A stretch of DNA of 64,000 nt, from positions 11,718-75,717 of the IMG/VR virus record IMGVR_UViG_3300025626_000015; one strand, 5' to 3'. A model generated the notes under the pieces. It searched no databases. It worked only from the letters and a program-made list of their open reading frames with translations, and was not told the DNA's origin. Made by a program: the position numbers and the translations under genes. How positions within the stretch are numbered: the first letter of the stretch is position 1; each line of letters starts with the position of its first letter. Positions 1 to 64,000 of this stretch are shown piece after piece. This stretch comes from a virus.

Positions 1-240
1 AGAGGAGAAGGATCTGAAAATAGTAATTGGGCATTTACAATTGCAGAAAAACCTAAAAAAGTTCCACCACCAAAACCTCCAAGAGTTCCACCCGGAATAT
101 TTGTTTCAAAACAAAAGCCAGGAACATGTTTTTCTTTTAAAGATCCATCAAAACTTAAACGAATTGCTCCATTTATGGCATTTGGTAAAGGTACAAGATC
201 TTCTGAAAAATCTTTTGCAAAACAAAAAAGAAATCTTTAA
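1..240 (+). CDS. 3' end of a hypothetical protein (partial, frame 1)
   Basis: Frame 1 is open from base 1 to TAA at 238-240 (RGEGSENSNWAFTIAEKPKKVPPPKPPRVPPG...KRNL*); preferred over the overlapping 41..250 ORF. Confidence 0.65.
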   Translation, partial: RGEGSENSNWAFTIAEKPKKVPPPKPPRVPPGIFVSKQKPGTCFSFKDPSKLKRIAPFMAFGKGTRSSEKSFAKQKRNL

Positions 241-251
241 TATAAAATAAC

Positions 252-280
252 TTGGATATTTAATTTTTATTTCTTATTAT
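252..280 (+). promoter_or_regulatory. sigma70-like promoter (class A)
   Basis: TTGGAT-N17-TATTAT upstream of ATG 298; same architecture recurs 8 times. Confidence 0.55.
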
Positions 281-297
281 AAAGAAAATAAAAAGAT

Positions 298-876
298 ATG
301 AAAAAGTTATTAATATTATTAATTTTACCATTATACACATATGGTCATGGTCAATTATTAAAAGAATCAAAAAGATCTGCAGATGAACAATTTAGAGATT
401 CTGTTAAAATTCATTTATATAGTTTAGTTAATCAATATAGACTCGAAAATGGTTTAAATGAATTAGATATTGATCTTGCATTAGAAACATCATGCAAAAT
501 ACATGCTCAATATATTTTATCTGAATTTATACCTGGAAAAAAATTTACTATGCATTGGGACTTAAATAAAAAAAATCCTTACTATCAAGGCAAAGAGCCA
601 TGGGAAAGAGCTAATTGTAAAAGTGAAAATATGGCTTTATATAACGATGTTGGAGTTCAATATATGGGTATAATACCAAAAAATGCAAAAGAAATAGCAT
701 ATCAATTTTTTAAACAATGGAAAGGATCTCCAAGTCATAATGAAAACATGTTGGATCCTAAATGGACTGTAACTGGATTTGATTATTATGCTACAATTAC
801 ATATTGGGATAATGAAGGAAAACTTGAAATAACTGATAAAATGAATCAATTCATTGCTGGTCAATTATTTAGATAG
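298..876 (+). CDS. CAP/SCP (cysteine-rich secretory protein family) domain protein with signal peptide
   Basis: Hydrophobic N-terminus; LVNQYRLENGL, HAQY, ENMA, WKGSPSHNENML motifs typical of bacterial CAP domains. Confidence 0.85.
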   Translation: MKKLLILLILPLYTYGHGQLLKESKRSADEQFRDSVKIHLYSLVNQYRLENGLNELDIDLALETSCKIHAQYILSEFIPGKKFTMHWDLNKKNPYYQGKEPWERANCKSENMALYNDVGVQYMGIIPKNAKEIAYQFFKQWKGSPSHNENMLDPKWTVTGFDYYATITYWDNEGKLEITDKMNQFIAGQLFR

Positions 877-878
877 TC

Positions 879-907
879 TTTGAATAATGAAATATTTTCA
901 TTATAAT
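879..907 (+). promoter_or_regulatory. sigma70-like promoter (class A)
   Basis: TTTGAA-N17-TATAAT upstream of ATG 947. Confidence 0.6.
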
Positions 908-946
908 AATAGTAAGTTAAATAAATAAAAAAGAAAAAACAAAGTT

Positions 947-1117
947 ATGGCAACATCACAAGAATTATTCGATCAGATAAAAGATTTATTTGTAGAATTT
1001 GAAGAAAATCACAATGGTTCAACTAAAGCTGCTAAAGGCAGAGCAAGAAAAGCTATTGGAGAAGTAAAAAAGTTAGTGACTGAATATAGAAAGCAGTCTG
1101 TAGCAGAAAATAAATAA
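947..1117 (+). CDS. histone H1-like (Hc1 family) small DNA-binding protein, 56 aa, not in ORF track
   Basis: MATSQELFDQIKDLFVEFEENHNGSTKAAKGRARKAIGEVKKLVTEYRKQSVAENK; KAAxxRARKA...KKLxxExRK pattern of Bacteroidota Hc1-like proteins. Confidence 0.75.
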   Translation: MATSQELFDQIKDLFVEFEENHNGSTKAAKGRARKAIGEVKKLVTEYRKQSVAENK

Positions 1118-1139
1118 TAAACAATTAAAATTAATAAAA

Positions 1140-1337
1140 ATGGGTTATTACACCGCAAAAGTCCAGTTAAGAGATGACTCTACTGGCAAAATGAAGAAAG
1201 TTACTGAAATGTATCTTGTTGAAGCAATGTCTGTCACCGAAGCAGAAGCTAAAGTAGTTGGAGATTTTGGATCTACTACCTTGGAATATGAAGTAAAGGC
1301 GGTGTCTGCAAGTAAAATCATTAAAATTATAGGATAA
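1140..1337 (+). CDS. DUF4494-like protein
   Basis: GKMKKVTEMYLVEAMSVTEAEAKV matches the KKVTExYLVxAxSxTEAEA motif of Bacteroidota DUF4494. Confidence 0.7.
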   Translation: MGYYTAKVQLRDDSTGKMKKVTEMYLVEAMSVTEAEAKVVGDFGSTTLEYEVKAVSASKIIKIIG

Positions 1338-1633
1338 TGTATAATCAAGGAGAAACAGTAATTGTTACAGAGTATATCAATAAGAAAGCAAACGAAGTAA
1401 AACATTCAGTAGGTGTCATAATGAGACCCTTTATTCATAAAAAACAAACTTTTTATGATGTTTTATTAGAAAGAAGGACCGGATTATCCTTTCTGAATAC
1501 AGCAAAATCATCCAAGCAATCATTTATTAACAGAGAATTAACTACCAAATTAATTGACTCTGATAGTATCAAAACTACCATTCCGTTCAAGGCTATGTTA
1601 GAATTTGAAGAACTTCCTATAATGATTGCATAA
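1337..1633 (+). CDS. hypothetical protein
   Basis: 98 aa ORF, stop/start coupled on both sides. Confidence 0.7.
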   Translation: MYNQGETVIVTEYINKKANEVKHSVGVIMRPFIHKKQTFYDVLLERRTGLSFLNTAKSSKQSFINRELTTKLIDSDSIKTTIPFKAMLEFEELPIMIA

Positions 1634-1935
1634 TGGCTAGACCAAAATTACCAGAAATAGACAAATTAAAGAAAAGAGTCAGGAAAAGATATCCTGGCTC
1701 TTATTGTGTGCAAGATTCATTAGGTGAATACTACATAACGTGGAATGAAACTAATTTAAATGAAACATTTTTATTAGATAATACATCTACTGAAATAAAA
1801 GCATGGGAACAAGCTAGTATAACCGCTAAACACGAACAGCATATAAATCGTACACATCCTTTAAAAGCATTAATGTCTCAAGAACAAAAGAATTTAAATA
1901 AAGAACGTATAACAAAAAGAATAAGAAAATTATGA
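1633..1935 (+). CDS. hypothetical protein
   Basis: 100 aa basic ORF, coupled to neighbours. Confidence 0.7.
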   Translation: MARPKLPEIDKLKKRVRKRYPGSYCVQDSLGEYYITWNETNLNETFLLDNTSTEIKAWEQASITAKHEQHINRTHPLKALMSQEQKNLNKERITKRIRKL

Positions 1936-2327
1936 TAGTAAAAAGCGTAAATAACTCATGGGCCATTCCAGATTCAATGGTAGAACGATATGGCAAAACG
2001 TGGGCCAATATTGATTTTGAAGTAAATCCTAGATTATCAAACTATGCATTATATAATGATCCTATGAATACAATTGTAGGTCAATTATGCTTAAATGGTA
2101 AGAAATTAGATGCATCAATGAAACAGTTAAGAACATTGAAAACAGTATTGGAACATGTATTAGTAGATATTAAACTTTTACATGGAAATACCAATAGTTC
2201 AATTGATGTTCCGGTATTAAATAATACATTTTATTTGAAGTCTAGAGAAATTACTAGATTATATGAAACAATTGAAGATTCTATCAATACAATTAATAAA
2301 TCTTATAAGTTAGGATTATATTTATAA
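1932..2327 (+). CDS. hypothetical protein
   Basis: 131 aa ORF, ATGA overlap. Confidence 0.7.
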   Translation: MIVKSVNNSWAIPDSMVERYGKTWANIDFEVNPRLSNYALYNDPMNTIVGQLCLNGKKLDASMKQLRTLKTVLEHVLVDIKLLHGNTNSSIDVPVLNNTFYLKSREITRLYETIEDSINTINKSYKLGLYL

Positions 2328-2339
2328 TAAAATAGTAAT

Positions 2340-2504
2340 ATGAAAACATTTAAATATTTTTTTTTATCAGACACAAATAAAGAACCTATAGGAAATGTAA
2401 CTGCTAATGATTTACAAGAAGCTTATATTAAAGCGTCGTATATTAAAAAATTAGCTCCAATGCATTTCAAAGAATTGTTTAAAATAGAAGAAATTAATGA
2501 ATAG
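2340..2504 (+). CDS. small hypothetical protein, 54 aa, not in ORF track
   Basis: MKTFKYFFLSDTNKEPIGNVTANDLQEAYIKASYIKKLAPMHFKELFKIEEINE; fills the gap, preceded by TATTTATA at 2319. Confidence 0.65.
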   Translation: MKTFKYFFLSDTNKEPIGNVTANDLQEAYIKASYIKKLAPMHFKELFKIEEINE

Positions 2505-2928
2505 TCATCTAGATGCCATAGAAGTTCAGTTACCAGAATTTAACTTTTTTCAACAGCTAACTAGCAACGAAAAATTTTTATATTTAACTGAAATATATGA
2601 TTTAGAGACAAGAAAAAATTCTGATATAGATATAACAGAGAATCTTCAAACATTTTTTGATGACATAACTGAATTACAGCAATATGATGTATTAAATACA
2701 GGCGGTGAAGAATTTGATAAAGTTGATGTTTTAGTTGACAATGAAAATTTAGTACTAGAATCAAATAGTTTAAGTGCGGTTAGGCAAATTAAAAATAGAT
2801 TCATGGATGAAGGATATGTTTTAGCAAGAGATTCTGAAATAGAAAAAATGTTTAAGAAAAATAAAATAACACGATATTTACGTGTTTATAAAATTATAGG
2901 ACGAGTTTTTCATTTGTGCTATAATTAA
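2497..2928 (+). CDS. hypothetical protein
   Basis: 143 aa ORF overlapping the previous stop. Confidence 0.7.
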   Translation: MNSHLDAIEVQLPEFNFFQQLTSNEKFLYLTEIYDLETRKNSDIDITENLQTFFDDITELQQYDVLNTGGEEFDKVDVLVDNENLVLESNSLSAVRQIKNRFMDEGYVLARDSEIEKMFKKNKITRYLRVYKIIGRVFHLCYN

Positions 2929-2938
2929 TAATATAAGC

Positions 2939-2960
2939 ATTGAGTCACGGTAGGTCTCAA
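2939..2960. repeat. left arm of imperfect inverted repeat flanking hsp20
   Basis: ATTGAGT-CAC-GGTAGGTCTCA versus reverse complement of 3444-3463 ATTGAGT-T-GGTAGGTCTCA. Confidence 0.6.
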
Positions 2961-3024
2961 TTTTTATAAAATTTAAATTTAACAACGGTTAGCTAATGCA
3001 ACCAAAAAACACAGGAGGTTTAAA

Positions 3025-3438
3025 ATGACACATTTTAAAGAAACACTATTATTCAACGATTTCGATTTAGTTTGGAAAAACTTTTTCGATCACAAATCAT
3101 CTTTTTTACCGGTAACATCAAATAAAATGAATTATCCAGTTGATATATTTTCAACTGATAATGGAATACGATTTGAAATTGCTGCAGTAGGTAAAGACAA
3201 ATCAGATATTGAAATTTTAACTGAAGGAGAGACGTTAAGAATTCGATATGACAAAGAATCAGATCCAAAGCGTGAATTTATTCACAAAGGAATTGCTAAA
3301 CGGGCTTTTGATTTTGCTTGGAAAATATCTAAAGAATTAGATTTAACAAAAGCAAATGCTACAATGGATAAAGGATTGTTATCAATTGATATTCCATATG
3401 CTAAGGATAGAGCACCAAAGCGATTAACAATAAAATAA
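3025..3438 (+). CDS. hsp20: small heat shock protein (Hsp20/alpha-crystallin family)
   Basis: YPVDI, FEIAAVGKDKSDIEI, FIHKGIAKRAFDFAW, ATMDKGLLSIDIP, C-terminal LTIK; SD AGGAGGT at 3013-3019. Confidence 0.93.
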   Translation: MTHFKETLLFNDFDLVWKNFFDHKSSFLPVTSNKMNYPVDIFSTDNGIRFEIAAVGKDKSDIEILTEGETLRIRYDKESDPKREFIHKGIAKRAFDFAWKISKELDLTKANATMDKGLLSIDIPYAKDRAPKRLTIK

Positions 3439-3443
3439 GTTAC

Positions 3444-3463
3444 ATGAGACCTACCAACTCAAT
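3444..3463. repeat. right arm of imperfect inverted repeat flanking hsp20
   Basis: ATGAGACCTACCAACTCAAT; complementary to 2939-2960; overlaps start codon of next ORF. Confidence 0.6.
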
Positions 3464-3647
3464 ATATATTCCACCAACAATTGAATTTCAACATAAACGA
3501 TTTAATGTAAAACGTCTTGTAAAAGATGATCCAAATGAAAATATAGAATATTGGAAAAACATTATAGAACATGATACCGTTTTACGTAAAGATGGTTATT
3601 TATGGTTTTTAATTGAAATAACACCTGTTGAAATAATTGAAGAATGA
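3444..3647 (+). CDS. hypothetical protein
   Basis: 67 aa ORF in operon context. Confidence 0.65.
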   Translation: MRPTNSIYIPPTIEFQHKRFNVKRLVKDDPNENIEYWKNIIEHDTVLRKDGYLWFLIEITPVEIIEE

Positions 3648-4144
3648 AAAAAAAGAAATTACCAAAATATATTCAACAAATATTTACAAAACCACAATTT
3701 AAAAAAGACGATCTTGTTAAATATGAATTTCTAGGAGACTCTGGATGGGGAATTGTTAAAAAGATAATAAATGCAAATGATAAAATTACTTACATGGTTA
3801 AAGGAAATGGTTACACGTATCCGTGCGGCATTCAAATCAAAGAATACAGCAGTTACTACGCCGGATCCATCGATTTCGAAACTTCAAAAGCTAGATCAAA
3901 TAATGCAACAGCCGGCGATGCAGAAATTAAAAAACGAATTAACAATTCAACAAGGAAACGAGTTTCTGGATTTAATAGCAACACAATATCAGATACAGGA
4001 TCTGGATATGGGACAACGATTCGTTCTAGGAATGGCAATGAACAACACATTGGATCAGATTCAAAAAGCAAAAAATCAAATAAATCAAGTGCATTAGACA
4101 AAGAAATTGATAAACAACGTAATTTTTTGCGCAAATTTTCATAA
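3644..4144 (+). CDS. hypothetical protein (possible SH3/KOW-like N-terminus, disordered C-terminus)
   Basis: FKKDDLVKY...GIVKKI pattern followed by S/N/K-rich tail. Confidence 0.6.
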   Translation: MKKKKLPKYIQQIFTKPQFKKDDLVKYEFLGDSGWGIVKKIINANDKITYMVKGNGYTYPCGIQIKEYSSYYAGSIDFETSKARSNNATAGDAEIKKRINNSTRKRVSGFNSNTISDTGSGYGTTIRSRNGNEQHIGSDSKSKKSNKSSALDKEIDKQRNFLRKFS

Positions 4145-4181
4145 TACAATATTTATATAAAACAAAAAGAAAGGTTATAAA

Positions 4182-4358
4182 ATGGCAAATTTTGTACACA
4201 AAGACGCGGTTAGAGACTTAATAGTTGATTCAGCTGATATAGTTAGATCAATGGGTAGAGCTATTGAAAATGGTCATATAGACACAAATTCAGCTCTAAA
4301 TAATTTAGGTTCAGCTTTAAGAAAACTAGAAGCTGCTGCAGAATATTTAAGAAAATAA
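4182..4358 (+). CDS. small hypothetical protein, 58 aa, not in ORF track
   Basis: MANFVHKDAVRDLIVDSADIVRSMGRAIENGHIDTNSALNNLGSALRKLEAAAEYLRK; TATTTATA at 4150, AGAAAGG at 4168, TAATG coupling to next gene. Confidence 0.7.
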   Translation: MANFVHKDAVRDLIVDSADIVRSMGRAIENGHIDTNSALNNLGSALRKLEAAAEYLRK

Positions 4359-5404
4359 TGAAACGTGGATTTCCGTATTTAGTATTTATATCAGCAATAG
4401 CATTAGCTTCAAGCGCTGCATATTATAGTGTATACGGAATTAGTAAATTATTTTCTGCACAAGCAGTAGCAGTAGCCATAATGGCTGGGACTTTAGAAGT
4501 TTCTAAATTAATTGCTGCTACTTATTTACATCGTTATTGGAAAAAAATTAATTTTTTATTTAAATTATATTTAACGTCAGCTGTATTAATATTAATGCTA
4601 ATAACATCTATAGGTATATATGGATTTTTAACAGCATCATATCAAACAACTGCGAATGAATTATTTGTAATGGATAAACAAATATCTGTTATAGAAATGA
4701 AAAAATCTAGATATAATGAACAACTAAATGGATATACCTCTGAAAAAACACAATTAGCAAGTTCTATTACAGAATTAACAAAGGGTTTATCTAATAATAA
4801 GGTTCAATGGAGAGATAAAGAAACTGGCCAAATTATTACATCTACTTCAAGTAAAACAAGAAAAGTATTACAAAGTCAATTAAATGACTTTAAAACACAA
4901 AGAGATAAAGTATCGTTGAAAATTGAAAATCTTACCGACTCAGTGACTAAATTAGATTTACAAGTTTTAGATCTCCAATCTAATTCAGAAGTGGCTAATG
5001 AAATTGGACCTTTAAAATATGTTTCTGAATTATTAGATAGGCCTATGAATCAAGTAGTAAATTGGTTTATATTAATTTTCATATTTGTATTTGATCCATT
5101 AGCAGTAGTGTTATTAATTGCAGCTAATAAAGCTTTTGATATTTTAACTCCAGATACAAAAGAAAATATATATGGAGAACAAGTTATAAAAAATAATAAT
5201 CCGGAAGCATTTAGGCCTCCACATCCAAGTGATGCAGTTGATATCGATAATATAAAATCATCTGCAGAAATTGATTCATATAAAATATGGAATGAAGATG
5301 AATCAGATAAACGTATGGATATAATTGCCCAAAATGGAAATGATGGATTACATTACAAGGATACGGAAACACCTCGTCCAGGAAAAACAAAAGTTATATC
5401 ATGA
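4358..5404 (+). CDS. multi-pass membrane protein with long coiled coil
   Basis: Three or more N-terminal hydrophobic helices, heptad-rich middle, further TM segment (WFILIFIFVFDPLAVVLLIAA). Confidence 0.75.
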   Translation: MKRGFPYLVFISAIALASSAAYYSVYGISKLFSAQAVAVAIMAGTLEVSKLIAATYLHRYWKKINFLFKLYLTSAVLILMLITSIGIYGFLTASYQTTANELFVMDKQISVIEMKKSRYNEQLNGYTSEKTQLASSITELTKGLSNNKVQWRDKETGQIITSTSSKTRKVLQSQLNDFKTQRDKVSLKIENLTDSVTKLDLQVLDLQSNSEVANEIGPLKYVSELLDRPMNQVVNWFILIFIFVFDPLAVVLLIAANKAFDILTPDTKENIYGEQVIKNNNPEAFRPPHPSDAVDIDNIKSSAEIDSYKIWNEDESDKRMDIIAQNGNDGLHYKDTETPRPGKTKVIS

Positions 5405-5559
5405 GAAAATTAATTAAAAAAAGTACAGCAACTAAAAAATTACAATGTAGATGCAAAAATTGTACTAATATAGTAGAAGTTGCTTCTACATCATTATCAG
5501 TTGTATGCTCTTCTTGCACATTTAAAATGGCAGAAGGTATATTGGAATATTCCAAATAA
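5401..5559 (+). CDS. small zinc-ribbon protein, 52 aa, not in ORF track
   Basis: MRKLIKKSTATKKLQCRCKNCTNIVEVASTSLSVVCSSCTFKMAEGILEYSK; CxxC...CxxC; ATGA overlap. Confidence 0.65.
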   Translation: MRKLIKKSTATKKLQCRCKNCTNIVEVASTSLSVVCSSCTFKMAEGILEYSK

Positions 5560-5570
5560 TTTATTATAAT
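5542..5570 (+). promoter_or_regulatory. sigma70-like promoter (class A)
   Basis: TTGGAA-N17-TATAAT upstream of ATG 5583. Confidence 0.6.
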
Positions 5571-5582
5571 AAATAAAAAGTT

Positions 5583-6359
5583 ATGTTAGAAGCAGAAAAA
5601 ATTAAATCAAACTGGGATGAATATAGAAATAGAGTTAATACTTTATTTCCGGATAGAGCAGAAAAATTAAATAAATTATATGATGAGTATGAAGACAGAA
5701 TCGTAATGATGCCAGCTTCTTCTGTTGCTCATTATCATAATGCATTCGCAGGAGGATATATTGATCACGTACTTAGAGTCATGGATTGTACAGAAAAATT
5801 GTATAATTCTTGGGAAAGTATGGGATCTGATATGTCTGGATATGAGTATAACGAAATGATGTTTGCTGCAATGCATCATGATTTAGGGAAATGCGGATTT
5901 CCAGGAAAAGGAAGAGAAGTATATCAAGTTGAAACATCGGATTGGCATAGAAAAAATATGGGAAGGATGTATAAGCATAATGAAAATATTCCTTTCACAA
6001 TGGTACCAGATCTTTCAATATATTTACTTCAAAAATATCAAGTTCAAATGTCTTGGAATGAATATCAGGCTATTAGAATACATGATGGTATATATGACGA
6101 TGCTAATAAACCATATTTTATTGCAAGATCAGCACAAGCTAAACTAAAAACTAATTTACCTTTATTATTACATCATGCAGATCATATGGCATCTCAAATA
6201 GAATATGAAAGATGGAGATCTCATAAAAATAACTCACCTAATCCAATTAGTTCTAAAACGAAAGCTACTAAAAAAACAGCTATTAAAAATTTAGCAGAAC
6301 AAAATCCGGATATTGATAAATCAATTACAGACATATTTAAAACTTTTGGAGACTCATGA
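5583..6359 (+). CDS. HD-domain phosphohydrolase (YhaM/Cbf1-like)
   Basis: PAS...HNAFAGGYIDHV, HHDLGK, IRIHDG, LHHADHMAS motifs; no OB-fold N-terminus. Confidence 0.85.
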   Translation: MLEAEKIKSNWDEYRNRVNTLFPDRAEKLNKLYDEYEDRIVMMPASSVAHYHNAFAGGYIDHVLRVMDCTEKLYNSWESMGSDMSGYEYNEMMFAAMHHDLGKCGFPGKGREVYQVETSDWHRKNMGRMYKHNENIPFTMVPDLSIYLLQKYQVQMSWNEYQAIRIHDGIYDDANKPYFIARSAQAKLKTNLPLLLHHADHMASQIEYERWRSHKNNSPNPISSKTKATKKTAIKNLAEQNPDIDKSITDIFKTFGDS

Positions 6360-6649
6360 TTACAATTATTTTTTTCATATTAGTATCAGGTATTGCTGCA
6401 TATTTTATATATAGAGCATATACATTAGCTGGTGAATTATCAGATCAAGAAGATTATATAAATGAATTAGAAGATTATTCTCAATATATGTATAATCAAA
6501 TTGAAGCTTCATATAATCAATTAAAAAGAATTGATAGCAGAGGATCGTTTGAATCTGACGACGAAGCTGGAACAGTATTTGAACAATTAAAACAAGTAAT
6601 AACAAATTTACAGAAAGAATTTAATGCCGAGAAAAAAGAAAGCAAGTAA
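6356..6649 (+). CDS. single-TM hypothetical protein
   Basis: N-terminal TM helix then acidic coiled coil. Confidence 0.7.
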   Translation: MITIIFFILVSGIAAYFIYRAYTLAGELSDQEDYINELEDYSQYMYNQIEASYNQLKRIDSRGSFESDDEAGTVFEQLKQVITNLQKEFNAEKKESK

Positions 6650-7325
6650 CCGTTATTGGACTAAAGTAACTGAATATTCAGTAGCTGCTTATAATCGTTG
6701 CAATGATCAACAAATACTAAAAGAAAAAATTTACAGAAGATTTATATATCCTGCTTTTATGAAATTAGCAGAAAATCTTATTAATAAAATGAAACCAGAT
6801 TATATAGACTCATCTTTTAAAGATTTACAAACAGATCTGGTTACATATTTAACAATGAGATTAGATAAGTTTAATCCCAATGCAGGTAAAGCATATTCAT
6901 ATTATACAAGAACTTCATTTAATTATTTAATTGCAGAAAATCAAAAAGCATATGCAAAATTAAAAAAAGAATCAGAGCCTATTGACATAGACGAAGAAAG
7001 AAATATACCGACTGAAATGCATAATAATGAAATGCAAGAAGTATTACACTATTTTATGAATGCTTATATTGAATATTGTTATGATAATATTAACAGTATA
7101 TTTACTAATCAGTCTGATATACATGTAGCAGATTCTATATTACATTTATTTGAAAATCGAGAAAATATAGAGCAATATAACAAAAAAGCTTTATATGTCT
7201 TTATACGTGAGCGTACGGGCCTACAAACTAATAATATTACCAAGGTAATTAAAATATTAAAACATATATATAATTCTAAATTCAAGGAATACGAGCAAAA
7301 TGAGTACATGAATTTACCCTTTTAA
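6624..7325 (+). CDS. gp55: late-transcription sigma factor (T4 gp55-like)
   Basis: FMKLAENL...DLQTD...LDKFNPNAGKAYSYYTRTSFNYL resembles gp55/sigma region 2 (FDPEKSxxxFxYFT). Confidence 0.75.
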   Translation: MPRKKKASNRYWTKVTEYSVAAYNRCNDQQILKEKIYRRFIYPAFMKLAENLINKMKPDYIDSSFKDLQTDLVTYLTMRLDKFNPNAGKAYSYYTRTSFNYLIAENQKAYAKLKKESEPIDIDEERNIPTEMHNNEMQEVLHYFMNAYIEYCYDNINSIFTNQSDIHVADSILHLFENRENIEQYNKKALYVFIRERTGLQTNNITKVIKILKHIYNSKFKEYEQNEYMNLPF

Positions 7326-7333
7326 TATTTATA
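7326..7333 (+). promoter_or_regulatory. putative late promoter TATTTATA (class B)
   Basis: Immediately after sigma gene, upstream of ATG 7351; one of 20 gene-proximal copies. Confidence 0.65.
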
Positions 7334-7350
7334 TTTAAAGGAATCATATT

Positions 7351-7782
7351 ATGGATATTAAGGAAGAATTATTCAAAGGAGTCAGTTTTTCTGATTTAAT
7401 GTCAAATGTTTATCATAACTCCAAGAAAAAAGATAGACAAATTAATCAATTAATTTCTCAATTGCAACCACTGATAAGAAATGCATCGGATGCTACTATA
7501 ATAGTTCCGTTAATAAAAGAATATTTAGATGTATCGGTAAAAAATGATGATCATATAGTCAAATTAACTGCAATTACACAAAGATACATTTCAACTACTC
7601 AAACAATATCCGGAGAGTCTTCTTTATTAAGTGAAGATGAAAAGAAAGAACTTCTAGGAATGGCTTCAAAAGATTTTGAAGATGAGTTAACAGAAGAAAT
7701 TGAAAAAATTGACGAAGAAGACAAAATACTTCAAAGCAAAATTCAAAAAGCAAAAGAATTAGTGGAGAAGAATAATGGCTAA
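7351..7782 (+). CDS. hypothetical helical protein
   Basis: 143 aa; first gene after a late motif; function not assignable. Confidence 0.7.
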   Translation: MDIKEELFKGVSFSDLMSNVYHNSKKKDRQINQLISQLQPLIRNASDATIIVPLIKEYLDVSVKNDDHIVKLTAITQRYISTTQTISGESSLLSEDEKKELLGMASKDFEDELTEEIEKIDEEDKILQSKIQKAKELVEKNNG

Positions 7783-8788
7783 TCCATTTCGTGTTGTATT
7801 TGAAATAGCTGAAGTAATTGACGTAGAACAGATCCGTACCGGAGAAAATATACAAAATTTATATTCTGTTTCCGCTGAAATTTATAATACTGGCACTGTG
7901 CAACATGATGTAAATGTTAGGCCGGCTTCAATATCTATGCAAACTCCTCCTACTGTAGGAGAAATGATTTTAATATTTAATGGTCCAAATCAATATAGTG
8001 GAAAAAAGAAAGTAGAATTACAATGGTATTATTTATGCACATTGCCAATTCAATCTTCTGTATATAAAAATGTATTACCAAGTATAGAGTCATCAAATAT
8101 TAATGATAATGTATTACCAAATAAAATAATTAATCCATTACAGTTATTTGCTGGAGATACATTAATTCAAGGAAGATTTGGTAATTCAATACGATTAGGA
8201 AGTTCTTCAATACCAAAAGAAATTTCACAATATGAATTAGGATCAGAATCTTCATGGAAAGGTACTATTTCTTCGAATACACTAACTTCAGATCCAATTA
8301 TAATATTATCAAATACTACAAATCATTCTACAGACTCAGAAGATCCGTACGGTAGAAAATATACAGTTGAAAATTTAGCTACAGATGTATCTTCTTTATA
8401 TTTAACTACAACACAAAAAATTAATACCTTAACATTGAATAAAAATATCGATAAATCTGGAGGATATCTAGATTATAATAATTCTCAATTAATAGGAACA
8501 GCTGATAGAATTATTCTGAGTTCGAAAACAGATAATATAATATTAGATTCTTCAAATAGGATAAGTTTAAATGCTGATGAAATATTATTAGGATCCGAGG
8601 ATGCGTCAGAACCAATGGTTCATGGTAATGAACTAATACAAATACTAACATTAATAATGAATTCAATTCAAGCTGGAACATTTGGAAGTGGAGCTATTTA
8701 TTCATTACCTGCAGATACATCATCAATTCCTCAAGCTCGAGAAAAATTAAAAAAGTTAACAAGTTCAAAATATTATATGAAAAAATAG
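7775..8788 (+). CDS. baseplate hub/spike protein (gp5/VgrG-like, no lysozyme domain)
   Basis: PPTVGEMILI OB-fold-type motif, GDTLIQGRFGNSIRLG, C-terminal short beta repeats and EPMVHG; sits upstream of gp25/gp6. Confidence 0.65.
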   Translation: MANPFRVVFEIAEVIDVEQIRTGENIQNLYSVSAEIYNTGTVQHDVNVRPASISMQTPPTVGEMILIFNGPNQYSGKKKVELQWYYLCTLPIQSSVYKNVLPSIESSNINDNVLPNKIINPLQLFAGDTLIQGRFGNSIRLGSSSIPKEISQYELGSESSWKGTISSNTLTSDPIIILSNTTNHSTDSEDPYGRKYTVENLATDVSSLYLTTTQKINTLTLNKNIDKSGGYLDYNNSQLIGTADRIILSSKTDNIILDSSNRISLNADEILLGSEDASEPMVHGNELIQILTLIMNSIQAGTFGSGAIYSLPADTSSIPQAREKLKKLTSSKYYMKK

Positions 8789-8800
8789 AAAGTTATAAAT

Positions 8801-9637
8801 ATGCCAGTATCATTTCCATTAGATAAAGTTCCACAAATTCCACCTAGGCTAACCGCAGTTGCTGTTGAAAAAATTATTGAATATTTAAATGAAATTTTAG
8901 ATAAATTACTAAAACTAGTTGATGAAGCAATACAATTACCAGATGATTGTTTATGTAATGATCCTAGAATTGAATCATTAAAACAATCATTAAATGACGT
9001 TATGGAATTAATTAAAAAATTACAAGAAATGATTCCAAAAATTCAAGAAATGATAACATTATTCAAAACATTAGCTGATATTGCTACAGCTGTTAAATCA
9101 TCAATTTATTTAATACCAGTAGTAGGACAAGCAGTAGCAGCTGCTGATTTATCATTAGTTCAAACAATGACATTAGAAAATGCAAAGAAATCGTTGGAGC
9201 AATTAGAAACAATACCTAGTAGATTAAATATAGGAATCGATTTAGCTGTAGAACAATTAGCTAAAGTAGCTGATAGATTAGCTCAAGCTTGTAGCGGAGC
9301 AGGAGATATAGAATCTGATGTAATACAAGTTCCTCAACAAATAAAGGATTCATTAGATAAATTAAATCGTGATAGTGATTATTATAATGATTTATTACCA
9401 AGTGAATTTTATCAATTAAAAAATGTATCAAATGATGATCTAGATTTAAGAGCAGATTCTATAAAAGAATTGATTGAACAACAACGTGATTTATTAACGT
9501 CATTACAAGAAGCACCTTCTTCAGTATTATCAGGAGTTGGAGCTCCTCAAAATGATATAGGAAAATCAGGAGATTATTATGTTGATATATCATCAAATCA
9601 AGTTTATGGACCAAAGTTGAATATAGGATGGTCGTAA
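8801..9637 (+). CDS. hypothetical virion-associated protein
   Basis: Helical body; C-terminal GAPxxxxGxxGDYYVD motif seen in phage tail proteins. Confidence 0.6.
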   Translation: MPVSFPLDKVPQIPPRLTAVAVEKIIEYLNEILDKLLKLVDEAIQLPDDCLCNDPRIESLKQSLNDVMELIKKLQEMIPKIQEMITLFKTLADIATAVKSSIYLIPVVGQAVAAADLSLVQTMTLENAKKSLEQLETIPSRLNIGIDLAVEQLAKVADRLAQACSGAGDIESDVIQVPQQIKDSLDKLNRDSDYYNDLLPSEFYQLKNVSNDDLDLRADSIKELIEQQRDLLTSLQEAPSSVLSGVGAPQNDIGKSGDYYVDISSNQVYGPKLNIGWS

Positions 9638-9651
9638 ATTTATATGTTTAA

Positions 9652-9659
9652 TATTTATA
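9652..9659 (+). promoter_or_regulatory. putative late promoter TATTTATA
   Basis: Upstream of ATG 9676. Confidence 0.65.
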
Positions 9660-9675
9660 ATAAAAAGAAATAACC

Positions 9676-10155
9676 ATGAAACAAGAAAAATTTATTAATA
9701 CACTAAAAAAAGTTATAAACGAAGAAGTTCGTTCTGTTATAAAACAAGAATTAACAGAAATACTAACAAATGGGTTACAATCGTCAATTGATGAATTAAA
9801 AGAGTCTAAAAAGATAGAATCTAAACAAACTAATATTAAATCAGTTACTAATAATAAAGTTAAATTTCAAAAAAATAAGTTCTCTGATATATTAAATGAA
9901 ACTAATAAACTTACTGAAAATAAAAGTTCTGCAGATTATGCATCGTTAATGAATGAAGATATTGTTATGACATCAAAAGATGCACAAGGATTTGGAATGA
10001 GAAGATCTATAGATAATAATACTTCGATAATGCAAGATCCAGAGTCTGGTAAATCTTTAAAAGTTGATCCAGTTATACAAAAAGCAATGACTCGAGATTA
10101 TTCATCATTAATGAAAGCAATTGATAAGAAAAAAGGCAATGGCGTACCGGTTTGA
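9676..10155 (+). CDS. hypothetical protein, possible head-internal protein
   Basis: Several [IL]-x-E sites (INE, LTE, LKE, LNE). Confidence 0.65.
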   Translation: MKQEKFINTLKKVINEEVRSVIKQELTEILTNGLQSSIDELKESKKIESKQTNIKSVTNNKVKFQKNKFSDILNETNKLTENKSSADYASLMNEDIVMTSKDAQGFGMRRSIDNNTSIMQDPESGKSLKVDPVIQKAMTRDYSSLMKAIDKKKGNGVPV

Positions 10156-10573
10156 AAATAAAGAAATATTAATTGATCAAGATATAGCAATTGGAATAAA
10201 GTTTCCATTTAATGGACAACGTATATTTAATTCTACCTTTACAACGTTAGAACAGTCTAATAGTAATATTAAAAATTTATTATTAACAGGTAAGGGTGAA
10301 CGATTTCAATTAAATGAATTTGGTACTGTATTAAAATATCTTCTTTTTGAACAACAATCAACTGAATTAAAGATAGCTATCGATGAAGAAATACGAAATG
10401 CTGTTAATAGATGGTTGCCATATGTTAGTATAGAATCTATAGAAACTAATTATAATAGTCCTGCTGATACGTATATTACTATAAAAATTACATATATTGT
10501 TTCAAATATAGAAGCAGAACAATCATTAACATTATCGTCTAAAGAAGATGGATCGATAAATATAAATCCTTAA
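10139..10573 (+). CDS. gp25: baseplate wedge subunit (gp25/GPW family)
   Basis: NIKNLLLTGKGERFQLNEFGTVLKYLLFE...AVNRWLPYV; ATG 10139 preferred over TTG 10121. Confidence 0.9.
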   Translation: MAYRFENKEILIDQDIAIGIKFPFNGQRIFNSTFTTLEQSNSNIKNLLLTGKGERFQLNEFGTVLKYLLFEQQSTELKIAIDEEIRNAVNRWLPYVSIESIETNYNSPADTYITIKITYIVSNIEAEQSLTLSSKEDGSININP

Positions 10574-10583
10574 GGAATAACAA

Positions 10584-12464
10584 ATGGATGTAGTGAAAGA
10601 TGTAAAATATTTAAATAAAGATTTTAATCAATTTCGAAAAAATCTAATAGAATTTACAAAACAATATTTTCCTAATCAATATACTGATTTTAATGAGTCA
10701 TCTCCCGGCATGTTATTTGTTGAATTAGCTGCATATGTTGGAGATGTATTATCATTTTATACTGATACTAATTTAAAAGAATCTATATTAAGTCAAGCTC
10801 AAGAGCGTGGTAACATTATAAATCTAGCAAATATGTTAGGATATAAACCAATGAATTCAGTATCAGCTCAAGTCAAATTAAATGTATTTCAGTTAATACC
10901 AGCAAAAGGTTCTGGAGTTAATAATAAACCTAATTATGATTTTGCATTGTCTATTGCGCCAGGTTTAGTAGTGAAACAAGAAGTTGGTTCTGCTGAGTTT
11001 AGAACAATAGATGTAGTAGATTTTAATTTATCATCATCTATTAGTCCAACAGAAGTTACAATTTACGAAGTAGATCCAAGCACAAACGAACCGGTATATT
11101 ATTTATTAAAGAAACAAGCACAAGCTATTTCTGGAAATAAAAAAACAAAAACATTTAAATTTGAATCTGCTAAATCATATGATAAAATAGTATTACCAGA
11201 AAGTAATATTATAGAAATAATATCTGTAACAGAAGCTGATGGAGATAATTGGACAGAAGTACCATATTTAGCACAAGATACTATTTTTGAAGAAGTATTA
11301 AATGTAAAAGAAAATGATCCAGACACATATCAATATCGTGATTCGTCTCCATATTTGTTAAAAATGAAAAAAGTAGCAAAACGATTTATAACAAGATTGC
11401 GATCTGATAATAAAATTGAATTGCAATTTGGTTCTGGAGTTAGTGATAATAATGATGAAGAAATTATTCCTAATCCTAGTAATGTTGGAAATGGATTAGA
11501 AAGATTAAGAAAAAATGTTAATGTAGATATAGACCCATCAAATTTTTTATATACTAAAGCGTATGGAGAAGCTCCGTCTAATACTACATTAACTGTAACA
11601 TATACAATAGGAAACGGAATTTCAGATAATATTGATAGTAATACTATTAAAAAAATTGACTTTATAGAATTTAATGATGATCCAAATGCTACAACATCAC
11701 AATCAATGATGAATTTTGTAAAGTCTAGCGTTACTATTAATAACGATACTCCAGCGCGGGGAGGAAAGTCTGCAGATTCGTTGCAAGATATAAAAAATAA
11801 TGCAGCTTCTAATTTTGCTACTCAAAACAGATTAGTAACAAAACAAGATTATATAGTTAGATCATATTCAATGCCTTCTAAATTTGGAAGTGTTGCAAAG
11901 TCATATATAGTACCAGATGATCAAATATCACAAAATGATCTAGAAGACACTAGAATACCTAATCCGCTAGCTATGAATTTATATGTTTTAGGTTTTAATT
12001 CGTCTAAACAATTAAGCCCATTAAATACAGCTGTGAAAAATAATTTAAAAACATATTTAGATTATTATAGAATTTTAACAGATGCAGTCAATATTAAAGA
12101 TGCGTTTATTATTAACTTTGGAATTGATTTTGAAATAACAGTATTACCTAATTATAATTCTAATGAAGTTTTATTGAAGTGTATTGATACTTTACAAGTA
12201 TATTTTAATATTGATAAATGGCAGATAAATCAACCAATTATTAAGTCTGAAGTAATGAATACATTAGCTAATACAGATGGGGTTCAAAGTGTAGTAGGAT
12301 TAGAATTTAAAAATTTATATGATACTAATCAACGATATTCTGGAAATATTTATGATTTTACTACATCAACAAGACAAGGTATCATTTATCCTAGCTTAGA
12401 CCCTAGTATCTTTGAATTAAAATTTCCTAAAAAAGATATTAAAGGAAAAGTAACAACATATTAA
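10584..12464 (+). CDS. gp6: baseplate wedge subunit (T4 gp6/baseplate J-like)
   Basis: KDFNQFRKNL, DFNESSPGMLFVELAAYVGDVLSFY, LGYKP, FATQNRLVTKQDY. Confidence 0.9.
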   Translation: MDVVKDVKYLNKDFNQFRKNLIEFTKQYFPNQYTDFNESSPGMLFVELAAYVGDVLSFYTDTNLKESILSQAQERGNIINLANMLGYKPMNSVSAQVKLNVFQLIPAKGSGVNNKPNYDFALSIAPGLVVKQEVGSAEFRTIDVVDFNLSSSISPTEVTIYEVDPSTNEPVYYLLKKQAQAISGNKKTKTFKFESAKSYDKIVLPESNIIEIISVTEADGDNWTEVPYLAQDTIFEEVLNVKENDPDTYQYRDSSPYLLKMKKVAKRFITRLRSDNKIELQFGSGVSDNNDEEIIPNPSNVGNGLERLRKNVNVDIDPSNFLYTKAYGEAPSNTTLTVTYTIGNGISDNIDSNTIKKIDFIEFNDDPNATTSQSMMNFVKSSVTINNDTPARGGKSADSLQDIKNNAASNFATQNRLVTKQDYIVRSYSMPSKFGSVAKSYIVPDDQISQNDLEDTRIPNPLAMNLYVLGFNSSKQLSPLNTAVKNNLKTYLDYYRILTDAVNIKDAFIINFGIDFEITVLPNYNSNEVLLKCIDTLQVYFNIDKWQINQPIIKSEVMNTLANTDGVQSVVGLEFKNLYDTNQRYSGNIYDFTTSTRQGIIYPSLDPSIFELKFPKKDIKGKVTTY

Positions 12465-12472
12465 CATGAAAA

Positions 12473-12480
12473 TATTTATA
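12473..12480 (+). promoter_or_regulatory. putative late promoter TATTTATA
   Basis: Upstream of ATG 12488. Confidence 0.65.
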
Positions 12481-12487
12481 TAAAATT

Positions 12488-13117
12488 ATGGCACTAACAT
12501 TATCAACATCAGGAATAACTAATTCAGAAACAATTCAAGCATCTCATGTATCGCAATCAATTGATGCATTAAAAGGAACTCATGCGTATAATTTAACTCC
12601 ATCTGGATCATTTACGTTTACAGGAAATACAGTTTTTGCTGGAAAAGTACAAGGAGCAATTTCAAATATAGTTAGTGAAGCGGTTAGATCTGCTAGTACA
12701 GTAACTGTAAATATAAATGATAGATCAACTTCTGTATATGTTTTATCAGCTAATGCTGATGGGAATCAGGGATCGAATCAAATTTCATATCAATTACCTA
12801 GACCAACCAGTACTACTCCTGGAACTACATATAGAATTATAATTGGACAAATAGGAGCTAGCGCTACAAGTCCTGATGCATTATCAAGACCATTTTCAAT
12901 TATAATTGAATCAAGTACTCAAGCATTATTAGGAAGTATTGTTGGTATTAGTAGTGATGCTCAAACTGTGTTACAACGAAGTAATGGTCCTTTTGTTTCT
13001 TTAGCAATTGCTTCAGATAGATTAAACACCGGAGATTCTTTTGATTTATTTTGCGACGGATCATATTGGTATGTAACAGGCTTTATAAATTCTCCTAGTG
13101 TTAGTTATTCAAATTAA
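12488..13117 (+). CDS. putative short fibre/virion protein
   Basis: S/T/G-rich; C-terminal LPxP...Y...GDSFDLFCDGSYWYV beta domain typical of fibre tips. Confidence 0.6.
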   Translation: MALTLSTSGITNSETIQASHVSQSIDALKGTHAYNLTPSGSFTFTGNTVFAGKVQGAISNIVSEAVRSASTVTVNINDRSTSVYVLSANADGNQGSNQISYQLPRPTSTTPGTTYRIIIGQIGASATSPDALSRPFSIIIESSTQALLGSIVGISSDAQTVLQRSNGPFVSLAIASDRLNTGDSFDLFCDGSYWYVTGFINSPSVSYSN

Positions 13118-13131
13118 TAGAAAAATAAAAA

Positions 13132-14283
13132 ATGTTTAAAATATTATACCCATCTCAGGACACAACTATTTTAGAAGCTTCTAAAACACTTAATGCTGGT
13201 TTAGATGAAATTTTAGCAATAGGAAAATCAGATTCTACAGGTGGTACAAATTATTTAAAATCAAGATCATTAGTTAAATTTGATATTACTCAAGTTAACA
13301 CAGCGTTAACAAAATATAATGTTGCTATTGAAAATTGTAAATTCTTTTTACAATTATATACAACTCATGCAGTTAATTTACCTTCTTCTTATACTATAGA
13401 AGGAAAAGTATTAGGGGATGATTGGGATAATGGATTAGGATATGTTAATTCTTCACCAATTATTACAGATGGATGTACTTGGTCGTATCCTAAATCAGGA
13501 AGTTATTGGACTTCAGGATCTCAAAACCAAGAAATTGCTGCAGGAAGTAATTTAATAATTAAAGGATTAGGATATGGAGGAAGTTTTCTAGAACAATCTC
13601 CTAATTCTGGATTACAATTAGAATTTTCGCAATCATTTACAAGAGTTACAGATTTAGATTCAGCTTCTAGTACTAGAAATACAGATATCTATATGGATGT
13701 AACATCTGCAATTAGAATTTGGCAATCAGGATCAAATGGAGTTTCTATACCAAATAATGGATTTTTACTTCAATTTTCTGATACAGACGAAGCATTGGTA
13801 AATAAATTTGGATCTATTAAATTTTTTAGTAGAGAAACTCATACCATATATGTTCCCAAATTATTAATGTTATTTGATAAATCATCGTTCTCAACAGGAT
13901 CTTTATCTGAATTTAATATTGAATCATATAAAATATATACTGATTTACAAAAAGAATATAAAGACACTAGTGTAAATAAAGTTAGAATTTTTGCAAGAGA
14001 TAGATATCCACAAAAGTCGCCAACAAATTTATTTCCAGAAGAGTCTGTTAAATTTTTACCTACTGGATCATTATATTCAATAAGAGATGCAGGAACAGAA
14101 GAAGTTGTAATTCCTTTCAATGAAACATATACTAAAATTAGTTGTGATTCAATTAGTAATTTTATTAGTTTAGATATGACAGGTTTAATGCCAGAACGGT
14201 ATTATAGATTATGTTTTAAAGTGACATCTGGAATATATGACGAGTTTATAGAAGATGACTTCTATTTTAAAATAGTAAGATAA
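13132..14283 (+). CDS. virion protein with DNRLRE-like carbohydrate-binding domain
   Basis: DTTI, RSLVKFD, DVTSAIRIW, NNGFLLQ, FFSRET...PKL pattern. Confidence 0.6.
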   Translation: MFKILYPSQDTTILEASKTLNAGLDEILAIGKSDSTGGTNYLKSRSLVKFDITQVNTALTKYNVAIENCKFFLQLYTTHAVNLPSSYTIEGKVLGDDWDNGLGYVNSSPIITDGCTWSYPKSGSYWTSGSQNQEIAAGSNLIIKGLGYGGSFLEQSPNSGLQLEFSQSFTRVTDLDSASSTRNTDIYMDVTSAIRIWQSGSNGVSIPNNGFLLQFSDTDEALVNKFGSIKFFSRETHTIYVPKLLMLFDKSSFSTGSLSEFNIESYKIYTDLQKEYKDTSVNKVRIFARDRYPQKSPTNLFPEESVKFLPTGSLYSIRDAGTEEVVIPFNETYTKISCDSISNFISLDMTGLMPERYYRLCFKVTSGIYDEFIEDDFYFKIVR

Positions 14284-14284
14284 T

Positions 14285-15676
14285 ATGTTAATACATAAAT
14301 TAAAATTATATCCTAATCAGTCTCAAGGCGGAGCTTATGCAGCTAATTCAGGAGGATCTGGTCCTCAACCAACTGGTAACGGTTATACTCCTGGTGGTGA
14401 ATATATAGATGGCACAGGAGCTGATTATGTAGGAGCATGGCATTCACATTCAAATGGTGTTATTACAAAAGGAACAATTCAATCTCATACTAATATTTCT
14501 AATGAAGATGTATTATTTCCAATTAATACATCTACTCCAAATGCGCCTGATCCATACTCTCTACCACCTAGTACTAATTCAGCAACAGTCGCAACTAATA
14601 ATTCTATACAAGGAAATTCTGGAATACAACTAGCAACTCCAAATACTTCTGGAATACAACTAGCAACTCCAAATACTTCTGGTCCTTCTGGAGCAGGAAG
14701 AACAGGAACAAATACTCCTAGTAATTCTGGACCATTGTTTTTACCCGTACAATTTGTTCCAACTGGATCTGTAACGTCAAATGCTATTTATCAGCAACCG
14801 CCATTTATAGCTACTAATATTCAAGAAGAATATATACAAAATGGAATAACATTTAAATCTAATGATTCTTTAGTAAACAATAGAAATTCCGCCGGAAATT
14901 TAGTATTCGAAGAAAATTCACAAAATAATCAAAATTTATTAATAGACTCAGCAATTGAAACATATACCAATAAATCGTTTATTGAAGCAGTTAATACACA
15001 ATTTAATTATTTTAAATTTCCAGCTAAAATTGGAATTGATTCTACTTTAGATTTATCATTTAACTCTACATTTGATGTAGAAGATACAGGAGTTGATCCA
15101 GCAACAAGCTATAATATATTAAATCCTAAAGCATCAGATGGAACTACAATAAATGATTATGCAATAACTAGTACGTCTACTGGGGATGGAATGAGATTAA
15201 TACCATTTAATAAAACATTAGCCGGTGCACCTATAGACAATGACTTATCTGCTTTTGTATTAACTCCAGAAAAAATAAAATATATTAAAGAATCAAATAA
15301 AGCAATAAAAATTACTGCAGCTGCAAGTCATAGACCACAAAGTGATATTAATACAGGATTTGTATTAGGATTAGGAAGAAAAATGCCGTTGGCATATAGA
15401 TCCTGGCCACAAAACGCCGGGGCATTATATAGTAATAAATTTCCATATGTATCAAAAACTACTTTACAACTAGGTGGAGGTAGCTCACAAGATCATTTTG
15501 ATACATATGTTTATCTTAGAATAGATTATGTAATCGATCCGGATGATATGGTGCCATATGATCAATATAGTGTTTATAATTGTAGTGGTAATGCAGCTTG
15601 GTATTTAAGACAATCTGCTAGATTTCAAATTTCATTAATAGATGATCCAGGACCAACTGGATATGGTAAGGTATAA
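14285..15676 (+). CDS. hypothetical virion protein, low-complexity N-terminal half
   Basis: 463 aa, G/S/T/N-rich; LKLYPNQSQ leader. Confidence 0.7.
   Translation: MLIHKLKLYPNQSQGGAYAANSGGSGPQPTGNGYTPGGEYIDGTGADYVGAWHSHSNGVITKGTIQSHTNISNEDVLFPINTSTPNAPDPYSLPPSTNSATVATNNSIQGNSGIQLATPNTSGIQLATPNTSGPSGAGRTGTNTPSNSGPLFLPVQFVPTGSVTSNAIYQQPPFIATNIQEEYIQNGITFKSNDSLVNNRNSAGNLVFEENSQNNQNLLIDSAIETYTNKSFIEAVNTQFNYFKFPAKIGIDSTLDLSFNSTFDVEDTGVDPATSYNILNPKASDGTTINDYAITSTSTGDGMRLIPFNKTLAGAPIDNDLSAFVLTPEKIKYIKESNKAIKITAAASHRPQSDINTGFVLGLGRKMPLAYRSWPQNAGALYSNKFPYVSKTTLQLGGGSSQDHFDTYVYLRIDYVIDPDDMVPYDQYSVYNCSGNAAWYLRQSARFQISLIDDPGPTGYGKV
14618..14682 (+). repeat. perfect 30-bp in-frame tandem duplication
   Basis: TCTGGAATACAACTAGCAACTCCAAATACT x2 (+TCTGG), encoding SGIQLATPNT twice. 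Confidence 0.95.
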
Positions 15677-15682
15677 TATAAT

Positions 15683-18600
15683 ATGTTAAAACAATATTCA
15701 AATATTGATCAAATATTAAATTCAAAAGAATCTTTATCTGCAAAACGATTACCTAATGTAGATTATGAATTATTAGATTATCCAGACTATCGTATAAGTT
15801 ACGCTCCTGTATTAAATACAACTAGTAATCAAAAAACAGAATTTCATATATATTCAAATAATTCATGGATAACAGGAAATCATTCAATACAATCTAATAA
15901 TATATCTCCTCAAATTCCAAATGTTACATTTCCTATACCAGTATTAGATATAAATTTATATCATGAATTTGAATCATTAGGAATTACTGGAGGTAATTTT
16001 AGGATTGTTTTAAACTTTTTTGAAAATTTAATTGGAAGTTATGATAATCAATATCTAAAAGTATCAGAAATATCTCCGGACCGTACTGAAATAAAGTTAT
16101 CATTAATTGATAATACAAATCAATCAGCATTAACTCAGTTAGTTAATTTTATTGACGATGTAAATCAGACACAATTAAATGATAATATAATTAATCCAAA
16201 TGTAACAGAAACATATTTATTAAACTTTAGTCAGAATAATTGTATACAATTTGTTAATAGTGTTGTAGTTGGATCTAATTTATATGTAAAATTATTAAAA
16301 CCATTACCAGTTGATATTGATTTAAAATTCAAATGTTGGGTAGTACAAGAAAAAAAATTACCATATATTGATACTGTTGAAATAACACCAGAATCATTAT
16401 TATCAACATTGACAACATTATCTGGTCCTAATTGGCAAGCAAATACAAATGCAGCAAATATTTCTACTGAAACAGATTTAAAATCATGGAATGATTTATT
16501 AGGATCATCAATTCAAACATCTCAACAAATAATTGATTCATATTTTTCTGGATCATTATCTGGAATTGATTTAAATATAGATTATTCTGATTTTAATAAT
16601 TTTATTTTTTATAGTTCTGCAGCAGAACGATTAGCTAATTTCAGATACAAATTAGGATTAATTGAAACATATACATCACAATCTGTAGTTATTTCAAATA
16701 TTAACAGTGCTGTTAGCACAACTAATGCTAATGATTATACTCAATTAAAAACAAATTTAATTTCTGGATTTGATGAGTTTGAAAATTATCTTTACTATGA
16801 GTCATCGTCATTATTATTCACTCATGATCAATATAATTCATATGATGTAACTGTTTCAGAATTAACAGGGAGTTATGTACAACCAGCTCCAAAAAATAAT
16901 TCTACTAAACCATATTCATTAATGTCTGTTACTAGTAGTAATTTTATTACATGGTATGATTCATTATATACATCAGCTAGTTTATATGATAGTTTTAATA
17001 CAAATATATTAACCAATGGTATTCCGGAATTTATAAGATTTGATTCTGATAACTCTGATATGAGTGTATTTGTTAATATGTTAGGTCATCATTTTGATAT
17101 TTTATATACATATATTAGATATCTATCAAAAATATATGATAGAGATGAACATCCAAAAAGAGGAGTTCCAAATCAACTATTATATAATGTAGCAAAACAA
17201 TTTGGATGGAATTTATCAGAAGGAAGTCAAGGATCTGATTTATGGGAATATTTATTTGGAACTAATGAACAAGGAATTCCAATAACAGGATCATTATCTG
17301 TTGGAGATCCTGCAGTTTCGAAACGAGATACAACATATAGTATATGGAGAAGAATTGTTAATAATTTACCATTATTATTGAAATCAAAAGGAACTAAGCG
17401 TAGTATACGGGCTATGTTATCATGTTATGGAATACCACAATCGTTAATTTCGATTAATGAATACGGAGGCCCTAGAATTGAAAGAGCTCCTATATATGAA
17501 ACACAAGAATTTAATTATGCATTAGATTTGATAAATAATGCTGCAGGGACAGTTACTGTAAATTATACAAAACCAATCCAGGCTGTAGAATTAAGATTCC
17601 GAACTGATAATGTACTCAAAAATCCTTCGGTACCATCTACCATGAATTTATTTTCAATTGGTGGAAACGATGTTACAATTGATTTTAACAGCGGAACATT
17701 AGGTACTATTAGAGTTAATACGACTGCGTCTGGATTAATTGACTGTTTTGATGGAGAATATTTGAATACATTATTAAGATCTGGTTCAAATGGGTCATTG
17801 GAAATATTAGCACAAAAATCAAAATATGGAAAAATAATATCTACTGTATCAGCTTCGATAACTGGAAGTTTTCCGGATACTGGACAATTGACTTTAGGTG
17901 GAACTACCGGAGGTTCTAGATTATACGGACAATTGCAAGAATTAAGATTTTGGAGTTCTAGTTTAAACATAGCACCATTTTCAAATCATACAAAAGCTCC
18001 TGGAGCGTATGATGGTAATGTCGACACATATGAAGAATTAGTAGCAAGATTTCCATTAAATGAAAAAGTTAATCATTCTGTAACGTCTAGTTTACAAGGT
18101 GTTGAACCAAACTATTCTAGAATATCTGCTTCGTTTAATAGTTGGTCTACTGCTGAGCCATATAATTCTCAAGAAGAAACATATTATTATGATGCTATTT
18201 CTGTAGGAAATGATACTTTAGATGATAATAAAATTAGATTAGAAGATAATAAATTAATAAGTACATTATCTCCGGATAGTAGAGCAGAACAAAGTCAATA
18301 CGACAAAGCTCCTTTAGATTCAGCAAAGTTAGGAATATTTTATTCTCCGCAGACAATGATTAATGAAGATATTATTGCTCAATTAGGATTTGTAGATTTA
18401 GAAGATTATATTGGAGATCCTGCAGATCAAGATTCTAGATCATATCCAGCTTTAGAAAAATTTTCTGAAACATATTGGAAAAAATATTCAGATAAAAATA
18501 ATATTAATGAATTTTTACGTATATTTAGTTTATTTGATTTATCATTCTTTTCACAAATTGAACAGTTATTACCAGCAAGAGTTGAAAAAATAACTGGATT

Positions 18601-19372
18601 ATTAATACAACCAAATTTATTAGAACGAAGTAAAGATAGTACAAATACAGGATATATTGAAAAGTTTAATGAAACATATAATACTACTTTAATTGTTTCA
18701 ACTGATACAAAAAATATAACGTCATCATATCATGTTATCGATTCAGATTTAATTATAAACTCTGAAACTGCATCTGTTATAAGTGCAGAAAATATTGATA
18801 ATTATACTGGATTTTTAACTAGTAGTACTTCATATACATCAACACCATATTCATATGATATAGTTTATCGTTATAATGGTGCATGGGTAACAGGATCAAC
18901 TCCATATTGGACTTCTGAAGCAACTCTTCCGACTATCACCGGATCAAGAATATCTGAAATATTTAAAACAATGATTAAATCTTCTAGTATTAGTATGGAA
19001 GGATATGGTTCTAGCACATATGGATCTTCTACATATGGTAGTGATGCAAGTTCTGGAGTTATAAGATATTTTAATTTAACTAGTTCATTTGCAGAAGTAC
19101 AAGATTTTTTACCAATTGGAACTGAGAATCATAGATATAATGGATGTAAATTAATAGGTAAAGATTTTAATATAGAGCCATCTAGATTTACTGGAGATTT
19201 TAAAACAGTTGATGGCGGACCTGTAGTAGAATTCACAGATGTTAATTCAAATCAAATAACGATTAGTACTCCAAGTAATGAAGGTAATTTTGTAGTAGAA
19301 AAGATACGAGAAAGAAAACAACGAAAGAAAAAACGAAAATCTGGAGAAGAACCAGAAGAGTTTTTTAAGTAA
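15683..19372 (+). CDS. large baseplate structural protein (possible gp7/P2 gpI-like wedge region)
   Basis: 1229 aa in baseplate cluster; LLYNVAKQFGW and LLKSKGTKRSIRAMLSCYG resemble P2 gpI/gp7-type segments; LamG-like insert (WSS, LQELRFW). Confidence 0.6.
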   Translation: MLKQYSNIDQILNSKESLSAKRLPNVDYELLDYPDYRISYAPVLNTTSNQKTEFHIYSNNSWITGNHSIQSNNISPQIPNVTFPIPVLDINLYHEFESLGITGGNFRIVLNFFENLIGSYDNQYLKVSEISPDRTEIKLSLIDNTNQSALTQLVNFIDDVNQTQLNDNIINPNVTETYLLNFSQNNCIQFVNSVVVGSNLYVKLLKPLPVDIDLKFKCWVVQEKKLPYIDTVEITPESLLSTLTTLSGPNWQANTNAANISTETDLKSWNDLLGSSIQTSQQIIDSYFSGSLSGIDLNIDYSDFNNFIFYSSAAERLANFRYKLGLIETYTSQSVVISNINSAVSTTNANDYTQLKTNLISGFDEFENYLYYESSSLLFTHDQYNSYDVTVSELTGSYVQPAPKNNSTKPYSLMSVTSSNFITWYDSLYTSASLYDSFNTNILTNGIPEFIRFDSDNSDMSVFVNMLGHHFDILYTYIRYLSKIYDRDEHPKRGVPNQLLYNVAKQFGWNLSEGSQGSDLWEYLFGTNEQGIPITGSLSVGDPAVSKRDTTYSIWRRIVNNLPLLLKSKGTKRSIRAMLSCYGIPQSLISINEYGGPRIERAPIYETQEFNYALDLINNAAGTVTVNYTKPIQAVELRFRTDNVLKNPSVPSTMNLFSIGGNDVTIDFNSGTLGTIRVNTTASGLIDCFDGEYLNTLLRSGSNGSLEILAQKSKYGKIISTVSASITGSFPDTGQLTLGGTTGGSRLYGQLQELRFWSSSLNIAPFSNHTKAPGAYDGNVDTYEELVARFPLNEKVNHSVTSSLQGVEPNYSRISASFNSWSTAEPYNSQEETYYYDAISVGNDTLDDNKIRLEDNKLISTLSPDSRAEQSQYDKAPLDSAKLGIFYSPQTMINEDIIAQLGFVDLEDYIGDPADQDSRSYPALEKFSETYWKKYSDKNNINEFLRIFSLFDLSFFSQIEQLLPARVEKITGLLIQPNLLERSKDSTNTGYIEKFNETYNTTLIVSTDTKNITSSYHVIDSDLIINSETASVISAENIDNYTGFLTSSTSYTSTPYSYDIVYRYNGAWVTGSTPYWTSEATLPTITGSRISEIFKTMIKSSSISMEGYGSSTYGSSTYGSDASSGVIRYFNLTSSFAEVQDFLPIGTENHRYNGCKLIGKDFNIEPSRFTGDFKTVDGGPVVEFTDVNSNQITISTPSNEGNFVVEKIRERKQRKKKRKSGEEPEEFFK

Positions 19373-19426
19373 AAAATAACAAAAATTTTATATGATAATA
19401 TTTATTAAAAATAAAAGGTACATACA

Positions 19427-20101
19427 ATGGGATATTTAAATAATAGTACAATTACAGTAGATGCTATTTTAACTAAAAAAGGAAGAGAGTTATTAGCAGC
19501 TGGTAGTTCTGACTTTAATATTACTCAGTTTGCATTAGGCGACGATGAAGTTGATTATGGATTATGGAATATTAATCATCCATTAGGATCAAGTTACTAT
19601 GGAGTATTGATAGAAAATATGCCATTAGTAGAAGCAATACCTGATGAAACTCAAGCATTAAAATATAAATTAGTTACATTACCAAAACAATCAACAAGAA
19701 TACCAGTAATAACAGTTGGAAATCCTTCGATTACATTACAGTCGGCTGGAGATACTGCAGTTATAACTCCAAATACAAGTAATTTTGCTTCTGGAAATTC
19801 GACTTTTGGATATACTGCTATTTTAGCAGATAATACAATTGCAGACATTAGCGTTGTTCAACCATTAGCTAATCCAGGTACGTTACCAACTACCCCAACA
19901 TTAATTGGTAATAGCACAGACGCACAAAGTGTTGCAGTAGCAGGATTTGCATTTCAAATTACTGCAAAGAATTTATTAGAAGATAAAACAACGACAGTTA
20001 GTATTATCGCAAATGAAACTGGTGGAAGTACTACAGTTAATGTAACTGTTAATAAACAAACAATTGCTAGCAATGTAGCAACTAGTAATGTTAGTTTTTA
20101 A
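19427..20101 (+). CDS. baseplate/tail-collar structural protein
   Basis: ILTKKGRELLA...ITQFALGD resembles the N-terminal half of tail-collar (DUF3751-like) domains; TATTTATT variant at 19399. Confidence 0.6.
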   Translation: MGYLNNSTITVDAILTKKGRELLAAGSSDFNITQFALGDDEVDYGLWNINHPLGSSYYGVLIENMPLVEAIPDETQALKYKLVTLPKQSTRIPVITVGNPSITLQSAGDTAVITPNTSNFASGNSTFGYTAILADNTIADISVVQPLANPGTLPTTPTLIGNSTDAQSVAVAGFAFQITAKNLLEDKTTTVSIIANETGGSTTVNVTVNKQTIASNVATSNVSF

Positions 20102-20118
20102 AACATAGAGTTAAAAAA

Positions 20119-21300
20119 ATGAAAATAATTGAAAATTTAAAAAAATTACCAAATCAAAAACAAACTGCAGAAAATGCGCCACAAGGAATACAACCAGCAG
20201 CCGGACCACCTGCTACAACTACGGTTAATGTTTCTGGGCAGACATATTCTAGATTTAATACTAGTGAAGATGTTGTAAATCAACAAAAAGAATTAGTAAC
20301 AGCTGGATTATGGAGTGGAGGCACTGGTACATTAACTACATTTTTTACATCTTCTGTACAAACAGTATCACAAAAAAGACATTATATCGATGTTTTAAAC
20401 GCAGCACCGGATGTTGAAACTAGAGCAACTCAATTTGCGTTAGCATTTGGTCACGCAGAAGGAAGTGGATCTTCTAAATTAGGAACTTTGGAAAGTCCTT
20501 CATCTCAAGCAGTATATTCTCAATACAAACAACTATTATTAAATAAAACATCTAATAGGTTTGTTACAGCTGGATCAGGTAGTACTGATTATATTTATGC
20601 TGTAAATATTGAAAGAGCTAGACAAAAAGAAAATATAGATTTTGGTAATTGGGAAATTCCATTACAAAATGTAACAGCACATAGTTCAAATGCATCTGGT
20701 AGTGTTACAGTTGGAACATCTAGAATTACATTAATAGATGATTCATCTATTATTCCAGGCGGAACGACTACAGAATCTGGAGTTGTATATAATATAGTAT
20801 CAGGAAGTGTTGATAATGGAGTACATAACTCAACAAATCCTGTTTATTATGGATTATTTTATCCATTGCATGGAGTAATGATTTTAGACGGAAAAATGTT
20901 AGATCAACAATTAGGATTTCAAACTAATTTATCTGCATCAAATTCTGCTACTGCCGAAGGAAATAATCATTTTTTATTATTTAACTCAATATCAGGATCA
21001 GCTGCTGCTGCTGGTGGAAATGTTGGATTTGAAGCAAGAAATGAGCAAGAAATTACAAGTACTCATTATTTTGTAAGAGTTAAAAATGGAAGTTTTAATT
21101 TTTCAAATAATCCATCTTTCGTAACTGGATCTGCAGGAGATTTAAAAAATTCATCATTTGTTGGAAATCCAAAGTCGTATATAACAACGGTTGGATTATA
21201 TAATGATTCAAATCAATTATTAGCTGTAGCTAAATTAAGTAAGCCGTTATTAAAATCATTTTCTAGAGAAGCGTTATTACGTGTGAAATTAGATTTTTAA
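20119..21300 (+). CDS. baseplate structural protein
   Basis: LKKLPNQKQ leader; C-terminal YITTVGLYNDSNQLLAVAKLSKP. Confidence 0.65.
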   Translation: MKIIENLKKLPNQKQTAENAPQGIQPAAGPPATTTVNVSGQTYSRFNTSEDVVNQQKELVTAGLWSGGTGTLTTFFTSSVQTVSQKRHYIDVLNAAPDVETRATQFALAFGHAEGSGSSKLGTLESPSSQAVYSQYKQLLLNKTSNRFVTAGSGSTDYIYAVNIERARQKENIDFGNWEIPLQNVTAHSSNASGSVTVGTSRITLIDDSSIIPGGTTTESGVVYNIVSGSVDNGVHNSTNPVYYGLFYPLHGVMILDGKMLDQQLGFQTNLSASNSATAEGNNHFLLFNSISGSAAAAGGNVGFEARNEQEITSTHYFVRVKNGSFNFSNNPSFVTGSAGDLKNSSFVGNPKSYITTVGLYNDSNQLLAVAKLSKPLLKSFSREALLRVKLDF

Positions 21301-21317
21301 AAAACATCATTGAATTT

Positions 21318-21356
21318 AAGCCCGTTATATTTATATTAAAGATATAACGGGTTTTT
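21318..21356 (+). terminator. hairpin + U-tract with embedded TATTTATA
   Basis: AAGCCCGTTATAT / ATATAACGGGTTT stem followed by TTTTT-ACT; motif at 21328-21335. Confidence 0.7.
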
Positions 21357-21362
21357 ACTAGT

Positions 21363-22955
21363 ATGAGCAATCAAAATTCAGACATAACTACATATTACGG
21401 TGCCCCACCTACAGTATTAAAAAAGATCGATCCAACTGATTATAAAGTTAATCTATTTGAAGCTAATAAAACTTTTTCATTTACATCTGCTTCTGCTGAA
21501 TCTAATAATTTTTTACCATTATTAGGAATTTATCAAAAAATATTGCCAAATGTTTCAGCTTCATCATTTACATCTCCATTAAATTCAGATGGATCCTATC
21601 AATTTCAAACATATTATTCGATTAATCATTTATTCTATCAATATAAAAATGAACCTACAAAAACGTATGGTCCAACTGATTTAAACAAAATATCAAAATT
21701 TTTATATCAATCTGCATCTGTTTTTAGTATACCACAAATTAAATTTGGAGAAGGAATAAAACCTGATTCATTTACTTATGTTTCTAGTTCTGGATTAACA
21801 TTAAATTCAGATCGATTTGGTAATATATTTGATACCTCAATTAATACTGGATCGTTTCCTTTAAATGAAATATTTTATGAAGGATTCAATGAATATTTTG
21901 ATTTAACAAAAATTTCATATACAAATTATAATAATTTAAAATTTGAAAATGGTGTATCTACAACTACGGGTCAACAATTACCAATTGGATTATCAGCTAG
22001 ATTTACAGGATCTAGTTATATTGAAACAAATTTAAATGGATATTATGATAGAGATCATGATTATTCTATATCATTTTATATAAAACCAAATTCTTCACAA
22101 TTTGGAAATGGACAATTAATATTAGGTAAAACAACAATTGTTAGTAGTCAACAATATCCATTTAAAATCGAATTATCAGGATCTGGTAATTTAAAATTTA
22201 CAACACAAGGATCTGAAAATTTAATTGCATCTATAACTTCGTCTGTTATTAGTACAAGTGATTGGAGTCATGTTATATGTCAAAAAACTGGAAGTAATTT
22301 AGAATTATTTACAAACACGGTAAAAAATAGTTCTGGGAGTTTTAATTTTATAAATACCCCTATTGATATATTAACTACATCGTCTGTTTATATTAATAAT
22401 GACAATAACTTGTCAATTGGCGGATATCAAGTTGATAATTCCATAGGAGATTCTAAATATTTAAATGCTGATCTAGATGAAATTAGAATTTATAATAAAT
22501 CATTAACACAAGATCAAGTAAATTCATTAGGTAATCGAACAGAAGTTTCAAAACAAATATTACAAACAAATCGTGTTGGTAATGTATTTGATAAATCTGG
22601 ATTTTTTATAATTTCTAGTCCTAATTATCGATATAAAGACTTAATTAATTCAGATTATACTATAACATATAAAAGTACTGTTAGAAGATATGAACATTCT
22701 GTATTTTTAACAATAGATCAAGGCGATTTTAATGCAACTTTAAATCCAACTACTTTATTAGATGATAATATTAATATGAAATCATTTGCTACTAGTAGTT
22801 TATTTAATCCATATATAACTACTATAGGATTGTATAATGATAAAGGACAGTTGTTAATGATTGGTAAAACTGGTACTCCTATAAAAAATAGAAATGACAT
22901 TGATTTAAACTTTCAATTGAAAATAGATTTAGATAAACCTCGAGGAATTTTATAA
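21363..22955 (+). CDS. baseplate protein with LamG/concanavalin-like domain, paralogue of 20119
   Basis: YSISFYIKP, WSHVI, LDEIRIYNKSLT; shared C-terminal YITTIGLYNDKGQLLMIGK. Confidence 0.75.
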   Translation: MSNQNSDITTYYGAPPTVLKKIDPTDYKVNLFEANKTFSFTSASAESNNFLPLLGIYQKILPNVSASSFTSPLNSDGSYQFQTYYSINHLFYQYKNEPTKTYGPTDLNKISKFLYQSASVFSIPQIKFGEGIKPDSFTYVSSSGLTLNSDRFGNIFDTSINTGSFPLNEIFYEGFNEYFDLTKISYTNYNNLKFENGVSTTTGQQLPIGLSARFTGSSYIETNLNGYYDRDHDYSISFYIKPNSSQFGNGQLILGKTTIVSSQQYPFKIELSGSGNLKFTTQGSENLIASITSSVISTSDWSHVICQKTGSNLELFTNTVKNSSGSFNFINTPIDILTTSSVYINNDNNLSIGGYQVDNSIGDSKYLNADLDEIRIYNKSLTQDQVNSLGNRTEVSKQILQTNRVGNVFDKSGFFIISSPNYRYKDLINSDYTITYKSTVRRYEHSVFLTIDQGDFNATLNPTTLLDDNINMKSFATSSLFNPYITTIGLYNDKGQLLMIGKTGTPIKNRNDIDLNFQLKIDLDKPRGIL

Positions 22956-23500
22956 TGTTAAAATTAAAAAATATATTAAATGAAATTTCAGAAGACGAAG
23001 CTACACGTTTATTAAGTAAAATTAAAAATAAAGAATTAACATTCCTAGGTAGTGGAGATAATGGAAAGGTATATTCTATTAATGGCGAAGATTTATTATT
23101 TAAGATTACAACTGAACCGGAAGAATTAGCAATTGCTGATGTTATTGTAGGAAGACCAAATGAATTTGATGCATTTATACCAGTATATTATTCTGACTCA
23201 CAAAAACGTATGTATATAATGAATCGAGCTAGTGAATTACCTAATAATTTAAAATCAGAATTAGATAGATATTATGAAGATTATAAAGAATTTGCTAGAA
23301 GTCAAGGTTTAGAAACTAGTATATTTGATTATTTAAATACAGAAGCTTCTAGAAAATATAATCCTAGGATTATTACATTTTTACGAGCATTAGAACAACA
23401 AGTTAAAAAAACCGGAATAGGCGACATAGAATACTCGTTAGATTTCAGGCCTGAAAATATTATGTCTTGGAATGGTAATCTAGTTATGATAGACTGGTAA
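22955..23500 (+). CDS. protein kinase-like fold protein (minimal, 181 aa)
   Basis: LGSGDNGKVY (Gly loop), LLFK, helix-C E, LDFRPENIM (catalytic loop), MIDW (DFG equivalent). Confidence 0.8.
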   Translation: MLKLKNILNEISEDEATRLLSKIKNKELTFLGSGDNGKVYSINGEDLLFKITTEPEELAIADVIVGRPNEFDAFIPVYYSDSQKRMYIMNRASELPNNLKSELDRYYEDYKEFARSQGLETSIFDYLNTEASRKYNPRIITFLRALEQQVKKTGIGDIEYSLDFRPENIMSWNGNLVMIDW

Positions 23501-23509
23501 AGGAAAGTT

Positions 23510-23998
23510 ATGAAGAATCATTGGCACTCTAATAATAAACAACGCCAAGCAGCGTATAAATATGGATATCGTTCTGGATTAGAACTAAAGGTTGCAGATC
23601 AAATTAAAGAAGCAAAATATCCTGTAAATTATGAAACTGAAACATTAAAATATATTGTTCCGCAAAAAAATTCAAAATATACACCAGATTTTATTTTTAC
23701 TAAAAAAGATGGTAAAACGATGTATATTGAAACAAAAGGACGTTGGACTAGTACTGATAGACAAAAAATGAAAAATATATTAGCTTCAAATCCAGATATT
23801 GATTTAAGAATAATATTTCAAAATCCTAATCAAAAAATTTCAAAAGGATCTAAAACAACATATGAAGCATATGCTATGAAAATTGGTATCGTATATGTTG
23901 CAAAAAAAGATATACCATTAGAATGGTTAAATGAGTGTTGTAAAATAGATGAAGCACCAAAAAAAATAAAAATTTTAAATGATTGGTTGGATAATTGA
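23510..23998 (+). CDS. endonuclease I / Holliday junction resolvase (T7 gp3-like)
   Basis: YRSGLE, YTPDF, IETKG, DRQK, PDIDLRIIF, KISKGSKTTY. Confidence 0.9.
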   Translation: MKNHWHSNNKQRQAAYKYGYRSGLELKVADQIKEAKYPVNYETETLKYIVPQKNSKYTPDFIFTKKDGKTMYIETKGRWTSTDRQKMKNILASNPDIDLRIIFQNPNQKISKGSKTTYEAYAMKIGIVYVAKKDIPLEWLNECCKIDEAPKKIKILNDWLDN

Positions 23999-24015
23999 AA
24001 AATAATCATTATTTT
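23987..24015 (+). promoter_or_regulatory. sigma70-like promoter (class A, weak -10)
   Basis: TTGGAT-N17-TATTTT in front of a structured intergenic region. Confidence 0.4.
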
Positions 24016-24128
24016 CTTTATGTAAGTTAATAAAAGATGAAATCGTTTAATATAATGTATATTATTAAATGATGATTCGTTAGACCGATTATATTGTGTC
24101 TAACCTATATAATATAATAACCAATCCT

Positions 24129-24157
24129 TTTGATCTTTCAGTAAATTTTATTATAAT
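24129..24157 (+). promoter_or_regulatory. sigma70-like promoter (class A)
   Basis: TTTGAT-N17-TATAAT upstream of ATG 24165. Confidence 0.6.
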
Positions 24158-24164
24158 AAATTAT

Positions 24165-25106
24165 ATGAAGAACCTAAAATTACTTCAATTATTAGAATCT
24201 GTATTAGGTAAAGGTAAACAAACTTCTGGAAATAATATTGCATTTTTTTCACCATTTGTATCTCATTATAAACCTAAATTAGAAATTGACTTAAATACAA
24301 CATCTGAAGGACAAAATGCATGGCATTGTTGGATATCTGATAAAAAAGGTAGATCTATACATTCGTTATTTAAACAGTTAAAATTATCAAAAGAAAAATT
24401 TGATAAACTTAGTCGTATAATAGAAGTAACTAAATATAGAAATAATTCTGTAGAAAAAATTGAATATTCATTAGAATTACCAACTGAATATCAACCATTA
24501 TGGATAAAAAAGAATACTCCAGATTATCGTAATGCAATACATTATTTAAAAAATCGTGGAATAAATATATTTGATATTATACGATATAGAATAGGATATG
24601 CTGATGCTGGTCAATATTCTGGAAAAATAATAATTCCTAGTTATGATATAAATGGTCAATTGAATTATTTTGTTTCTCGAGCATATTATATAAATGATCC
24701 TCATAAACATAAAAATCCTCAAATATCAAAAGACATAATTGGTTTTGAAATGTTAATTAATTGGAATGAGCCAATTGTATTATGTGAAGGGGCCTTTGAT
24801 GCTATTACAATTAAAAGAAACGCTATACCATTATTTGGAAAACTTATACAACCTACACTTCAAAAGAAAATTATACAAGAGCATGTAACTGATATATACA
24901 TATGTTTAGATCCAGACGCTATAACAAATGCAATTAATATTGCAGAAAAATTTATGGCCGAAGGATTAAATGTTTATTTTATCGAATTAAATGACTTAGA
25001 CCCTAATGAATTAGGATATAAAAAAATTACAGAACAAATTCAAGACACATATAAATTCTCTTTCGAACGAATGATGGAATTAAAAATGAATACATTATGG
25101 AAATAA
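24165..25106 (+). CDS. DNA primase (gp61/DnaG-like, TOPRIM)
   Basis: YLKNRGI, IIIPSYD...YFVSR, LCEGAFDA, ICLDPDA, DPNELG; ATG 24165 preferred over GTG 24096. Confidence 0.88.
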   Translation: MKNLKLLQLLESVLGKGKQTSGNNIAFFSPFVSHYKPKLEIDLNTTSEGQNAWHCWISDKKGRSIHSLFKQLKLSKEKFDKLSRIIEVTKYRNNSVEKIEYSLELPTEYQPLWIKKNTPDYRNAIHYLKNRGINIFDIIRYRIGYADAGQYSGKIIIPSYDINGQLNYFVSRAYYINDPHKHKNPQISKDIIGFEMLINWNEPIVLCEGAFDAITIKRNAIPLFGKLIQPTLQKKIIQEHVTDIYICLDPDAITNAINIAEKFMAEGLNVYFIELNDLDPNELGYKKITEQIQDTYKFSFERMMELKMNTLWK

Positions 25107-28100
25107 CCCAACTTAAAAGTAATATTAATAGTGTTGATAAAATATTTCATATTTCTGATATACATATTCGTACATTAAAACGACATAAAGAATATCAAGA
25201 AGTATTTGATACATTATTTTTACATATTGCTCAACATGCAACCGACTCAAGTATTTGTGTAATAACTGGAGATATAGTACATTCAAAATTAGATATGTCT
25301 CCAGAATTAATTAATATGTTAACAAAGTTTTTTAATGGATTTCATATACCTACAATTGTTATATTAGGTAATCATGATATGAATTTAAATAATTTATATA
25401 GATTAGATGCAATATCTCCAATACTAGATGTTATTAATAATGATAATATTCATTTTATTAAAGAAAATGGATTGTTTAGTTTTGCAAATGTTGTATTTAA
25501 TCATATGGCAGTAGATGTTGCTCCAAAAGATTATATTCAAGCAAAAGACTTTGATGCTCATTACAAAATAGCTTTACATCACGGAGCTGTACATAATGCT
25601 AAAACTGATATAGGATTTCAAATTTCAAATGAACATGTTACTACTGATTTATTTGAAGGACATGACTTAACATTACTAGGCGATATACATAAGCCTGCAC
25701 AGTTTTTAAACAACGAAAAAACTATTGGATATCCTGGATCACTAATACAACAAAACCACGGAGAAGCACTTGATCATGGCATATTAGTATGGGATCTTCC
25801 AGATCGTACATCAGAATTCATAGAAATACAAAATGATTATGGATATGTTACTTTTGAAGTAGAAAATGCAAAAATTAAAAAATCTCCACATAGAGTACCT
25901 GCAAAACCTAGAGTCAGAATTAAATTTACTGATACAGATGCATCTGATATTAAAAAATTAATAGCAACTATACGTAAAAAATATAAAGTTCAAGACGTAT
26001 CGATACAACGTACTGCAAATCATATTGAAAGTAATAAAAATGGATCTATTGCAATAGGTAATGTTCGAGATGTAGAACATCAAAATAACTTAATAACAAA
26101 TTTTATAAACGAAAATTATCCAGATGCAAATAAAAAAGAATTAGATGCAATTAGGCATATTAATAGAACTATAAATTCTAAACTACCGGTTTTAGAATCA
26201 GTTAGAAATGTAACATGGTATCCAGTTTCTTTTGAGTTTGATAATATGTTTTCATATGGAGAGAAAAATAAAGTAGATTTTTCTAAATTATCTGATGTTA
26301 TAGGATTATTTGCTGCAAATGCATCTGGTAAATCATCTTTATTAGATGCTATAATATATACAATATTTGATAAATGTAGTAAAACAAGTAAATCAAAAGA
26401 AGTTTTAAATAATAAAAAATCTGGATTTAAAGGTATCTTTAAATTTAAGTTAAATGATAAATTATATACAATTGAAAGAGAAGGAGTAACATTAAAACAT
26501 GGTCATGTTAAAGTTAATGTTAACTTTTATAACGAAGATGCAAATTTAAATGGTGAAGAAAGAAGTGATACAAATAAAAGTATAAGACGATATTTAGGAA
26601 CATATGATGATTTTATTTTAACTGCATTTTCATTACAAGCTGATAATAATAATTTTATAGAAAAATCACAAAGAGAAAGAAAAGATTTATTGTCACAATT
26701 TTTAGACACTACAGTGTTTGAACAATTATATCATTTAGCATCAGAAGAAATAAAAGAAACAGCTGGAAAATTAAAAGCATATAAAAAAATAGATTTTGGT
26801 TCTATTATAAAAGAGTCTGATGATATTATTATTGAAAATCAAGATACTATAATAGAATTAGAAAAAAATGATAATGATTTACAAAATTCTAGAAATAATA
26901 TACAAAATCAAATTGTTGAATTAATTGAATCAAAACAACCAATGTCATATGATGGACCAGATATTTCTGATTTAGAAAAAACAGAAAATCAATTAATTGA
27001 TAATATAGAAAATATAGAAATATCTATAGAAGAATTAGAAGAAAAAATTGATTTGTTAAATGAAGAATCATTTGAATCAATATCCATCGACCAATTAAAT
27101 TTACAAAAAAATAAAAAAGAAATATTAAATAAAGATATAAAAATTGTAACAAAAGAGCTTACACAATTAGAACAACTAATTAAAATACAGCAACAAAAAA
27201 TAGATCATCTATTAACACATGAATATGATCATACATGTAAATATTGTATTTCTAATATATTTGTTAAAGAAGCAGAAGAAGCAAAAATAGAATTACCAAA
27301 AAATAAAAAATTAGCAGATATTGCATTTACAAAACAATTTGACTTACAAACAAATCGTGATATAATTCAAGATACAATTTTAAAATATCAAGAACAAATA
27401 GACTTATCTAATAAATTAGAAAAATTTGAATTGCAATTACAAGTACTAGAAAGTGATTTACAAACAAAAGAATCTGAATTAGAAACAACTAATGAGCGTC
27501 AAGAATTATTTAAAAAGAATGAAACTGCTATTATTCATAATAAATCTATAGATGAAAAAATTAAAATAAAAAAGAATTTAATAACTGATATTGTAAATAC
27601 TTTAAAAACTATTACTAATAAAGTTAAATCAAATCATGGTGAAATAGAAGTTGCAAAAACTAAAAAGAAAACAGCTTTAGAACAATTAGAAACATATAAA
27701 CAATTAGAAACTGAATATAAAGCATATGAATATTATTTACAGTCTGTAAAAAGAGATGGTGTTCCATATGAATTAATTAAAAAAGCACTGCCTAAAATAG
27801 AAACTGAAATAAATAATGTTTTAGATCAAGTTGTTGATTTTAATATGGTATTAAATACAGATGGTAGAAATATTAATGGCTATATAATATATGATGAAGA
27901 TAATTTCTGGCCATTAGAATTAACATCTGGAATGGAAAGATTTATTTCTTCGTTAGCAATCCGTGTAGCATTAATTAACGTATCAGCTTTACCTAGACCT
28001 AATTTTATTGCAATTGATGAAGGATGGGGTAGTTTAGATAGAGAACATATTTCTTCTGTAACAAATTTGTTTGAATATTTTAGATCAAAATTTGATTTTT

Positions 28101-28198
28101 CTATTATTATATCACATGTTGAATCAATGAGAGATATGGTAGACAACTTAATTGAAGTTAATAAAATTGAAAATTTCAGTCATATTCAACATGTATGA
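25097..28198 (+). CDS. fused Mre11/SbcD nuclease - Rad50/SbcC ATPase (gp47-gp46 fusion)
   Basis: SDIH, TGD, GNHD, HHG, GDIH phosphoesterase motifs; Walker A AANASGKSS; coiled coil with CKYC hook; TSGME; IAIDEG; ISH. Confidence 0.92.
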   Translation: MEITQLKSNINSVDKIFHISDIHIRTLKRHKEYQEVFDTLFLHIAQHATDSSICVITGDIVHSKLDMSPELINMLTKFFNGFHIPTIVILGNHDMNLNNLYRLDAISPILDVINNDNIHFIKENGLFSFANVVFNHMAVDVAPKDYIQAKDFDAHYKIALHHGAVHNAKTDIGFQISNEHVTTDLFEGHDLTLLGDIHKPAQFLNNEKTIGYPGSLIQQNHGEALDHGILVWDLPDRTSEFIEIQNDYGYVTFEVENAKIKKSPHRVPAKPRVRIKFTDTDASDIKKLIATIRKKYKVQDVSIQRTANHIESNKNGSIAIGNVRDVEHQNNLITNFINENYPDANKKELDAIRHINRTINSKLPVLESVRNVTWYPVSFEFDNMFSYGEKNKVDFSKLSDVIGLFAANASGKSSLLDAIIYTIFDKCSKTSKSKEVLNNKKSGFKGIFKFKLNDKLYTIEREGVTLKHGHVKVNVNFYNEDANLNGEERSDTNKSIRRYLGTYDDFILTAFSLQADNNNFIEKSQRERKDLLSQFLDTTVFEQLYHLASEEIKETAGKLKAYKKIDFGSIIKESDDIIIENQDTIIELEKNDNDLQNSRNNIQNQIVELIESKQPMSYDGPDISDLEKTENQLIDNIENIEISIEELEEKIDLLNEESFESISIDQLNLQKNKKEILNKDIKIVTKELTQLEQLIKIQQQKIDHLLTHEYDHTCKYCISNIFVKEAEEAKIELPKNKKLADIAFTKQFDLQTNRDIIQDTILKYQEQIDLSNKLEKFELQLQVLESDLQTKESELETTNERQELFKKNETAIIHNKSIDEKIKIKKNLITDIVNTLKTITNKVKSNHGEIEVAKTKKKTALEQLETYKQLETEYKAYEYYLQSVKRDGVPYELIKKALPKIETEINNVLDQVVDFNMVLNTDGRNINGYIIYDEDNFWPLELTSGMERFISSLAIRVALINVSALPRPNFIAIDEGWGSLDREHISSVTNLFEYFRSKFDFSIIISHVESMRDMVDNLIEVNKIENFSHIQHV

Positions 28199-28206
28199 TA
28201 TTTATA
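28199..28206 (+). promoter_or_regulatory. putative late promoter TATTTATA
   Basis: Upstream of ATG 28224. Confidence 0.65.
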
Positions 28207-28223
28207 AAAAAGAAACTTCATGA

Positions 28224-31200
28224 ATGGCTCGAAAACTTGCAACATATAAAGGGTATGATACTTTAAATACTTATTATACTGATACATCATTATTATCTCC
28301 GGATATTTTTGATATTAGTTTTTTTCCAAATACATTAACAGTAGGTAAGAATTTAATTAAGTTTCGTGGAAATTCTAACTCTTTAAAAGTAGGATCTATA
28401 ATTGATATTGAAATTTTAGATTCAAACGGGGACACTATATATTCTGAATTTATAGATTATATAGACGATGATGGAGCAAGAGTTATATCAATTTTCATAT
28501 ATGAAGATACTGCGCCTGGAGACGCAACAGTATTTCTTGTAACAGAAATAACTAAAATTAATAATCAATTAGTTCCTAATATTTTTAAAAATCAATTAAA
28601 TGCAAAATGGTCAAGAACTATACCAGTTAATCCATTAGACTTAAATACATCTACAATTATTTTTAATAACACTCCAAAAGTTACTATTTCTGAAAATGTA
28701 GGAGTTCAATTAAATAGAACATATAACAACGGACAATTTCCAATATATAATACCGGACAGATAAGTTTTATATCACAAAATAATCAACCAACTGCAATAT
28801 TAACAGGAGGTAAATTTATTGGCGATATGATAAACGGTACATTGTCAGTACCAAATCCAATTAATCCATTACCTACAATTGATATTAATGCTAATTCAAC
28901 TGTATATACTAGTACTATTAGTAAAGTTTTAAATGATACTACATTACAATTAGATTTTCCATATCAGGTTTTTGATACACAAAGTAATTTTTCACATACA
29001 TTTAATAGTTTTGATAATTCAACATATCAAATTGAGTACGAAGCATCCCCTCAATATACTCCAACACAAAATTCTGAATCGTTTGCATTAATACAAATTT
29101 CTGACTTAGAACCTAACACAGGAGATATTTCTAGAATTAAAGTGTATTTAAATTCTGCAGGAACTGTAGGAACATTTGAGCAAGTTAATGATATATTACT
29201 ACCAAATACTGAAATATTTATTGATTCAACATCATCATTGACTCCTGATAAATCTATAGGAATATTTGAAACTCAAAGTATTATTAATACATATTGGGAA
29301 GGACATTCATACCAAGGTAATACAGAAATAGCAGCACCTACATTAACTTGGACAACAAGTTCAATAAATAATGCAACTGCAATTACAGGAATATTAGATT
29401 TATCAAATTCAAATAACGTATATGCATTTCAATTAAAAGACCAATTTTCTGGTATTTTTGTAAGTCAATCAATGTATACAGTAACATTAGATGCATTTGC
29501 ACAACGTGGATCTGATAATTTAAATCCTATATTATCAATTTATGCATCTGGATCAGCATTTACATTTGATACAACAGATAATTTCAATCAATCATTACCA
29601 AAAAAATTAGGTAAAAAGATTGGTGAAATAGAGTGTTTAGGTAATTCAAAAAGATATGATGATATAACATTTGAATTTAATTCTGATCAATCTGGCAAGG
29701 GAGTATTATTATTTGTAATTGAATCAGGAAATTGGCAAATTTCTGATATTAGAACATTAACTGATGCAGAATATGGATATACTCCAAATTATACAAGATT
29801 TAGAACAGAAATACCAACTAAAATTAAATCTGGCAATCAATTATCTTTTAAAATTGAATATTATAATCGATTAGGAGATAAATCAAATACTGTTAATTTT
29901 GTTAGAAATTTAAATTTTGAAGGTGGTAACAGATATATAGACGGCGGATTTTCAATGCTAACTGGATCTTTATTTGTTGCTAATACATTATCATCAGGTG
30001 TAGAAATTGCCGGTTTGAAAAATACAGGATATGTTAGATCTCTAGGGTATAACGGATTTAATCAAGCCCTAGGAACCGGTTCAGGAGGATTCTTATTGTT
30101 TTCCGGATCCGCATTACCATATCAAACTGAAACTACATATCAAGGTGTAGGATTAGAAATGGTATCTAATGCAAATAATTATTTTAGATATAGAACAACT
30201 CCTAGTATTTTAGATATACACACAGAAACATTTTTCTTAGGTAATCCATCTACTCAATTCGTAAGCGGATCATCTGGTCAATTGGAAATATCATCTTCTG
30301 GATATCATATACAAGCAAATGGAGATATAACAGCTTCTAGATTTTTAATGGATGGCGGAACTATAACAGATAACGTAACAATACTAGGATCATTATCTGC
30401 AAATAGTATTTTAACTCCTGCTACAATTAATGGATCGCCGTCAACACCAGCAAATGCATCTTCTTCAATTAGTACAGATGGATTCGCAATATTTAAATCA
30501 GCTTCAATAGCAGGATTTACAATAACAGACGGAGAAATAATTTCTGCAGGTGCAGCAGAAGCATCGTCTAGTATAACAAATACAAATGTTAGCTTAACTA
30601 ATTTTACTTTAACAGGCGGTATAGGAATAAATAATCCGGCGATATCATTACAAACATATTCTGGATCTCCAACCAATGGATATGTCTTCTCCGGATACAT
30701 TTCAAATGCAGGAGCTTCATTTAAAATAGGAGCAACATCATATGAAGTAGCACCTGCAACATATACAGTTGGAGCTGGAACAATAACTTTAACGGGGGCA
30801 TATCAAACTGGAGATCCATTTGGAGAAGGCTCACAAGGAAATTTTAGTTTTTACCAAACAGATGCTCCATCTAACACAACATTTTTATCTGGATCAACAA
30901 CAAATTTTCCAGCAATAGAATCTCCTATAGTATTAAAAGCATTAGGAGAAATAACTGCTAGCGCAGGAAAAATAGGAGGATTTCAAATTGGAACTTCATC
31001 ACTTTCAACTGCAGGAGTAGAGATTAATGATTCTTCACAAAACTCATTTATTAGTTCTAGCAATTTCAATGTTAAACATACTGGTATAATGACTGCAAGT
31101 AATGCATTATTTGAAGGAGTTGCATTAGCAAATATTATTAGAGATAAAGCAGTAGTTATAACTGCAGCTAATTCTTCTTCATATTTACAGTTTAATCCTC

Positions 31201-31481
31201 AAGTTGGTACTCCTCCTAGCGCTACAACAGCAGCTTTTTATAATATAGTATTAGATGGCTCTTTGGGAGGAGAAAAAGTTAGGAGAGCATTAATAGGATG
31301 TCCATTAAAAACAATAAGTAGCGGCGGAGGTCCGCCTACTACATATACTGTTGCTATAGCAGGAGTCAAACTACCAGATATTGGATCAACCACTTCTTTA
31401 GAATGTATAATAGAAATTTCTGGTTCTGGGATTGCTTTTCGAAATGATGTAGGACCATTTGCAGCTGGATTTTTAACATGA
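28224..31481 (+). CDS. large tail/baseplate-associated fibre-like protein
   Basis: 1085 aa beta-rich; GxITAS and GKIGGFxI repeats typical of fibre shafts. Confidence 0.65.
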   Translation: MARKLATYKGYDTLNTYYTDTSLLSPDIFDISFFPNTLTVGKNLIKFRGNSNSLKVGSIIDIEILDSNGDTIYSEFIDYIDDDGARVISIFIYEDTAPGDATVFLVTEITKINNQLVPNIFKNQLNAKWSRTIPVNPLDLNTSTIIFNNTPKVTISENVGVQLNRTYNNGQFPIYNTGQISFISQNNQPTAILTGGKFIGDMINGTLSVPNPINPLPTIDINANSTVYTSTISKVLNDTTLQLDFPYQVFDTQSNFSHTFNSFDNSTYQIEYEASPQYTPTQNSESFALIQISDLEPNTGDISRIKVYLNSAGTVGTFEQVNDILLPNTEIFIDSTSSLTPDKSIGIFETQSIINTYWEGHSYQGNTEIAAPTLTWTTSSINNATAITGILDLSNSNNVYAFQLKDQFSGIFVSQSMYTVTLDAFAQRGSDNLNPILSIYASGSAFTFDTTDNFNQSLPKKLGKKIGEIECLGNSKRYDDITFEFNSDQSGKGVLLFVIESGNWQISDIRTLTDAEYGYTPNYTRFRTEIPTKIKSGNQLSFKIEYYNRLGDKSNTVNFVRNLNFEGGNRYIDGGFSMLTGSLFVANTLSSGVEIAGLKNTGYVRSLGYNGFNQALGTGSGGFLLFSGSALPYQTETTYQGVGLEMVSNANNYFRYRTTPSILDIHTETFFLGNPSTQFVSGSSGQLEISSSGYHIQANGDITASRFLMDGGTITDNVTILGSLSANSILTPATINGSPSTPANASSSISTDGFAIFKSASIAGFTITDGEIISAGAAEASSSITNTNVSLTNFTLTGGIGINNPAISLQTYSGSPTNGYVFSGYISNAGASFKIGATSYEVAPATYTVGAGTITLTGAYQTGDPFGEGSQGNFSFYQTDAPSNTTFLSGSTTNFPAIESPIVLKALGEITASAGKIGGFQIGTSSLSTAGVEINDSSQNSFISSSNFNVKHTGIMTASNALFEGVALANIIRDKAVVITAANSSSYLQFNPQVGTPPSATTAAFYNIVLDGSLGGEKVRRALIGCPLKTISSGGGPPTTYTVAIAGVKLPDIGSTTSLECIIEISGSGIAFRNDVGPFAAGFLT

Positions 31482-31503
31482 TTATAATAGAAAGAAATAT
31501 TTT

Positions 31504-32037
31504 ATGGGATTAACAAGCTACGTAACAATTGATGACGGCACTGTCTTAAAAGCAACTCCAATTAATGGTAATCCTAATGCAATTGGAATCGTAACAGGCA
31601 CTCAAGAACCATTTACTAAAACATTTAAAGATGGAATAACTGTAGAAGGTTCGTTAGGAACAGATATAAATTTAAAAAGTAATGTTCATATAAGTGGGAG
31701 TATCACATATCAAAATATTAACCGATATAGTGGAGGAACTACTACAATTGGTTCTAATTTAAGTTCAAATCAATCAATATATTTATTATCTCCAACTAGT
31801 GGTACAGTTACTATTGCTTTACCATATTTAGGAGGAGCAAGTACTAACTATGATTCCCAATTAATAATAATAAAAAAACTAACCAGTACTGGTACTGTAT
31901 CAATTAATCCAGCTGGTCCAACAACAGTAGACGGATCTACCAGTATGTCAGCAACAGCACAATATTCATTTATACAATTATTACAAGATGGTCCTTCTAA
32001 TAGTTGGATTGTAATTGCAAACAATGGATTTTCATAA
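31504..32037 (+). CDS. putative fibre tip/virion protein
   Basis: VTIALP...IIIKK...TVDG...QYSFIQL...WIV C-terminal domain, similar in style to 12488. Confidence 0.6.
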   Translation: MGLTSYVTIDDGTVLKATPINGNPNAIGIVTGTQEPFTKTFKDGITVEGSLGTDINLKSNVHISGSITYQNINRYSGGTTTIGSNLSSNQSIYLLSPTSGTVTIALPYLGGASTNYDSQLIIIKKLTSTGTVSINPAGPTTVDGSTSMSATAQYSFIQLLQDGPSNSWIVIANNGFS

Positions 32038-32043
32038 CAAACA

Positions 32044-32051
32044 TATTTATA
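32044..32051 (+). promoter_or_regulatory. putative late promoter TATTTATA
   Basis: Directly upstream of ATG 32056. Confidence 0.6.
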
Positions 32052-32055
32052 TAAA

Positions 32056-34329
32056 ATGAATAACGTAACAGTATTATTTCCAGGAGGCTTCAAGCCAATA
32101 ACCGGAGCACATATGGCTCTTGCTCAAAGATACGCTCAAAATCCTAGTGTTGACAAAGTTATCATGTTAATAGGTCCTAAAGAGCGAGACGGTATAACAA
32201 GAAATACAAGTATTAAAATGTTTAATTTGTTAAATAGAAACAATAATATTGAAATACAATCAACAGATTTTAATTCGCCTATTATGGCTGCATATGAATA
32301 TCTATTTTCATTACCAGAAAACGCTCAAGGTCAATTTGCATTAGCTGCATCAGAAAAAGATGAAGATTATGTTCGAGTAAAAACATTTCTACCAAATGTA
32401 GATAAGTATAAATTAACTGGTGATAGAAAAGGAAGAAAAATCCCAGTTGGTATTGATGCAGTTGAATTAACAGTTTCTGTAGACCCTTTAAAATATGATG
32501 ATGGTAATGCAATATCAGCATCTGCCGTAAGAGCAGCCTTAAATGCAGATGCATATAGTAAATTTAAAGAAAGTTATCCTGGATATGATGAATCTATTAT
32601 AAAAAATATTTGGCAAATGCTTGGCGGAGCTCCAACATATGGAGATGTAATGGGATCTGAAATTAAAAAAAGCATTAAAGACATTGAAGATGGTGATGTA
32701 ATATTATTAGACAATGGTAATAAGTTTAAGGTAGATTATATAGATCCATGGAGTGCCGGCGGTAGAATAATTAACGGTACAGATCTTGAAACAGGTAAAA
32801 AAGGAAAGTTAAAAATTAAGTTCTTAACACCAAGAGGGAATACAGGCCTCGCAGATGATACCATGTTAACAGTATTAAAAGAATCATTAACTATGAAAGA
32901 ATGGTTCTTGCAAGAATTTGAAAATAATGCAAATGAAATAGCAGAACAAATGGGAGTTGGATATATGACTCCAAAGGGAGCTGTAGCACATCAAAAGAAA
33001 ATTAAAAAACTTAGAAAATTTCTTGACAAGAAAAATGATCGTGGATTTACATATGATTTTGATGAATATCCGAAAACTGTATTTGGAACAAAATATTTAA
33101 ATGAAGGTGGATTAGCTGGTCATATGTCACATCCATTTGATATGAATAGATCACAATCATTAACATTTGCAGATTTCAAAGAAATGATCGCACGTGGATT
33201 ACAAGGTAGATTAGATATTGAAAACACCGTTACTGAAAAAACAGATGGACAAAATATTTTTATGACTTTTAAAGACGGAGCAGTTAAATTTGCTAGAAAT
33301 GGCGGAGAACGTGTAAATCCATTAACTGTTAAAGAATTACAAGCAAAGTTTGCAGGAAGAGGTAATATATCAGACGCATTTGGAGAAGCCGGAACAGATT
33401 TAGCAGCTGCTTTTGCAAAAGTAGGATTAGAAAAATTACAAAGTATTTTTCAAAATGGCAAGGTATTTGCTAATATGGAAATTATATATCCGCCAACAAA
33501 AAATGTTATATCATATGAAGCAGCATATTTGCAATTTCATAATCTTGTAGAATTTGATGAAAAAGGAAAAATTGTACAAACTGATTTAACCGGTGGTGCT
33601 GTTGTACAAAAAGCTGTAACAGACGCAAACTCAGATTTACAAAATACATTTAATTTAATTCCACCTCAAAAAATTAAATTAGGCCAAATTGAAAATTTTC
33701 AAGACTATCAAGATGCATTATTCAATGAATTAAATCAACTACGTGACAAATATAATCTAAAAGACACAGATACAGTTTCAGAGTATCACAAATCATGGTG
33801 GAGAGATATTATACGAGCTAAAGCAAATGAGTTTAATTATAATATACCTAACGAAGTAATAGATATATTAATGAATAGATGGGCATATAATATTAAATCA
33901 CCTAACGTCTCTGCAGTAGCTAAAATGATAGACAATGCAGAGTTTGTAGAATGGATGAGAGGGTTTGATAAAAAAGACTTTAAAAAATATATAAAAGACA
34001 ATATACAGCCATTTGAATCAATATTCTTAAAATTAGGTGCAGAAATAATGAAGAATGTATCTAATTTTTTAGCACCGAATCCTGCAAAAGCTGTACAAGA
34101 TATTAGAAAAGAAATTGCACAAATAATTCGCACATTGAGATCTACTAATGATATATCAAAAATGGAATTACTAAAAACTCAATTGGATAAAATTAAAAGA
34201 TTAGGCGGATTCGAAAAAATAGTTCCGGTAGAAGGAATTGTATTTGTATATGGAGGTAATACATATAAACTAACTGGAGCATTTGCTCCGCTAAACCAAA
34301 TATTAGGAACATTAAAGTATTCTAGATAA
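32056..34329 (+). CDS. HIGH-class (cytidylyltransferase-like) nucleotidyltransferase fused to a KxDG ligase-like domain
   Basis: FPGGFKPITGAH and ISASAVR; then GHMSHPFD, TEKTDGQN, MEIIY, EGIVF, YKLTG. Confidence 0.75.
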   Translation: MNNVTVLFPGGFKPITGAHMALAQRYAQNPSVDKVIMLIGPKERDGITRNTSIKMFNLLNRNNNIEIQSTDFNSPIMAAYEYLFSLPENAQGQFALAASEKDEDYVRVKTFLPNVDKYKLTGDRKGRKIPVGIDAVELTVSVDPLKYDDGNAISASAVRAALNADAYSKFKESYPGYDESIIKNIWQMLGGAPTYGDVMGSEIKKSIKDIEDGDVILLDNGNKFKVDYIDPWSAGGRIINGTDLETGKKGKLKIKFLTPRGNTGLADDTMLTVLKESLTMKEWFLQEFENNANEIAEQMGVGYMTPKGAVAHQKKIKKLRKFLDKKNDRGFTYDFDEYPKTVFGTKYLNEGGLAGHMSHPFDMNRSQSLTFADFKEMIARGLQGRLDIENTVTEKTDGQNIFMTFKDGAVKFARNGGERVNPLTVKELQAKFAGRGNISDAFGEAGTDLAAAFAKVGLEKLQSIFQNGKVFANMEIIYPPTKNVISYEAAYLQFHNLVEFDEKGKIVQTDLTGGAVVQKAVTDANSDLQNTFNLIPPQKIKLGQIENFQDYQDALFNELNQLRDKYNLKDTDTVSEYHKSWWRDIIRAKANEFNYNIPNEVIDILMNRWAYNIKSPNVSAVAKMIDNAEFVEWMRGFDKKDFKKYIKDNIQPFESIFLKLGAEIMKNVSNFLAPNPAKAVQDIRKEIAQIIRTLRSTNDISKMELLKTQLDKIKRLGGFEKIVPVEGIVFVYGGNTYKLTGAFAPLNQILGTLKYSR

Positions 34330-34337
34330 TATTTATA
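34330..34337 (+). promoter_or_regulatory. putative late promoter TATTTATA
   Basis: Upstream of ATG 34365. Confidence 0.65.
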
Positions 34338-34364
34338 TAAAAGAAAATAACAGGACATAATAAT

Positions 34365-35231
34365 ATGGCAAAGTATAAACAACCAAAAAATGATAAGTAT
34401 AAATCCAGAAAAGATTTAAAAGATTATACAATTGATAAAGATGTTGAAGGAATGGTACCAAATGCATCTGGAGAACCAATGCCTGAAGTTCCTAGAAAAG
34501 ACGATAAAGAAGTTATTGACGATGTTGAAAACATGGTACCTAAAGTAAAAGATTCTGATAAAATATATATTACTAAAGAATTGCAAGACGGTGATCCTAA
34601 AATGCCATCTAATGCATTAAAAACATTAGTTAAAAATCAAGAAGAAGATGCAAAAGAATTAATTGATACATTATCAAAAAAGGATGGTGGCTATATGACA
34701 CAAATAGAAAAATTAACAAAAGAACAAAAAGAAAAGCTAGTTAAAGAAATTGTAAAAAGAAAAGTTTCAAAATTTTTATCTGAGCAAGCTTTAAACACAT
34801 TAAAAAATGAGCAAGATAAACAAACAGAGCCAGCAGACGAAGAACCAATAGAAGAACCCGTTGCTGATACTCCAGAACCTACTCCTGCTCCAGAAGCACC
34901 TGCAGAACCAGCTGATGCACCAGAAGCTCCAGTAGAACCAGAAGAAGCACCAGAACCAGAAGAGGCACCAGAACCAGAAGAGGAACCAATTCCAAATCCA
35001 GAAGGTGGAGAAGATGCCGAAAAACCTAATACAGGAGGAGATCCTAGAGTTTCTAAATTTATTGAAGCAATGGAACAAAAAGGCGGAACTTTAGCACAAG
35101 TTACATTAATGATGAAAACTATGAATCAATTTTTAGGCGAAAAAGAACCAAAAAATAAAATACAATTTTTAGCATTCATGAAAAAATTAGTTGATAAATC
35201 TTTACAAAAGATGGATCCTAAAGATTTATAA
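34365..35231 (+). CDS. hypothetical protein with Pro/Glu/Ala-rich linker
   Basis: 288 aa; LVKE/FLSE sites; PEEAPE repeats. Confidence 0.75.
   Translation: MAKYKQPKNDKYKSRKDLKDYTIDKDVEGMVPNASGEPMPEVPRKDDKEVIDDVENMVPKVKDSDKIYITKELQDGDPKMPSNALKTLVKNQEEDAKELIDTLSKKDGGYMTQIEKLTKEQKEKLVKEIVKRKVSKFLSEQALNTLKNEQDKQTEPADEEPIEEPVADTPEPTPAPEAPAEPADAPEAPVEPEEAPEPEEAPEPEEEPIPNPEGGEDAEKPNTGGDPRVSKFIEAMEQKGGTLAQVTLMMKTMNQFLGEKEPKNKIQFLAFMKKLVDKSLQKMDPKDL
34935..34988 (+). repeat. 18-bp in-frame tandem repeat x3
   Basis: GAACCAGAAGAAGCACCA / GAACCAGAAGAGGCACCA / GAACCAGAAGAGGAACCA. Confidence 0.9.
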
Positions 35232-35253
35232 TACAATAATTAAAATTTAATTT

Positions 35254-35886
35254 ATGGCAAAGAAGTTACAAAACGTTAAAGCCGTCCAAAAGATGTTGGA
35301 TGGTACCCATGCTTTTCAAACAAAACGAACTCACGGATTTTCAGACGCAAAACAAAAAGCTGAAAAAAATAAAAAACGTGAAATTGGAGAAATTTGGGAA
35401 GAAGAAATAAATGGTACTATATATACTATAGAACAACAAAATGGATTTCGTGTAAAAAAACCAAAAAACTCAGTAGCTAACGAGATACGAGATTATCTTA
35501 AATCATATCCAAATTGTCAAAAAACCTGTTGTAAAACAGAATTTGGCGCAGTTGATGAAAAAATGAGAGTTATTCATGGAATGTGTCTTGATTGTGTTAT
35601 TGACATGGAACATGAATTAAAAAAACAAGGTAAATACGAAGAGTACGAGCGCAAAAAAATGACTGAAAATGCAATGTCTTGGTTAAAAAGAGCAGAACAA
35701 GATATTGAAATATTAAAAAAAGCATATACAGAAGCTTCGAGTAATGTAATGAATGCAGATGGATTATTAGAACATTGGTCAGCTAAAATGACCCAAGAAG
35801 AGTTTGATGAAAAAATACAAAACGGATTTAATGAATTTAAAGAAAAATTTTTAAATAATATAAACACAAAGGAAAAAAATGATTAA
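35254..35886 (+). CDS. hypothetical Cys/His-containing protein
   Basis: CQKTCC...HGMCLDC possible metal site. Confidence 0.7.
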   Translation: MAKKLQNVKAVQKMLDGTHAFQTKRTHGFSDAKQKAEKNKKREIGEIWEEEINGTIYTIEQQNGFRVKKPKNSVANEIRDYLKSYPNCQKTCCKTEFGAVDEKMRVIHGMCLDCVIDMEHELKKQGKYEEYERKKMTENAMSWLKRAEQDIEILKKAYTEASSNVMNADGLLEHWSAKMTQEEFDEKIQNGFNEFKEKFLNNINTKEKND

Positions 35887-36199
35887 GAAATATTGGAAAT
35901 TAATAGCAGGAGCAATTGCTGGAATATTTGGTTTACTTTTTATATTTGGAAAAAAGTCTAACAACAAAAAAGCTATAGCTGCAAAAAAGAAAATTGATAC
36001 GAATAATGTAGAGATTAATAAATTAGATGGTAAAGTTGAAGAAATTAAAAAACAAAAAGCTGTTGCAAAGAAAAAAGTAACAACCACAAAGAAACAATTG
36101 GAAGCAACAAAAACTAAAAAATCTGCTCCTAAAAAATCAGCACCAAAAAAATCAGTAAAATCTGCTAAGGCAAATATTAAAAAGAAAATTAGGAAATGA
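35879..36199 (+). CDS. N-anchored membrane protein with Lys-rich coiled coil
   Basis: TM LIAGAIAGIFGLLFIF then K/A-rich tail with KKSAP repeats. Confidence 0.7.
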   Translation: MIKKYWKLIAGAIAGIFGLLFIFGKKSNNKKAIAAKKKIDTNNVEINKLDGKVEEIKKQKAVAKKKVTTTKKQLEATKTKKSAPKKSAPKKSVKSAKANIKKKIRK

Positions 36200-36576
36200 A
36201 ACATATTTTTATTATAATATTATTATGGCCATTAGTTAATTTTAGCCAAATGCCAGATACTTGTTTTACTGAAAATGAAATTATCGAAATTTCAGAAACA
36301 TTGGATTCATTATATTATTTAGATTCAATTAACACTGAAATTATTTCACAACAAGAAGCATTAATATCTGAATTAGAAAGTATAATAATATTAGATTCTG
36401 TTGAAATAATGTATATAAATCATAAATCAAAATTATTAAATGATAATATTGAATTATATATCGAACGTGAAAAATATTTAAAACCTAAATGGTATGATAA
36501 TAAATTTATATGGTTTAGTAGCGGAATATTAACAGCGGTATTAACAGGAAAGATGATAGTCGAAGTAGTACAATAG
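36196..36576 (+). CDS. secreted/membrane protein (signal peptide, coiled coil, C-terminal TM)
   Basis: MKHIFIIILLWPLVNFS-Q; KWYDNKFIWFSSGILTAVLTG. Confidence 0.7.
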   Translation: MKHIFIIILLWPLVNFSQMPDTCFTENEIIEISETLDSLYYLDSINTEIISQQEALISELESIIILDSVEIMYINHKSKLLNDNIELYIEREKYLKPKWYDNKFIWFSSGILTAVLTGKMIVEVVQ

Positions 36577-38156
36577 TGAGTAATAAACAAAATATAAAGC
36601 AAATAATACAGGAACAGTTTAAAAAATGTGCTGAAGATCCTGTTTATTTTATGCGTCAATATTGTTATATTCAACATCCTACTAAAGGAAAAATTAAATT
36701 TAATTTATTTCCATTTCAAGAAGAATCATTAACTACATTACAGAATAATAGATACAATGTTATTTTAAAATCAAGACAATTAGGTATATCAACACTATCA
36801 GCTGGATATGCTTTATGGTCAATGTTATTTAATGAAGATTTCAACGTATTAGTTATTGCCACTACCCAAGATGTAGCTAAAAACTTAGTGAGTAAAGTTC
36901 AAATAATGAATGAAAACTTGCCAAGTTGGTTAAAAACAAATATAGTTACAAATAATAAATTATCATTAAAATTTGCAAATGGCTCTCAAATCAAAGCAAT
37001 ATCAAGTGCTTCAACAGGTGCACGATCGGAAGCATTATCACTATTAATAGTTGATGAAGCTGCATTTATTAGAAATATTGAAGAAATATGGGTAGCTTCT
37101 CAAGCAACATTATCTACTGGTGGAGGAGCTATAGTATTGTCTACTCCAAATGGTATTGGTAATTGGTTTCATCAAACATGGGCAGATGCTGAAACAGGAG
37201 TTAATGGGTTTGAAACAATTAAATTAGATTGGAAATTACATCCAGAGCGTGATCAATTATGGAGAGATGAGCAAACACAATTATTAGGTGAGCGTGGAGC
37301 AGCACAAGAATGTGATTGTGATTTTATTTCATCTGGACATACTGTAGTAGATGGATTAATTTTACAAGAGTATGAATCAAAATGTATAGAGCCAATTGAA
37401 AAGCGTGGTTATGATAATTCATATTGGATATGGGAGTATCCAGATTATTCAAAAGATTATTTAGTAGTAGCGGATGTTGCTAGGGGAGATGGAGCTGACT
37501 GGTCTGCATTTCATGTAATTGAAGTTCAATCAATAAAACAAGTTGCTGAATATAAAGGAAAAATTCCTCCTAAAGACTTTGGCAATATGTTAGTTACCGT
37601 TGCAACAGAATGGAATAATGCATTATTAGCTATTGAAAATGCTAATATAGGATGGGCTGCAATACAACCAGCATTAGATAGAAGTTATGAAAATTTATTT
37701 TATACATATAAAGACGATGGATATGTAGATTTAGATATACAACTTCGAAAAGGATATGATCAAAAAGATAAATCACAAATGGTACCAGGAGTTTCAACAA
37801 CGTCAAGAACAAGACCATTAATGATATCAGCATTAGAAATGTATATGCGAGAAAAAAGTCCCGTTATACATTCAAAAAGATTAATACAAGAATTATTTGT
37901 TTTCGTTTGGTTAAATAGTAAACCTCAAGCACAAATAGGTTATAACGATGATTTAGTTATGAGTTTTGCAATTGCATTATGGTTACGAGATACTAGTTTA
38001 AAATTAAGACAACAAGGAATTGAATTAAATAAACGAGCTTTATCACAATTTCAAAAAACAGATACTACTATATATACTAACAAAGATAAGAATCCTAATG
38101 ATACTTGGGATTGGAATAATGGTCAAGATAACGAAAATTTAACATGGCTTCTGTAG
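36576..38156 (+). CDS. gp17: terminase large subunit
   Basis: LKSRQLGIST (Walker A), IVDEAAFI (Walker B), LSTPNG, ADVARGDGADWS, NDDLVMS; GTG start. Confidence 0.96.
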   Translation: MSNKQNIKQIIQEQFKKCAEDPVYFMRQYCYIQHPTKGKIKFNLFPFQEESLTTLQNNRYNVILKSRQLGISTLSAGYALWSMLFNEDFNVLVIATTQDVAKNLVSKVQIMNENLPSWLKTNIVTNNKLSLKFANGSQIKAISSASTGARSEALSLLIVDEAAFIRNIEEIWVASQATLSTGGGAIVLSTPNGIGNWFHQTWADAETGVNGFETIKLDWKLHPERDQLWRDEQTQLLGERGAAQECDCDFISSGHTVVDGLILQEYESKCIEPIEKRGYDNSYWIWEYPDYSKDYLVVADVARGDGADWSAFHVIEVQSIKQVAEYKGKIPPKDFGNMLVTVATEWNNALLAIENANIGWAAIQPALDRSYENLFYTYKDDGYVDLDIQLRKGYDQKDKSQMVPGVSTTSRTRPLMISALEMYMREKSPVIHSKRLIQELFVFVWLNSKPQAQIGYNDDLVMSFAIALWLRDTSLKLRQQGIELNKRALSQFQKTDTTIYTNKDKNPNDTWDWNNGQDNENLTWLL

Positions 38157-38163
38157 TTAGTTA

Positions 38164-38171
38164 TATTTATA
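38164..38171 (+). promoter_or_regulatory. putative late promoter TATTTATA
   Basis: Upstream of portal ATG 38192. Confidence 0.7.
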
Positions 38172-38191
38172 ATAAATTAAAAGAATAGATT

Positions 38192-39988
38192 ATGGCATCA
38201 TTAAGAAAACGTTTGCAAAGATTATTTAGTACAAATGTAATCGTTAGAAAATATGGTAAAGATAAATTACGAGTTGTTGATACAAATCGATTACAATCAA
38301 CTGGTAATATAGCACAAAGTAAAATTACTGATCGATATTCAAGATTACATGGAAGTAACAGACATGGATATGGGTCATACGGTTCTGCTTATGGTGGATA
38401 TGATGCAAATTATTATTCTCAACAAAACAGAAAACAATTATATGTTGATTATGAAATGATGGATAAAGATCCTATTATTTCATCAGCGTTAGATATATAT
38501 GCAGATGAATCTACATTAGAAGATCAATTTGGAGATATATTAACAATTAAAACAAATAAAACTAATATTCAAAAAATATTATATAATTTATTTTATGATG
38601 TATTAAACATAGAATTTAATATGTGGCCATGGGTTCGTAATCTTGCTAAATATGGCGACTTCTTTTTGAAACTAGACGTGTCAGACGAAATTGGAATCAT
38701 AAACGCAAGACCATTATCAGCATATGAAGTTGAAAGAATGGAAGAATTTAATCAAGAGTCTGGAGAATATAATATTAAATTTCAACATAATCTGTCAGAT
38801 AATACAGTATATGATGTATTTGAATTAGCACATTTTAGAATGATATCAGATTCTAACTTTTTGCCGTATGGTAGATCAATGTTAGAAGGAGCTAGACAAG
38901 AATTTCAAAAATTAATGATGTTAGAAGATGCAATGTTAATTCATAGAATAATGCGTGCACCTGAAAAAAGAGTTTTTAAAATTGATATTGGTAATATTCC
39001 GCCAAATGAAGTTGATTCGTTTATGGAACAAATTGTTAATAAAATGAAAAAAGTTCCTTATGTCGACAAAAATACAGGAAATTATAATTTAAAATTTAAT
39101 TTAAATAACATGTTAGAAGATTATTATCTTCCAGTAAGAGGAGGAAATAGTCAAACACAAATAGATACATTACCAGGAATGACTTTTACTGGTATCGAAG
39201 ATATTGAATATGTTAAACATAAAATGATGGCTGCTTTAAAAATTCCAAAGCCATTTTTAGGATATGACGAAGGGGTTGAAGGAAAAACTACATTAGCTTC
39301 CATGGATATTAGATTTGCTAGAACAATTGAAAGAATTCAAAAAATTATTTGTTCTGAATTATCTAAAATTGCAATAGTTCATTTATATGCACAAGGGTTT
39401 GAAGGAGAAGATTTAATTGGTTTCGAATTATCATTAACACCTCCATCAATTATTTATGATCAACAAAAAGTTGCATTAATGAATGAAAAAATTCAATTGG
39501 CTGTTGCAATGAAAGATTCTAAATTAGTTTCTGATAAATATGTTTACGAGTATATATTTAATATGTCTGAAGATGAATGGTTAGAAGAAAGAAATAATGT
39601 TGTAGAAGATTTAAAATTGAGATTTAGACAAAATCAAATTGAACAAGAAGGAAATGATCCTACCTTAACAGGCATATCATATGGTACACCACACGATTTA
39701 GCTTCAATGCATCAAAGCACTGATGACGTTATAGACACTGATAAAGGAGGACGTCCTCCAGAAGGAATAAAATATGGTCAACATGCGAATGAATTAGGAT
39801 GGGATCCAACTGGTGCAAAATCATTGAAACAAGCTAGCACGTTTCAGCCTCATACAAAAAAACGTACAAAAACTGAAAATGTTGAAATTCTTAAAAAAAT
39901 TAAACAAAATAGATCTAAAATATTATTTGAAACTAAAAAAGAAACCGATGATACGGGGTCAATGTTGGATGAAAATAATATTTTATAA
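38192..39988 (+). CDS. gp20: portal protein (T4 gp20-like)
   Basis: LEDAMLIHRIMRAPEKRVFKIDIGNIP, MLEDYYLPVRGG, IDTLPG, ALKIP. Confidence 0.96.
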   Translation: MASLRKRLQRLFSTNVIVRKYGKDKLRVVDTNRLQSTGNIAQSKITDRYSRLHGSNRHGYGSYGSAYGGYDANYYSQQNRKQLYVDYEMMDKDPIISSALDIYADESTLEDQFGDILTIKTNKTNIQKILYNLFYDVLNIEFNMWPWVRNLAKYGDFFLKLDVSDEIGIINARPLSAYEVERMEEFNQESGEYNIKFQHNLSDNTVYDVFELAHFRMISDSNFLPYGRSMLEGARQEFQKLMMLEDAMLIHRIMRAPEKRVFKIDIGNIPPNEVDSFMEQIVNKMKKVPYVDKNTGNYNLKFNLNNMLEDYYLPVRGGNSQTQIDTLPGMTFTGIEDIEYVKHKMMAALKIPKPFLGYDEGVEGKTTLASMDIRFARTIERIQKIICSELSKIAIVHLYAQGFEGEDLIGFELSLTPPSIIYDQQKVALMNEKIQLAVAMKDSKLVSDKYVYEYIFNMSEDEWLEERNNVVEDLKLRFRQNQIEQEGNDPTLTGISYGTPHDLASMHQSTDDVIDTDKGGRPPEGIKYGQHANELGWDPTGAKSLKQASTFQPHTKKRTKTENVEILKKIKQNRSKILFETKKETDDTGSMLDENNIL

Positions 39989-39997
39989 ACATTACTA

Positions 39998-40005
39998 TAT
40001 TTATA
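39998..40005 (+). promoter_or_regulatory. putative late promoter TATTTATA
   Basis: Upstream of ATG 40027. Confidence 0.65.
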
Positions 40006-40026
40006 TGAAAGAACTTGTGTATTAAC

Positions 40027-40881
40027 ATGAAAAACCTTAAACATTCAAAGTATAAAAATACGGCTATTCTTTTTGAAATGTTAGTCAGAAAACTTACATC
40101 AGAAACTTTGACTTCTGACAAAACAGTTACTGTTGAAATAATTAAAAAGTATTTTGGTAAAAATACTGCATTATCAAAAGAATTACAATTATATAATGCA
40201 TTAATAAAAGAAACATTAAAAACAGAAGCTCAAGCTTTAGATTATATAAGAAGTTGCAAAGTTACTCATAGTAAACTTAATAAAGGATTATTACGTAGAC
40301 AACGTTATAATCTAGTTAAAGAAATTTCAGAAAATTTTGATTTTCAAAAAGTATCAAAAATTAGAATAAATAATTATAAAGAACTAGCTTCTATATATAA
40401 ATTATTTGAATATAGCGAAGCTGATAATCCAAAGGATTTATTAGAGTCAAAAACTGCTATTGTAGATCATTTATTAGGAAATATAGAACAATCGCTTAAA
40501 CTAAGTCCATTATTAGAAAAATATAAAGGATATGATACAGATGTTAGAATGTTATCATATAAGTTATTAGTAGATAAATTTAATTCAAAATATTCTGGAT
40601 TAGATGAAAATCAAAAAAAAGTATTAAATAAATATATTACACACGTTAATGATTCCGAATCAGTAAAACAATATTTTGAAAAAATTATTCCTGGAATTAA
40701 AAAAGAACTAAAAGAGCAAGTATCATCAATATCAGATAAAGCAACAAAAATAAAAGTTGATAAATTATCTGAAATGCTTTGTAACGTAGAAACAATTAAA
40801 ATAATAAAAGAATCTCATGTTTTAACTATATTGAGATATTTTGATTTAATTAAAGAATTAAAACAGGTCAATTCAAAATGA
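40027..40881 (+). CDS. conserved-looking head-module hypothetical protein
   Basis: KHSKYKNTAILFE start; between portal and protease; ATG 40027 preferred over TTG 40015. Confidence 0.75.
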   Translation: MKNLKHSKYKNTAILFEMLVRKLTSETLTSDKTVTVEIIKKYFGKNTALSKELQLYNALIKETLKTEAQALDYIRSCKVTHSKLNKGLLRRQRYNLVKEISENFDFQKVSKIRINNYKELASIYKLFEYSEADNPKDLLESKTAIVDHLLGNIEQSLKLSPLLEKYKGYDTDVRMLSYKLLVDKFNSKYSGLDENQKKVLNKYITHVNDSESVKQYFEKIIPGIKKELKEQVSSISDKATKIKVDKLSEMLCNVETIKIIKESHVLTILRYFDLIKELKQVNSK

Positions 40882-41582
40882 AATCATTTTTAAAAGAAAT
40901 CGAATCTAAGTTTCAAGAAATAAACGAAAAAGATTGGGATGGCGACGGCGAACAAGAATCTGCTAGCGATGAATATATGGGCGTTAAAGATAAAGCTATA
41001 AAAAAAGCAATGAAGAAAGAAAACGCAAAACCAGACTTTTTAGATTTAGACAATGATGGTGACACTGAAGAAGATATGAAAGATGCTGCTGCAGCTAACG
41101 AAGCTATTGTAGCAAAAGATGAGATTGAATTAGAAAAATTATCAAAAGACCCAAAATTCAAAGATCAAGATATTAAATTAGCAGAAGCAGATATAGAAGA
41201 ACAAAATGTAACCGGAGCAATAGCCGGCTATCAGACACCAAATGCATTTTCAACAAAAGCACAAGCAAAAAAGAAAAAGCAAATGAAATATGAGTCTGTA
41301 CAAAAAGCACTTGACAAAAAATATGAAGCAATGATTGAATCATATTCTAGATTTGCAACAAGTAATCCAAAATCAACTCCATCTCAAACTGTTAATGGCA
41401 CAATTAAAGAAGTAGCAAAAAAATTACAAGAAATAGAGCAATTAGTTAAATATACATCTAGATTAAAAACAGAATCTGGAATTGCCGGATCATCATATGG
41501 AAAGTCTACTCATAATGCATTATCAAAAATTTCTGAACGATTATTAAAAATATCAGAACGAGTAAGAAGTTTAGGAGAATAA
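40878..41582 (+). CDS. head-module protein with DxDxDG motifs
   Basis: DWDGDGEQE and DLDNDGDTEE; LKE/INE/IEE sites. Confidence 0.7.
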   Translation: MKSFLKEIESKFQEINEKDWDGDGEQESASDEYMGVKDKAIKKAMKKENAKPDFLDLDNDGDTEEDMKDAAAANEAIVAKDEIELEKLSKDPKFKDQDIKLAEADIEEQNVTGAIAGYQTPNAFSTKAQAKKKKQMKYESVQKALDKKYEAMIESYSRFATSNPKSTPSQTVNGTIKEVAKKLQEIEQLVKYTSRLKTESGIAGSSYGKSTHNALSKISERLLKISERVRSLGE

Positions 41583-41583
41583 T

Positions 41584-42207
41584 ATGAGTAAGAATTTATT
41601 ATTAGAATATATACCATTTAAGCCTATCGGCCCTGTTAATGAGCAAATGGCTTCACAATTTGGAGTTCCTGGCGGATTAGTAGTACAAGGGGTATTACAA
41701 CGAGCAGGAGCTAAGAATCAAAACGGAAGAGTATATCCTAAACATATATTAGATAGAGAAGCTAAAAAATATCAAAAAGAATATATTGATCAAAATAGAG
41801 CATTAGGGGAATTAGATCATCCTGAATCTTCTGTTGTTAATTTAAATAACGTTTCTCATAACATTTTAAAAATGTGGTGGGATAAAGATGATTTAATGGG
41901 AGCCGTACAAATATTAGAAACACCAGCTGGAAAAATATTAAAATCATTATTCGATGCTGGTATTACATTAGGAATATCTAGTAGAGGATTAGGCTCAGTA
42001 AAAGAATTATATAAAGAATCTGCAGTAGAAGTGCAGGAAGATTTTGAATTAATTTGTTTTGATTTTGTTTCAAATCCTTCAACCCATGGAGCATTTTTAA
42101 GACCAATGAATGAATCAGTAAACAAATCAACAAAAGATTATAAAAAAGTAAATGATATTATTACATCAATATTATGTGATAGTGGAAAATGTAGGATTTT
42201 ACCATGA
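41584..42207 (+). CDS. gp21: prohead protease (T4 gp21-like)
   Basis: NQNGRVYP, ALGELDHP, VSH, TPAGKIL, GISSRGLGS, DFVSNPS. Confidence 0.95.
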   Translation: MSKNLLLEYIPFKPIGPVNEQMASQFGVPGGLVVQGVLQRAGAKNQNGRVYPKHILDREAKKYQKEYIDQNRALGELDHPESSVVNLNNVSHNILKMWWDKDDLMGAVQILETPAGKILKSLFDAGITLGISSRGLGSVKELYKESAVEVQEDFELICFDFVSNPSTHGAFLRPMNESVNKSTKDYKKVNDIITSILCDSGKCRILP

Positions 42208-42569
42208 AATTTAAAGAAATATTAGAAGCATTAGAAAGAGAACCTGTAAAAGTAACAACTGAACAAAAGCGTGAATTTGTAGAAGCTGTAAAAGGATATT
42301 CACAATTAGGTGAATCTGTATATGGTAAAGGAGATCTTCAAGAATTATGCGAACGTGTTAAATATATGGTAGAAATGGCTCAGCAAGTAACATTATCAGA
42401 AGGAGATTGGTTTGACGGCATTACAGTTAACAGACACATGAAAGGCCTTAATGAATCATATAAAGTTTTTGAGAAAACTGCAAAAGAAATTTCACAGCTA
42501 CAAGAAAGACTTTCTGCTTCATATGAAGATATTGGACAAGGATTAAATAAATATTTTGATGTAAATTAA
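42204..42569 (+). CDS. hypothetical helical protein
   Basis: 121 aa, MKFKEILE leader, ATGA overlap with protease. Confidence 0.7.
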   Translation: MKFKEILEALEREPVKVTTEQKREFVEAVKGYSQLGESVYGKGDLQELCERVKYMVEMAQQVTLSEGDWFDGITVNRHMKGLNESYKVFEKTAKEISQLQERLSASYEDIGQGLNKYFDVN

Positions 42570-42570
42570 T

Positions 42571-42599
42571 TTTGAACTTATAAAATAAATTATTATAAT
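42571..42599 (+). promoter_or_regulatory. sigma70-like promoter (class A) for the bS21 unit
   Basis: TTTGAA-N17-TATAAT upstream of ATG 42611. Confidence 0.6.
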
Positions 42600-42610
42600 A
42601 AAGGAAATAG

Positions 42611-42982
42611 ATGTCAAACATTGATAACATGTATCATCAATATTTTGGAATGAAATCTCAAACTAATGAAGCTGATTTAATTAATAAAATATCAGACTAC
42701 AAAGGAGGATTTCTTTATAAATTAATTGATCCAGCAACAGCAGGAAATGTAAAAGCTGATATACAAGCATTTTTAAATAAAAAAGGAATGCATGTTATTA
42801 AAACTAAATTTGACGATGCATCTGGAAAAGGATTTTTTTATGTTAGATTAGGAGAAGATCCTGCAAAAGAATCTCAACGAATTCAAGGATTCATAAGTCA
42901 ATTACCAGAAGTAGAAAAATTTAAGTTTACATTACGACCAATACAAAAACAACAAGTTACACCAAATCCTTCAAATGAATAA
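42611..42982 (+). CDS. hypothetical protein, predicted ferredoxin-like fold (ACT- or bS6-like)
   Basis: beta-alpha-beta-beta-alpha-beta hydrophobicity pattern; overlaps bS21 start. Confidence 0.6.
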   Translation: MSNIDNMYHQYFGMKSQTNEADLINKISDYKGGFLYKLIDPATAGNVKADIQAFLNKKGMHVIKTKFDDASGKGFFYVRLGEDPAKESQRIQGFISQLPEVEKFKFTLRPIQKQQVTPNPSNE

Positions 42983-43211
42983 ACAAATAAAACATCACAA
43001 ATCTATAGTACCAGGCAAATCAAATTCAACTAAAGTTATTAACAAAGATATAAACTTTGCATTAAGACTTTGGAAGAAACAATTAAAATCATCAGATTCA
43101 ATTGATAAATTAAAATCTTTAAAAGAATTTGAAAAACCTAGTATCACTAAAAGACGACAAAAACAAGCAGCTATATATAAACAAAAAATATCTGATATGT
43201 ATTCTGACTAA
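42975..43211 (+). CDS. rpsU: phage-encoded 30S ribosomal protein bS21
   Basis: KVINKDINFALRLWKKQ...LKSLKEFEKPSITKRRQKQAAIY matches the bS21 ALRxFK...xEKPSxxR signature. Confidence 0.88.
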   Translation: MNKQIKHHKSIVPGKSNSTKVINKDINFALRLWKKQLKSSDSIDKLKSLKEFEKPSITKRRQKQAAIYKQKISDMYSD

Positions 43212-43237
43212 TACATTAATGTATTAATATATTTAAT

Positions 43238-43266
43238 AAGGTCCTGATTAAGTTCAGGACCTTTTT
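43238..43266 (+). terminator. intrinsic terminator after bS21
   Basis: AAGGTCCTGA-ttaagt-TCAGGACCTT then TTT-ACTG. Confidence 0.85.
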
Positions 43267-43287
43267 ACTGTTTTTTAACTTCATCTA

Positions 43288-43295
43288 TATTTATA
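43288..43295 (+). promoter_or_regulatory. putative late promoter TATTTATA for scaffold-capsid operon
   Basis: Just after terminator, about 100 nt before ATG 43397. Confidence 0.7.
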
Positions 43296-43396
43296 GTAAA
43301 TACATTATCTCTATATATAATGTCAATATAATCAATTATTCTATTAAGATTACAAATAATCTTATTTCCAAAATAAAAATTTAAGGAGAACAAGTA

Positions 43397-44431
43397 ATGA
43401 ACGGGAAATCGGACTTACTAAAAGAAGCAATTGCAGATGCCAAAGCCGTTAAGGAAACAGCATTAGCAAACGCTAAAATAGCTCTTGAAGAAGCTTTTGC
43501 TCCTAGAATCGAAGCAATGCTATCAACAAAACTTTCTGAAGATTTATACGAAGACGAAATGGAAGACGACGTCGCAGCTCCAGTAGCTGACGCACCTGTC
43601 GAAGAACATGACGTTATGTATGAGCCTGAAGCAGAAGGCGGAGAAGATATGGAAGCACCTGCACCAGAAATGGATGTTGAAATGGATATGGAAATGCCTG
43701 CTGAAGAACCAGTAGTTGCAGATGACATGGAAATGGAAGGCATGATGTATGATGTAGATGAAGATCCATCTGATCCTAATAGTAGTGTTGAAGAAGATCT
43801 AGAATTAGAAGCAATCATAAGAGAGTTAGAAGAAGATTTAAATGAAGAAGAATTAACTGAAGATGGTCATAATAATGACGCAGCTGATTCTACAGACTCA
43901 AAAGGAAATGATTTAATGTCAGAACCAAAAGAAATGAAAAATGAAGAATTCAATATTGATGAAATCATTGAAGAAATTCTTTCGGAAGAAGACAAAGAAG
44001 AACCTAAAGAAAAAGTAGAAGAAGGTGAGCATGATGATAAAGAATCTAAAGAAAAAGTAGAAGAAATGACTGAAGAATTAACTGAAGCATATGACACTAT
44101 TGAATCTTTAAGAGACACTATCAATGAAGTTAATCTTTTAAATGCAAAACTTCTTTACACGAATAAATTATTCAGAAATTTTGAATTATCAGAAAGTCAA
44201 AAAATGACAGTTATCGAAAATTTCGATAGAGCTGGTAATACAAGAGAAGTTAAATTAGTATTTAGTACATTAGCAGAAAATTTTACAGTTCCTGTAAAAA
44301 AGAGACAAATGGTAAAAGAAGGCTCAGCCTCTAAACCAGTTGAATCAACTGCACCTGTATCTAAATCAATAATCAATGAAGGTAATCAATTAGCTAACAG
44401 ATGGAAGAAGTTAGCCGGATTACTAGATTAA
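43397..44431 (+). CDS. prohead core/scaffolding protein (gp22-like position)
   Basis: Highly acidic, coiled coil, many [ILV]-x-E sites, directly upstream of major capsid. Confidence 0.8.
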   Translation: MNGKSDLLKEAIADAKAVKETALANAKIALEEAFAPRIEAMLSTKLSEDLYEDEMEDDVAAPVADAPVEEHDVMYEPEAEGGEDMEAPAPEMDVEMDMEMPAEEPVVADDMEMEGMMYDVDEDPSDPNSSVEEDLELEAIIRELEEDLNEEELTEDGHNNDAADSTDSKGNDLMSEPKEMKNEEFNIDEIIEEILSEEDKEEPKEKVEEGEHDDKESKEKVEEMTEELTEAYDTIESLRDTINEVNLLNAKLLYTNKLFRNFELSESQKMTVIENFDRAGNTREVKLVFSTLAENFTVPVKKRQMVKEGSASKPVESTAPVSKSIINEGNQLANRWKKLAGLLD

Positions 44432-44448
44432 AAAAGGAAAATAAAAAA

Positions 44449-46110
44449 ATGGAAATTTCATCTTTATTAGAAGATAACAATCCTTCCCAAAGAAATGCAG
44501 CTAAAGCAACTGTTAATAAATGGGAAAGAACAGGACTCCTTGAAGGATTAAAAGGAGAAACTGAAAAAGCCGGAATGGCTCAGCTTCTAGAAAACCAGGC
44601 TAGACAACTTGTAAAAGAAGCGTCTGCAACTGGTACGACAGAAGGATCAGAAGAATGGGCTGGTGTAGCACTTCCATTGGTAAGAAGAATCTTTGCTGAA
44701 TTTGCAGCAAAAGAATTTGTTTCTGTACAACCAATGAACTTGCCATCAGGACTAGTATTTTATTTGGATTTCAAATACGGTACTGCACAACCAGGATTCG
44801 ATGACGATAACGCAGACAGTTTAGCACAAACAGGTGATCCTTTTGGACCACAAAGTGCAGCTGATTCTATGTTTGGTATAACTACTACCGAAAATGACCC
44901 ATCAGGTGGTCTTTATGGTGCTGGTAGATTTGGATACTCAATCAATGAGATAGCAGTTACTGCTTCAGGTACTATTGGTACTGCAACATCATCATCTGTA
45001 AACTATGATTCTGCATATACTGATATATTAGCTGCCAACCCACATACGGTTGTTAGCATACCATTATCATCATTGTCTGGATCAGATACTACTGCAGTAA
45101 GATCATTTATTATTGCAACTGGTTCCGGTGGTACTGTTAATCAAGTAAGTGCATTTACAAAAGTAAACGCTGCTAAGACACATGTTGAGTTTGTAATTAC
45201 TGGTTCAAATAGCTTAAGTCCATCTGCTGGTGATTATATTGTAAAATATAGTGCTCAACCATCTGATATATCTAGAGGAGACTTTGAAGATTCAAATCCT
45301 TTCAAAGGTTCTGGTGCTGGTACAGGTATCAATAATGGTACTGATATTGACATTCCAGAAGTTAATTTAGAAATGCAATCAGATCCTATAGTTGCTAAGA
45401 CTAGAAAACTAAAGGCTGTTTGGACTCCTGAATTTGCTCAAGATTTAAATGCATACCATTCAATTGACGCTGAAGCTGAATTAACTTCAATGTTAAGCGA
45501 ATATGTATCAATGGAAATTGATCTTGAAATTTTAGATATGTTAATCAATGGTGCAGTAACAACTGAATATTGGTCAGCTGAATCTAATCAATTCTTTTCT
45601 CCATCACAAAATAAATTTGTTGGAAAAGATGTAGCCGGTGGCGGATATTATAATACACAAGGAGAGTGGTTCCAAACTTTAGGAACTAAACTTCAAAAAG
45701 TATCTAACAAAATTCATCAAAAAACACTTAGAGGTGGTGCTAATTTCTTAGTTACTTCACCTGCTGTTGCAACTATCCTAGAATCAATTCCTGGATTTGC
45801 TGCTGACACAGATGGTAACAAAATGGAATTTGCTGCTGGTGTTCAAAAAATTGGTGCAATCAATAATAGATACACAGTATATAAAAACCCTTACATGAAA
45901 GAGAACGTAATCCTTATGGGTTATAGAGGAGCACAATTCCTTGAAACTGGTGCAGTTTATTCACCATATGTTCCATTAATCATGACTCCACTAGTATACG
46001 ATCCTGTTAATTTCACCCCAAGAAAAGGTGTAATGACAAGATATGCTAAGAAAATGGTAAGACCAGAATTCTACGGTAAAGTATATGTTGCTGGATTAAA
46101 TTCTATTTAA
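44449..46110 (+). CDS. gp23: major capsid protein (T4 gp23-like)
   Basis: LLENQ, LPLVRR, VQPMNLPSGLVFYL, AKTRKLKAVWTPEFAQDLNAYHSIDAEAEL, YSPYVPL, GVMTRY; ATG 44449 preferred over 44401. Confidence 0.97.
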   Translation: MEISSLLEDNNPSQRNAAKATVNKWERTGLLEGLKGETEKAGMAQLLENQARQLVKEASATGTTEGSEEWAGVALPLVRRIFAEFAAKEFVSVQPMNLPSGLVFYLDFKYGTAQPGFDDDNADSLAQTGDPFGPQSAADSMFGITTTENDPSGGLYGAGRFGYSINEIAVTASGTIGTATSSSVNYDSAYTDILAANPHTVVSIPLSSLSGSDTTAVRSFIIATGSGGTVNQVSAFTKVNAAKTHVEFVITGSNSLSPSAGDYIVKYSAQPSDISRGDFEDSNPFKGSGAGTGINNGTDIDIPEVNLEMQSDPIVAKTRKLKAVWTPEFAQDLNAYHSIDAEAELTSMLSEYVSMEIDLEILDMLINGAVTTEYWSAESNQFFSPSQNKFVGKDVAGGGYYNTQGEWFQTLGTKLQKVSNKIHQKTLRGGANFLVTSPAVATILESIPGFAADTDGNKMEFAAGVQKIGAINNRYTVYKNPYMKENVILMGYRGAQFLETGAVYSPYVPLIMTPLVYDPVNFTPRKGVMTRYAKKMVRPEFYGKVYVAGLNSI

Positions 46111-46150
46111 TAGTTAAATAACTAATTAAATTTTATTTAAACTAATATCT

Positions 46151-46180
46151 GGAAGGGATGATTTATTTCATCCCTTTCTT
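46151..46180 (+). terminator. intrinsic terminator after major capsid gene
   Basis: GGAAGGGATGA-tttatt-TCATCCCTTTC then TT-ACTG. Confidence 0.8.
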
Positions 46181-46190
46181 ACTGTTTTGA

Positions 46191-46198
46191 TATTTATA
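46191..46198 (+). promoter_or_regulatory. putative late promoter TATTTATA
   Basis: Upstream of ATG 46213. Confidence 0.65.
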
Positions 46199-46212
46199 AT
46201 AAAAGAAGTACT

Positions 46213-46488
46213 ATGGCAGCCCCAAGAACAAAATATTCAATACAAGCAAGAATAAAATATAAAGGTAATTTAGTTGACGTTTTAGATAGAATACGAGCTA
46301 TACGTATGGTATTAATGGTTCATATAGAACAAGATTTAGGCAAAGGATCTGAATTAATAACAATAAAAGTTTTATCTCCATATTCAGCTAAAAAAACGTT
46401 TCAAGCAATTCAACAATTAAGTACAAGAAAAATTGAGACATTGGAACAAATGGCATTATTAAATAGTACACTAACAAAATTACAATAA
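46213..46488 (+). CDS. hypothetical protein
   Basis: 91 aa, alternating beta/alpha pattern. Confidence 0.7.
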   Translation: MAAPRTKYSIQARIKYKGNLVDVLDRIRAIRMVLMVHIEQDLGKGSELITIKVLSPYSAKKTFQAIQQLSTRKIETLEQMALLNSTLTKLQ

Positions 46489-46500
46489 GAAAGAATTATA

Positions 46501-47727
46501 ATGGCAGATTATAGTGTAAGTAAACCAATTTGGCCTGGAAGTTCATCTTTCACAACAGGATCAACACCATTTGGGTTTTTTGATACAGATCCAATGTTCC
46601 AAACTCAAGCAGATAGTTTTGCAAATCACGCAGCACAAAACGTTGGATATCCAATTATGGATGTAGAACTACTAGATATAAACTTTTATAATGCATTTGA
46701 ATCATCTGTGATTGAATATTCAAATCAAGTTAATCAAGTTAATATTGCCAATAACTTATTAAACACATTAGGTATACAAACAGGATCTAATTTTTTAACA
46801 GATAACTCTTTTACTGACACATTAATAGGATCATCACTATCATATATTACAAAATTATCAAAAACATATGGTACGGAAGCTGATTCTGGTGGTAATTTAA
46901 AATGGTATTCTGCTTCAATTGCAATTAAGCCAGGACAACAAACATATAGTATAAGAACAGCGGTATCAGAAAGTTTAGGAATTATATTATCAAATACTAG
47001 TTCAATTGAAATTAAACGGGTTTTACATAATGTTCCTCCAGCTATTATAAGATATTTTGATCCATTTGTAGGAACAGGCTTAGGCTCTCAAAATTTAATG
47101 GATGCATTTGACTTTGGAGGATTTTCTCCGTCAGTTAATTTTATGATGATGCCATTACATCAAGATTTATTAAGAATACAAACTATAGAATTTAATGATA
47201 GAATTAGAAAATCACATTTTTCTTTTGAAATACATGGTGATGATATAAGATTATATCCAACTCCTGGAACAACTGGAACTGCTGCAAGTCCATTTTATAA
47301 AAACGTTTGGTTTGAATTTTTATTTGAAGAAAAGAAAGCTGATGAAGCTATATTATTCGGTAATGCAGCTGCTATGACCGGAGCAGTATCAGACGGATCT
47401 AATATTCCATATACATATCAAAAATATTCTCAAATCAATGACGTAGGAAGATCATGGATATTTAGATATGGGTCTGCATTAGTGAAAGAAATGTTAGGAT
47501 ACGTACGAAGTAAATATTCTTCAGTACCAATTCCAAATTCAGAAGTAACATTAAACGGATCAGAATTAGTAACACAAGGTCAATCTGAAAAAGACGCATT
47601 AATTACGCAATTACGAGAATTTCTAGACAAACTAACAAAGGAAAGTATGATGACACGACAACAAGCTGAAAATGATGCAATGAATGAAGTTTTGTCAAAG
47701 ATACCAACTAAAATATACGTAGGATAA
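46501..47727 (+). CDS. gp13: neck protein / head-tail adaptor (gp13-like)
   Basis: GYPIMDVEL N-terminal motif, WIFRY...KEMLG...KY...VTLNG C-terminal motif. Confidence 0.78.
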   Translation: MADYSVSKPIWPGSSSFTTGSTPFGFFDTDPMFQTQADSFANHAAQNVGYPIMDVELLDINFYNAFESSVIEYSNQVNQVNIANNLLNTLGIQTGSNFLTDNSFTDTLIGSSLSYITKLSKTYGTEADSGGNLKWYSASIAIKPGQQTYSIRTAVSESLGIILSNTSSIEIKRVLHNVPPAIIRYFDPFVGTGLGSQNLMDAFDFGGFSPSVNFMMMPLHQDLLRIQTIEFNDRIRKSHFSFEIHGDDIRLYPTPGTTGTAASPFYKNVWFEFLFEEKKADEAILFGNAAAMTGAVSDGSNIPYTYQKYSQINDVGRSWIFRYGSALVKEMLGYVRSKYSSVPIPNSEVTLNGSELVTQGQSEKDALITQLREFLDKLTKESMMTRQQAENDAMNEVLSKIPTKIYVG

Positions 47728-47729
47728 AA

Positions 47730-48251
47730 ATGGCATTATTTGGTACTCAACGTGATGCAAAATTTTTAGCATCTATTAATGCAGAATTATTAAATGCAAT
47801 AGTTGATACTGAAATAGAATTTTATAAATTAATAATCGAAGATTCAAATTCTAATATATACGGCGAATCAGTTAACAAAACATATTTTAATTATATATTA
47901 ATTCCAGCTTTAATTACTAAAGAAGGAAAAACTTCTGAAATGGACGATTATGGTCACACATATACACGTACCGCTCAATTTGGAATATCTAGAGATATTT
48001 TAGAAAAAGCTTCATTTTATCCGGAAGTTGGAGATATTATCAAATGGGATAATGAATTTTATGAATTAGACAATGTAGATGCAAATCAATATTTCGCCGG
48101 CAAGAATCCTGACACATGGGCTAATGGTAATAAATTTGGATATAGCGTATCTGTTTTATGTGATGCTCACGTAACAAGACAAACTCCAGCTAATATTAGA
48201 AAAATGAAATTTGGTGTAACAGATGATAAACAATCATATAAAGGATTTTAA
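47730..48251 (+). CDS. gp14: neck / head closure protein (gp14-like)
   Basis: IYGE, PEVGDII, FYEL; position after gp13-like gene. Confidence 0.7.
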   Translation: MALFGTQRDAKFLASINAELLNAIVDTEIEFYKLIIEDSNSNIYGESVNKTYFNYILIPALITKEGKTSEMDDYGHTYTRTAQFGISRDILEKASFYPEVGDIIKWDNEFYELDNVDANQYFAGKNPDTWANGNKFGYSVSVLCDAHVTRQTPANIRKMKFGVTDDKQSYKGF

Positions 48252-49486
48252 TGTCTAGATTTAAAAATTTTAATATAGATCGAAAACAAGACAAACCAGA
48301 ATTGCGTAATTCTGAATCTGTTAGAGATGATCAAACATTTGATAGATCTTCACAAATTCGAAGAGATGATGATGTAATTAAAACTCCTAGAAGAACCGTT
48401 TACAATATTGACTATGCATTAAAATGGTTTATAGAAAATTCAATACAACCTAAAATAACTGGAGCTGATAACAAATTAATTGATGTTCCTGTAATTTATT
48501 CTAATGCAGAAAAGTGGGATAGTGTAAGAAGATTAGGTTATATACGAGATGAAAAAGGAATGTTACAATCTCCATTAATAATATTAAAAAGAAATTCAAT
48601 ACAAGAAAGAGATCAATTAAAAAAGTTAGACGTTAATCGATTTGTACCTGGAAATAGTATTATATATAAACAACAATATAATTCTAGAAATCAATATATT
48701 GATCAAATATTCCCTATACCAGCTATACCAAAAGAAAATTCTGCAGAATTATATTCAGTCAATATACCGGAATATATTGATGTAGAATACGATCTTTTAA
48801 TGTGGACTGATTTTACAACACAAATGAATGAATTAATAGAACAATTAATGCCATATGGCGGATTTGCATGGGGAAATGAATCTAATAAATATCGAACACA
48901 TATAAGAAATTTAAGTTTCGAAACTGTAAATACAGTAGGAAATGATCGATTAGTTAGATGTACAGCTCCATTAACAGTTAATGGTACATTATTAGGAGAA
49001 CAAGAATACAGATTATCAACAATACAAAAAAAATATTCTTTAAAACAATTAACATGGGATTTTGTAGTAGATGCAGATGAATTATTTAATACAACCGATT
49101 TTGGCTCTTTATTACCAGCAGCTTCTCCCGAATTACCTGTTAGTTCACTAGTAAGAATAACAACCCCTGGAGGTGGCACTCCTATAATAATAAACCCAGA
49201 TCTTATGGAATATATAACAAAATTAAGAGAAGTAGTAGGCACTGCTCAAAACTCAACAACTGTCACTGTAAATGACACTGCAGGAACTAATCCATCAACA
49301 TTAACAGTTGCTACAAAAGCAGAGTTTGATATTTATGTTAATGGTCAATATGTAGACAAAGCTTTATATACATGGACGCCGGCGTTAACTAGTCCACAAA
49401 CAGTTGTTTTTAATACTGGTACAATGGGATATGATTTAGATACCGAAGATATAATTATAATAAATGGCAGATGGTCGTTAATTTAA
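48251..49486 (+). CDS. gp15: tail terminator / sheath stabiliser (gp15-like) with C-terminal extension
   Basis: VPVIYSNAEKW, PEYIDVEYDL...QMNELIEQL. Confidence 0.72.
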   Translation: MSRFKNFNIDRKQDKPELRNSESVRDDQTFDRSSQIRRDDDVIKTPRRTVYNIDYALKWFIENSIQPKITGADNKLIDVPVIYSNAEKWDSVRRLGYIRDEKGMLQSPLIILKRNSIQERDQLKKLDVNRFVPGNSIIYKQQYNSRNQYIDQIFPIPAIPKENSAELYSVNIPEYIDVEYDLLMWTDFTTQMNELIEQLMPYGGFAWGNESNKYRTHIRNLSFETVNTVGNDRLVRCTAPLTVNGTLLGEQEYRLSTIQKKYSLKQLTWDFVVDADELFNTTDFGSLLPAASPELPVSSLVRITTPGGGTPIIINPDLMEYITKLREVVGTAQNSTTVTVNDTAGTNPSTLTVATKAEFDIYVNGQYVDKALYTWTPALTSPQTVVFNTGTMGYDLDTEDIIIINGRWSLI

Positions 49487-49504
49487 TAATCAAGGAATAC
49501 TAAA

Positions 49505-49729
49505 ATGGCAAGAAGAATTCGAGGAAAACAATTAGCAAAACATTTGGTATTAACAGGATCATTATCAATATCAGGTTCCGGATCTACATTACCTAATTCA
49601 GCATCATTATCAATTGACGGGGGAGTAAACAGAAGTGATTCTGCAACAGATCAAATCTTAGGAAATTTTGATGCTGGAACGTTTCATGATGACCTACCGG
49701 CTTCTGGAAATAAACAAGTAATAATTTAA
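49505..49729 (+). CDS. small virion protein
   Basis: RIRGKQL N-terminus, TGS/SGS/SAS motifs, DAGTF. Confidence 0.6.
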   Translation: MARRIRGKQLAKHLVLTGSLSISGSGSTLPNSASLSIDGGVNRSDSATDQILGNFDAGTFHDDLPASGNKQVII

Positions 49730-49750
49730 TAGTTTTTAATAATAGTTTTA

Positions 49751-49758
49751 TATTTATA
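49751..49758 (+). promoter_or_regulatory. putative late promoter TATTTATA
   Basis: Upstream of ATG 49795. Confidence 0.65.
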
Positions 49759-49794
49759 TTAAATATTCAAAACACAACAAAAGGATTTTAATCA

Positions 49795-52335
49795 ATGTCT
49801 CAAATTATTCAGCATCGTAGAGGTAGTTTAGGTAATATCAAATCACTAAATACCAACGGCCCAATACATAGAGGTGAAATATTAGTAGCCACCGGATCTT
49901 TATATATATCTTCCGGATCATCTGACTCAGATAATTATCATTTATCCGCATCAATTTTCTTTGGAGGATCATTAACTCCTTCCGGAAATGAATACAAAGC
50001 ATTAACACAAGTTATAAGTGGTTCTGGATTACCTTCTGTAACAACTGGAACATATGGAAGATCATTGGATGGTATTTTATATATTAATACCGACGATAAT
50101 AAATTATATAGATTAGTAGCTGAAGTAGATGCAAATCCTGCAACATCTGGAAACTTTACTGGATCTCATCAATTAATATCCGGAGGAGGCGGAGGCGGAG
50201 GATCTTCTGATTATCCTTCTATAGGAACACCAGATGATGGAACATATACTGATGGTGTATTTCCATTCACTTCTACCACGACAATTGCAAATGCTATAGA
50301 TCAAATAAATGAAGTATTAAAAGTAATTGCTCCATCTTCACCACCAAATTATCAAGGATTAAGTTTTGCTGCTAGTGGAACTATCACCGGAAAATTATCT
50401 TTTGGTGATAATCATGCTATATCTGGTTACACAAATGTTGGAGACAATATTGGTCAAACATATGGTGGCTCTGATTATGCTAGTATTCAAACAGTTGTAT
50501 TCGCAACGTCATCAGATGTACCATCTGTTGTTGCATCCGATAACACCGGTGGTTTTAAAGGAATATATGGAGATCCTAGTTCAACTACAGGAACTGTTAA
50601 TGATATTGCAACAAGATTAGGTAAAGGTAATCCTGCAGTAAGTGCTGGATCAAATGGATCATATGTTCAATATGCAGTAGGTGATGGAAAAATTGGTGTT
50701 ATGGCATTATATTTAAATGGAGCAAGATTTTTAACAGCTTCACTTTCTGGATCTGATGCAGCAGGTGTAGCTCAAATACAAGATACAACTAGTAATGGTT
50801 CTAATTTAACATTATCAGCAACACAAAGTGTATTTTTTAGTGACGGAATAGCAAAACTAGAAGGAGCTGAATATAGAACATTTACATATTCAATTGCCAC
50901 TGCAGATATGAGAAATGGTCATAACTATCTAACTGTTAGACATGAATTAGCAGGAAGTACAAGAACAGCTACTAAACATGATTGGATTCATGACAATTTT
51001 TCAGGAACTATGGCTGCAACAGATAATGCAACTCATCCAATAACATCTTCATTGAGTGCAGCTCAAGGATTTGACACATCCAAAGTTCATTCTGTATCTG
51101 GAATTAAATTTTATACTCCAGGATTTGGAGCTAGTCTAGTTCAAGCATATACATCATCATTTACTGGAATATATCAAAATGTATATCCATCAGCAACATC
51201 GGCTATTACAATGGGATCAAACAACATGACCATTGATTCTAGTACTAAAAAGATTGAAGGAAGTAAAATATCAACATTAACTGGAGCTTCTGCAAATAAA
51301 TTTCCAGATTTAGATATAGCAAATCATCCAACTACCACAGAAGATAGTAACATGACAATGTCATTTGCAGCAACTGTCGATATTACAGACACAGGCGTAT
51401 TTCATGCACCAGGAAGTGGTACTACAAATGCTGCATGTTCATTTGGATTTAGTTCCGCAGTAACTCCATTGATGAGATCTGGTTTAAGTGCTCCATCGAT
51501 TACAAATGAAAATAGATATTATTATAACTCAATTACATCTGGATCAACTAGCGAAGCTTATATTGAAACATTTAGAGGAGAAATTTATAGACAAGCATAT
51601 TCTGCTAATAGTATAGGATCAACATCTAATACATGGAATGGAACTACAGATTTATCTAATAGCACAGCAGGAGCGGTCCAAGCAGTACAATTTCAAACTA
51701 AACTAATAGATATAAAATCAGCTGGTAATAGTGGTGTTTTCACAACATTCCACGGTCCTTCTGGTCAACCAACATATTCTGCAGGTAATGTAGCTTCTGG
51801 AGACAGATCATATGTTAGATATTTTAAAGCTCCATTTGCATCTGGATATAAAGAATTTGCTATAGAATTTGTAGGCTCCGGAAAAATTGTTCCTGACGGA
51901 TCATCATTATTTCAAGCCGATGATGAATATTTCAAAGTTCAAGTAATGAGAGGAACGACAGCTAATGGTGCTGGGGCTGGTGTAGCCAATGCATGGGCTG
52001 ATCCAGTAGGAAATGGAACATTTTCTAGACTAAACACTTTAAATACTTCAAATCATTATGTACCATTAGCATCTTCAACTAGTAACATTAGTTATACTGA
52101 AAATGTTACTTTATCAGGAGGAACAACTGTACCAACCGGTGTTATTCCATGGAAAGACAACGCCGGCGGAGTTGTATCAGCTAATGATATAATTGGTATT
52201 CATATTATATTGCCAGAAGGGTTTACCGGAAATATTGATGCTATAGCATTTAATTATACAAACGTTACATCAGGTAATGATGGTAACAGTGTAACTGTGC
52301 CAATATTACAAAATGTTTCATCTGGTAACTTATAA
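49795..52335 (+). CDS. large fibre/appendage protein
   Basis: IQHRRG...GEI N-terminus (Mtd-N-like), poly-Gly hinge, S/T/G-rich beta domains. Confidence 0.7.
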   Translation: MSQIIQHRRGSLGNIKSLNTNGPIHRGEILVATGSLYISSGSSDSDNYHLSASIFFGGSLTPSGNEYKALTQVISGSGLPSVTTGTYGRSLDGILYINTDDNKLYRLVAEVDANPATSGNFTGSHQLISGGGGGGGSSDYPSIGTPDDGTYTDGVFPFTSTTTIANAIDQINEVLKVIAPSSPPNYQGLSFAASGTITGKLSFGDNHAISGYTNVGDNIGQTYGGSDYASIQTVVFATSSDVPSVVASDNTGGFKGIYGDPSSTTGTVNDIATRLGKGNPAVSAGSNGSYVQYAVGDGKIGVMALYLNGARFLTASLSGSDAAGVAQIQDTTSNGSNLTLSATQSVFFSDGIAKLEGAEYRTFTYSIATADMRNGHNYLTVRHELAGSTRTATKHDWIHDNFSGTMAATDNATHPITSSLSAAQGFDTSKVHSVSGIKFYTPGFGASLVQAYTSSFTGIYQNVYPSATSAITMGSNNMTIDSSTKKIEGSKISTLTGASANKFPDLDIANHPTTTEDSNMTMSFAATVDITDTGVFHAPGSGTTNAACSFGFSSAVTPLMRSGLSAPSITNENRYYYNSITSGSTSEAYIETFRGEIYRQAYSANSIGSTSNTWNGTTDLSNSTAGAVQAVQFQTKLIDIKSAGNSGVFTTFHGPSGQPTYSAGNVASGDRSYVRYFKAPFASGYKEFAIEFVGSGKIVPDGSSLFQADDEYFKVQVMRGTTANGAGAGVANAWADPVGNGTFSRLNTLNTSNHYVPLASSTSNISYTENVTLSGGTTVPTGVIPWKDNAGGVVSANDIIGIHIILPEGFTGNIDAIAFNYTNVTSGNDGNSVTVPILQNVSSGNL

Positions 52336-52367
52336 GAGATATTAAATAAAAAATAGGAAAATAAAAA

Positions 52368-53447
52368 ATGGCTAATTCATTTGTAAATGATACATTAACA
52401 GAAATTGCAGTAAAGCGATTATCCGGTAAAGCACAAACTAGTACTAGATTAACAATAGAAGGAGAAACAATAGGTTCTACAGTATCAGTTGCAGCATCAA
52501 CTGTATTTGGAGAAGAAGTACCTAACGATCCGTCAGGAACATTATTTGCATTAACTACAAATGTTGAAAAAGTAAGATTTGAATTATCCCCAATTCCAGA
52601 TTCATTTTATCAAGCAACAGATGCTGAAACAGGCGAAGGAACTGGAGTAACAACGTATCATGGATATGCATTAAAAATAACTGGTTCATATAATGTAAAT
52701 TCATCTAATCCAGCTAAAGGTACTGGAGTATTTCAAGATGGATTTCATTTAAGTGGTTCGAGAGGAGCTTTACAAATAGTTCCACCAAATCAATCTTCTT
52801 TAAAGGGAGATGCAAATAAATATAATGCAAAAATTTATTCTACAAATGGACCACAAATTGCTGCAGATTCTAGTATTGATTGGTATCTAGATCAATTTGC
52901 AGGAATATTATTTATAGAAGATCCTGTTGATTATGGAACTATAGGATCTCCAAATGCTGCTAACCTCGTACCTTATGTAGTAGAATCATATATCTATACT
53001 GGTAAAATGGTTAAAACTAGATTAGATGAAGCTAGTCCTAGTACCGGAGGCGGAGGACATTTCCTAGCAACAGGATCAGCAGCAAGTCCCGTATCAGCTT
53101 CATTAAATGTTGGAACAGATGATATATTTAAAATATCCAGCGGATCAACAGATCTAGTAACATTATCAACTACTGGTGGCCAAACTAATTTCAATATAAA
53201 TGGTAATTTAGTAGCTACACAATACATTGTTTCATCTTCTGTATCATTCTTTACACAATCATTCTCTTCTGGATCAACCATATTTGGTGACACATTAGAC
53301 GATACACATTTATTTACAGGATCATTATTTTTTACTGGTAGTTCAACATATGCAACTATGAGTAACTCCGGATATCATGAAATTGCATATCAAACTTCTA
53401 GAGGCGGATTAAAATTTAGTCATGTAATTGATGGGGGATCATTTTAA
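52368..53447 (+). CDS. virion appendage protein
   Basis: WYLDQFAGIL; SGSTIFGDTLDDTHLFTGS; C-terminal IDGGSF. Confidence 0.7.
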   Translation: MANSFVNDTLTEIAVKRLSGKAQTSTRLTIEGETIGSTVSVAASTVFGEEVPNDPSGTLFALTTNVEKVRFELSPIPDSFYQATDAETGEGTGVTTYHGYALKITGSYNVNSSNPAKGTGVFQDGFHLSGSRGALQIVPPNQSSLKGDANKYNAKIYSTNGPQIAADSSIDWYLDQFAGILFIEDPVDYGTIGSPNAANLVPYVVESYIYTGKMVKTRLDEASPSTGGGGHFLATGSAASPVSASLNVGTDDIFKISSGSTDLVTLSTTGGQTNFNINGNLVATQYIVSSSVSFFTQSFSSGSTIFGDTLDDTHLFTGSLFFTGSSTYATMSNSGYHEIAYQTSRGGLKFSHVIDGGSF

Positions 53448-53450
53448 CGA

Positions 53451-53825
53451 ATGTCGACAGGAAACGTAATAAGATTAAGAAGATCCACAACTGCAGGATC
53501 AACTCCATTAGTAAGTACGTTACAATCTGGAGAATTATCAATTAATGTATATGACGGAAAATTATTTTTCAAAAGATCAAAAGATGGTAGTGATACAATA
53601 GAACAAATATTTACTACAGACACATTTGTTACAGGATCATTACAATTTAAACCTGATAGCGCAGAAACAAATATATTAGAAGTACATGAAAATAATAGTA
53701 CTTCAGCTTTGATAATAACATCACAAAGTATAATGACATTAAGAAAACAAGAAAGAGCAACACCTAATCCATCTTCTGGAGGAATTATGTATTCCGGTAG
53801 TTCATTTTGGGTAGGTTTAGATTGA
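53451..53825 (+). CDS. small fibre protein (Mtd-N/hyaluronidase-N-like domain)
   Basis: IRLRRSTTAGSTP...LQSGELSINVYDGKLFFK. Confidence 0.7.
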   Translation: MSTGNVIRLRRSTTAGSTPLVSTLQSGELSINVYDGKLFFKRSKDGSDTIEQIFTTDTFVTGSLQFKPDSAETNILEVHENNSTSALIITSQSIMTLRKQERATPNPSSGGIMYSGSSFWVGLD

Positions 53826-53847
53826 TCTCGTTTTCTTAATATAATGG

Positions 53848-53855
53848 TATTTATA
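53848..53855 (+). promoter_or_regulatory. putative late promoter TATTTATA
   Basis: Upstream of ATG 53926. Confidence 0.55.
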
Positions 53856-53925
53856 TATAGTATAAAGCATACATAATATAATTAAATAAAAATATAATAA
53901 AAATTAAAAACAAAAAGGATTTAAA

Positions 53926-55164
53926 ATGGCAACATGGAAAAAAGTCATTGTCTCTGGTTCAACCGCTGATCTAGCAAATGTACAAAATGCTGGTATTGCT
54001 TCTAATCAAGTAGTAGTAGGCGCAGGAGCAGGAGCAAATCAAGTTGGTAAGGCATTAACAGCCGGCCAAATATTAATGGGGAACGCATCAGCTGTCCCAA
54101 CAGGAACAAGCGTTTCTGGAGATGCAACATTATCAAATGCAGGAGTATTATCTATTGCAAATGATAAAGTAACGTCAACAATGTTATCTGGAAGTATTGC
54201 AGATACACCAACAACAGGTGATTTAGTAAAAGTTGGTGCAAATGGAGCATTTACATTCTCTCCAGCAGCATCTACATTATCAGCAGGTAAAGGTATTGTA
54301 ATACCATCAAATAATAAAATATCAGCTTCGATTGATGATTCAACTATTGATTTTGATGGATCAGAACAATTACAAGTTAAATCTGGTGGTATAACAGCAA
54401 CTCAACTTGCTGACGATGCAGTAACTGGAGATAAATTATCAAACGCAGTAAGCGGTTCAATTGTATTAAATACAGCGAAAGTATCAAATGCAACTCACAC
54501 AGGAGATGTAACAGGTGCAACTGCACTTACTATTGCTAACGATGCAGTATCTAACGCAAAATTAGCTAACATGACTCAAGGTACTATTAAAGTTGGTGGT
54601 GGTTCAAATGCACCTACTGATTTAGATGCTAAAACAGCAGGACAGATTTTAGTTGGTGATGGAACAGATGTTAACTCAGTAGCAGTATCAGGCGACGTAA
54701 CTTTAGATTCAACTGGTGCAGTAACAATTGCAGACGATTCAGTTAATGGCGATAAATTAACTGATAATATTACAATAGCTGGTAATTTAACAGTAACAAG
54801 TGATTTAATAGTTAACGGAACAACTACAGAAGTTAGAACTGCCAATTTAAATATTGAAGACAAATTCATATTATTACAATCTGGTTCAGATGCCGCAGCT
54901 GCCGGCGATGTAGGTATTATATTTGGAGGAGTTTCAGCTGAACCAACTGTTGATTCATTTAGTTCTGGGCAAGGTTCATCATTATTTGTTGATAAAGAAT
55001 TACAAAGACTATCTTTAAGTAATGGCGCTGTTAGCCACGGTGCAACCGCAGCAACAGTAGGAGCACATATACCATTAGTAACTACCGGATCATTAACCGC
55101 AATAACACAAGTAGGTAACTTTAAAGTTGACGCTAGTGGTGATCTATTTGTATATGCAGGATAA
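53926..55164 (+). CDS. fibre protein
   Basis: MATWKKVIVSGS; repeated GDxT...TIAxDxVxxxKL units; GNLTV...VNGTTT...NLNIEDKFILL. Confidence 0.75.
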   Translation: MATWKKVIVSGSTADLANVQNAGIASNQVVVGAGAGANQVGKALTAGQILMGNASAVPTGTSVSGDATLSNAGVLSIANDKVTSTMLSGSIADTPTTGDLVKVGANGAFTFSPAASTLSAGKGIVIPSNNKISASIDDSTIDFDGSEQLQVKSGGITATQLADDAVTGDKLSNAVSGSIVLNTAKVSNATHTGDVTGATALTIANDAVSNAKLANMTQGTIKVGGGSNAPTDLDAKTAGQILVGDGTDVNSVAVSGDVTLDSTGAVTIADDSVNGDKLTDNITIAGNLTVTSDLIVNGTTTEVRTANLNIEDKFILLQSGSDAAAAGDVGIIFGGVSAEPTVDSFSSGQGSSLFVDKELQRLSLSNGAVSHGATAATVGAHIPLVTTGSLTAITQVGNFKVDASGDLFVYAG

Positions 55165-55207
55165 TTATTAATTATATTAAGTATATTTAATTTTATATTA
55201 TATTTTT

Positions 55208-55237
55208 AAAGCAGGGAGAGATTCTCCCTGCTTTTTT
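55208..55237 (+). terminator. intrinsic terminator
   Basis: AAAGCAGGGAGA-gat-TCTCCCTGCTTT then T-tract. Confidence 0.88.
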
Positions 55238-55247
55238 ATATATAAAT

Positions 55248-55276
55248 TTGTATTATTAAATATTTATTATTATAAT
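55248..55276 (+). promoter_or_regulatory. sigma70-like promoter (class A)
   Basis: TTGTAT-N17-TATAAT upstream of ATG 55295. Confidence 0.55.
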
Positions 55277-55294
55277 CAATATAGAAAGTTATAT

Positions 55295-55537
55295 ATGGCC
55301 TTTGTAAGAAATCAAAATAAAAAAAATGTTATTATAGAAAAACAAGATACCAATATTAATCGGTCATCTAAAAAGTTTCAAGAATCTAAAAATACACAAT
55401 TTCAACCACAATTCACAAAATCTGAAGCAATATGGATGATGGGGTTAATTAAAAATCATACATTTAAAGGAGAAGAAGTACAAAAGGTTTATGAAGCAGT
55501 TGTTAAATTACAATTAATTGTTAATGAATCTAAATAG
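55295..55537 (+). CDS. hypothetical protein
   Basis: 80 aa ORF between two fibre genes. Confidence 0.7.
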   Translation: MAFVRNQNKKNVIIEKQDTNINRSSKKFQESKNTQFQPQFTKSEAIWMMGLIKNHTFKGEEVQKVYEAVVKLQLIVNESK

Positions 55538-55542
55538 TTATA

Positions 55543-55550
55543 TATTTATA
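55543..55550 (+). promoter_or_regulatory. putative late promoter TATTTATA
   Basis: Immediately upstream of structured leader and ATG 55628. Confidence 0.65.
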
Positions 55551-55560
55551 TTAAAATAAA

Positions 55561-55621
55561 CTTATTGTTGGCCCGAAAGGGAAGTGGGCAGTATTAATAC
55601 TGTAACCAACCATAATAGGAG
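55561..55621 (+). ncRNA. candidate structured cis-regulatory RNA (three-way junction) in fibre 5' UTR
   Basis: GTTGG/CCAAC closing stem, CCC-GAAA-GGG tetraloop hairpin, GCAGTA-ttaa-TACTGT hairpin; GC-rich in an AT-rich genome; abuts AGGAG. Confidence 0.55.
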
Positions 55622-55627
55622 AAGTAA

Positions 55628-58339
55628 ATGCCAAACTGGAAAAAAGTCATTTTATCTGGCAGTAATGCCGTTCTAGCAGAAATAACTGCATCAAGAAATT
55701 TATCAGGTAGTGGGACAGCTACCGCATCATATGGATTATTCACCGGATCTTTTGGAGGAGACGGGTCACAATTAACAAATGTTCCATCAACACCTTTCCC
55801 ATTTACAGGTGACGCTTTAATTACTGGCTCATTAATAGTATCACAATCATATACAGTTGGAGACACAGACTCAACAGCATTAAGATTAATAGGATCAGGT
55901 TCAGTAAGTCAATCAGGAATATTTGAAGTAGAAGGATCAGCAGGCCCACTATTTTCAGTAGCAGATGGATTAGATGGTGTTTTAATGGAAGTAAATAATA
56001 TTTCAGGTTTACCATTATTTCAAGTATCATCTTCAAATGAGGTATTCATTAATAGAGGTAATTTAACATCTGGTGTTACTACTGCTACTGCGTCATTTGC
56101 ATATTTCACCGGATCATTTGCTGGCGATGCATCTGGATTAACAAATGTCCCTGCAGGTTCAACACCAACCTTAGATGCAGTAACAACAGCAGGTAATGTT
56201 ACCTCAAATGCAATTACCGCAGGAACGATATCGGGATCTTCTTTCAAATTAAACAATGCAAATGCTTTATCACATACTGGAAATGTTTTATATGTAGGTA
56301 ATGCAAATGATTGGACTACTATAGAATTAGGTAGACAAACAACAGATGAAATTCATGTTAATGGTCTTTTAAAAGCAGAACAACTTTTAAGAGCAGAACA
56401 AGGTATAATAGTTTCAGGTTCTACTATCTTTAAACCAACAACTTCTTCCCCAGCTAGTATAGAATTTTCCACGGAACCTTATAGTGGTCAACGAACTCCA
56501 ACTATAACATTAAAAAATGCCTCTGATCAAAAAACAGTTCATATAGGACATTCTATAAATGATGGCTTGTTTGAATTATATAATTCTTCTGAAACTAGAG
56601 TTGTAAGTATTCAAGAACATTTTCAAGCATTTTCTCCTCCAGGTGGACTTAGTTCAGGGTATGGAACTTATTTTGGTGTAACTAGTTCAATTTCTCCATC
56701 AGTAGCATCTCCAGATTCATATGTTAAAATAGCACATGATGGTTATAGTGCAGTACCTTATAGTATTTTACAACTAAATAAAAAAGGAACTTTTGCAGGT
56801 TCTGGCTCTATAACATTACAGGGCATAATGAACAGCAATAATAATTCTGCACCTTCAATAGGTATTACTTCTGTTAATGGAAATAGAGTAGTTAATTTCG
56901 GAGGTCCTGGATTTGTAAATGCTGCTAACGTACATAATAACTATTTAAAATATGGATTACAAGTAGGAGGTGATTTTACAGGTAATTCCTCCAATATGGC
57001 CCTTACAGATGGTTCTTTAATAATGTCAGGATCAACTGGAGGATTTTCAGTAAAAAGTGTTTCAAGTGAAGCTGAAATTAAAACAAATGATGGGGATACT
57101 ACTTTAACATTAGGTACTACTTCTTCATTTTCATATGTGTCAGCTTCAGCATTTAAAGGTGATGGTTCAAATTTAACAAATTTACCAGCAGGTTCAACAC
57201 CAACACTACAACAAGTAACAGACCAAGGTGCATCTACAACAAATGACATTCAAATAACAGGTTCATTAAATGTATCTGGATCAATAGATATAGAAATGCC
57301 ATCTGGATCTGCTTTTACAATACATGAAGGCGATGCATCTACTAATTATGAAAATAGATTAGATTTTTTCTATGATGAGTCAGACCCAACATTAGAAATA
57401 GCAGCAAGAGCTGCAACATCTACATTAATATTAAGTAAAGATGGTGGCGGCTCATATAAAACAACACTTACGGGGTTAGGTACATTAACTTATAAAGCAG
57501 CTGGAACAGATTATGGAGTTCAATTAGGCACATCATTTAAACCTGTTGCGACAAATCAACAAGATTTAGGATTTTATAATCGTAGATGGAAAAATCTTTA
57601 TTTATATTCGACTAATAAAATTGGTTGGGGAACTACAAATGCAGATGACCATGCTGCATTTGCTCATACTTCCGGAACTGGTAAAATAACACTAGAAAGT
57701 GATGTGTATACTCCAATATTTGAATTAAATGGTCCTATAACAGCTTCGGCATTTAAAGGTGATGGTTCACAATTAACAAATTTACCAGATCCATTCCCAT
57801 TTACAGGAAACGCAGGTATAACAGGATCATTATCTATAACAGGTTCAGGAGGATTATCAGTAGAATCATCAGGTTCAACAGTATTTGAAGTAATAGGATC
57901 AGAAGGTACATTATTTTCAATAGATGATGATTTAGATGGAGTTATATTTACTGCAAATGATCGATCAGGTCTTCCAGTACTAGAAGCGTCAGCTTCAGGA
58001 GAAGTTTACATAGGAAAATCACCACAATCTTTATACACAACCGCAGTCATAAGTTCTAATAACGCTAACGTAACGCAGTCAATTTATGGATTGGATACAA
58101 GTTCATATGGAGGAGCATTCTTTGAATACACTGCTCATTCGGGGTCAAACGCACGTGCAGGAAATATAATGTCTGTATGGAATGGTTCAAGTCTTAATTT
58201 CACAGAGACTACCACAACTGATATTGGCTCAACATCAGATTTAGTTATGAAAGTTCATGTATCAGAAAGTCAAGCACAATTAGCAGCTTTCTCTACAAAT
58301 GCAGGTTATAATATTAAAACAATAATAAAATCAATATAA
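55628..58339 (+). CDS. long modular tail fibre protein
   Basis: MPNWKKVILSGS; four GDxSxLTNxP joints; duplicated FEVxGSxGxLFS..D.LDGV...SGLP module; DLG...RRWKNLY. Confidence 0.8.
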   Translation: MPNWKKVILSGSNAVLAEITASRNLSGSGTATASYGLFTGSFGGDGSQLTNVPSTPFPFTGDALITGSLIVSQSYTVGDTDSTALRLIGSGSVSQSGIFEVEGSAGPLFSVADGLDGVLMEVNNISGLPLFQVSSSNEVFINRGNLTSGVTTATASFAYFTGSFAGDASGLTNVPAGSTPTLDAVTTAGNVTSNAITAGTISGSSFKLNNANALSHTGNVLYVGNANDWTTIELGRQTTDEIHVNGLLKAEQLLRAEQGIIVSGSTIFKPTTSSPASIEFSTEPYSGQRTPTITLKNASDQKTVHIGHSINDGLFELYNSSETRVVSIQEHFQAFSPPGGLSSGYGTYFGVTSSISPSVASPDSYVKIAHDGYSAVPYSILQLNKKGTFAGSGSITLQGIMNSNNNSAPSIGITSVNGNRVVNFGGPGFVNAANVHNNYLKYGLQVGGDFTGNSSNMALTDGSLIMSGSTGGFSVKSVSSEAEIKTNDGDTTLTLGTTSSFSYVSASAFKGDGSNLTNLPAGSTPTLQQVTDQGASTTNDIQITGSLNVSGSIDIEMPSGSAFTIHEGDASTNYENRLDFFYDESDPTLEIAARAATSTLILSKDGGGSYKTTLTGLGTLTYKAAGTDYGVQLGTSFKPVATNQQDLGFYNRRWKNLYLYSTNKIGWGTTNADDHAAFAHTSGTGKITLESDVYTPIFELNGPITASAFKGDGSQLTNLPDPFPFTGNAGITGSLSITGSGGLSVESSGSTVFEVIGSEGTLFSIDDDLDGVIFTANDRSGLPVLEASASGEVYIGKSPQSLYTTAVISSNNANVTQSIYGLDTSSYGGAFFEYTAHSGSNARAGNIMSVWNGSSLNFTETTTTDIGSTSDLVMKVHVSESQAQLAAFSTNAGYNIKTIIKSI
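57141..57788 (+). repeat. 48-bp direct repeat pair 600 bp apart (57141-57188, 57741-57788)
   Basis: CAGCTTCRGCATTTAAAGGTGATGGTTCA...TTAACAAATTTACCAG, 3 mismatches. Confidence 0.9.
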
Positions 58340-58340
58340 T

Positions 58341-59054
58341 ATGGGAATCAGAAGAGGTTCAATATCAACCCCAATAATAGCGGATGGGCTAGTATTCAAT
58401 ATGGATGCTGCAAATAGGGCAAGTACTATACCTAGTACTAGTACTTTAAAAACATTTAATACTGTAGATACTGCTGTATCTGGTTCTATATCTACAGATG
58501 CAACATGGGAAGATGGATCTCCTTCCTCATTTGATTTTGATGGTACTGATGGTTATATAGGTTTTTCAAATCTAGGATCAATATGGAATATGGTTAATTC
58601 AGCTTATACTGTAAATCTTTGGTATAAACAACAACAAGGTAGTGGTACAGGTATGCCAATAATGCATTTTTATGGAGGTTCTGGAGGAAGTGCTGATATG
58701 TTTTGGATATACAATAGACCTCAATTTTCTAGATGGGATATGTATAATAATGGTGGTGCAGGAATTAATAGATTTGTTATTACTACTACTACAGGTGTTT
58801 GGTATAATATGACCTTTACATGGTCAACATCTGAGGGTTTAATAAAGGCATATCAAAATGGTGTTTTTAATAGTAGTCAAGCACAAACAGGAATCCCAGC
58901 ATCAGGTAATACTAATTTTGAAATAGGTAGAGATAATATTCCCTCCACTAATTTAAATGCAAATATAGCAAGTCTTCAATTATACAACCGCGCCTTATCA
59001 GCAAATGAAGTTTTACACAACTACAATGCATTAAAAGGGAGATTTGGATTATAA
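58341..59054 (+). CDS. LamG/concanavalin A-like lectin domain protein
   Basis: DGLVFNMDAAN, FDFDGTDGYI, WYNMTFTW, YQNG, LYNRALSANEV. Confidence 0.85.
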   Translation: MGIRRGSISTPIIADGLVFNMDAANRASTIPSTSTLKTFNTVDTAVSGSISTDATWEDGSPSSFDFDGTDGYIGFSNLGSIWNMVNSAYTVNLWYKQQQGSGTGMPIMHFYGGSGGSADMFWIYNRPQFSRWDMYNNGGAGINRFVITTTTGVWYNMTFTWSTSEGLIKAYQNGVFNSSQAQTGIPASGNTNFEIGRDNIPSTNLNANIASLQLYNRALSANEVLHNYNALKGRFGL

Positions 59055-59072
59055 ATAAATTTTCATTATAAT
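59044..59072 (+). promoter_or_regulatory. sigma70-like promoter (class A)
   Basis: TTGGAT-N17-TATAAT upstream of ATG 59095. Confidence 0.6.
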
Positions 59073-59094
59073 AAAATTAAAAGAAAGTTACAAC

Positions 59095-59367
59095 ATGAAA
59101 TCAAAAAAATTAGATAAAACAGATATTGAATCAATAACAAATGTACAAGGACAATTCACAGAATGTACCAATTCATTGGGTTTATTACAAATTGATGAAA
59201 AAACATTAAGCAACCAATTGCTAATGATTGAAGAAAAGAAAAATGAAATATTTAACAAATTTGATGAATTGAGAAAACAAGAACAAGAACTAGTTCAAAG
59301 TTTGCAAGAAAAATATGGTCAAGGCCAAATAAATCTTCAAGAAGGCACATTTACGCCAAATAACTAG
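59095..59367 (+). CDS. coiled-coil hypothetical protein
   Basis: Heptad helix then LQEKYGQGQINLQEGTF. Confidence 0.75.
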   Translation: MKSKKLDKTDIESITNVQGQFTECTNSLGLLQIDEKTLSNQLLMIEEKKNEIFNKFDELRKQEQELVQSLQEKYGQGQINLQEGTFTPNN

Positions 59368-59387
59368 TTTTTTCAAGTTTTGTTATA

Positions 59388-59395
59388 TATTTATA
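59388..59395 (+). promoter_or_regulatory. putative late promoter TATTTATA
   Basis: Upstream of sheath ATG 59423. Confidence 0.7.
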
Positions 59396-59422
59396 ATAAA
59401 CATAATTATAGGAGAATAATCG

Positions 59423-61894
59423 ATGGCCGAAAGAATTGTATCGCCAGGCGTATTTACTAATGAAATTGATCAGTCATTTTTACCTCAAGGAATTGGTGAA
59501 ATAGGAGCTGCTTTAATTGGACCAACTATTAAAGGTCCAGCACAAATACCAACAAAAGTAAAAAATTACGCTGAATTTGAAAGTATATTCGGATCATATA
59601 CAGAAGATTCATATTTACCATTTACAGCAAAAGAATATCTAGATAATGCAGGAACATTAACTGTTACAAGATTATTGTATGAAAATGGATATAAATTAAC
59701 AAATGGAGCATTAGCAGTTATTGCTGAATCTGGTTCTGGAGCAGGAAAGAAAAGCTTTGTATCCCATATTCTTCATCCAACCGTTCCTATAAATTATTCA
59801 GCTGATTCAAATATATTTGAAAAGTCATCTATATCAAATGGAGAGTCAGGATCATTCTCTGTAAAAATTTCTGGTTCATATGGAGTTGACGCAACATATC
59901 CTGGTTATTCTGGATTTGCTTCAACAACAGGTGTTAATACAGTTGTATCAGCTTCTATTAATGATTCTAGTAATGCATATATCGAAAAAATATTTGGAAG
60001 AAATCCAAAGTCAATTGATTATCCAGTATATGTTCAATATGAAAACAAAAATATTAAAAGTCAATTTAATAATTTAGGCAATGTATCTGTTAAAATGCAG
60101 ATAATAAGTAATTATGAATATTTACAAGACTTTAAATCACCATCTACCCCATTTATTACATCACAAAAAATAAGTGGAACAACAAAAAACTTATTTAAAG
60201 CACATGCATTATCTCATGGCAATGGAGAAAATTATGATTTTAAAATAGGTATACAAAATATTATTACTGCCGCAGAAAATCCAGAGCAAACCGGCTATGG
60301 TAAATTTGATTTAGTAGTAAGAGGAGTTAATAATAAAAATATATTAGCATCTCCATTTGATTATAATGACACTGATATATCTCCTAACATATTAGAATCA
60401 TTTACTAACTTAAGTTTAAATCCAGACTCACCTAGATATATTTCCAAAGTAATTGGAGATGTACATCAATATATAGATGCTGCATCTAAAAGACTAGTTG
60501 AATCAGGAACTTATGAAAATAATTCAAAATATATAAGAATTGAAGTTGCAACATCTGTTGAAAATAAAATTAATCCTAGTGCCGTACCATTTGGATTCAA
60601 AGCAATAAGTTCTCCAATTGCAAATCCGTCTGCGAGTATTAATTTAGTTGCTACTTCAAATATAACAACCCAAATTGGGTCATCAGGATATAATTCTAAT
60701 ATATTCTTTGGATTTGATTATACTAACGAAAATAATTTAAATTATCTTGCTCCTACTCCAACGTCTGGATCGTCAGTTGGATCAAACGTAGACTTTTATT
60801 TAGGAGATCTCAATCAAGACGCAGCAGCTAGCTTCCCGTCTTCAGCTCCATATAGTGGAAGTATTGGAACTGCATTAGATGCTGGAATTATAGATTCTAG
60901 AGTAGCAGTTTCTACTAGAAAATTTATTATTCCTATTCAAGGAGGATTTGATGGTTCTAGACCAAATCTACCAAAATATGCAGGAGAAAATATATCTTCC
61001 ACTAATGCATTTGGATTTGATTGTTCTGCAGATGGGAAATCTGGAACGACTGCATATAAAAATGCATTTAACACATTATCAAATACAGATCAATACGACT
61101 TTAATATGTTAATAACACCAGGTGTAGTTCATGAATTACATTCATCAGTAACAAATGCTGGTATAACATTATGCGAAGCTAGAGCAGATGCATTTTATGT
61201 AATGGATGCAGTAGGAAAAACAAGTAATATTAGCACTGCTAAAACTACCGTTAAAACATTAGATTCAAGTTATGCTGCAACATATTATCCATGGGTATTA
61301 ACTCAACCGGTAGGAGCTCCTAAAGCATTATGGGTTCCACCATCTGTAGTTGTACCTAGTGTTTTATCATTTACTGATAGAATTGCACATCCATGGTTTG
61401 CCCCAGCTGGATTAAATAGAGGTGGTTTGTCTATGGTATCTAAAACATATATAAGACTTTCTCAATCAGATCGTGATGAATTATATGAAAATAGAATTAA
61501 TCCAATTGCAAACTTTCCAAATGAAGGAGTATGTATTTGGGGACAAAAAACATTACAAGCTTTACCGTCTGCTTTAGATAGAGTAAACGTTAGAAGATTA
61601 TTAATTACAGTTAAAAAATTCATTGCTTCGGCAACAAGATTTTTAGTATTCGAACAAAATACAGCATCAACGAGAAATAGATTCTTGCAAATAGTAAATC
61701 CTTATTTACAAGATATAGTAGCTCAGTCAGGTTTAAGTGCATTCCGTGTAATAATGGATGAAACAAATAACACTCCAGATGTAATTGATCAAAACTTTTT
61801 AATAGGTCAATTATTTTTACAGCCAACCAGAACTGCGGAATTTATTGTGTTAGACTTCACTATTCAACCAACTGGTGCTTCATTTCCTGATTAA
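59423..61894 (+). CDS. gp18: tail sheath protein (gp18-like)
   Basis: SPGVFTNEID, WFAPAGLNRG, INPI, WGQKTL, DRVNVRRLL, FEQN, QPTRTAEFI. Confidence 0.96.
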   Translation: MAERIVSPGVFTNEIDQSFLPQGIGEIGAALIGPTIKGPAQIPTKVKNYAEFESIFGSYTEDSYLPFTAKEYLDNAGTLTVTRLLYENGYKLTNGALAVIAESGSGAGKKSFVSHILHPTVPINYSADSNIFEKSSISNGESGSFSVKISGSYGVDATYPGYSGFASTTGVNTVVSASINDSSNAYIEKIFGRNPKSIDYPVYVQYENKNIKSQFNNLGNVSVKMQIISNYEYLQDFKSPSTPFITSQKISGTTKNLFKAHALSHGNGENYDFKIGIQNIITAAENPEQTGYGKFDLVVRGVNNKNILASPFDYNDTDISPNILESFTNLSLNPDSPRYISKVIGDVHQYIDAASKRLVESGTYENNSKYIRIEVATSVENKINPSAVPFGFKAISSPIANPSASINLVATSNITTQIGSSGYNSNIFFGFDYTNENNLNYLAPTPTSGSSVGSNVDFYLGDLNQDAAASFPSSAPYSGSIGTALDAGIIDSRVAVSTRKFIIPIQGGFDGSRPNLPKYAGENISSTNAFGFDCSADGKSGTTAYKNAFNTLSNTDQYDFNMLITPGVVHELHSSVTNAGITLCEARADAFYVMDAVGKTSNISTAKTTVKTLDSSYAATYYPWVLTQPVGAPKALWVPPSVVVPSVLSFTDRIAHPWFAPAGLNRGGLSMVSKTYIRLSQSDRDELYENRINPIANFPNEGVCIWGQKTLQALPSALDRVNVRRLLITVKKFIASATRFLVFEQNTASTRNRFLQIVNPYLQDIVAQSGLSAFRVIMDETNNTPDVIDQNFLIGQLFLQPTRTAEFIVLDFTIQPTGASFPD

Positions 61895-61910
61895 TTTTTA
61901 GAAATGAATA

Positions 61911-61918
61911 TATTTATA
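61911..61918 (+). promoter_or_regulatory. putative late promoter TATTTATA
   Basis: Upstream of tube ATG 61936. Confidence 0.7.
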
Positions 61919-61935
61919 TAAAAATAGGATATACA

Positions 61936-62502
61936 ATGTCAATAAACATAGATTTACTTAAAAAATTACCAAATCAAGGACAAACCCAACTAAATCAAAA
62001 CTTAGCAGGAGTTGATTACACTGACTTATTTGCTAAAGCATTTGATTGGGAACCTAAAATGACCAATAGGTTTATTATGGAATTTGAAGATATTCCATCT
62101 CATTTAATTAAAGCTTCTGGTAGACCAAGTGTTAATAATGGTAACGTAGTGTTAGATCACATTAATGTTGAAAGAAAAGTTAAAGGTAAAACAAGATGGC
62201 AAGATATCACTATAACATTGTATGATGCTATCGTACCGTCAGGCGCTCAAGCAGTAATGAATTGGGTTCGTAATCATCATGAATCATTAACAGGTAGAGA
62301 TGGATATGCAACCGGACCAGCTAAATATAAAAGAAACATTAATTTTTACTCATTATCACCAACCGGCGAGAAAATAGAAGAGTGGGAATTAAATGGAGCT
62401 TATATTAGTGATGCATCATTTGGTGATATGGATTGGTCAAATGAAGCAGCTGTAGAGATTTCATTAACATTGTCATACGACTTTGCAGTATTAAAATATT
62501 AA
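61936..62502 (+). CDS. gp19: tail tube protein (gp19-like)
   Basis: NRFIM, GKTRWQDITITLYD, WELNGAY, LTLSYD; follows sheath. Confidence 0.9.
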   Translation: MSINIDLLKKLPNQGQTQLNQNLAGVDYTDLFAKAFDWEPKMTNRFIMEFEDIPSHLIKASGRPSVNNGNVVLDHINVERKVKGKTRWQDITITLYDAIVPSGAQAVMNWVRNHHESLTGRDGYATGPAKYKRNINFYSLSPTGEKIEEWELNGAYISDASFGDMDWSNEAAVEISLTLSYDFAVLKY

Positions 62503-62514
62503 TTTATTAAAAAC

Positions 62515-62540
62515 AATGGGAGTATTTTGCTCCCATTTTT
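62515..62540 (+). terminator. intrinsic terminator after tube gene
   Basis: AATGGGAGT-atttt-GCTCCCATT then TTT-ACTG. Confidence 0.85.
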
Positions 62541-62611
62541 ACTGGTTTATAATATTTATATATAAATAAGTCATCATCATTCATACTGTTACAATAATAG
62601 CCCGGTAACAT

Positions 62612-63184
62612 ATGAAATATCTATATTTTCTTTTATTCTTTATTTGTAATTACAATATATATTGTCAAGATACTATCTTCCGGTTTGAAGAAAAACCTAT
62701 AGTTGGAAAGATATTGTTTACTAATCATGATATTATATTTTATAAAAAAAATAATTTTATAAAAGATATACCATCAGAACTTGTATTTGGATATAAAAAA
62801 AATAATAAATTGTCTATATTATACAAAGAAAAAGGACAGCCATTTACCACAATACAAATGAACGATTATATAATAGGCAGGACTAAAGGATATCAAGATT
62901 ATAATCCAGGAATTCCATTTACAGTCGGATTTTTTAGTACTTATTTTTACACATATTATAATACAAGAGGGTTAACAAGAAATCCAAAATTTTCATCATT
63001 AGCATTTACTGTAGTTCCAACAATGTTATTTACATATATAAAGCCCAGAACCAATAAATTATGGAGCTTAGAAAAAAGAATAGGATATCAATTATCTAGA
63101 TCTGAAAGAAATCAATTAACTAGTTTTATAGGTGCTATACTAGGCACGGCATTTATATATACACTCTACTTTTCAAGTAACTAA
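62612..63184 (+). CDS. membrane protein with signal peptide
   Basis: MKYLYFLLFFICNYNIYC-QDTI; about three C-terminal hydrophobic segments. Confidence 0.7.
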   Translation: MKYLYFLLFFICNYNIYCQDTIFRFEEKPIVGKILFTNHDIIFYKKNNFIKDIPSELVFGYKKNNKLSILYKEKGQPFTTIQMNDYIIGRTKGYQDYNPGIPFTVGFFSTYFYTYYNTRGLTRNPKFSSLAFTVVPTMLFTYIKPRTNKLWSLEKRIGYQLSRSERNQLTSFIGAILGTAFIYTLYFSSN

Positions 63185-63192
63185 TATTTATA
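63185..63192 (+). promoter_or_regulatory. putative late promoter TATTTATA
   Basis: Upstream of ATG 63218. Confidence 0.65.
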
Positions 63193-63217
63193 ATAAAGTT
63201 ATTAAAAAGGAGTTTAT

Positions 63218-63997
63218 ATGACAAAAGTAACAGATCGTTACAACGACAAAAATTTAATTGATTTAGCAAAACAACAATATGTAGATAAAAAGACGTCTAC
63301 TATTCCATCTGAAATAGTGCAATTACCATCTCAAGGAAAAATATATCCAAAAGATCATCCATTGCGAGAAGGAATAATTGAAATACGTCATATGACTGCA
63401 TATGATGAAGATATATTAACTAATTTATCATATATTCAACAAGGGGTTGTTTTAGACAAATTAATAGAATCTATTACACTACAAGATATAAATGTTTCAG
63501 AACTAGCTAGTTGTGATGTTGAAGCTATTATATTAACATCTAGAATTTTAGCATACGGTAGTGATTATCCAGTAACAGTAACAGATCCAAAAACTAATAG
63601 TATATTAAATAGAACAATTGACTTAACCAAAGTGCAATACAAAGATTTTGAGTTAACTACAAACGAAAATGGAGAATCAAGTTTTAATTGCTCTAATGAC
63701 TCAGTTATTAAATTTTCATATTGTTTAAAACAAAATAAAAATACTAACAATGAACGATTAATATCTTCATTTTTGTTAAGCACAATTCGTGAGGTAGACG
63801 GAAAACGTACTTCTGAAGAAATTGATGAATTTTTAAAATATAAATTTTCGTTAGCAGATTCTAGAAAATTTCAAAGATATGTTTCAGATAATGCTCCAGC
63901 AATTTTAAAAGAATATGAGTTTGAAGGTGAAGATGGAGGCACCTTTACTGCCGGGTTTCAATTTGGACCAGAACTTCTTTGGCCTGAAACCAACTGA
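63218..63997 (+). CDS. gp26: baseplate hub assembly protein / tail assembly chaperone (gp26-like)
   Basis: VQLPSQG, IRHMTAYDEDIL, RILAYGSDY, C-terminal LLWP. Confidence 0.72.
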   Translation: MTKVTDRYNDKNLIDLAKQQYVDKKTSTIPSEIVQLPSQGKIYPKDHPLREGIIEIRHMTAYDEDILTNLSYIQQGVVLDKLIESITLQDINVSELASCDVEAIILTSRILAYGSDYPVTVTDPKTNSILNRTIDLTKVQYKDFELTTNENGESSFNCSNDSVIKFSYCLKQNKNTNNERLISSFLLSTIREVDGKRTSEEIDEFLKYKFSLADSRKFQRYVSDNAPAILKEYEFEGEDGGTFTAGFQFGPELLWPETN

Positions 63998-64000
63998 TAA

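Follow-up and report, generated by a model that had tools for sequence, protein, structure and literature searches.

Shine-Dalgarno-like leaders and a phage-encoded bS21 in a T4-like virus probably infecting Bacteroidia: a possible switch for ribosomes blind to Shine-Dalgarno sequences

Many genes of a marine T4-like myovirus fragment (about 45% complete) are preceded by AAAGGAG-type boxes that are, judging from sequence and conservation, probably real and selected Shine-Dalgarno (SD) elements pairing with the 3' tail of the host 16S rRNA, CCUCCUUUCU. The phage also encodes its own ribosomal protein bS21. Among related phages, the presence of bS21 and SD-like leaders co-vary, a hint that the phage protein may restore use of the SD signal. 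The best explanation, to which we give a probability of about one half, is that phage bS21 makes SD-blind Bacteroidia ribosomes read the SD boxes of phage mRNAs; here we infer the host class, the incorporation of the protein into ribosomes and the release of the anti-SD (ASD). Positions below refer to the window, that is, the whole stretch of 64,000 nucleotides that was analysed.

The fragment carries a T4-like, Straboviridae-like head and tail module with a gp20-type portal, a gp21-type prohead protease, a gp23-type capsid protein, a contractile sheath and a T4 baseplate hub (profile matches PF07230, PF03420, PF04984/PF17482 and PF12322, the capsid protein matching gp23 homologues). Domain matches bear out the labels that a sequence-only reading of this DNA had given to the HSP20, prohead protease (S77), T4 portal, sheath and T4 baseplate hub genes. 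The same reading had supposed a Bacteroidota host, and this is likely: among cultured relatives a Flavobacterium phage is the nearest, the phage bS21 has its best matches among solved structures in the Porphyromonas gingivalis and Flavobacterium johnsoniae proteins, and T9SS sorting domains in three complete bS21-bearing relatives point to such a host. These are type A domains in G001 (PF18962, 56.9 bits) and G005 (56.7 bits) and a type B CHU_C domain in G002 (PF13585, 51.7 bits). Type A domains are also found in the bS21-less genomes immuto (37.8 bits) and G008 (30.4 bits), so that the host marker occurs on both sides of the bS21 contrast; Mel-JY01, a relative reported on Microcystis, has none. 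No T9SS sorting domain was found in the 45%-complete fragment itself, whose host is deduced via its relatives. The most likely host is a bacterium of the class Bacteroidia with a T9SS, for example a marine flavobacterium, and the phage very probably infects Flavobacteria-type hosts.

Pairing was evaluated as the duplex energy of leaders with the 16S tail CACCUCCUUUCU, a leader being called SD-like when dG <= -4 kcal/mol. Set against controls, as had been suggested from the sequence, the pairing is enriched: gene starts reach the threshold in 46% of cases, other ATGs in 21% and shifted windows in 14%, with z = -5.6 relative to dinucleotide shuffles (0 of 300 as low). G content at -13..-7 is 18-23% versus about 10% in the background, and in 22 of 91 genes an AGGA begins within -13..-9. 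Word counts in the -18..-5 interval and in two upstream control intervals are 23 vs 6 and 1 for AGGA, 6 vs 0 and 0 for AGGAG, and 7 vs 0 and 1 for AGAAAG, and AAAGGA has 9 occurrences where 0.6 are expected. Every enriched word of 5 or 6 nt falls along AGAAAGGAGG, which complements the 16S tail exactly; U1537, C1538, U1541, U1542, C1543 and U1544 are the nucleotides of that tail named in Bacteroidia (PMC7797042). The boxes thus share with SD elements their complementarity to the 16S tail, their location about 4-10 nt 5' of the start codon and their enrichment over background.

All boxes listed in the sequence-only reading were recovered where it had placed them upon inspection of upstream sequences and paired segments (Table 1); those of the AGAAAG class lie 5-8 nt 5' of the ATGs at 4182, 8801, 31504, 46501, 55295 and 59095. 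Its proposal that the motif classes are parts of one extended 16S complement stands for AGAAAG, AAAGGA, AAGGAG and AGGAG, which tile the Bacteroidia complement, and fails for AAAGTT, which is not complementary to the anti-SD. AAAGTT abuts the ATGs at 947, 5583 and 23510, an arrangement found at 3 of 90 starts and at 0 of 1665 other ATGs, and it belongs to a separate leader motif, outside the SD story. Up to 20 kb from the capsid gene, SD-like boxes precede 60% of the genes, vs 37% elsewhere. Late-gene specificity is nevertheless weak, because boxes outside the late block are still above background (0.30-0.37 vs 0.13-0.24) and because Mel-JY01 shows the same stronger trend near the capsid gene.

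Table 1. Positions in the window of SD-like boxes and of features of the bS21 cassette (dG in kcal/mol).
Feature	Position	Strand	Evidence and remarks
Strongest box CAGGAGGTT, hsp20 (ATG 3025)	3012..3020	+	dG -11.5; HSP20 family; AGGAG class (AGGAGG, 3013)
Further AGAAAG-class boxes	4167-4175, 8786-8793, 31488-31495, 55282-55289, 59081-59088	+	Pairing computation
Head/tail gene block rich in SD-like boxes	40027..63997	+	22/27 genes dG <= -4 vs 14/41 upstream of block
SD box TAGGAGA, prohead protease (ATG 41584)	41572..41578	+	dG -7.9; within 3' end of preceding ORF
Sigma-70-like promoter TTGAAC-16-TATAAT before g42611-bS21 cassette	42572..42599	+	Predicted; consensus scan, 10/12 matches
SD-like box TAAAGGAA, g42611	42599..42606	+	dG -6.0
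g42611, 123-aa ferredoxin-like protein	42611..42982	+	AF2 core pLDDT ~84, fold b-a-b-b-a-b
Phage bS21, 78 aa, basic 14-residue N-terminal extension	42975..43211	+	PF01165, 31.3 bits vs cutoff 27
Intrinsic-terminator-like hairpin closing bS21 cassette	43238..43263	+	10-bp stem + T run; 1 found vs 0.2 expected
SD box TAAGGAGA, scaffold gene (ATG 43397)	43382..43389	+	dG -8.2; spacer 7; AGGAG class (AAGGAG, 43382)
SD-like box AAAAGGAA, major capsid gene (true start 44449)	44432..44439	+	dG -6.2
AGAAAG-class example AAGAAAGA (ATG 46501)	46487..46494	+	Pairing computation
SD box TAGGAGA, 903-aa fibre-like gene (ATG 55628)	55616..55622	+	dG -7.3; AGGAG class (AGGAG, 55617)
SD box TAGGAGA, tail sheath gene (ATG 59423)	59409..59415	+	dG -7.3; sheath domains; AGGAG class (AGGAG, 59410)
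SD box AAAAGGAGT, T4-type baseplate hub gene (ATG 63218)	63205..63213	+	dG -8.8; PF12322; AGGAG class (AGGAG, 63207)

Sequence comparison suggests that the boxes are under selection. In a set of 59 relatives with bS21 45-90% identical, those of the scaffold, protease, g42611, g47730 and g48251 genes are kept while their flanks drift. The scaffold box TTTAAGGAGAA is identical in 24 of 25 distinct relatives (the remaining one has AAGGAGT), down to 47% protein identity, and the spacer and flanks vary. None of the 29 distinct relatives has lost the G-rich core of the protease box (AGGAGAA in 25, GGGAGAA in 2, GGGGAG in 2), and the synonymous sites beside it vary. The g42611 box is conserved as ATAAAGGAAAT in relatives and as AAAGGTAAG in more distant ones. 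At the ATG at 46501, relatives have AATAAGGA or AAAGGAA instead of the AGAAAG-class box, which indicates that the latter is a variant of the same element.

The phage bS21 is further matched by TIGR00030 (29.5 bits vs 28.95), PHROG 21469 and PDB bS21 chains (down to E 2e-8). It had been cautioned that the protein appears to keep the tyrosine associated with sequestration of the anti-SD, and this is correct: KPS-x11-Y holds, and in the profile alignment with solved structures Y68, 12 residues after KPS, falls at the position of the Bacteroidia signature tyrosine, Tyr54 of F. johnsoniae (7jil_z). Y, H or F occupies this position in close relatives, and R in another T9SS-marked bS21-bearing clade. 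Bacteroidia-type bS21 is characterized by a C-terminus far less basic than that of other phyla (Jha et al., 2021, PMC7797042); the tail of the phage protein is ITKRRQKQAAIYKQKISDMYSD, with 6 basic and 2 acidic residues, and is less basic than that of Mel-JY01.

The bS21 gene itself is devoid of an SD-like box (leader dG +0.8 here, about 0 in three bS21-bearing clades). In the proposed model, it would be translationally coupled to g42611, the stop codon of which overlaps the bS21 start by 8 nt; g42611 has an SD-like box itself, which counts against the SD-switch model. The putative promoter of this cassette differs from the TATTTATA type. g42611 was seen only in this bS21-bearing clade and has no Pfam or PHROG match; no PF01250 match that would identify bS6 was obtained in G000, G001, G002, G005 and G006 at E <= 1, and its profile retrieved no S6 from the PDB. 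With the AF2 model, S6, ACT and NikR folds are tied at Z 9-10.7: the top match is the S6 entry 2j5a (Z 10.7, rmsd 2.6, 86 residues aligned), next to ACT, NikR and MgtC domains (Z 9.5-10.5) and F. johnsoniae bS6 (Z 9.2).

The co-variation was observed in 92 related phage loci covering the protease-to-capsid slot, 73 with bS21 and 19 without. The mean fraction of leaders with dG <= -4 is 0.59 with bS21 and 0.16 without (control 0.20; Mann-Whitney p ~5e-11), the bS21-less loci, Flavobacterium phage immuto among them, not exceeding background. Orthologous capsid leaders are SD-like in 17 of 17 members of other bS21-bearing clades vs 0 of 19 bS21-less relatives, and protease leaders in 88% vs 16%. 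At the genome scale, immuto (0.08) and G008 (0.13), both without bS21, fall under their own controls, and G001, G002 and G005 reach 0.34-0.38 overall and 0.53-0.72 near the capsid gene. In the capsid tree, a bS21-less clade (15 rows, including immuto) is sister to the 29-row bS21-bearing clade of this phage with support 96. bS21 status changes about three times on this tree, giving 2-3 independent contrasts and no significant sign test. The release of the anti-SD by phage bS21 is what we infer from this correlation, and a host difference between the clades could be the source of both traits. In two phages that have bS21 and are SD-poor, LR756508 and L136, the N-terminal extension of the protein is absent or short.

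The mechanism would be as follows. In Bacteroidia, host bS21, bS18 and bS6 hide the 16S tail, leaving ordinary ribosomes blind to SD sequences. From its separate small cassette, the phage would make its own bS21, which would replace the host protein on the 30S platform and would either not retain the tail in the pocket or give way easily to a short SD-ASD helix, while keeping its structural role in the mRNA exit channel; the basic N-terminal extension may help by stabilizing the helix. Ribosomes with phage bS21 would then read SD sites, and as these would be present on phage messages only, chiefly the abundant head and tail messages, SD-led phage messages would be favoured over host mRNA. Published work on F. 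johnsoniae makes this plausible: loss of bS21 or mutations in the bS21/bS18/bS6 pocket free the tail and allow SD-ASD pairing, and wild-type ribosomes require a 13-bp helix (PMC13000457, PMC9976891). Against the model stands the retention of Y68, an aromatic residue stacking on A1534 that is considered to guide the tail to its pocket; such a residue kept in phage bS21 has been read as working like the host protein (Chen et al., 2022, PMC9723584). The idea first raised from the sequence, of an anti-SD made available by phage bS21, is partly supported and stands as a sharp, testable hypothesis. We hold more tentatively the fuller view that a virus-encoded ribosomal protein is a switch restoring SD reading to SD-blind Bacteroidia ribosomes, its N-terminal extension being decisive and the ferredoxin-like g42611, transcribed together with it, maybe acting as another platform factor, akin to bS6. 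If true, SD sites would give the late mRNAs of the phage a channel of their own.

The boxes could instead be ordinary SD sites for an SD-reading host, a non-Bacteroidia FCB member or another marine lineage, with the bS21-less clades on SD-blind Bacteroidia and both traits simply following the host. Mel-JY01, in which the same slot holds bS21 and 51-80% of genes have strong SD sites, would fit, as would the few changes of bS21 status, the residual enrichment outside the late block and the indirect knowledge of the phage's own host. We nonetheless consider this unlikely: T9SS domains of type A or B occur in the three complete genomes with bS21 and SD leaders as in bS21-less ones, and not in Mel-JY01; the bS21 is of the Bacteroidia type, whereas that of Mel-JY01 has a basic tail without Tyr; the GTT-ATG start context is common to G002, G005, immuto and G008, not Mel-JY01; the sister clades are similar in G+C content; and SD frequencies of 34-46% are well under that of Mel-JY01. 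Quite unlikely, in our view, is a joint proposal that the sites are read by bS21-free ribosomes, host bS21 being depleted or displaced (by rpsU shut-off, a phage protease or abundant SD-led mRNA), and that phage bS21 has another task, such as translating SD-less phage messages or countering a translation-stalling defence. The anti-SD of bS21-free F. johnsoniae ribosomes is indeed free and formation of the SD-ASD helix ejects bS21 (PMC13000457), McNutt et al. speculate on phage products promoting bS21 exchange (PMC9976891), the retained tyrosine may let phage bS21 sequester the tail like the host protein, and some late genes (portal, g46213, TerL) are SD-less. However, this leaves unexplained the absence of SD sites in bS21-less relatives of the same host group, a lower activity of bS21-free ribosomes on SD-less mRNA has been reported (PMC13000457), and the phage sites are short (5-7 bp) where wild-type ribosomes need 13 bp.

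Other doubts concern the boxes themselves. They might not pair with rRNA at all, and be sites for bS1 or a phage RNA-binding protein, RNA-processing sites or by-products of A/G-rich leaders. Many are weak (AAAGGA, TAGGAT, AGAAAG), a second, non-complementary leader motif exists (AAGTTAYA, GTT-ATG), and AGAAAG and AGGAG boxes have no common rRNA register, the former lying about 1 nt upstream of the latter (mean 5' positions about -13.5 and -12.3) where a single fixed register predicts 4 nt. Yet the enriched words are those of the exact tail complement, the spacing to the start codon is that of classical SD sites (4-9 nt), strength and conservation are highest in boxes with canonical AAGGAG or AGGAGG, and the dinucleotide-shuffle control excludes a composition artefact, which makes such an origin very unlikely. 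That the boxes are neutral relics of an ancestor on an SD-reading host, invisible to the ribosomes of the present one, appears exceedingly improbable. Bacteroidia ribosomes are described as SD-blind, so that sites might drift freely, and the capsid tree suggests that the phage group had bS21 in this slot ancestrally; but the scaffold box is invariant and the protease core is kept at 47-93% protein identity while neighbouring bases and synonymous sites change, and bS21-less relatives have lost their boxes completely, to below background, showing that relics do not persist.

No paper tying phage bS21 to SD leaders was found in the literature searched, and tblastn with this bS21 gave no match in cultured phage records. 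The closest cultured relative, Flavobacterium phage vB_FspM_immuto (NC_055915), has a capsid protein 57% identical, the same terminase-to-capsid gene order, the TATTTATA promoter-like motif and a T9SS-domain gene; unlike this phage, it lacks bS21, and its SD-like leaders (8% of genes) are under its own background (28%). Pelagibacter phage HTVC008M (Mizuno et al., 2019, PMC6375957), likewise T4-like and marine, also has a bS21, a protein that, as cited in PMC9976891, can enter Escherichia coli ribosomes; its host belongs to another phylum and the paper is without SD analysis. In Francisella tularensis, two reports (PMC9578407, PMC12262407) describe bS21 paralogs whose exchange likewise changes the mRNA preference of the ribosome, in a system that is cellular rather than viral and in a host that is not SD-blind. 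The autoregulation of rpsU in F. johnsoniae uses the same machinery, in which bS21, bS18 and bS6 sequester the 16S tail, a lack of functional bS21 lets ribosomes read SD, and mutations in the pocket set the tail free (Jha 2021, PMC7797042; McNutt 2023, PMC9976891; NAR 2026, PMC13000457 and PMC13000453). There, one gene with a 13-bp SD responds to the absence of bS21, whereas here dozens of genes with SD sites of 5-8 nt would respond to a variant bS21, and the phage bS21 gene is SD-less, the reverse of host rpsU. Also close are the freshwater Bacteroidetes myoviruses of Chen et al. (2022, ISME Commun, PMC9723584), T4-like phages, grouped in five clades, with bS21 among the terminase, portal, prohead protease and capsid genes, with Tyr, His or Phe at the Tyr54 position and with a divergent bS21 N-terminal part, for which substitution into host ribosomes favouring late phage transcripts was likewise proposed. 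No cis-element on phage mRNA was named there, and ribosome-binding sites were not part of that analysis; the present phage differs in being marine, in having bS21 on the strand of its neighbours and in carrying SD-like leaders that co-vary with bS21.

The IMG/VR virus record to which the window belongs (bases 11718-75717) is linear, 75,717 bp long and about 45% complete, and at least 10 studies of marine metagenomes contain the window DNA. The window has a G+C content of about 29%, carries all its genes on the + strand and harbors no tRNAs. Profile searches identified a T4-type module in it. For the capsid protein, the longest ORF starts at 44401, within the scaffold gene; this start was set aside for the ATG at 44449, because alignment with relatives and a AAAAGGAA box designate the latter as the real one. 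The record itself opens with an ORF for an RpoD-like sigma factor (genome contig 13-726, upstream of the window).

Coordinates of genes and sequence elements in the window
Feature	Coordinates	Strand	Remarks
Hsp20	3025-3438	+	profile search
Large terminase	36651-38156	+	profile search
gp20-type portal	38192-39988	+	profile search
Prohead protease	41584-42207	+	profile search
Promoter-like site TTGAAC-16-TATAAT	42572-42599	+	
g42611	42611-42982	+	AAAGGAA box; 8-nt overlap into bS21
Phage bS21	42975-43211	+	78-aa ORF
10-bp hairpin and T run	43238-43263	+	
Acidic scaffold protein	43397-44431	+	
gp23-type capsid protein	from 44449	+	true start
Tail sheath	59423-61894	+	profile search
Baseplate hub	63218 onward	+	profile search
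TATTTATA(A/T)AA, examples	38163-38175, 43286-43296, 46190-46200		
Second leader motif	8789-8796, 42955-42963, 55285-55292, 59084-59091		further copies abut ATGs 947, 5583, 23510

Many leaders of the window carry a Shine-Dalgarno (SD)-like signal. At gene starts, G accounts for 18-23% at positions -13 to -7 and falls to 2% at -6, and the mean duplex energy of 9-nt windows against the 3' end of 16S rRNA, CACCUCCUUUCU, drops from a baseline near +0.6 to a minimum of -2.0 at -14. The tail sequence used here is based on nucleotides named for Flavobacterium johnsoniae (PMC7797042; PMC13000457); it matches A1534, U1537, C1538, U1541, U1542, C1543, and U1544 (PMC7797042) and agrees with the pairs G-15:U1541 and C-20:U1544 (PMC13000457). 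A pairing energy ΔG <= -4 kcal/mol, taken as SD-like, is found at 46% of 91 starts vs. 21% of 1665 other ATGs and 14% of shifted windows. Qualifying genes are 36 of the 68 in the window and 22 of the 27 from 40027 onward. All the AGGAG, AGAAAG, and AAAGTT boxes listed by the sequence-only reading were found where it had placed them, and the energy check against dinucleotide shuffles bore out a positional signal above chance (z = -5.6). Its view of the AGGAG and AGAAAG words as parts of one extended complement also holds: the enriched words (observed vs. expected: AAAGGA 9 vs. 0.6, AAGGA 13 vs. 1.6, AGAAAG 7 vs. 0.5, AGGA 23 vs. 5.6) tile AGAAAGGAGG, the complement of the tail.

The boxes are conserved among 59 IMG/VR loci whose bS21 is 45-90% identical to that of the window. 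Over their 705 gene starts, G rises to 29-36% at -10 to -7, and 59% of starts reach -4 or better vs. 10% of control windows. In orthologous leaders the surroundings drift and the boxes are kept. Among 25 distinct sequences, 24 share the scaffold box TTTAAGGAGAA without change, even where protein identity has dropped to 47%, and the spacer behind it varies in length as well as in sequence. For the protease, whose box is embedded in the preceding ORF, AGGAGAA is present in 25 of the 29 distinct sequences and a G-rich core in the remaining four, with variable synonymous sites next to it. Also conserved are ATAAAGGAAAT (g42611), TAGGATAA (47730), and ATAAAGGATTT (48251). Since relatives have AAGGA in place of the AGAAAG box at 46487, the AGAAAG and AGGAG classes are variants of one element.

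SD-like leaders go together with bS21 across related phages. Eighty further loci were fetched via the capsid protein (55-94% identical across the set), with one simple gene caller and one energy measure for all loci; the 92 compared contain both the protease and the capsid gene and hence cover the bS21 slot. In the 73 loci with bS21, the mean fraction of starts at ΔG <= -4 is 0.59 (mean ΔG -4.2), vs. 0.16 (own control 0.20; mean ΔG -1.1) in the 19 without (Mann-Whitney p ~5e-11). Capsid leaders are SD-like in 17/17 phages of other bS21-bearing clades vs. 0/19 bS21-less phages, where they are A/C-rich (e.g., ACAAACAAAAACAAAAAC), and protease leaders in 88% vs. 16%. At the scale of whole genomes, the bS21-less cultured Flavobacterium phage vB_FspM_immuto (NC_055915; L062) and the bS21-less relative G008 give 0.08 and 0.13, below their own control windows (0.28 and 0.25), and the complete bS21-bearing relatives G001, G002, and G005 give 0.34-0.38, rising to 0.53-0.72 for genes within 20 kb of the capsid gene. 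On the capsid tree (FastTree), about three changes suffice for bS21 status: the bS21-less phages form the immuto clade of 15 rows, sister (support 96) to the window phage's 29-row clade, a second clade of 3 rows, and one single row. The 2-3 independent contrasts of bS21 and SD all point in the same direction, a number too small for a sign test or an independent-contrast test to reach significance. The ancestor of the group probably already had bS21 in the protease-capsid slot, with 2-3 later losses.

Two phages are SD-poor despite bS21, namely LR756508 (L064; a 484-kb uncultured phage), at 0.25, and L136, at 0.10. Their bS21 has no N-terminal extension or one of 7 residues, and in all SD-rich phages the extension measures 13 residues or more (14 in the window phage, MNKQIKHHKSIVPG); with n = 2 exceptions, the tie between extension and SD-rich leaders is suggestive. 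Mel-JY01 (L063; PP395634), a relative in the same capsid clade reported on the cyanobacterium Microcystis, has bS21 in the same slot (17185-17412). It differs in its bS21 type (basic tail, no Tyr), in strong SD sites genome-wide, and in having no T9SS sorting domain detected, as is also the case for LR756508; its SD sites probably reflect an SD-reading host.

Other leaders follow other rules. The motif TATTTATA(A/T)AA recurs 15-30 nt 5' of many structural genes in the window phage and immuto; the late genes of this phage group probably use it as their promoter. The leaders of genes immediately 3' of it are short, A-rich, and devoid of SD, as in the portal gene and g46213, where the TATTTATAATAAA promoter-like motif is the only other element; in the large terminase gene, both the TATTTATAATAAA motif and an SD box are missing. 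A second motif of leaders consists of AAGTTAYA or of a GTT abutting the ATG and is not complementary to the anti-SD. It stands before the SD-less bS21 gene in three bS21-bearing clades, and about 10% of the genes of immuto, G008, G002, and G005 (19-26 of ~215) have GTT at -3 to -1, vs. 4/234 in Mel-JY01. This motif may reflect a start context typical of the host, or it may serve in processing or as a promoter. A restriction of SD sites to late genes is not claimed here, because their clustering in adjacent genes is weak (p = 0.015 to 0.2), their correlation with TATTTATA density reaches significance in G005 alone, and their enrichment near the capsid gene is present in Mel-JY01 too.

The host of the window phage is likely a member of the Bacteroidota, as judged from T9SS markers that are carried by relatives and are not proof for the fragment itself. 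T9SS sorting domains are not known outside Bacteroidota and a few related lineages of the FCB group, which is why their presence in relatives makes such a host likely. In G001, a 173-kb genome with a bS21 69% identical, placed in the window phage's 7-row clade on the capsid tree, a 1043-aa protein ends with a type A domain (56.9 bits; cutoff 27). Type A domains are also found in G005, from a different bS21-bearing clade (56.7 bits), in immuto (37.8 bits), and in G008 (30.4 bits), and a type B CHU_C domain (51.7 bits) is present in G002, which lies inside the 29-row clade. Immuto is the nearest cultured relative, with a capsid protein 57% identical, the same gene order, and the TATTTATA motif in common. 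A scan of prokaryote genome contigs with phage bS21 patterns gave a single match, 55% over residues 25-46, on JBBWVS010000082.1 (L002), a 12-kb contig of a Gammaproteobacteria MAG. This contig may be a phage contig binned into the MAG, and the match, short and single, was rejected as a host lead. The 393 relatives from a representative-library search were left out of host inference. A protein atlas search with bS21 returned viral clusters only, and tblastn of bS21 against cultured phage records gave no match despite the annotated RpsU of Mel-JY01, the proteins being too short and too divergent.

The best matches of the phage-clade bS21 profile are bS21 of Porphyromonas gingivalis (9i5v, 37.1 bits) and F. 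johnsoniae (7jil_z, 31.5 bits). In the alignment, which extends through the C-terminal helix, Y68 of the window bS21 falls on Tyr54; the Bacteroidia-type signature KPS-x11-Y is thus kept, a caveat already raised by the sequence-only reading. The equivalent residue is Y, H, or F in close relatives, as likewise reported for freshwater bS21 phages (Chen et al., 2022; PMC9723584), and Arg replaces the aromatic residue in one T9SS-marked clade (L141/G005). The gene belongs to a small unit of its own, in the order promoter-like site, AAAGGAA box, g42611, bS21, hairpin. Because its promoter-like site is of the TTGAAC/TATAAT type and not of the TATTTATA type, transcription of the cassette may involve another form of polymerase than that of the late genes. 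Contigs from RNA libraries identical to the bS21 region exist in public reads; they were rejected as expression evidence, since contigs show neither transcription nor ends nor levels and the libraries possibly contain DNA. g42611 encodes a ferredoxin-like protein of 123 aa, translationally coupled to bS21, restricted to the window phage's bS21-bearing clade and always immediately 5' of bS21. Its AF2 model has a confident b-a-b-b-a-b core, for which the top structural match is ribosomal protein S6 (Z 10.7), tied with ACT, NikR, and MgtC domains. It may be related to bS6, but the likeness is at fold level only and shared with ACT-type domains, and profile searches found no sequence link to S6. 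A search for bS6 and bS18 homologues in the phages found none.

In F. johnsoniae, the 16S tail is held by bS21, bS18, and bS6 (PMC7797042). The tail is released, and SD pairing becomes possible, when bS21 is lost or the pocket is mutated; bS21 is ejected by a 13-bp SD-ASD helix, single mismatches abolish initiation on wild-type ribosomes, and bS21-free ribosomes are poor on SD-less mRNA (PMC13000457). By this 13-bp standard, the phage boxes, of only 5-8 nt, would be expected to fail on wild-type host ribosomes. The simplest model that we infer for the conservation of the boxes and their co-occurrence with bS21 is that the phage bS21 would retain the structural role of the protein, would either not hold the tail or give way to a short helix, and the ribosomes so modified would read SD sequences. 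The sequence-only reading, in which phage bS21 frees the anti-SD, is partly supported: words tiling the tail complement, a likely Bacteroidota host, and the co-occurrence of bS21 with SD leaders speak for it. Its caveat holds as well, since a bS21 that keeps the Tyr is hard to reconcile with sequestration being simply lost.

Two questions bear on these results: how phage-encoded bS21, the commonest viral ribosomal protein, would let ribosomes distinguish phage from host mRNA, and why Bacteroidia keep a perfect anti-SD yet hide it. If the link were causal, the hidden anti-SD would be a latent channel opened by a variant bS21 and SD sites the tag of phage messages, which would answer both. Gene and host prediction for Bacteroidota phages would also change, since SD-rich leaders are currently read as evidence against such hosts. 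The F. johnsoniae system is suited for testing, as bS21-depleted strains, in vitro initiation assays, and cryo-EM already exist.

The system looks like a phage takeover of the ribosome with a concrete cis-element on the mRNA. Phage bS21 has been proposed to select phage transcripts, with no mRNA feature named and no binding-site analysis (Chen et al., 2022; PMC9723584), and was not linked with SD by Mizuno et al. (2019; PMC6375957) or Al-Shayeb et al. (2020). Targeted literature searches found no paper making this link, and the association of bS21 with SD leaders appears unreported within the literature searched. The bS21 gene itself has no SD-like box in the window clade and two other bS21-bearing clades (mean ΔG +0.2, -0.7, and +0.6), with the caveat that in the window phage it is coupled to g42611, which does carry an AAAGGAA box. 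An SD-less leader fits a protein first needing unmodified ribosomes. Host rpsU shows the opposite arrangement, being the only gene in Bacteroidia that has a long SD (PMC13000457).

Follow-up and report, generated by a model that had tools for sequence, protein, structure and literature searches.

A conserved three-way-junction RNA precedes a tail-fibre-like gene in aquatic phages related to Flavobacterium phage immuto

Introduction

In phage T4, the gene 32 leader pseudoknot and the RegA sites are translational operators that are bound by a phage protein and so set protein yield. The leader that we describe here, upstream of a tail-fibre-like gene, shares with them the arrangement of a phage mRNA leader in which a 5' structure is combined with the initiation region. 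The gene 32 operator, however, is an H-type pseudoknot with an unstructured AU-rich tract, whereas the fibre leader is a three-way junction and, unlike that operator, is predicted in some lineages to contact the start codon through a loop. A three-helix junction with a conserved G.U-containing step near the start is found in the S15 mRNA leaders, which are protein-binding translational operators as well. The fibre leader likewise places a three-way junction and a conserved G.U step close to the start site, but compared with the G.U/G-C motif of 16S h22 its step is interrupted by an AA bulge and has the opposite orientation. None of the Rfam S15 leader families matched it, and the gene downstream encodes a phage fibre and is not rpsO.

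Two further kinds of leader have features in common with it. Stabilisers of the ompA-leader type are paired at the extreme 5' end of the mRNA and are free to change in sequence provided that their stem is preserved; the fibre leader differs from them in keeping an invariant junction and in being tied to the start codon region. Purine-type riboswitch aptamers are three-way junctions with variable outer stems and a P1 that lies next to expression signals. The fibre leader is of similar size, with the same kind of junction and variable stems, but its junction strands are far shorter (3 + 1 + 0 nt) and it has no conserved loop-loop contact between P2 and P3.

Host range is determined by the fibres, and the same baseplate sites must serve several fibre paralogs. 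Only a few controls of phage tail-fibre genes at the RNA level are on record, and we found no RNA motif tied to a fibre gene in the literature searched. In a screen that covered every IMG/VR intergenic region, Fremin, Bhatt and Kyrpides (2023) obtained 8,495 anonymous candidate models (PMC10690425). Their text, which also cites the gene 32 pseudoknot, names no tail- or fibre-associated motif; since all intergenic regions were screened, it is plausible that our element was included, and it may be among the anonymous candidates. The GP20-a and GP20-b motifs treated there (Rfam RF02991 and RF03003) and similar candidates are, like the fibre leader, small covarying structures, detected by comparative genomics within about 25 nt upstream of one phage morphogenesis gene, and they are presumed to act in cis, as we propose for the fibre leader (PMC10690425). 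Fold, sequence and gene all differ from ours. We rate the element as a new family within a known kind, the cis-regulatory phage leader RNAs, which is unusual in that loops complementary to the start codon can be carried by either arm. A family entry for it is warranted, as annotation pipelines treat this stretch as empty spacer.

Results and discussion

A structured stretch in front of the fibre gene

We studied a stretch of 64,000 nt from a viral contig (IMGVR_UViG_3300025626_000015:11718-75717), called the window below; all features of the locus lie on the + strand. An ORF for an 80-aa protein (55295-55537) ends with a stop codon at 55535-55537 and is followed by the promoter-like motif ATATTTATA (55542-55550), an AT-rich spacer and a GC-rich stretch. 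The latter, at 55561-55621, has ~42% GC and stands between spacers of 10-20% GC. A Shine-Dalgarno (SD)-like AGGAG occupies 55617-55621, and the ATG at 55628 opens a gene (55628-58339) that starts with MPNWKKVILSGS and encodes a 903-aa tail-fibre-like protein, whose immuto homolog is annotated as 'putative tail fiber-like protein'. The letters quoted in a first-pass annotation of this stretch, the AGGAG and the ATG among them, all lie where it had put them. Folded alone, the 61 nt reached -17.3 kcal/mol with z = -2.5, a value that is suggestive of a non-chance structure but not decisive; it is the conservation, not the fold energy, that marks the element as more than chance. Repeat searches found no second copy within the 64-kb window.

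The fold supported by comparative analysis is also the minimum-free-energy fold of the single sequence (bases are numbered here by their last two or three digits). In the outer helix of P1, C61-U68 (55561-55568, CUUAUUGU) pair with A612-G619 (55612-55619, AUAAUAGG), and the 3' strand takes in the first three bases of the AGGAG. A one-base bulge follows at 55569 (U here; U, A or C in relatives), and then the two junction-closing pairs, G70-C611 and G71-C610 (55570-55571 with 55610-55611). P2 is the hairpin CCC-GAAA-GGG (55572-55581), in which C72-74 pair with G79-81, and the linker J2/3 consists of A82, A83 and G84 (55582-55584). P3a joins UGG (55585-55587) to CCA (55606-55608) through U85-A608, G86-C607 and G87-C606; it is separated from P3b by the bulge A604 A605 on the 3' side of P3 (55604-55605). 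P3b is the hairpin GCAGUA-UUAA-UACUGU (55588-55603), which begins with the G88.U603 wobble and C89-G602 and continues with a variable stem and loop. The single A609 (55609) forms J3/1. The outer helix of P1 is supported by the minimum-free-energy fold together with covariation, P2 and P3b by covariation, and P3a by covariation and RNAalifold. The window therefore carries each part by which we define the family: P1 with its bulge and GG:CC, P2, AAG, UGG:CCA, the AA bulge, a G.U-closed P3 and the single A.

Covariation in three helices

The element is a real three-stemmed RNA, a three-way junction that has been kept with compensatory changes. We built an alignment and a covariance model (R1) from 104 distinct relatives, the window itself being part of the seed, and gathered a second set of 91 distinct sequences in which the 5' half was left free and the 3' half and gene start were fixed. 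Across the 104 sequences, 89.3% of the cells were paired in the supported fold and the covariation score was 0.367; shuffles scored 0.142 (0 of 500 reached 0.367), and sliding the partners by 1-3 columns gave 0.04-0.12. The same fold in the 5'-half-free set gave 88.9% and 0.338.

The five junction-proximal pairs of P1 were formed in 88-98% of the 104 relatives, with AU, GC, UA and GU exchanges, and likewise in the 5'-half-free set; in both sets covariation fades just beyond the five or six pairs nearest the junction. Among the 104 sequences, pair 67:613 is A-U in 58, G-C in 35 and U-A in 6, and pair 68:612 is U-A in 56, U.G in 38 and A-U in 8. In P3, pair 86:607 is G-C 92 times, A-U 12 times and never unpaired, and the P3b pairs 47:68, 48:67 and 49:66 are changed on both sides in 46-59 of the 104. 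Pair 88:603 is a G.U in 93 sequences and an A-U in 9, and G-C does not occur. The third pair of P2 is divided between CG (40) and UA (37) in the 5'-half-free set. Flavobacterium phage immuto has A71-U610 (GA...UC, against GG...CC elsewhere), a compensatory exchange at an otherwise invariant pair. On the opposite strand, the 93 G.U at 88:603 and the 38 U.G at 68:612 would turn into A.C mismatches, which identifies the sense strand as the one that folds. RNAalifold, run on a MAFFT alignment, recovered P3a and P3b and did not recover P1 and P2.

These results bear out the central proposal of the first-pass annotation, a conserved structured three-way-junction RNA in the fibre-gene leader: both conservation and covariation were found in the orthologous UTRs, in favour of a structured leader RNA. 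Its P2 and P3 are backed by covariation as drawn. Its P1 is not, since in GTTGG (55567-55571) with CCAAC (55606-55610) the pair 67:610 would be unpaired in 66 of the 104 relatives and 69:608 in 44. The pairing of CTTATT with AATAGG, offered there as an alternative, does exist and overlaps the AGGAG, but it belongs to the supported P1. Of the purine linker AAGTGG, the AAG is indeed unpaired, and the UGG half pairs with CCA (55606-55608).

An invariant core with variable arms

Near-invariant positions comprise both GG:CC pairs, the first C-G of P2, the AAG, U85-A608, G87-C606, U603, the first bulged A and A609. G70:C611 and G71:C610 are invariant G-C in the 104 and the 91 distinct sequences, with immuto the exception at G71. 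In J2/3, A26 and G27 are invariant and A25 is present in at least 90% of the 104-sequence alignment; among 196 parsed sequences the AAG was found in 195, the parsing pattern having admitted A or G alone at the first base. The bulge is AA in 164 of these 196, and its first base is A in most. The J3/1 A (A52) is invariant in the 104-sequence alignment, for which the selection pattern admitted A or T there, and it was also unchanged among the model-aligned sequences listed.

P2 and P3, on the other hand, are free to vary in length and loop. P2 stems reach about 24 nt, and P2 loops include GAAA (73), GUAA (17), UUCG (5) and others; because GNRA loops are common there yet not obligatory, a tetraloop-receptor contact is not required. 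The invariant paired bases round the junction point to recognition by something, not mere stability, and so unusually invariant a core points to a specific partner.

Distribution and linkage to one fibre gene

With this element we define an RNA family that occurs widely among aquatic myophages related to Flavobacterium phage immuto; hundreds of marine and freshwater phage contigs carry it. A 20-mer of the core, GGCCCGAAAGGGAAGTGGGC, was letter-identical in 110 IMG/VR contigs; ATGCC.AA.TGGAAAAA comes within about 25 nt after it in nearly all of these, and a TATTTATA-type motif stands before it. The pattern with a free 5' half (3' half and gene start) occurred in at least 120 contigs, and parsing gave 200 distinct sequences of element plus gene start. 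Fibre-gene homologs recovered by protein search have diverged versions of the element in the same place. The fibre gene start is conserved at the nucleotide level and is followed by a variable fibre body, and the core of the element is more conserved than the flanking proteins.

The covariance model had exactly one match each in the source contig (75.7 kb), in seven other IMG/VR genomes (101-187 kb, four of them at 93-99% completeness) and in the immuto genome (160 kb). The window, itself in the seed, matched R1 over its full length with 78 bits (E 1e-20), and one hundred sequences from a later scan scored 41-74 bits. Among 50,697 deposited phage records searched with short queries, the element was confined to the records of Flavobacterium phage vB_FspM_immuto; a 3.4-kb DNA query gave no near or distant match among deposited phages. 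Microcystis phage Mel-JY01 has neither the element nor the fibre N-terminus, and it is uninformative as a contrast because the latter is missing too. We also considered host copies and set them aside: 185,579 bacterial and archaeal species genomes, scanned with one strict core form (three-pair CCC/GGG P2, loop of 3-8 nt), gave six weak, chance-level matches of 13-17 bits, against 41-78 for true members.

The linkage to one kind of fibre gene is exclusive, the single copy in each genome checked standing in front of the paralog that starts MPNWKK. An element lies within 150 nt of 206 of the 216 distinct MP.WKK starts, and in another four the distance upstream is about 118 nt; by comparison, it precedes none of 139 starts of the MA.WKK paralog. 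Across the family, 12-24 nt (rarely about 118 nt) separate it from the ATGCC....TGG downstream.

Rfam 15 (4227 models), searched with 55000-56000 at E up to 10, has no family that matches the element; the sole overlap was a chance-level one with psbNH (12.7 bits against a gathering score of 45, E 4.9). Six loci that span all three element classes gave nothing on the element at E up to 1. The earlier description of it as undescribed agrees with this absence from Rfam 15 and with the literature searched, including the text of PMC10690425, where no fibre-associated RNA motif was found.

Ties to the ribosome start site

An SD-like word is present in about 42% of the members, and more than half have no SD at all. 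The classes differ in this respect. In the long-P2 class an SD occurs in all 32 members and 1-4 of its bases lie inside P1 in 27, compared with the short class, in which an overlap between SD and P1 is missing in 27 of the 41 members with an SD-like word. The hosts are probably Bacteroidota, whose translation is initiated independently of Shine-Dalgarno pairing (PMC9976891); the choice or masking of start sites in these bacteria could therefore be illuminated by a leader in contact with its own start codon. The cultured pair of Flavobacterium sp. LMO8 and phage immuto has the element and makes it open to direct study.

A second tie comes from the apical loops. Extended P2 arms (about 18-24 nt) end in UGGCA, UUGGCA or UUUGGC, and extended P3 arms (23-26 nt) in GGCAUA(A), so the same kind of loop occurs on two different arms. 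The start region reads (UA)UGCCAA(A), and a Watson-Crick complement of 5-7 nt to it was found in 16 of 16 long-P3 loops and in most long-P2 loops among those listed; most of these runs are reached by at most 5% of shuffled targets. The distance from CC to AUG also grows, from 12-17 nt to 17-22 nt, in the long-P2 and long-P3 classes. As both partners are constant, the predicted loop-start contact is without covariation, and the 'GGCA' loops could alternatively be a protein-binding or tertiary-contact motif. In the class with short P2 and P3, which is the commonest and includes the window, the enrichment is weak: start-complementary runs of at least 4 nt occur in 42% of members and 31% of decoys. 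GCA and CAU are nevertheless three to four times commoner in the P3 of this class than comparable trinucleotides. We also tried a pairing of UUGGC, in the bulge region of P1, with GCCAA of the start region and rejected it, as base 69 and base +6 do not covary.

The second codon of the gene (55631-55633 in the window) is CCA or CCG in 94% of 200 relatives and CCU in 4.5%, compared with 38% CCU elsewhere in the same genes. This avoidance of CCU could reflect pairing or a plain preference in start context. Base +6 of the fibre gene is under synonymous constraint. A subset of loci (L091, at 11536-11650; also L084, L134 and L164) has about 100 extra bases between element and ATG, flanked by the near-repeats CCAACCGCGATAG ... 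CCAACGATAC. This insert contains a hairpin with compensatory changes (AUGGGU..ACCAU, UGGGG..CCCA and AUGGUU..ACCAU) and, distally, CCAACGAUA, a 9-bp complement of the 5' strand of P1; it could be a second leader domain, an alternative partner of P1 or a small insertion with target duplication.

Taking fold, conservation and position together, we consider it very probable that the element is a functional, structured, cis-acting 5' leader RNA. Control of translation through a cis-acting operator, whose invariant junction would bind a factor, has in our judgement about an even chance of being its function, a view drawn from sequence comparison. P1 would hold the mRNA 5' end and, where an SD is present, its first bases. 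In lineages with long P2 or P3, the apical loop would pair with (UA)UGCCAA(A), and the folded leader would thereby be tied to the start codon. A trans-acting factor may dock at the invariant junction; a protein encoded by the phage or one of the ribosome is most likely. By stabilising or opening the closed state, this factor would set the output of this fibre relative to its paralogs. That several fibre paralogs have the same N-terminal anchor makes the idea that the leader sets fibre stoichiometry, put forward in the first-pass annotation, a reasonable one. Against an operator, a simple brake on translation could do without an invariant junction, start complementarity in the short class is weakly enriched and the SD is absent in over half of the members. 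Phage bS21 was tried as an obligatory partner and rejected, being present in only three of five near-complete genomes that bear the element.

The probable 5' end of the fibre mRNA

The window holds 21 copies of the motif ATATTTATA where 9.2 would be expected, and 19 of the copies are on the + strand; 18 are intergenic and directly upstream of ORFs, the tail sheath gene included. We infer promoter function for this late-promoter-like motif. The leaders behind it are mostly 4-36 nt long, compared with 77 nt for the fibre gene. A TAT[TA]TAT[AT] motif precedes the element in 136 of 198 relatives; between its end and the GG there are 3-37 nt, in most cases 10-14 nt, and a terminator hairpin often stands immediately before the motif. 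As the element lies just downstream of a recurrent promoter-like motif, it probably coincides with the 5' end of the late fibre mRNA or begins only a few bases from it. At T4 late promoters, initiation takes place about six bases after the motif; if the same geometry is followed here, the transcript would start at about the first well-supported pair of P1. Contigs from four marine metatranscriptome runs covered 55259-55668 and variants of the element; these are contigs only, which may include DNA, show no start, end or strand and leave some parts without cover.

Several observations on these sequences may be added. The + strand sites of ATATTTATA include 32043, 12472, 49750, 59387 and 63184. 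Some of the leaders behind the motif measure 4-7 nt to the ATG, which would make the late mRNAs nearly leaderless if the motif is a -10-type element. Other long leaders behind it, at 43296-43396 (101 nt, before a 344-aa ORF at 43397) and 62561-62611 (51 nt, before a 190-aa ORF at 62612), are AT-rich. Compared with 54800-57000 of the window, the RNA-library contigs (X15-X19) carry variant elements, for instance with P2 as CCUC-GAAA-GAGG or of a CUAACC class, and the metatranscriptome contigs indicate that related phages and the fibre locus are common in marine samples of several studies.

This position bears on a different function, in which the element would be a 5'-terminal stabiliser: by burying the first bases it would shield the long fibre mRNA against 5'-end-dependent decay, and no regulatory partner would be involved. 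The spacing of 10-14 nt would, with the T4 late geometry, place the beginning of P1 at or near +1. Covariation fades just beyond the five or six pairs nearest the junction, and the fibre gene is often a transcription unit of its own behind a terminator. A stable 5' hairpin would suffice for such a purpose, however, and the near-invariant junction bases, the AAG, the single A and the G.U, kept through 200 variants, are left unexplained, as are the start-codon-complementary loops. The element is also found at one late gene among many that have the same promoter motif. We therefore regard a plain stabiliser as unlikely, though not negligible.

Receptor and two-state readings

In a bolder reading, the junction would be a dedicated receptor for a small molecule or ion, for the small ribosomal subunit or for an unassembled phage structural protein, and the leader would present or withhold the start codon accordingly; in some lineages the anticodon-loop-like GGCAUAA or UGGCA loop would be paired to AUGCC. 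We put this forward tentatively, as a reading with a small chance of being right. If true, it would mean a new class of sensor or of SD-independent initiation element in phages of Bacteroidota-type hosts, by which the making of the fibre would be coupled to assembly state or cell state.

The invariant G and C bases allow pairings that are mutually exclusive, which would fit a two-state RNA. RNAalifold proposed that G80G81 pair with C610C611 in place of G70G71. This arrangement conflicts with the covariation in P2, which favours the three-way junction, but since it would use invariant bases it may represent a second state. The pairing of GCCC with GGGC is likewise possible; both sides are invariant across the relatives, so it carries no covariation signal. 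Together with the small junction, the invariant bases, the variable peripheral stems and a place in the 5' leader beside the ribosome start site, these alternatives are what one would look for in a riboswitch or ion sensor, in which the junction would be the aptamer and a ligand, a small molecule whose level reflects how far the infected cell has come, would fix the closed fold and change fibre translation. The junction offers four unpaired bases and two or three bulged ones for a pocket, which is little, and a tail-fibre gene hints at no ligand. Moreover, none of the riboswitch classes of Rfam 15 matched, as the first-pass annotation had anticipated, and most members show no terminator or other clear expression platform. 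A riboswitch thus seems improbable to us.

Transcription, processing and exchange of DNA

Elements of the put type in phage HK022 act on their own polymerase and hence sit downstream of the promoter. The fibre leader too lies immediately downstream of a promoter-like motif, with long genes following, so it might promote put-like read-through of tail-operon terminators, or else be a self-cleaving or RNase-recognised site. A terminator scan found one terminator nearby, at 55208-55234, and none in 55561-55627, and no U-run follows the element, so that the earlier view that it is not a terminator holds. The ribozyme and antitermination models of Rfam 15 did not match. A hammerhead requires CUGANGA, GAAA and the UH of its cleavage site between three stems. 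The junction, with AAG and one A only, is too small for such a core, and the GAAA is a variable apical loop of P2 and not part of a hammerhead core; that no hammerhead core was recognisable had been noted from the outset. Other late units of the window have the promoter motif without the element, and action on the polymerase or on processing would leave the link to the start codon region unexplained. We consider this quite improbable.

That the stretch is a DNA-level homology cassette for swaps of fibre modules between co-infecting phages, with the RNA fold incidental, is very improbable: T4-type phages do have promoter-stem-loop cassettes, and identical 20-mers in otherwise diverged contigs, as well as a highly conserved core that abuts a conserved gene start and a highly variable fibre body, would suit one, but each of the three helices shows compensatory exchanges, the G.U pairs are specific to one strand and the hairpins vary in length, all of them marks of selection on an RNA fold that selection on DNA homology would not leave.

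Genes and repeats around the element

In most loci, homologs of the 80-aa protein with the pattern ..E.EFLL.LIKNS.FKGE.VE.LY.LV.KLQ.. are encoded 30-260 nt upstream of the element. They form a phage-only family of 55-100 aa between the MA.WKK paralog and the element; other examples are at 5519-5698 of locus L191 and 11181-11423 of locus L091. The 80-aa protein had no match in Pfam or PHROG. Its look-alikes in the Atlas were unnamed, viral-only clusters by features and one bacterial entry of low TM by structure, and its structure model shows a disordered N-terminus and a generic C-terminal helical hairpin. Being encoded next to the element, it is a candidate regulator or chaperone and no more than that. 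A second small ORF, of the pattern ..LRQSL..I.I.G.DA.F...LQ.KL.., often lies between this protein and the element.

The hairpin at 55208-55234, GCAGGGAGA-GAU-UCUCCCUGC, is strong, has an A-run and a T-run at its flanks and comes after the gene of the MA.WKK fibre; it resembles a two-way terminator and drew weak chance matches to Rfam sRNA terminator models. Three consecutive genes (53451-53825, 53926-55164 and 55628-58339) share a fibre-type N-terminus, M[AP].WKKV..SGS. The 903-aa gene has internal repeats of 48-137 nt, such as 55702-55785 with 56068-56151 and 55913-56049 with 57875-58011, and the gene next after it (58341-59054) encodes a concanavalin-A-like lectin domain.
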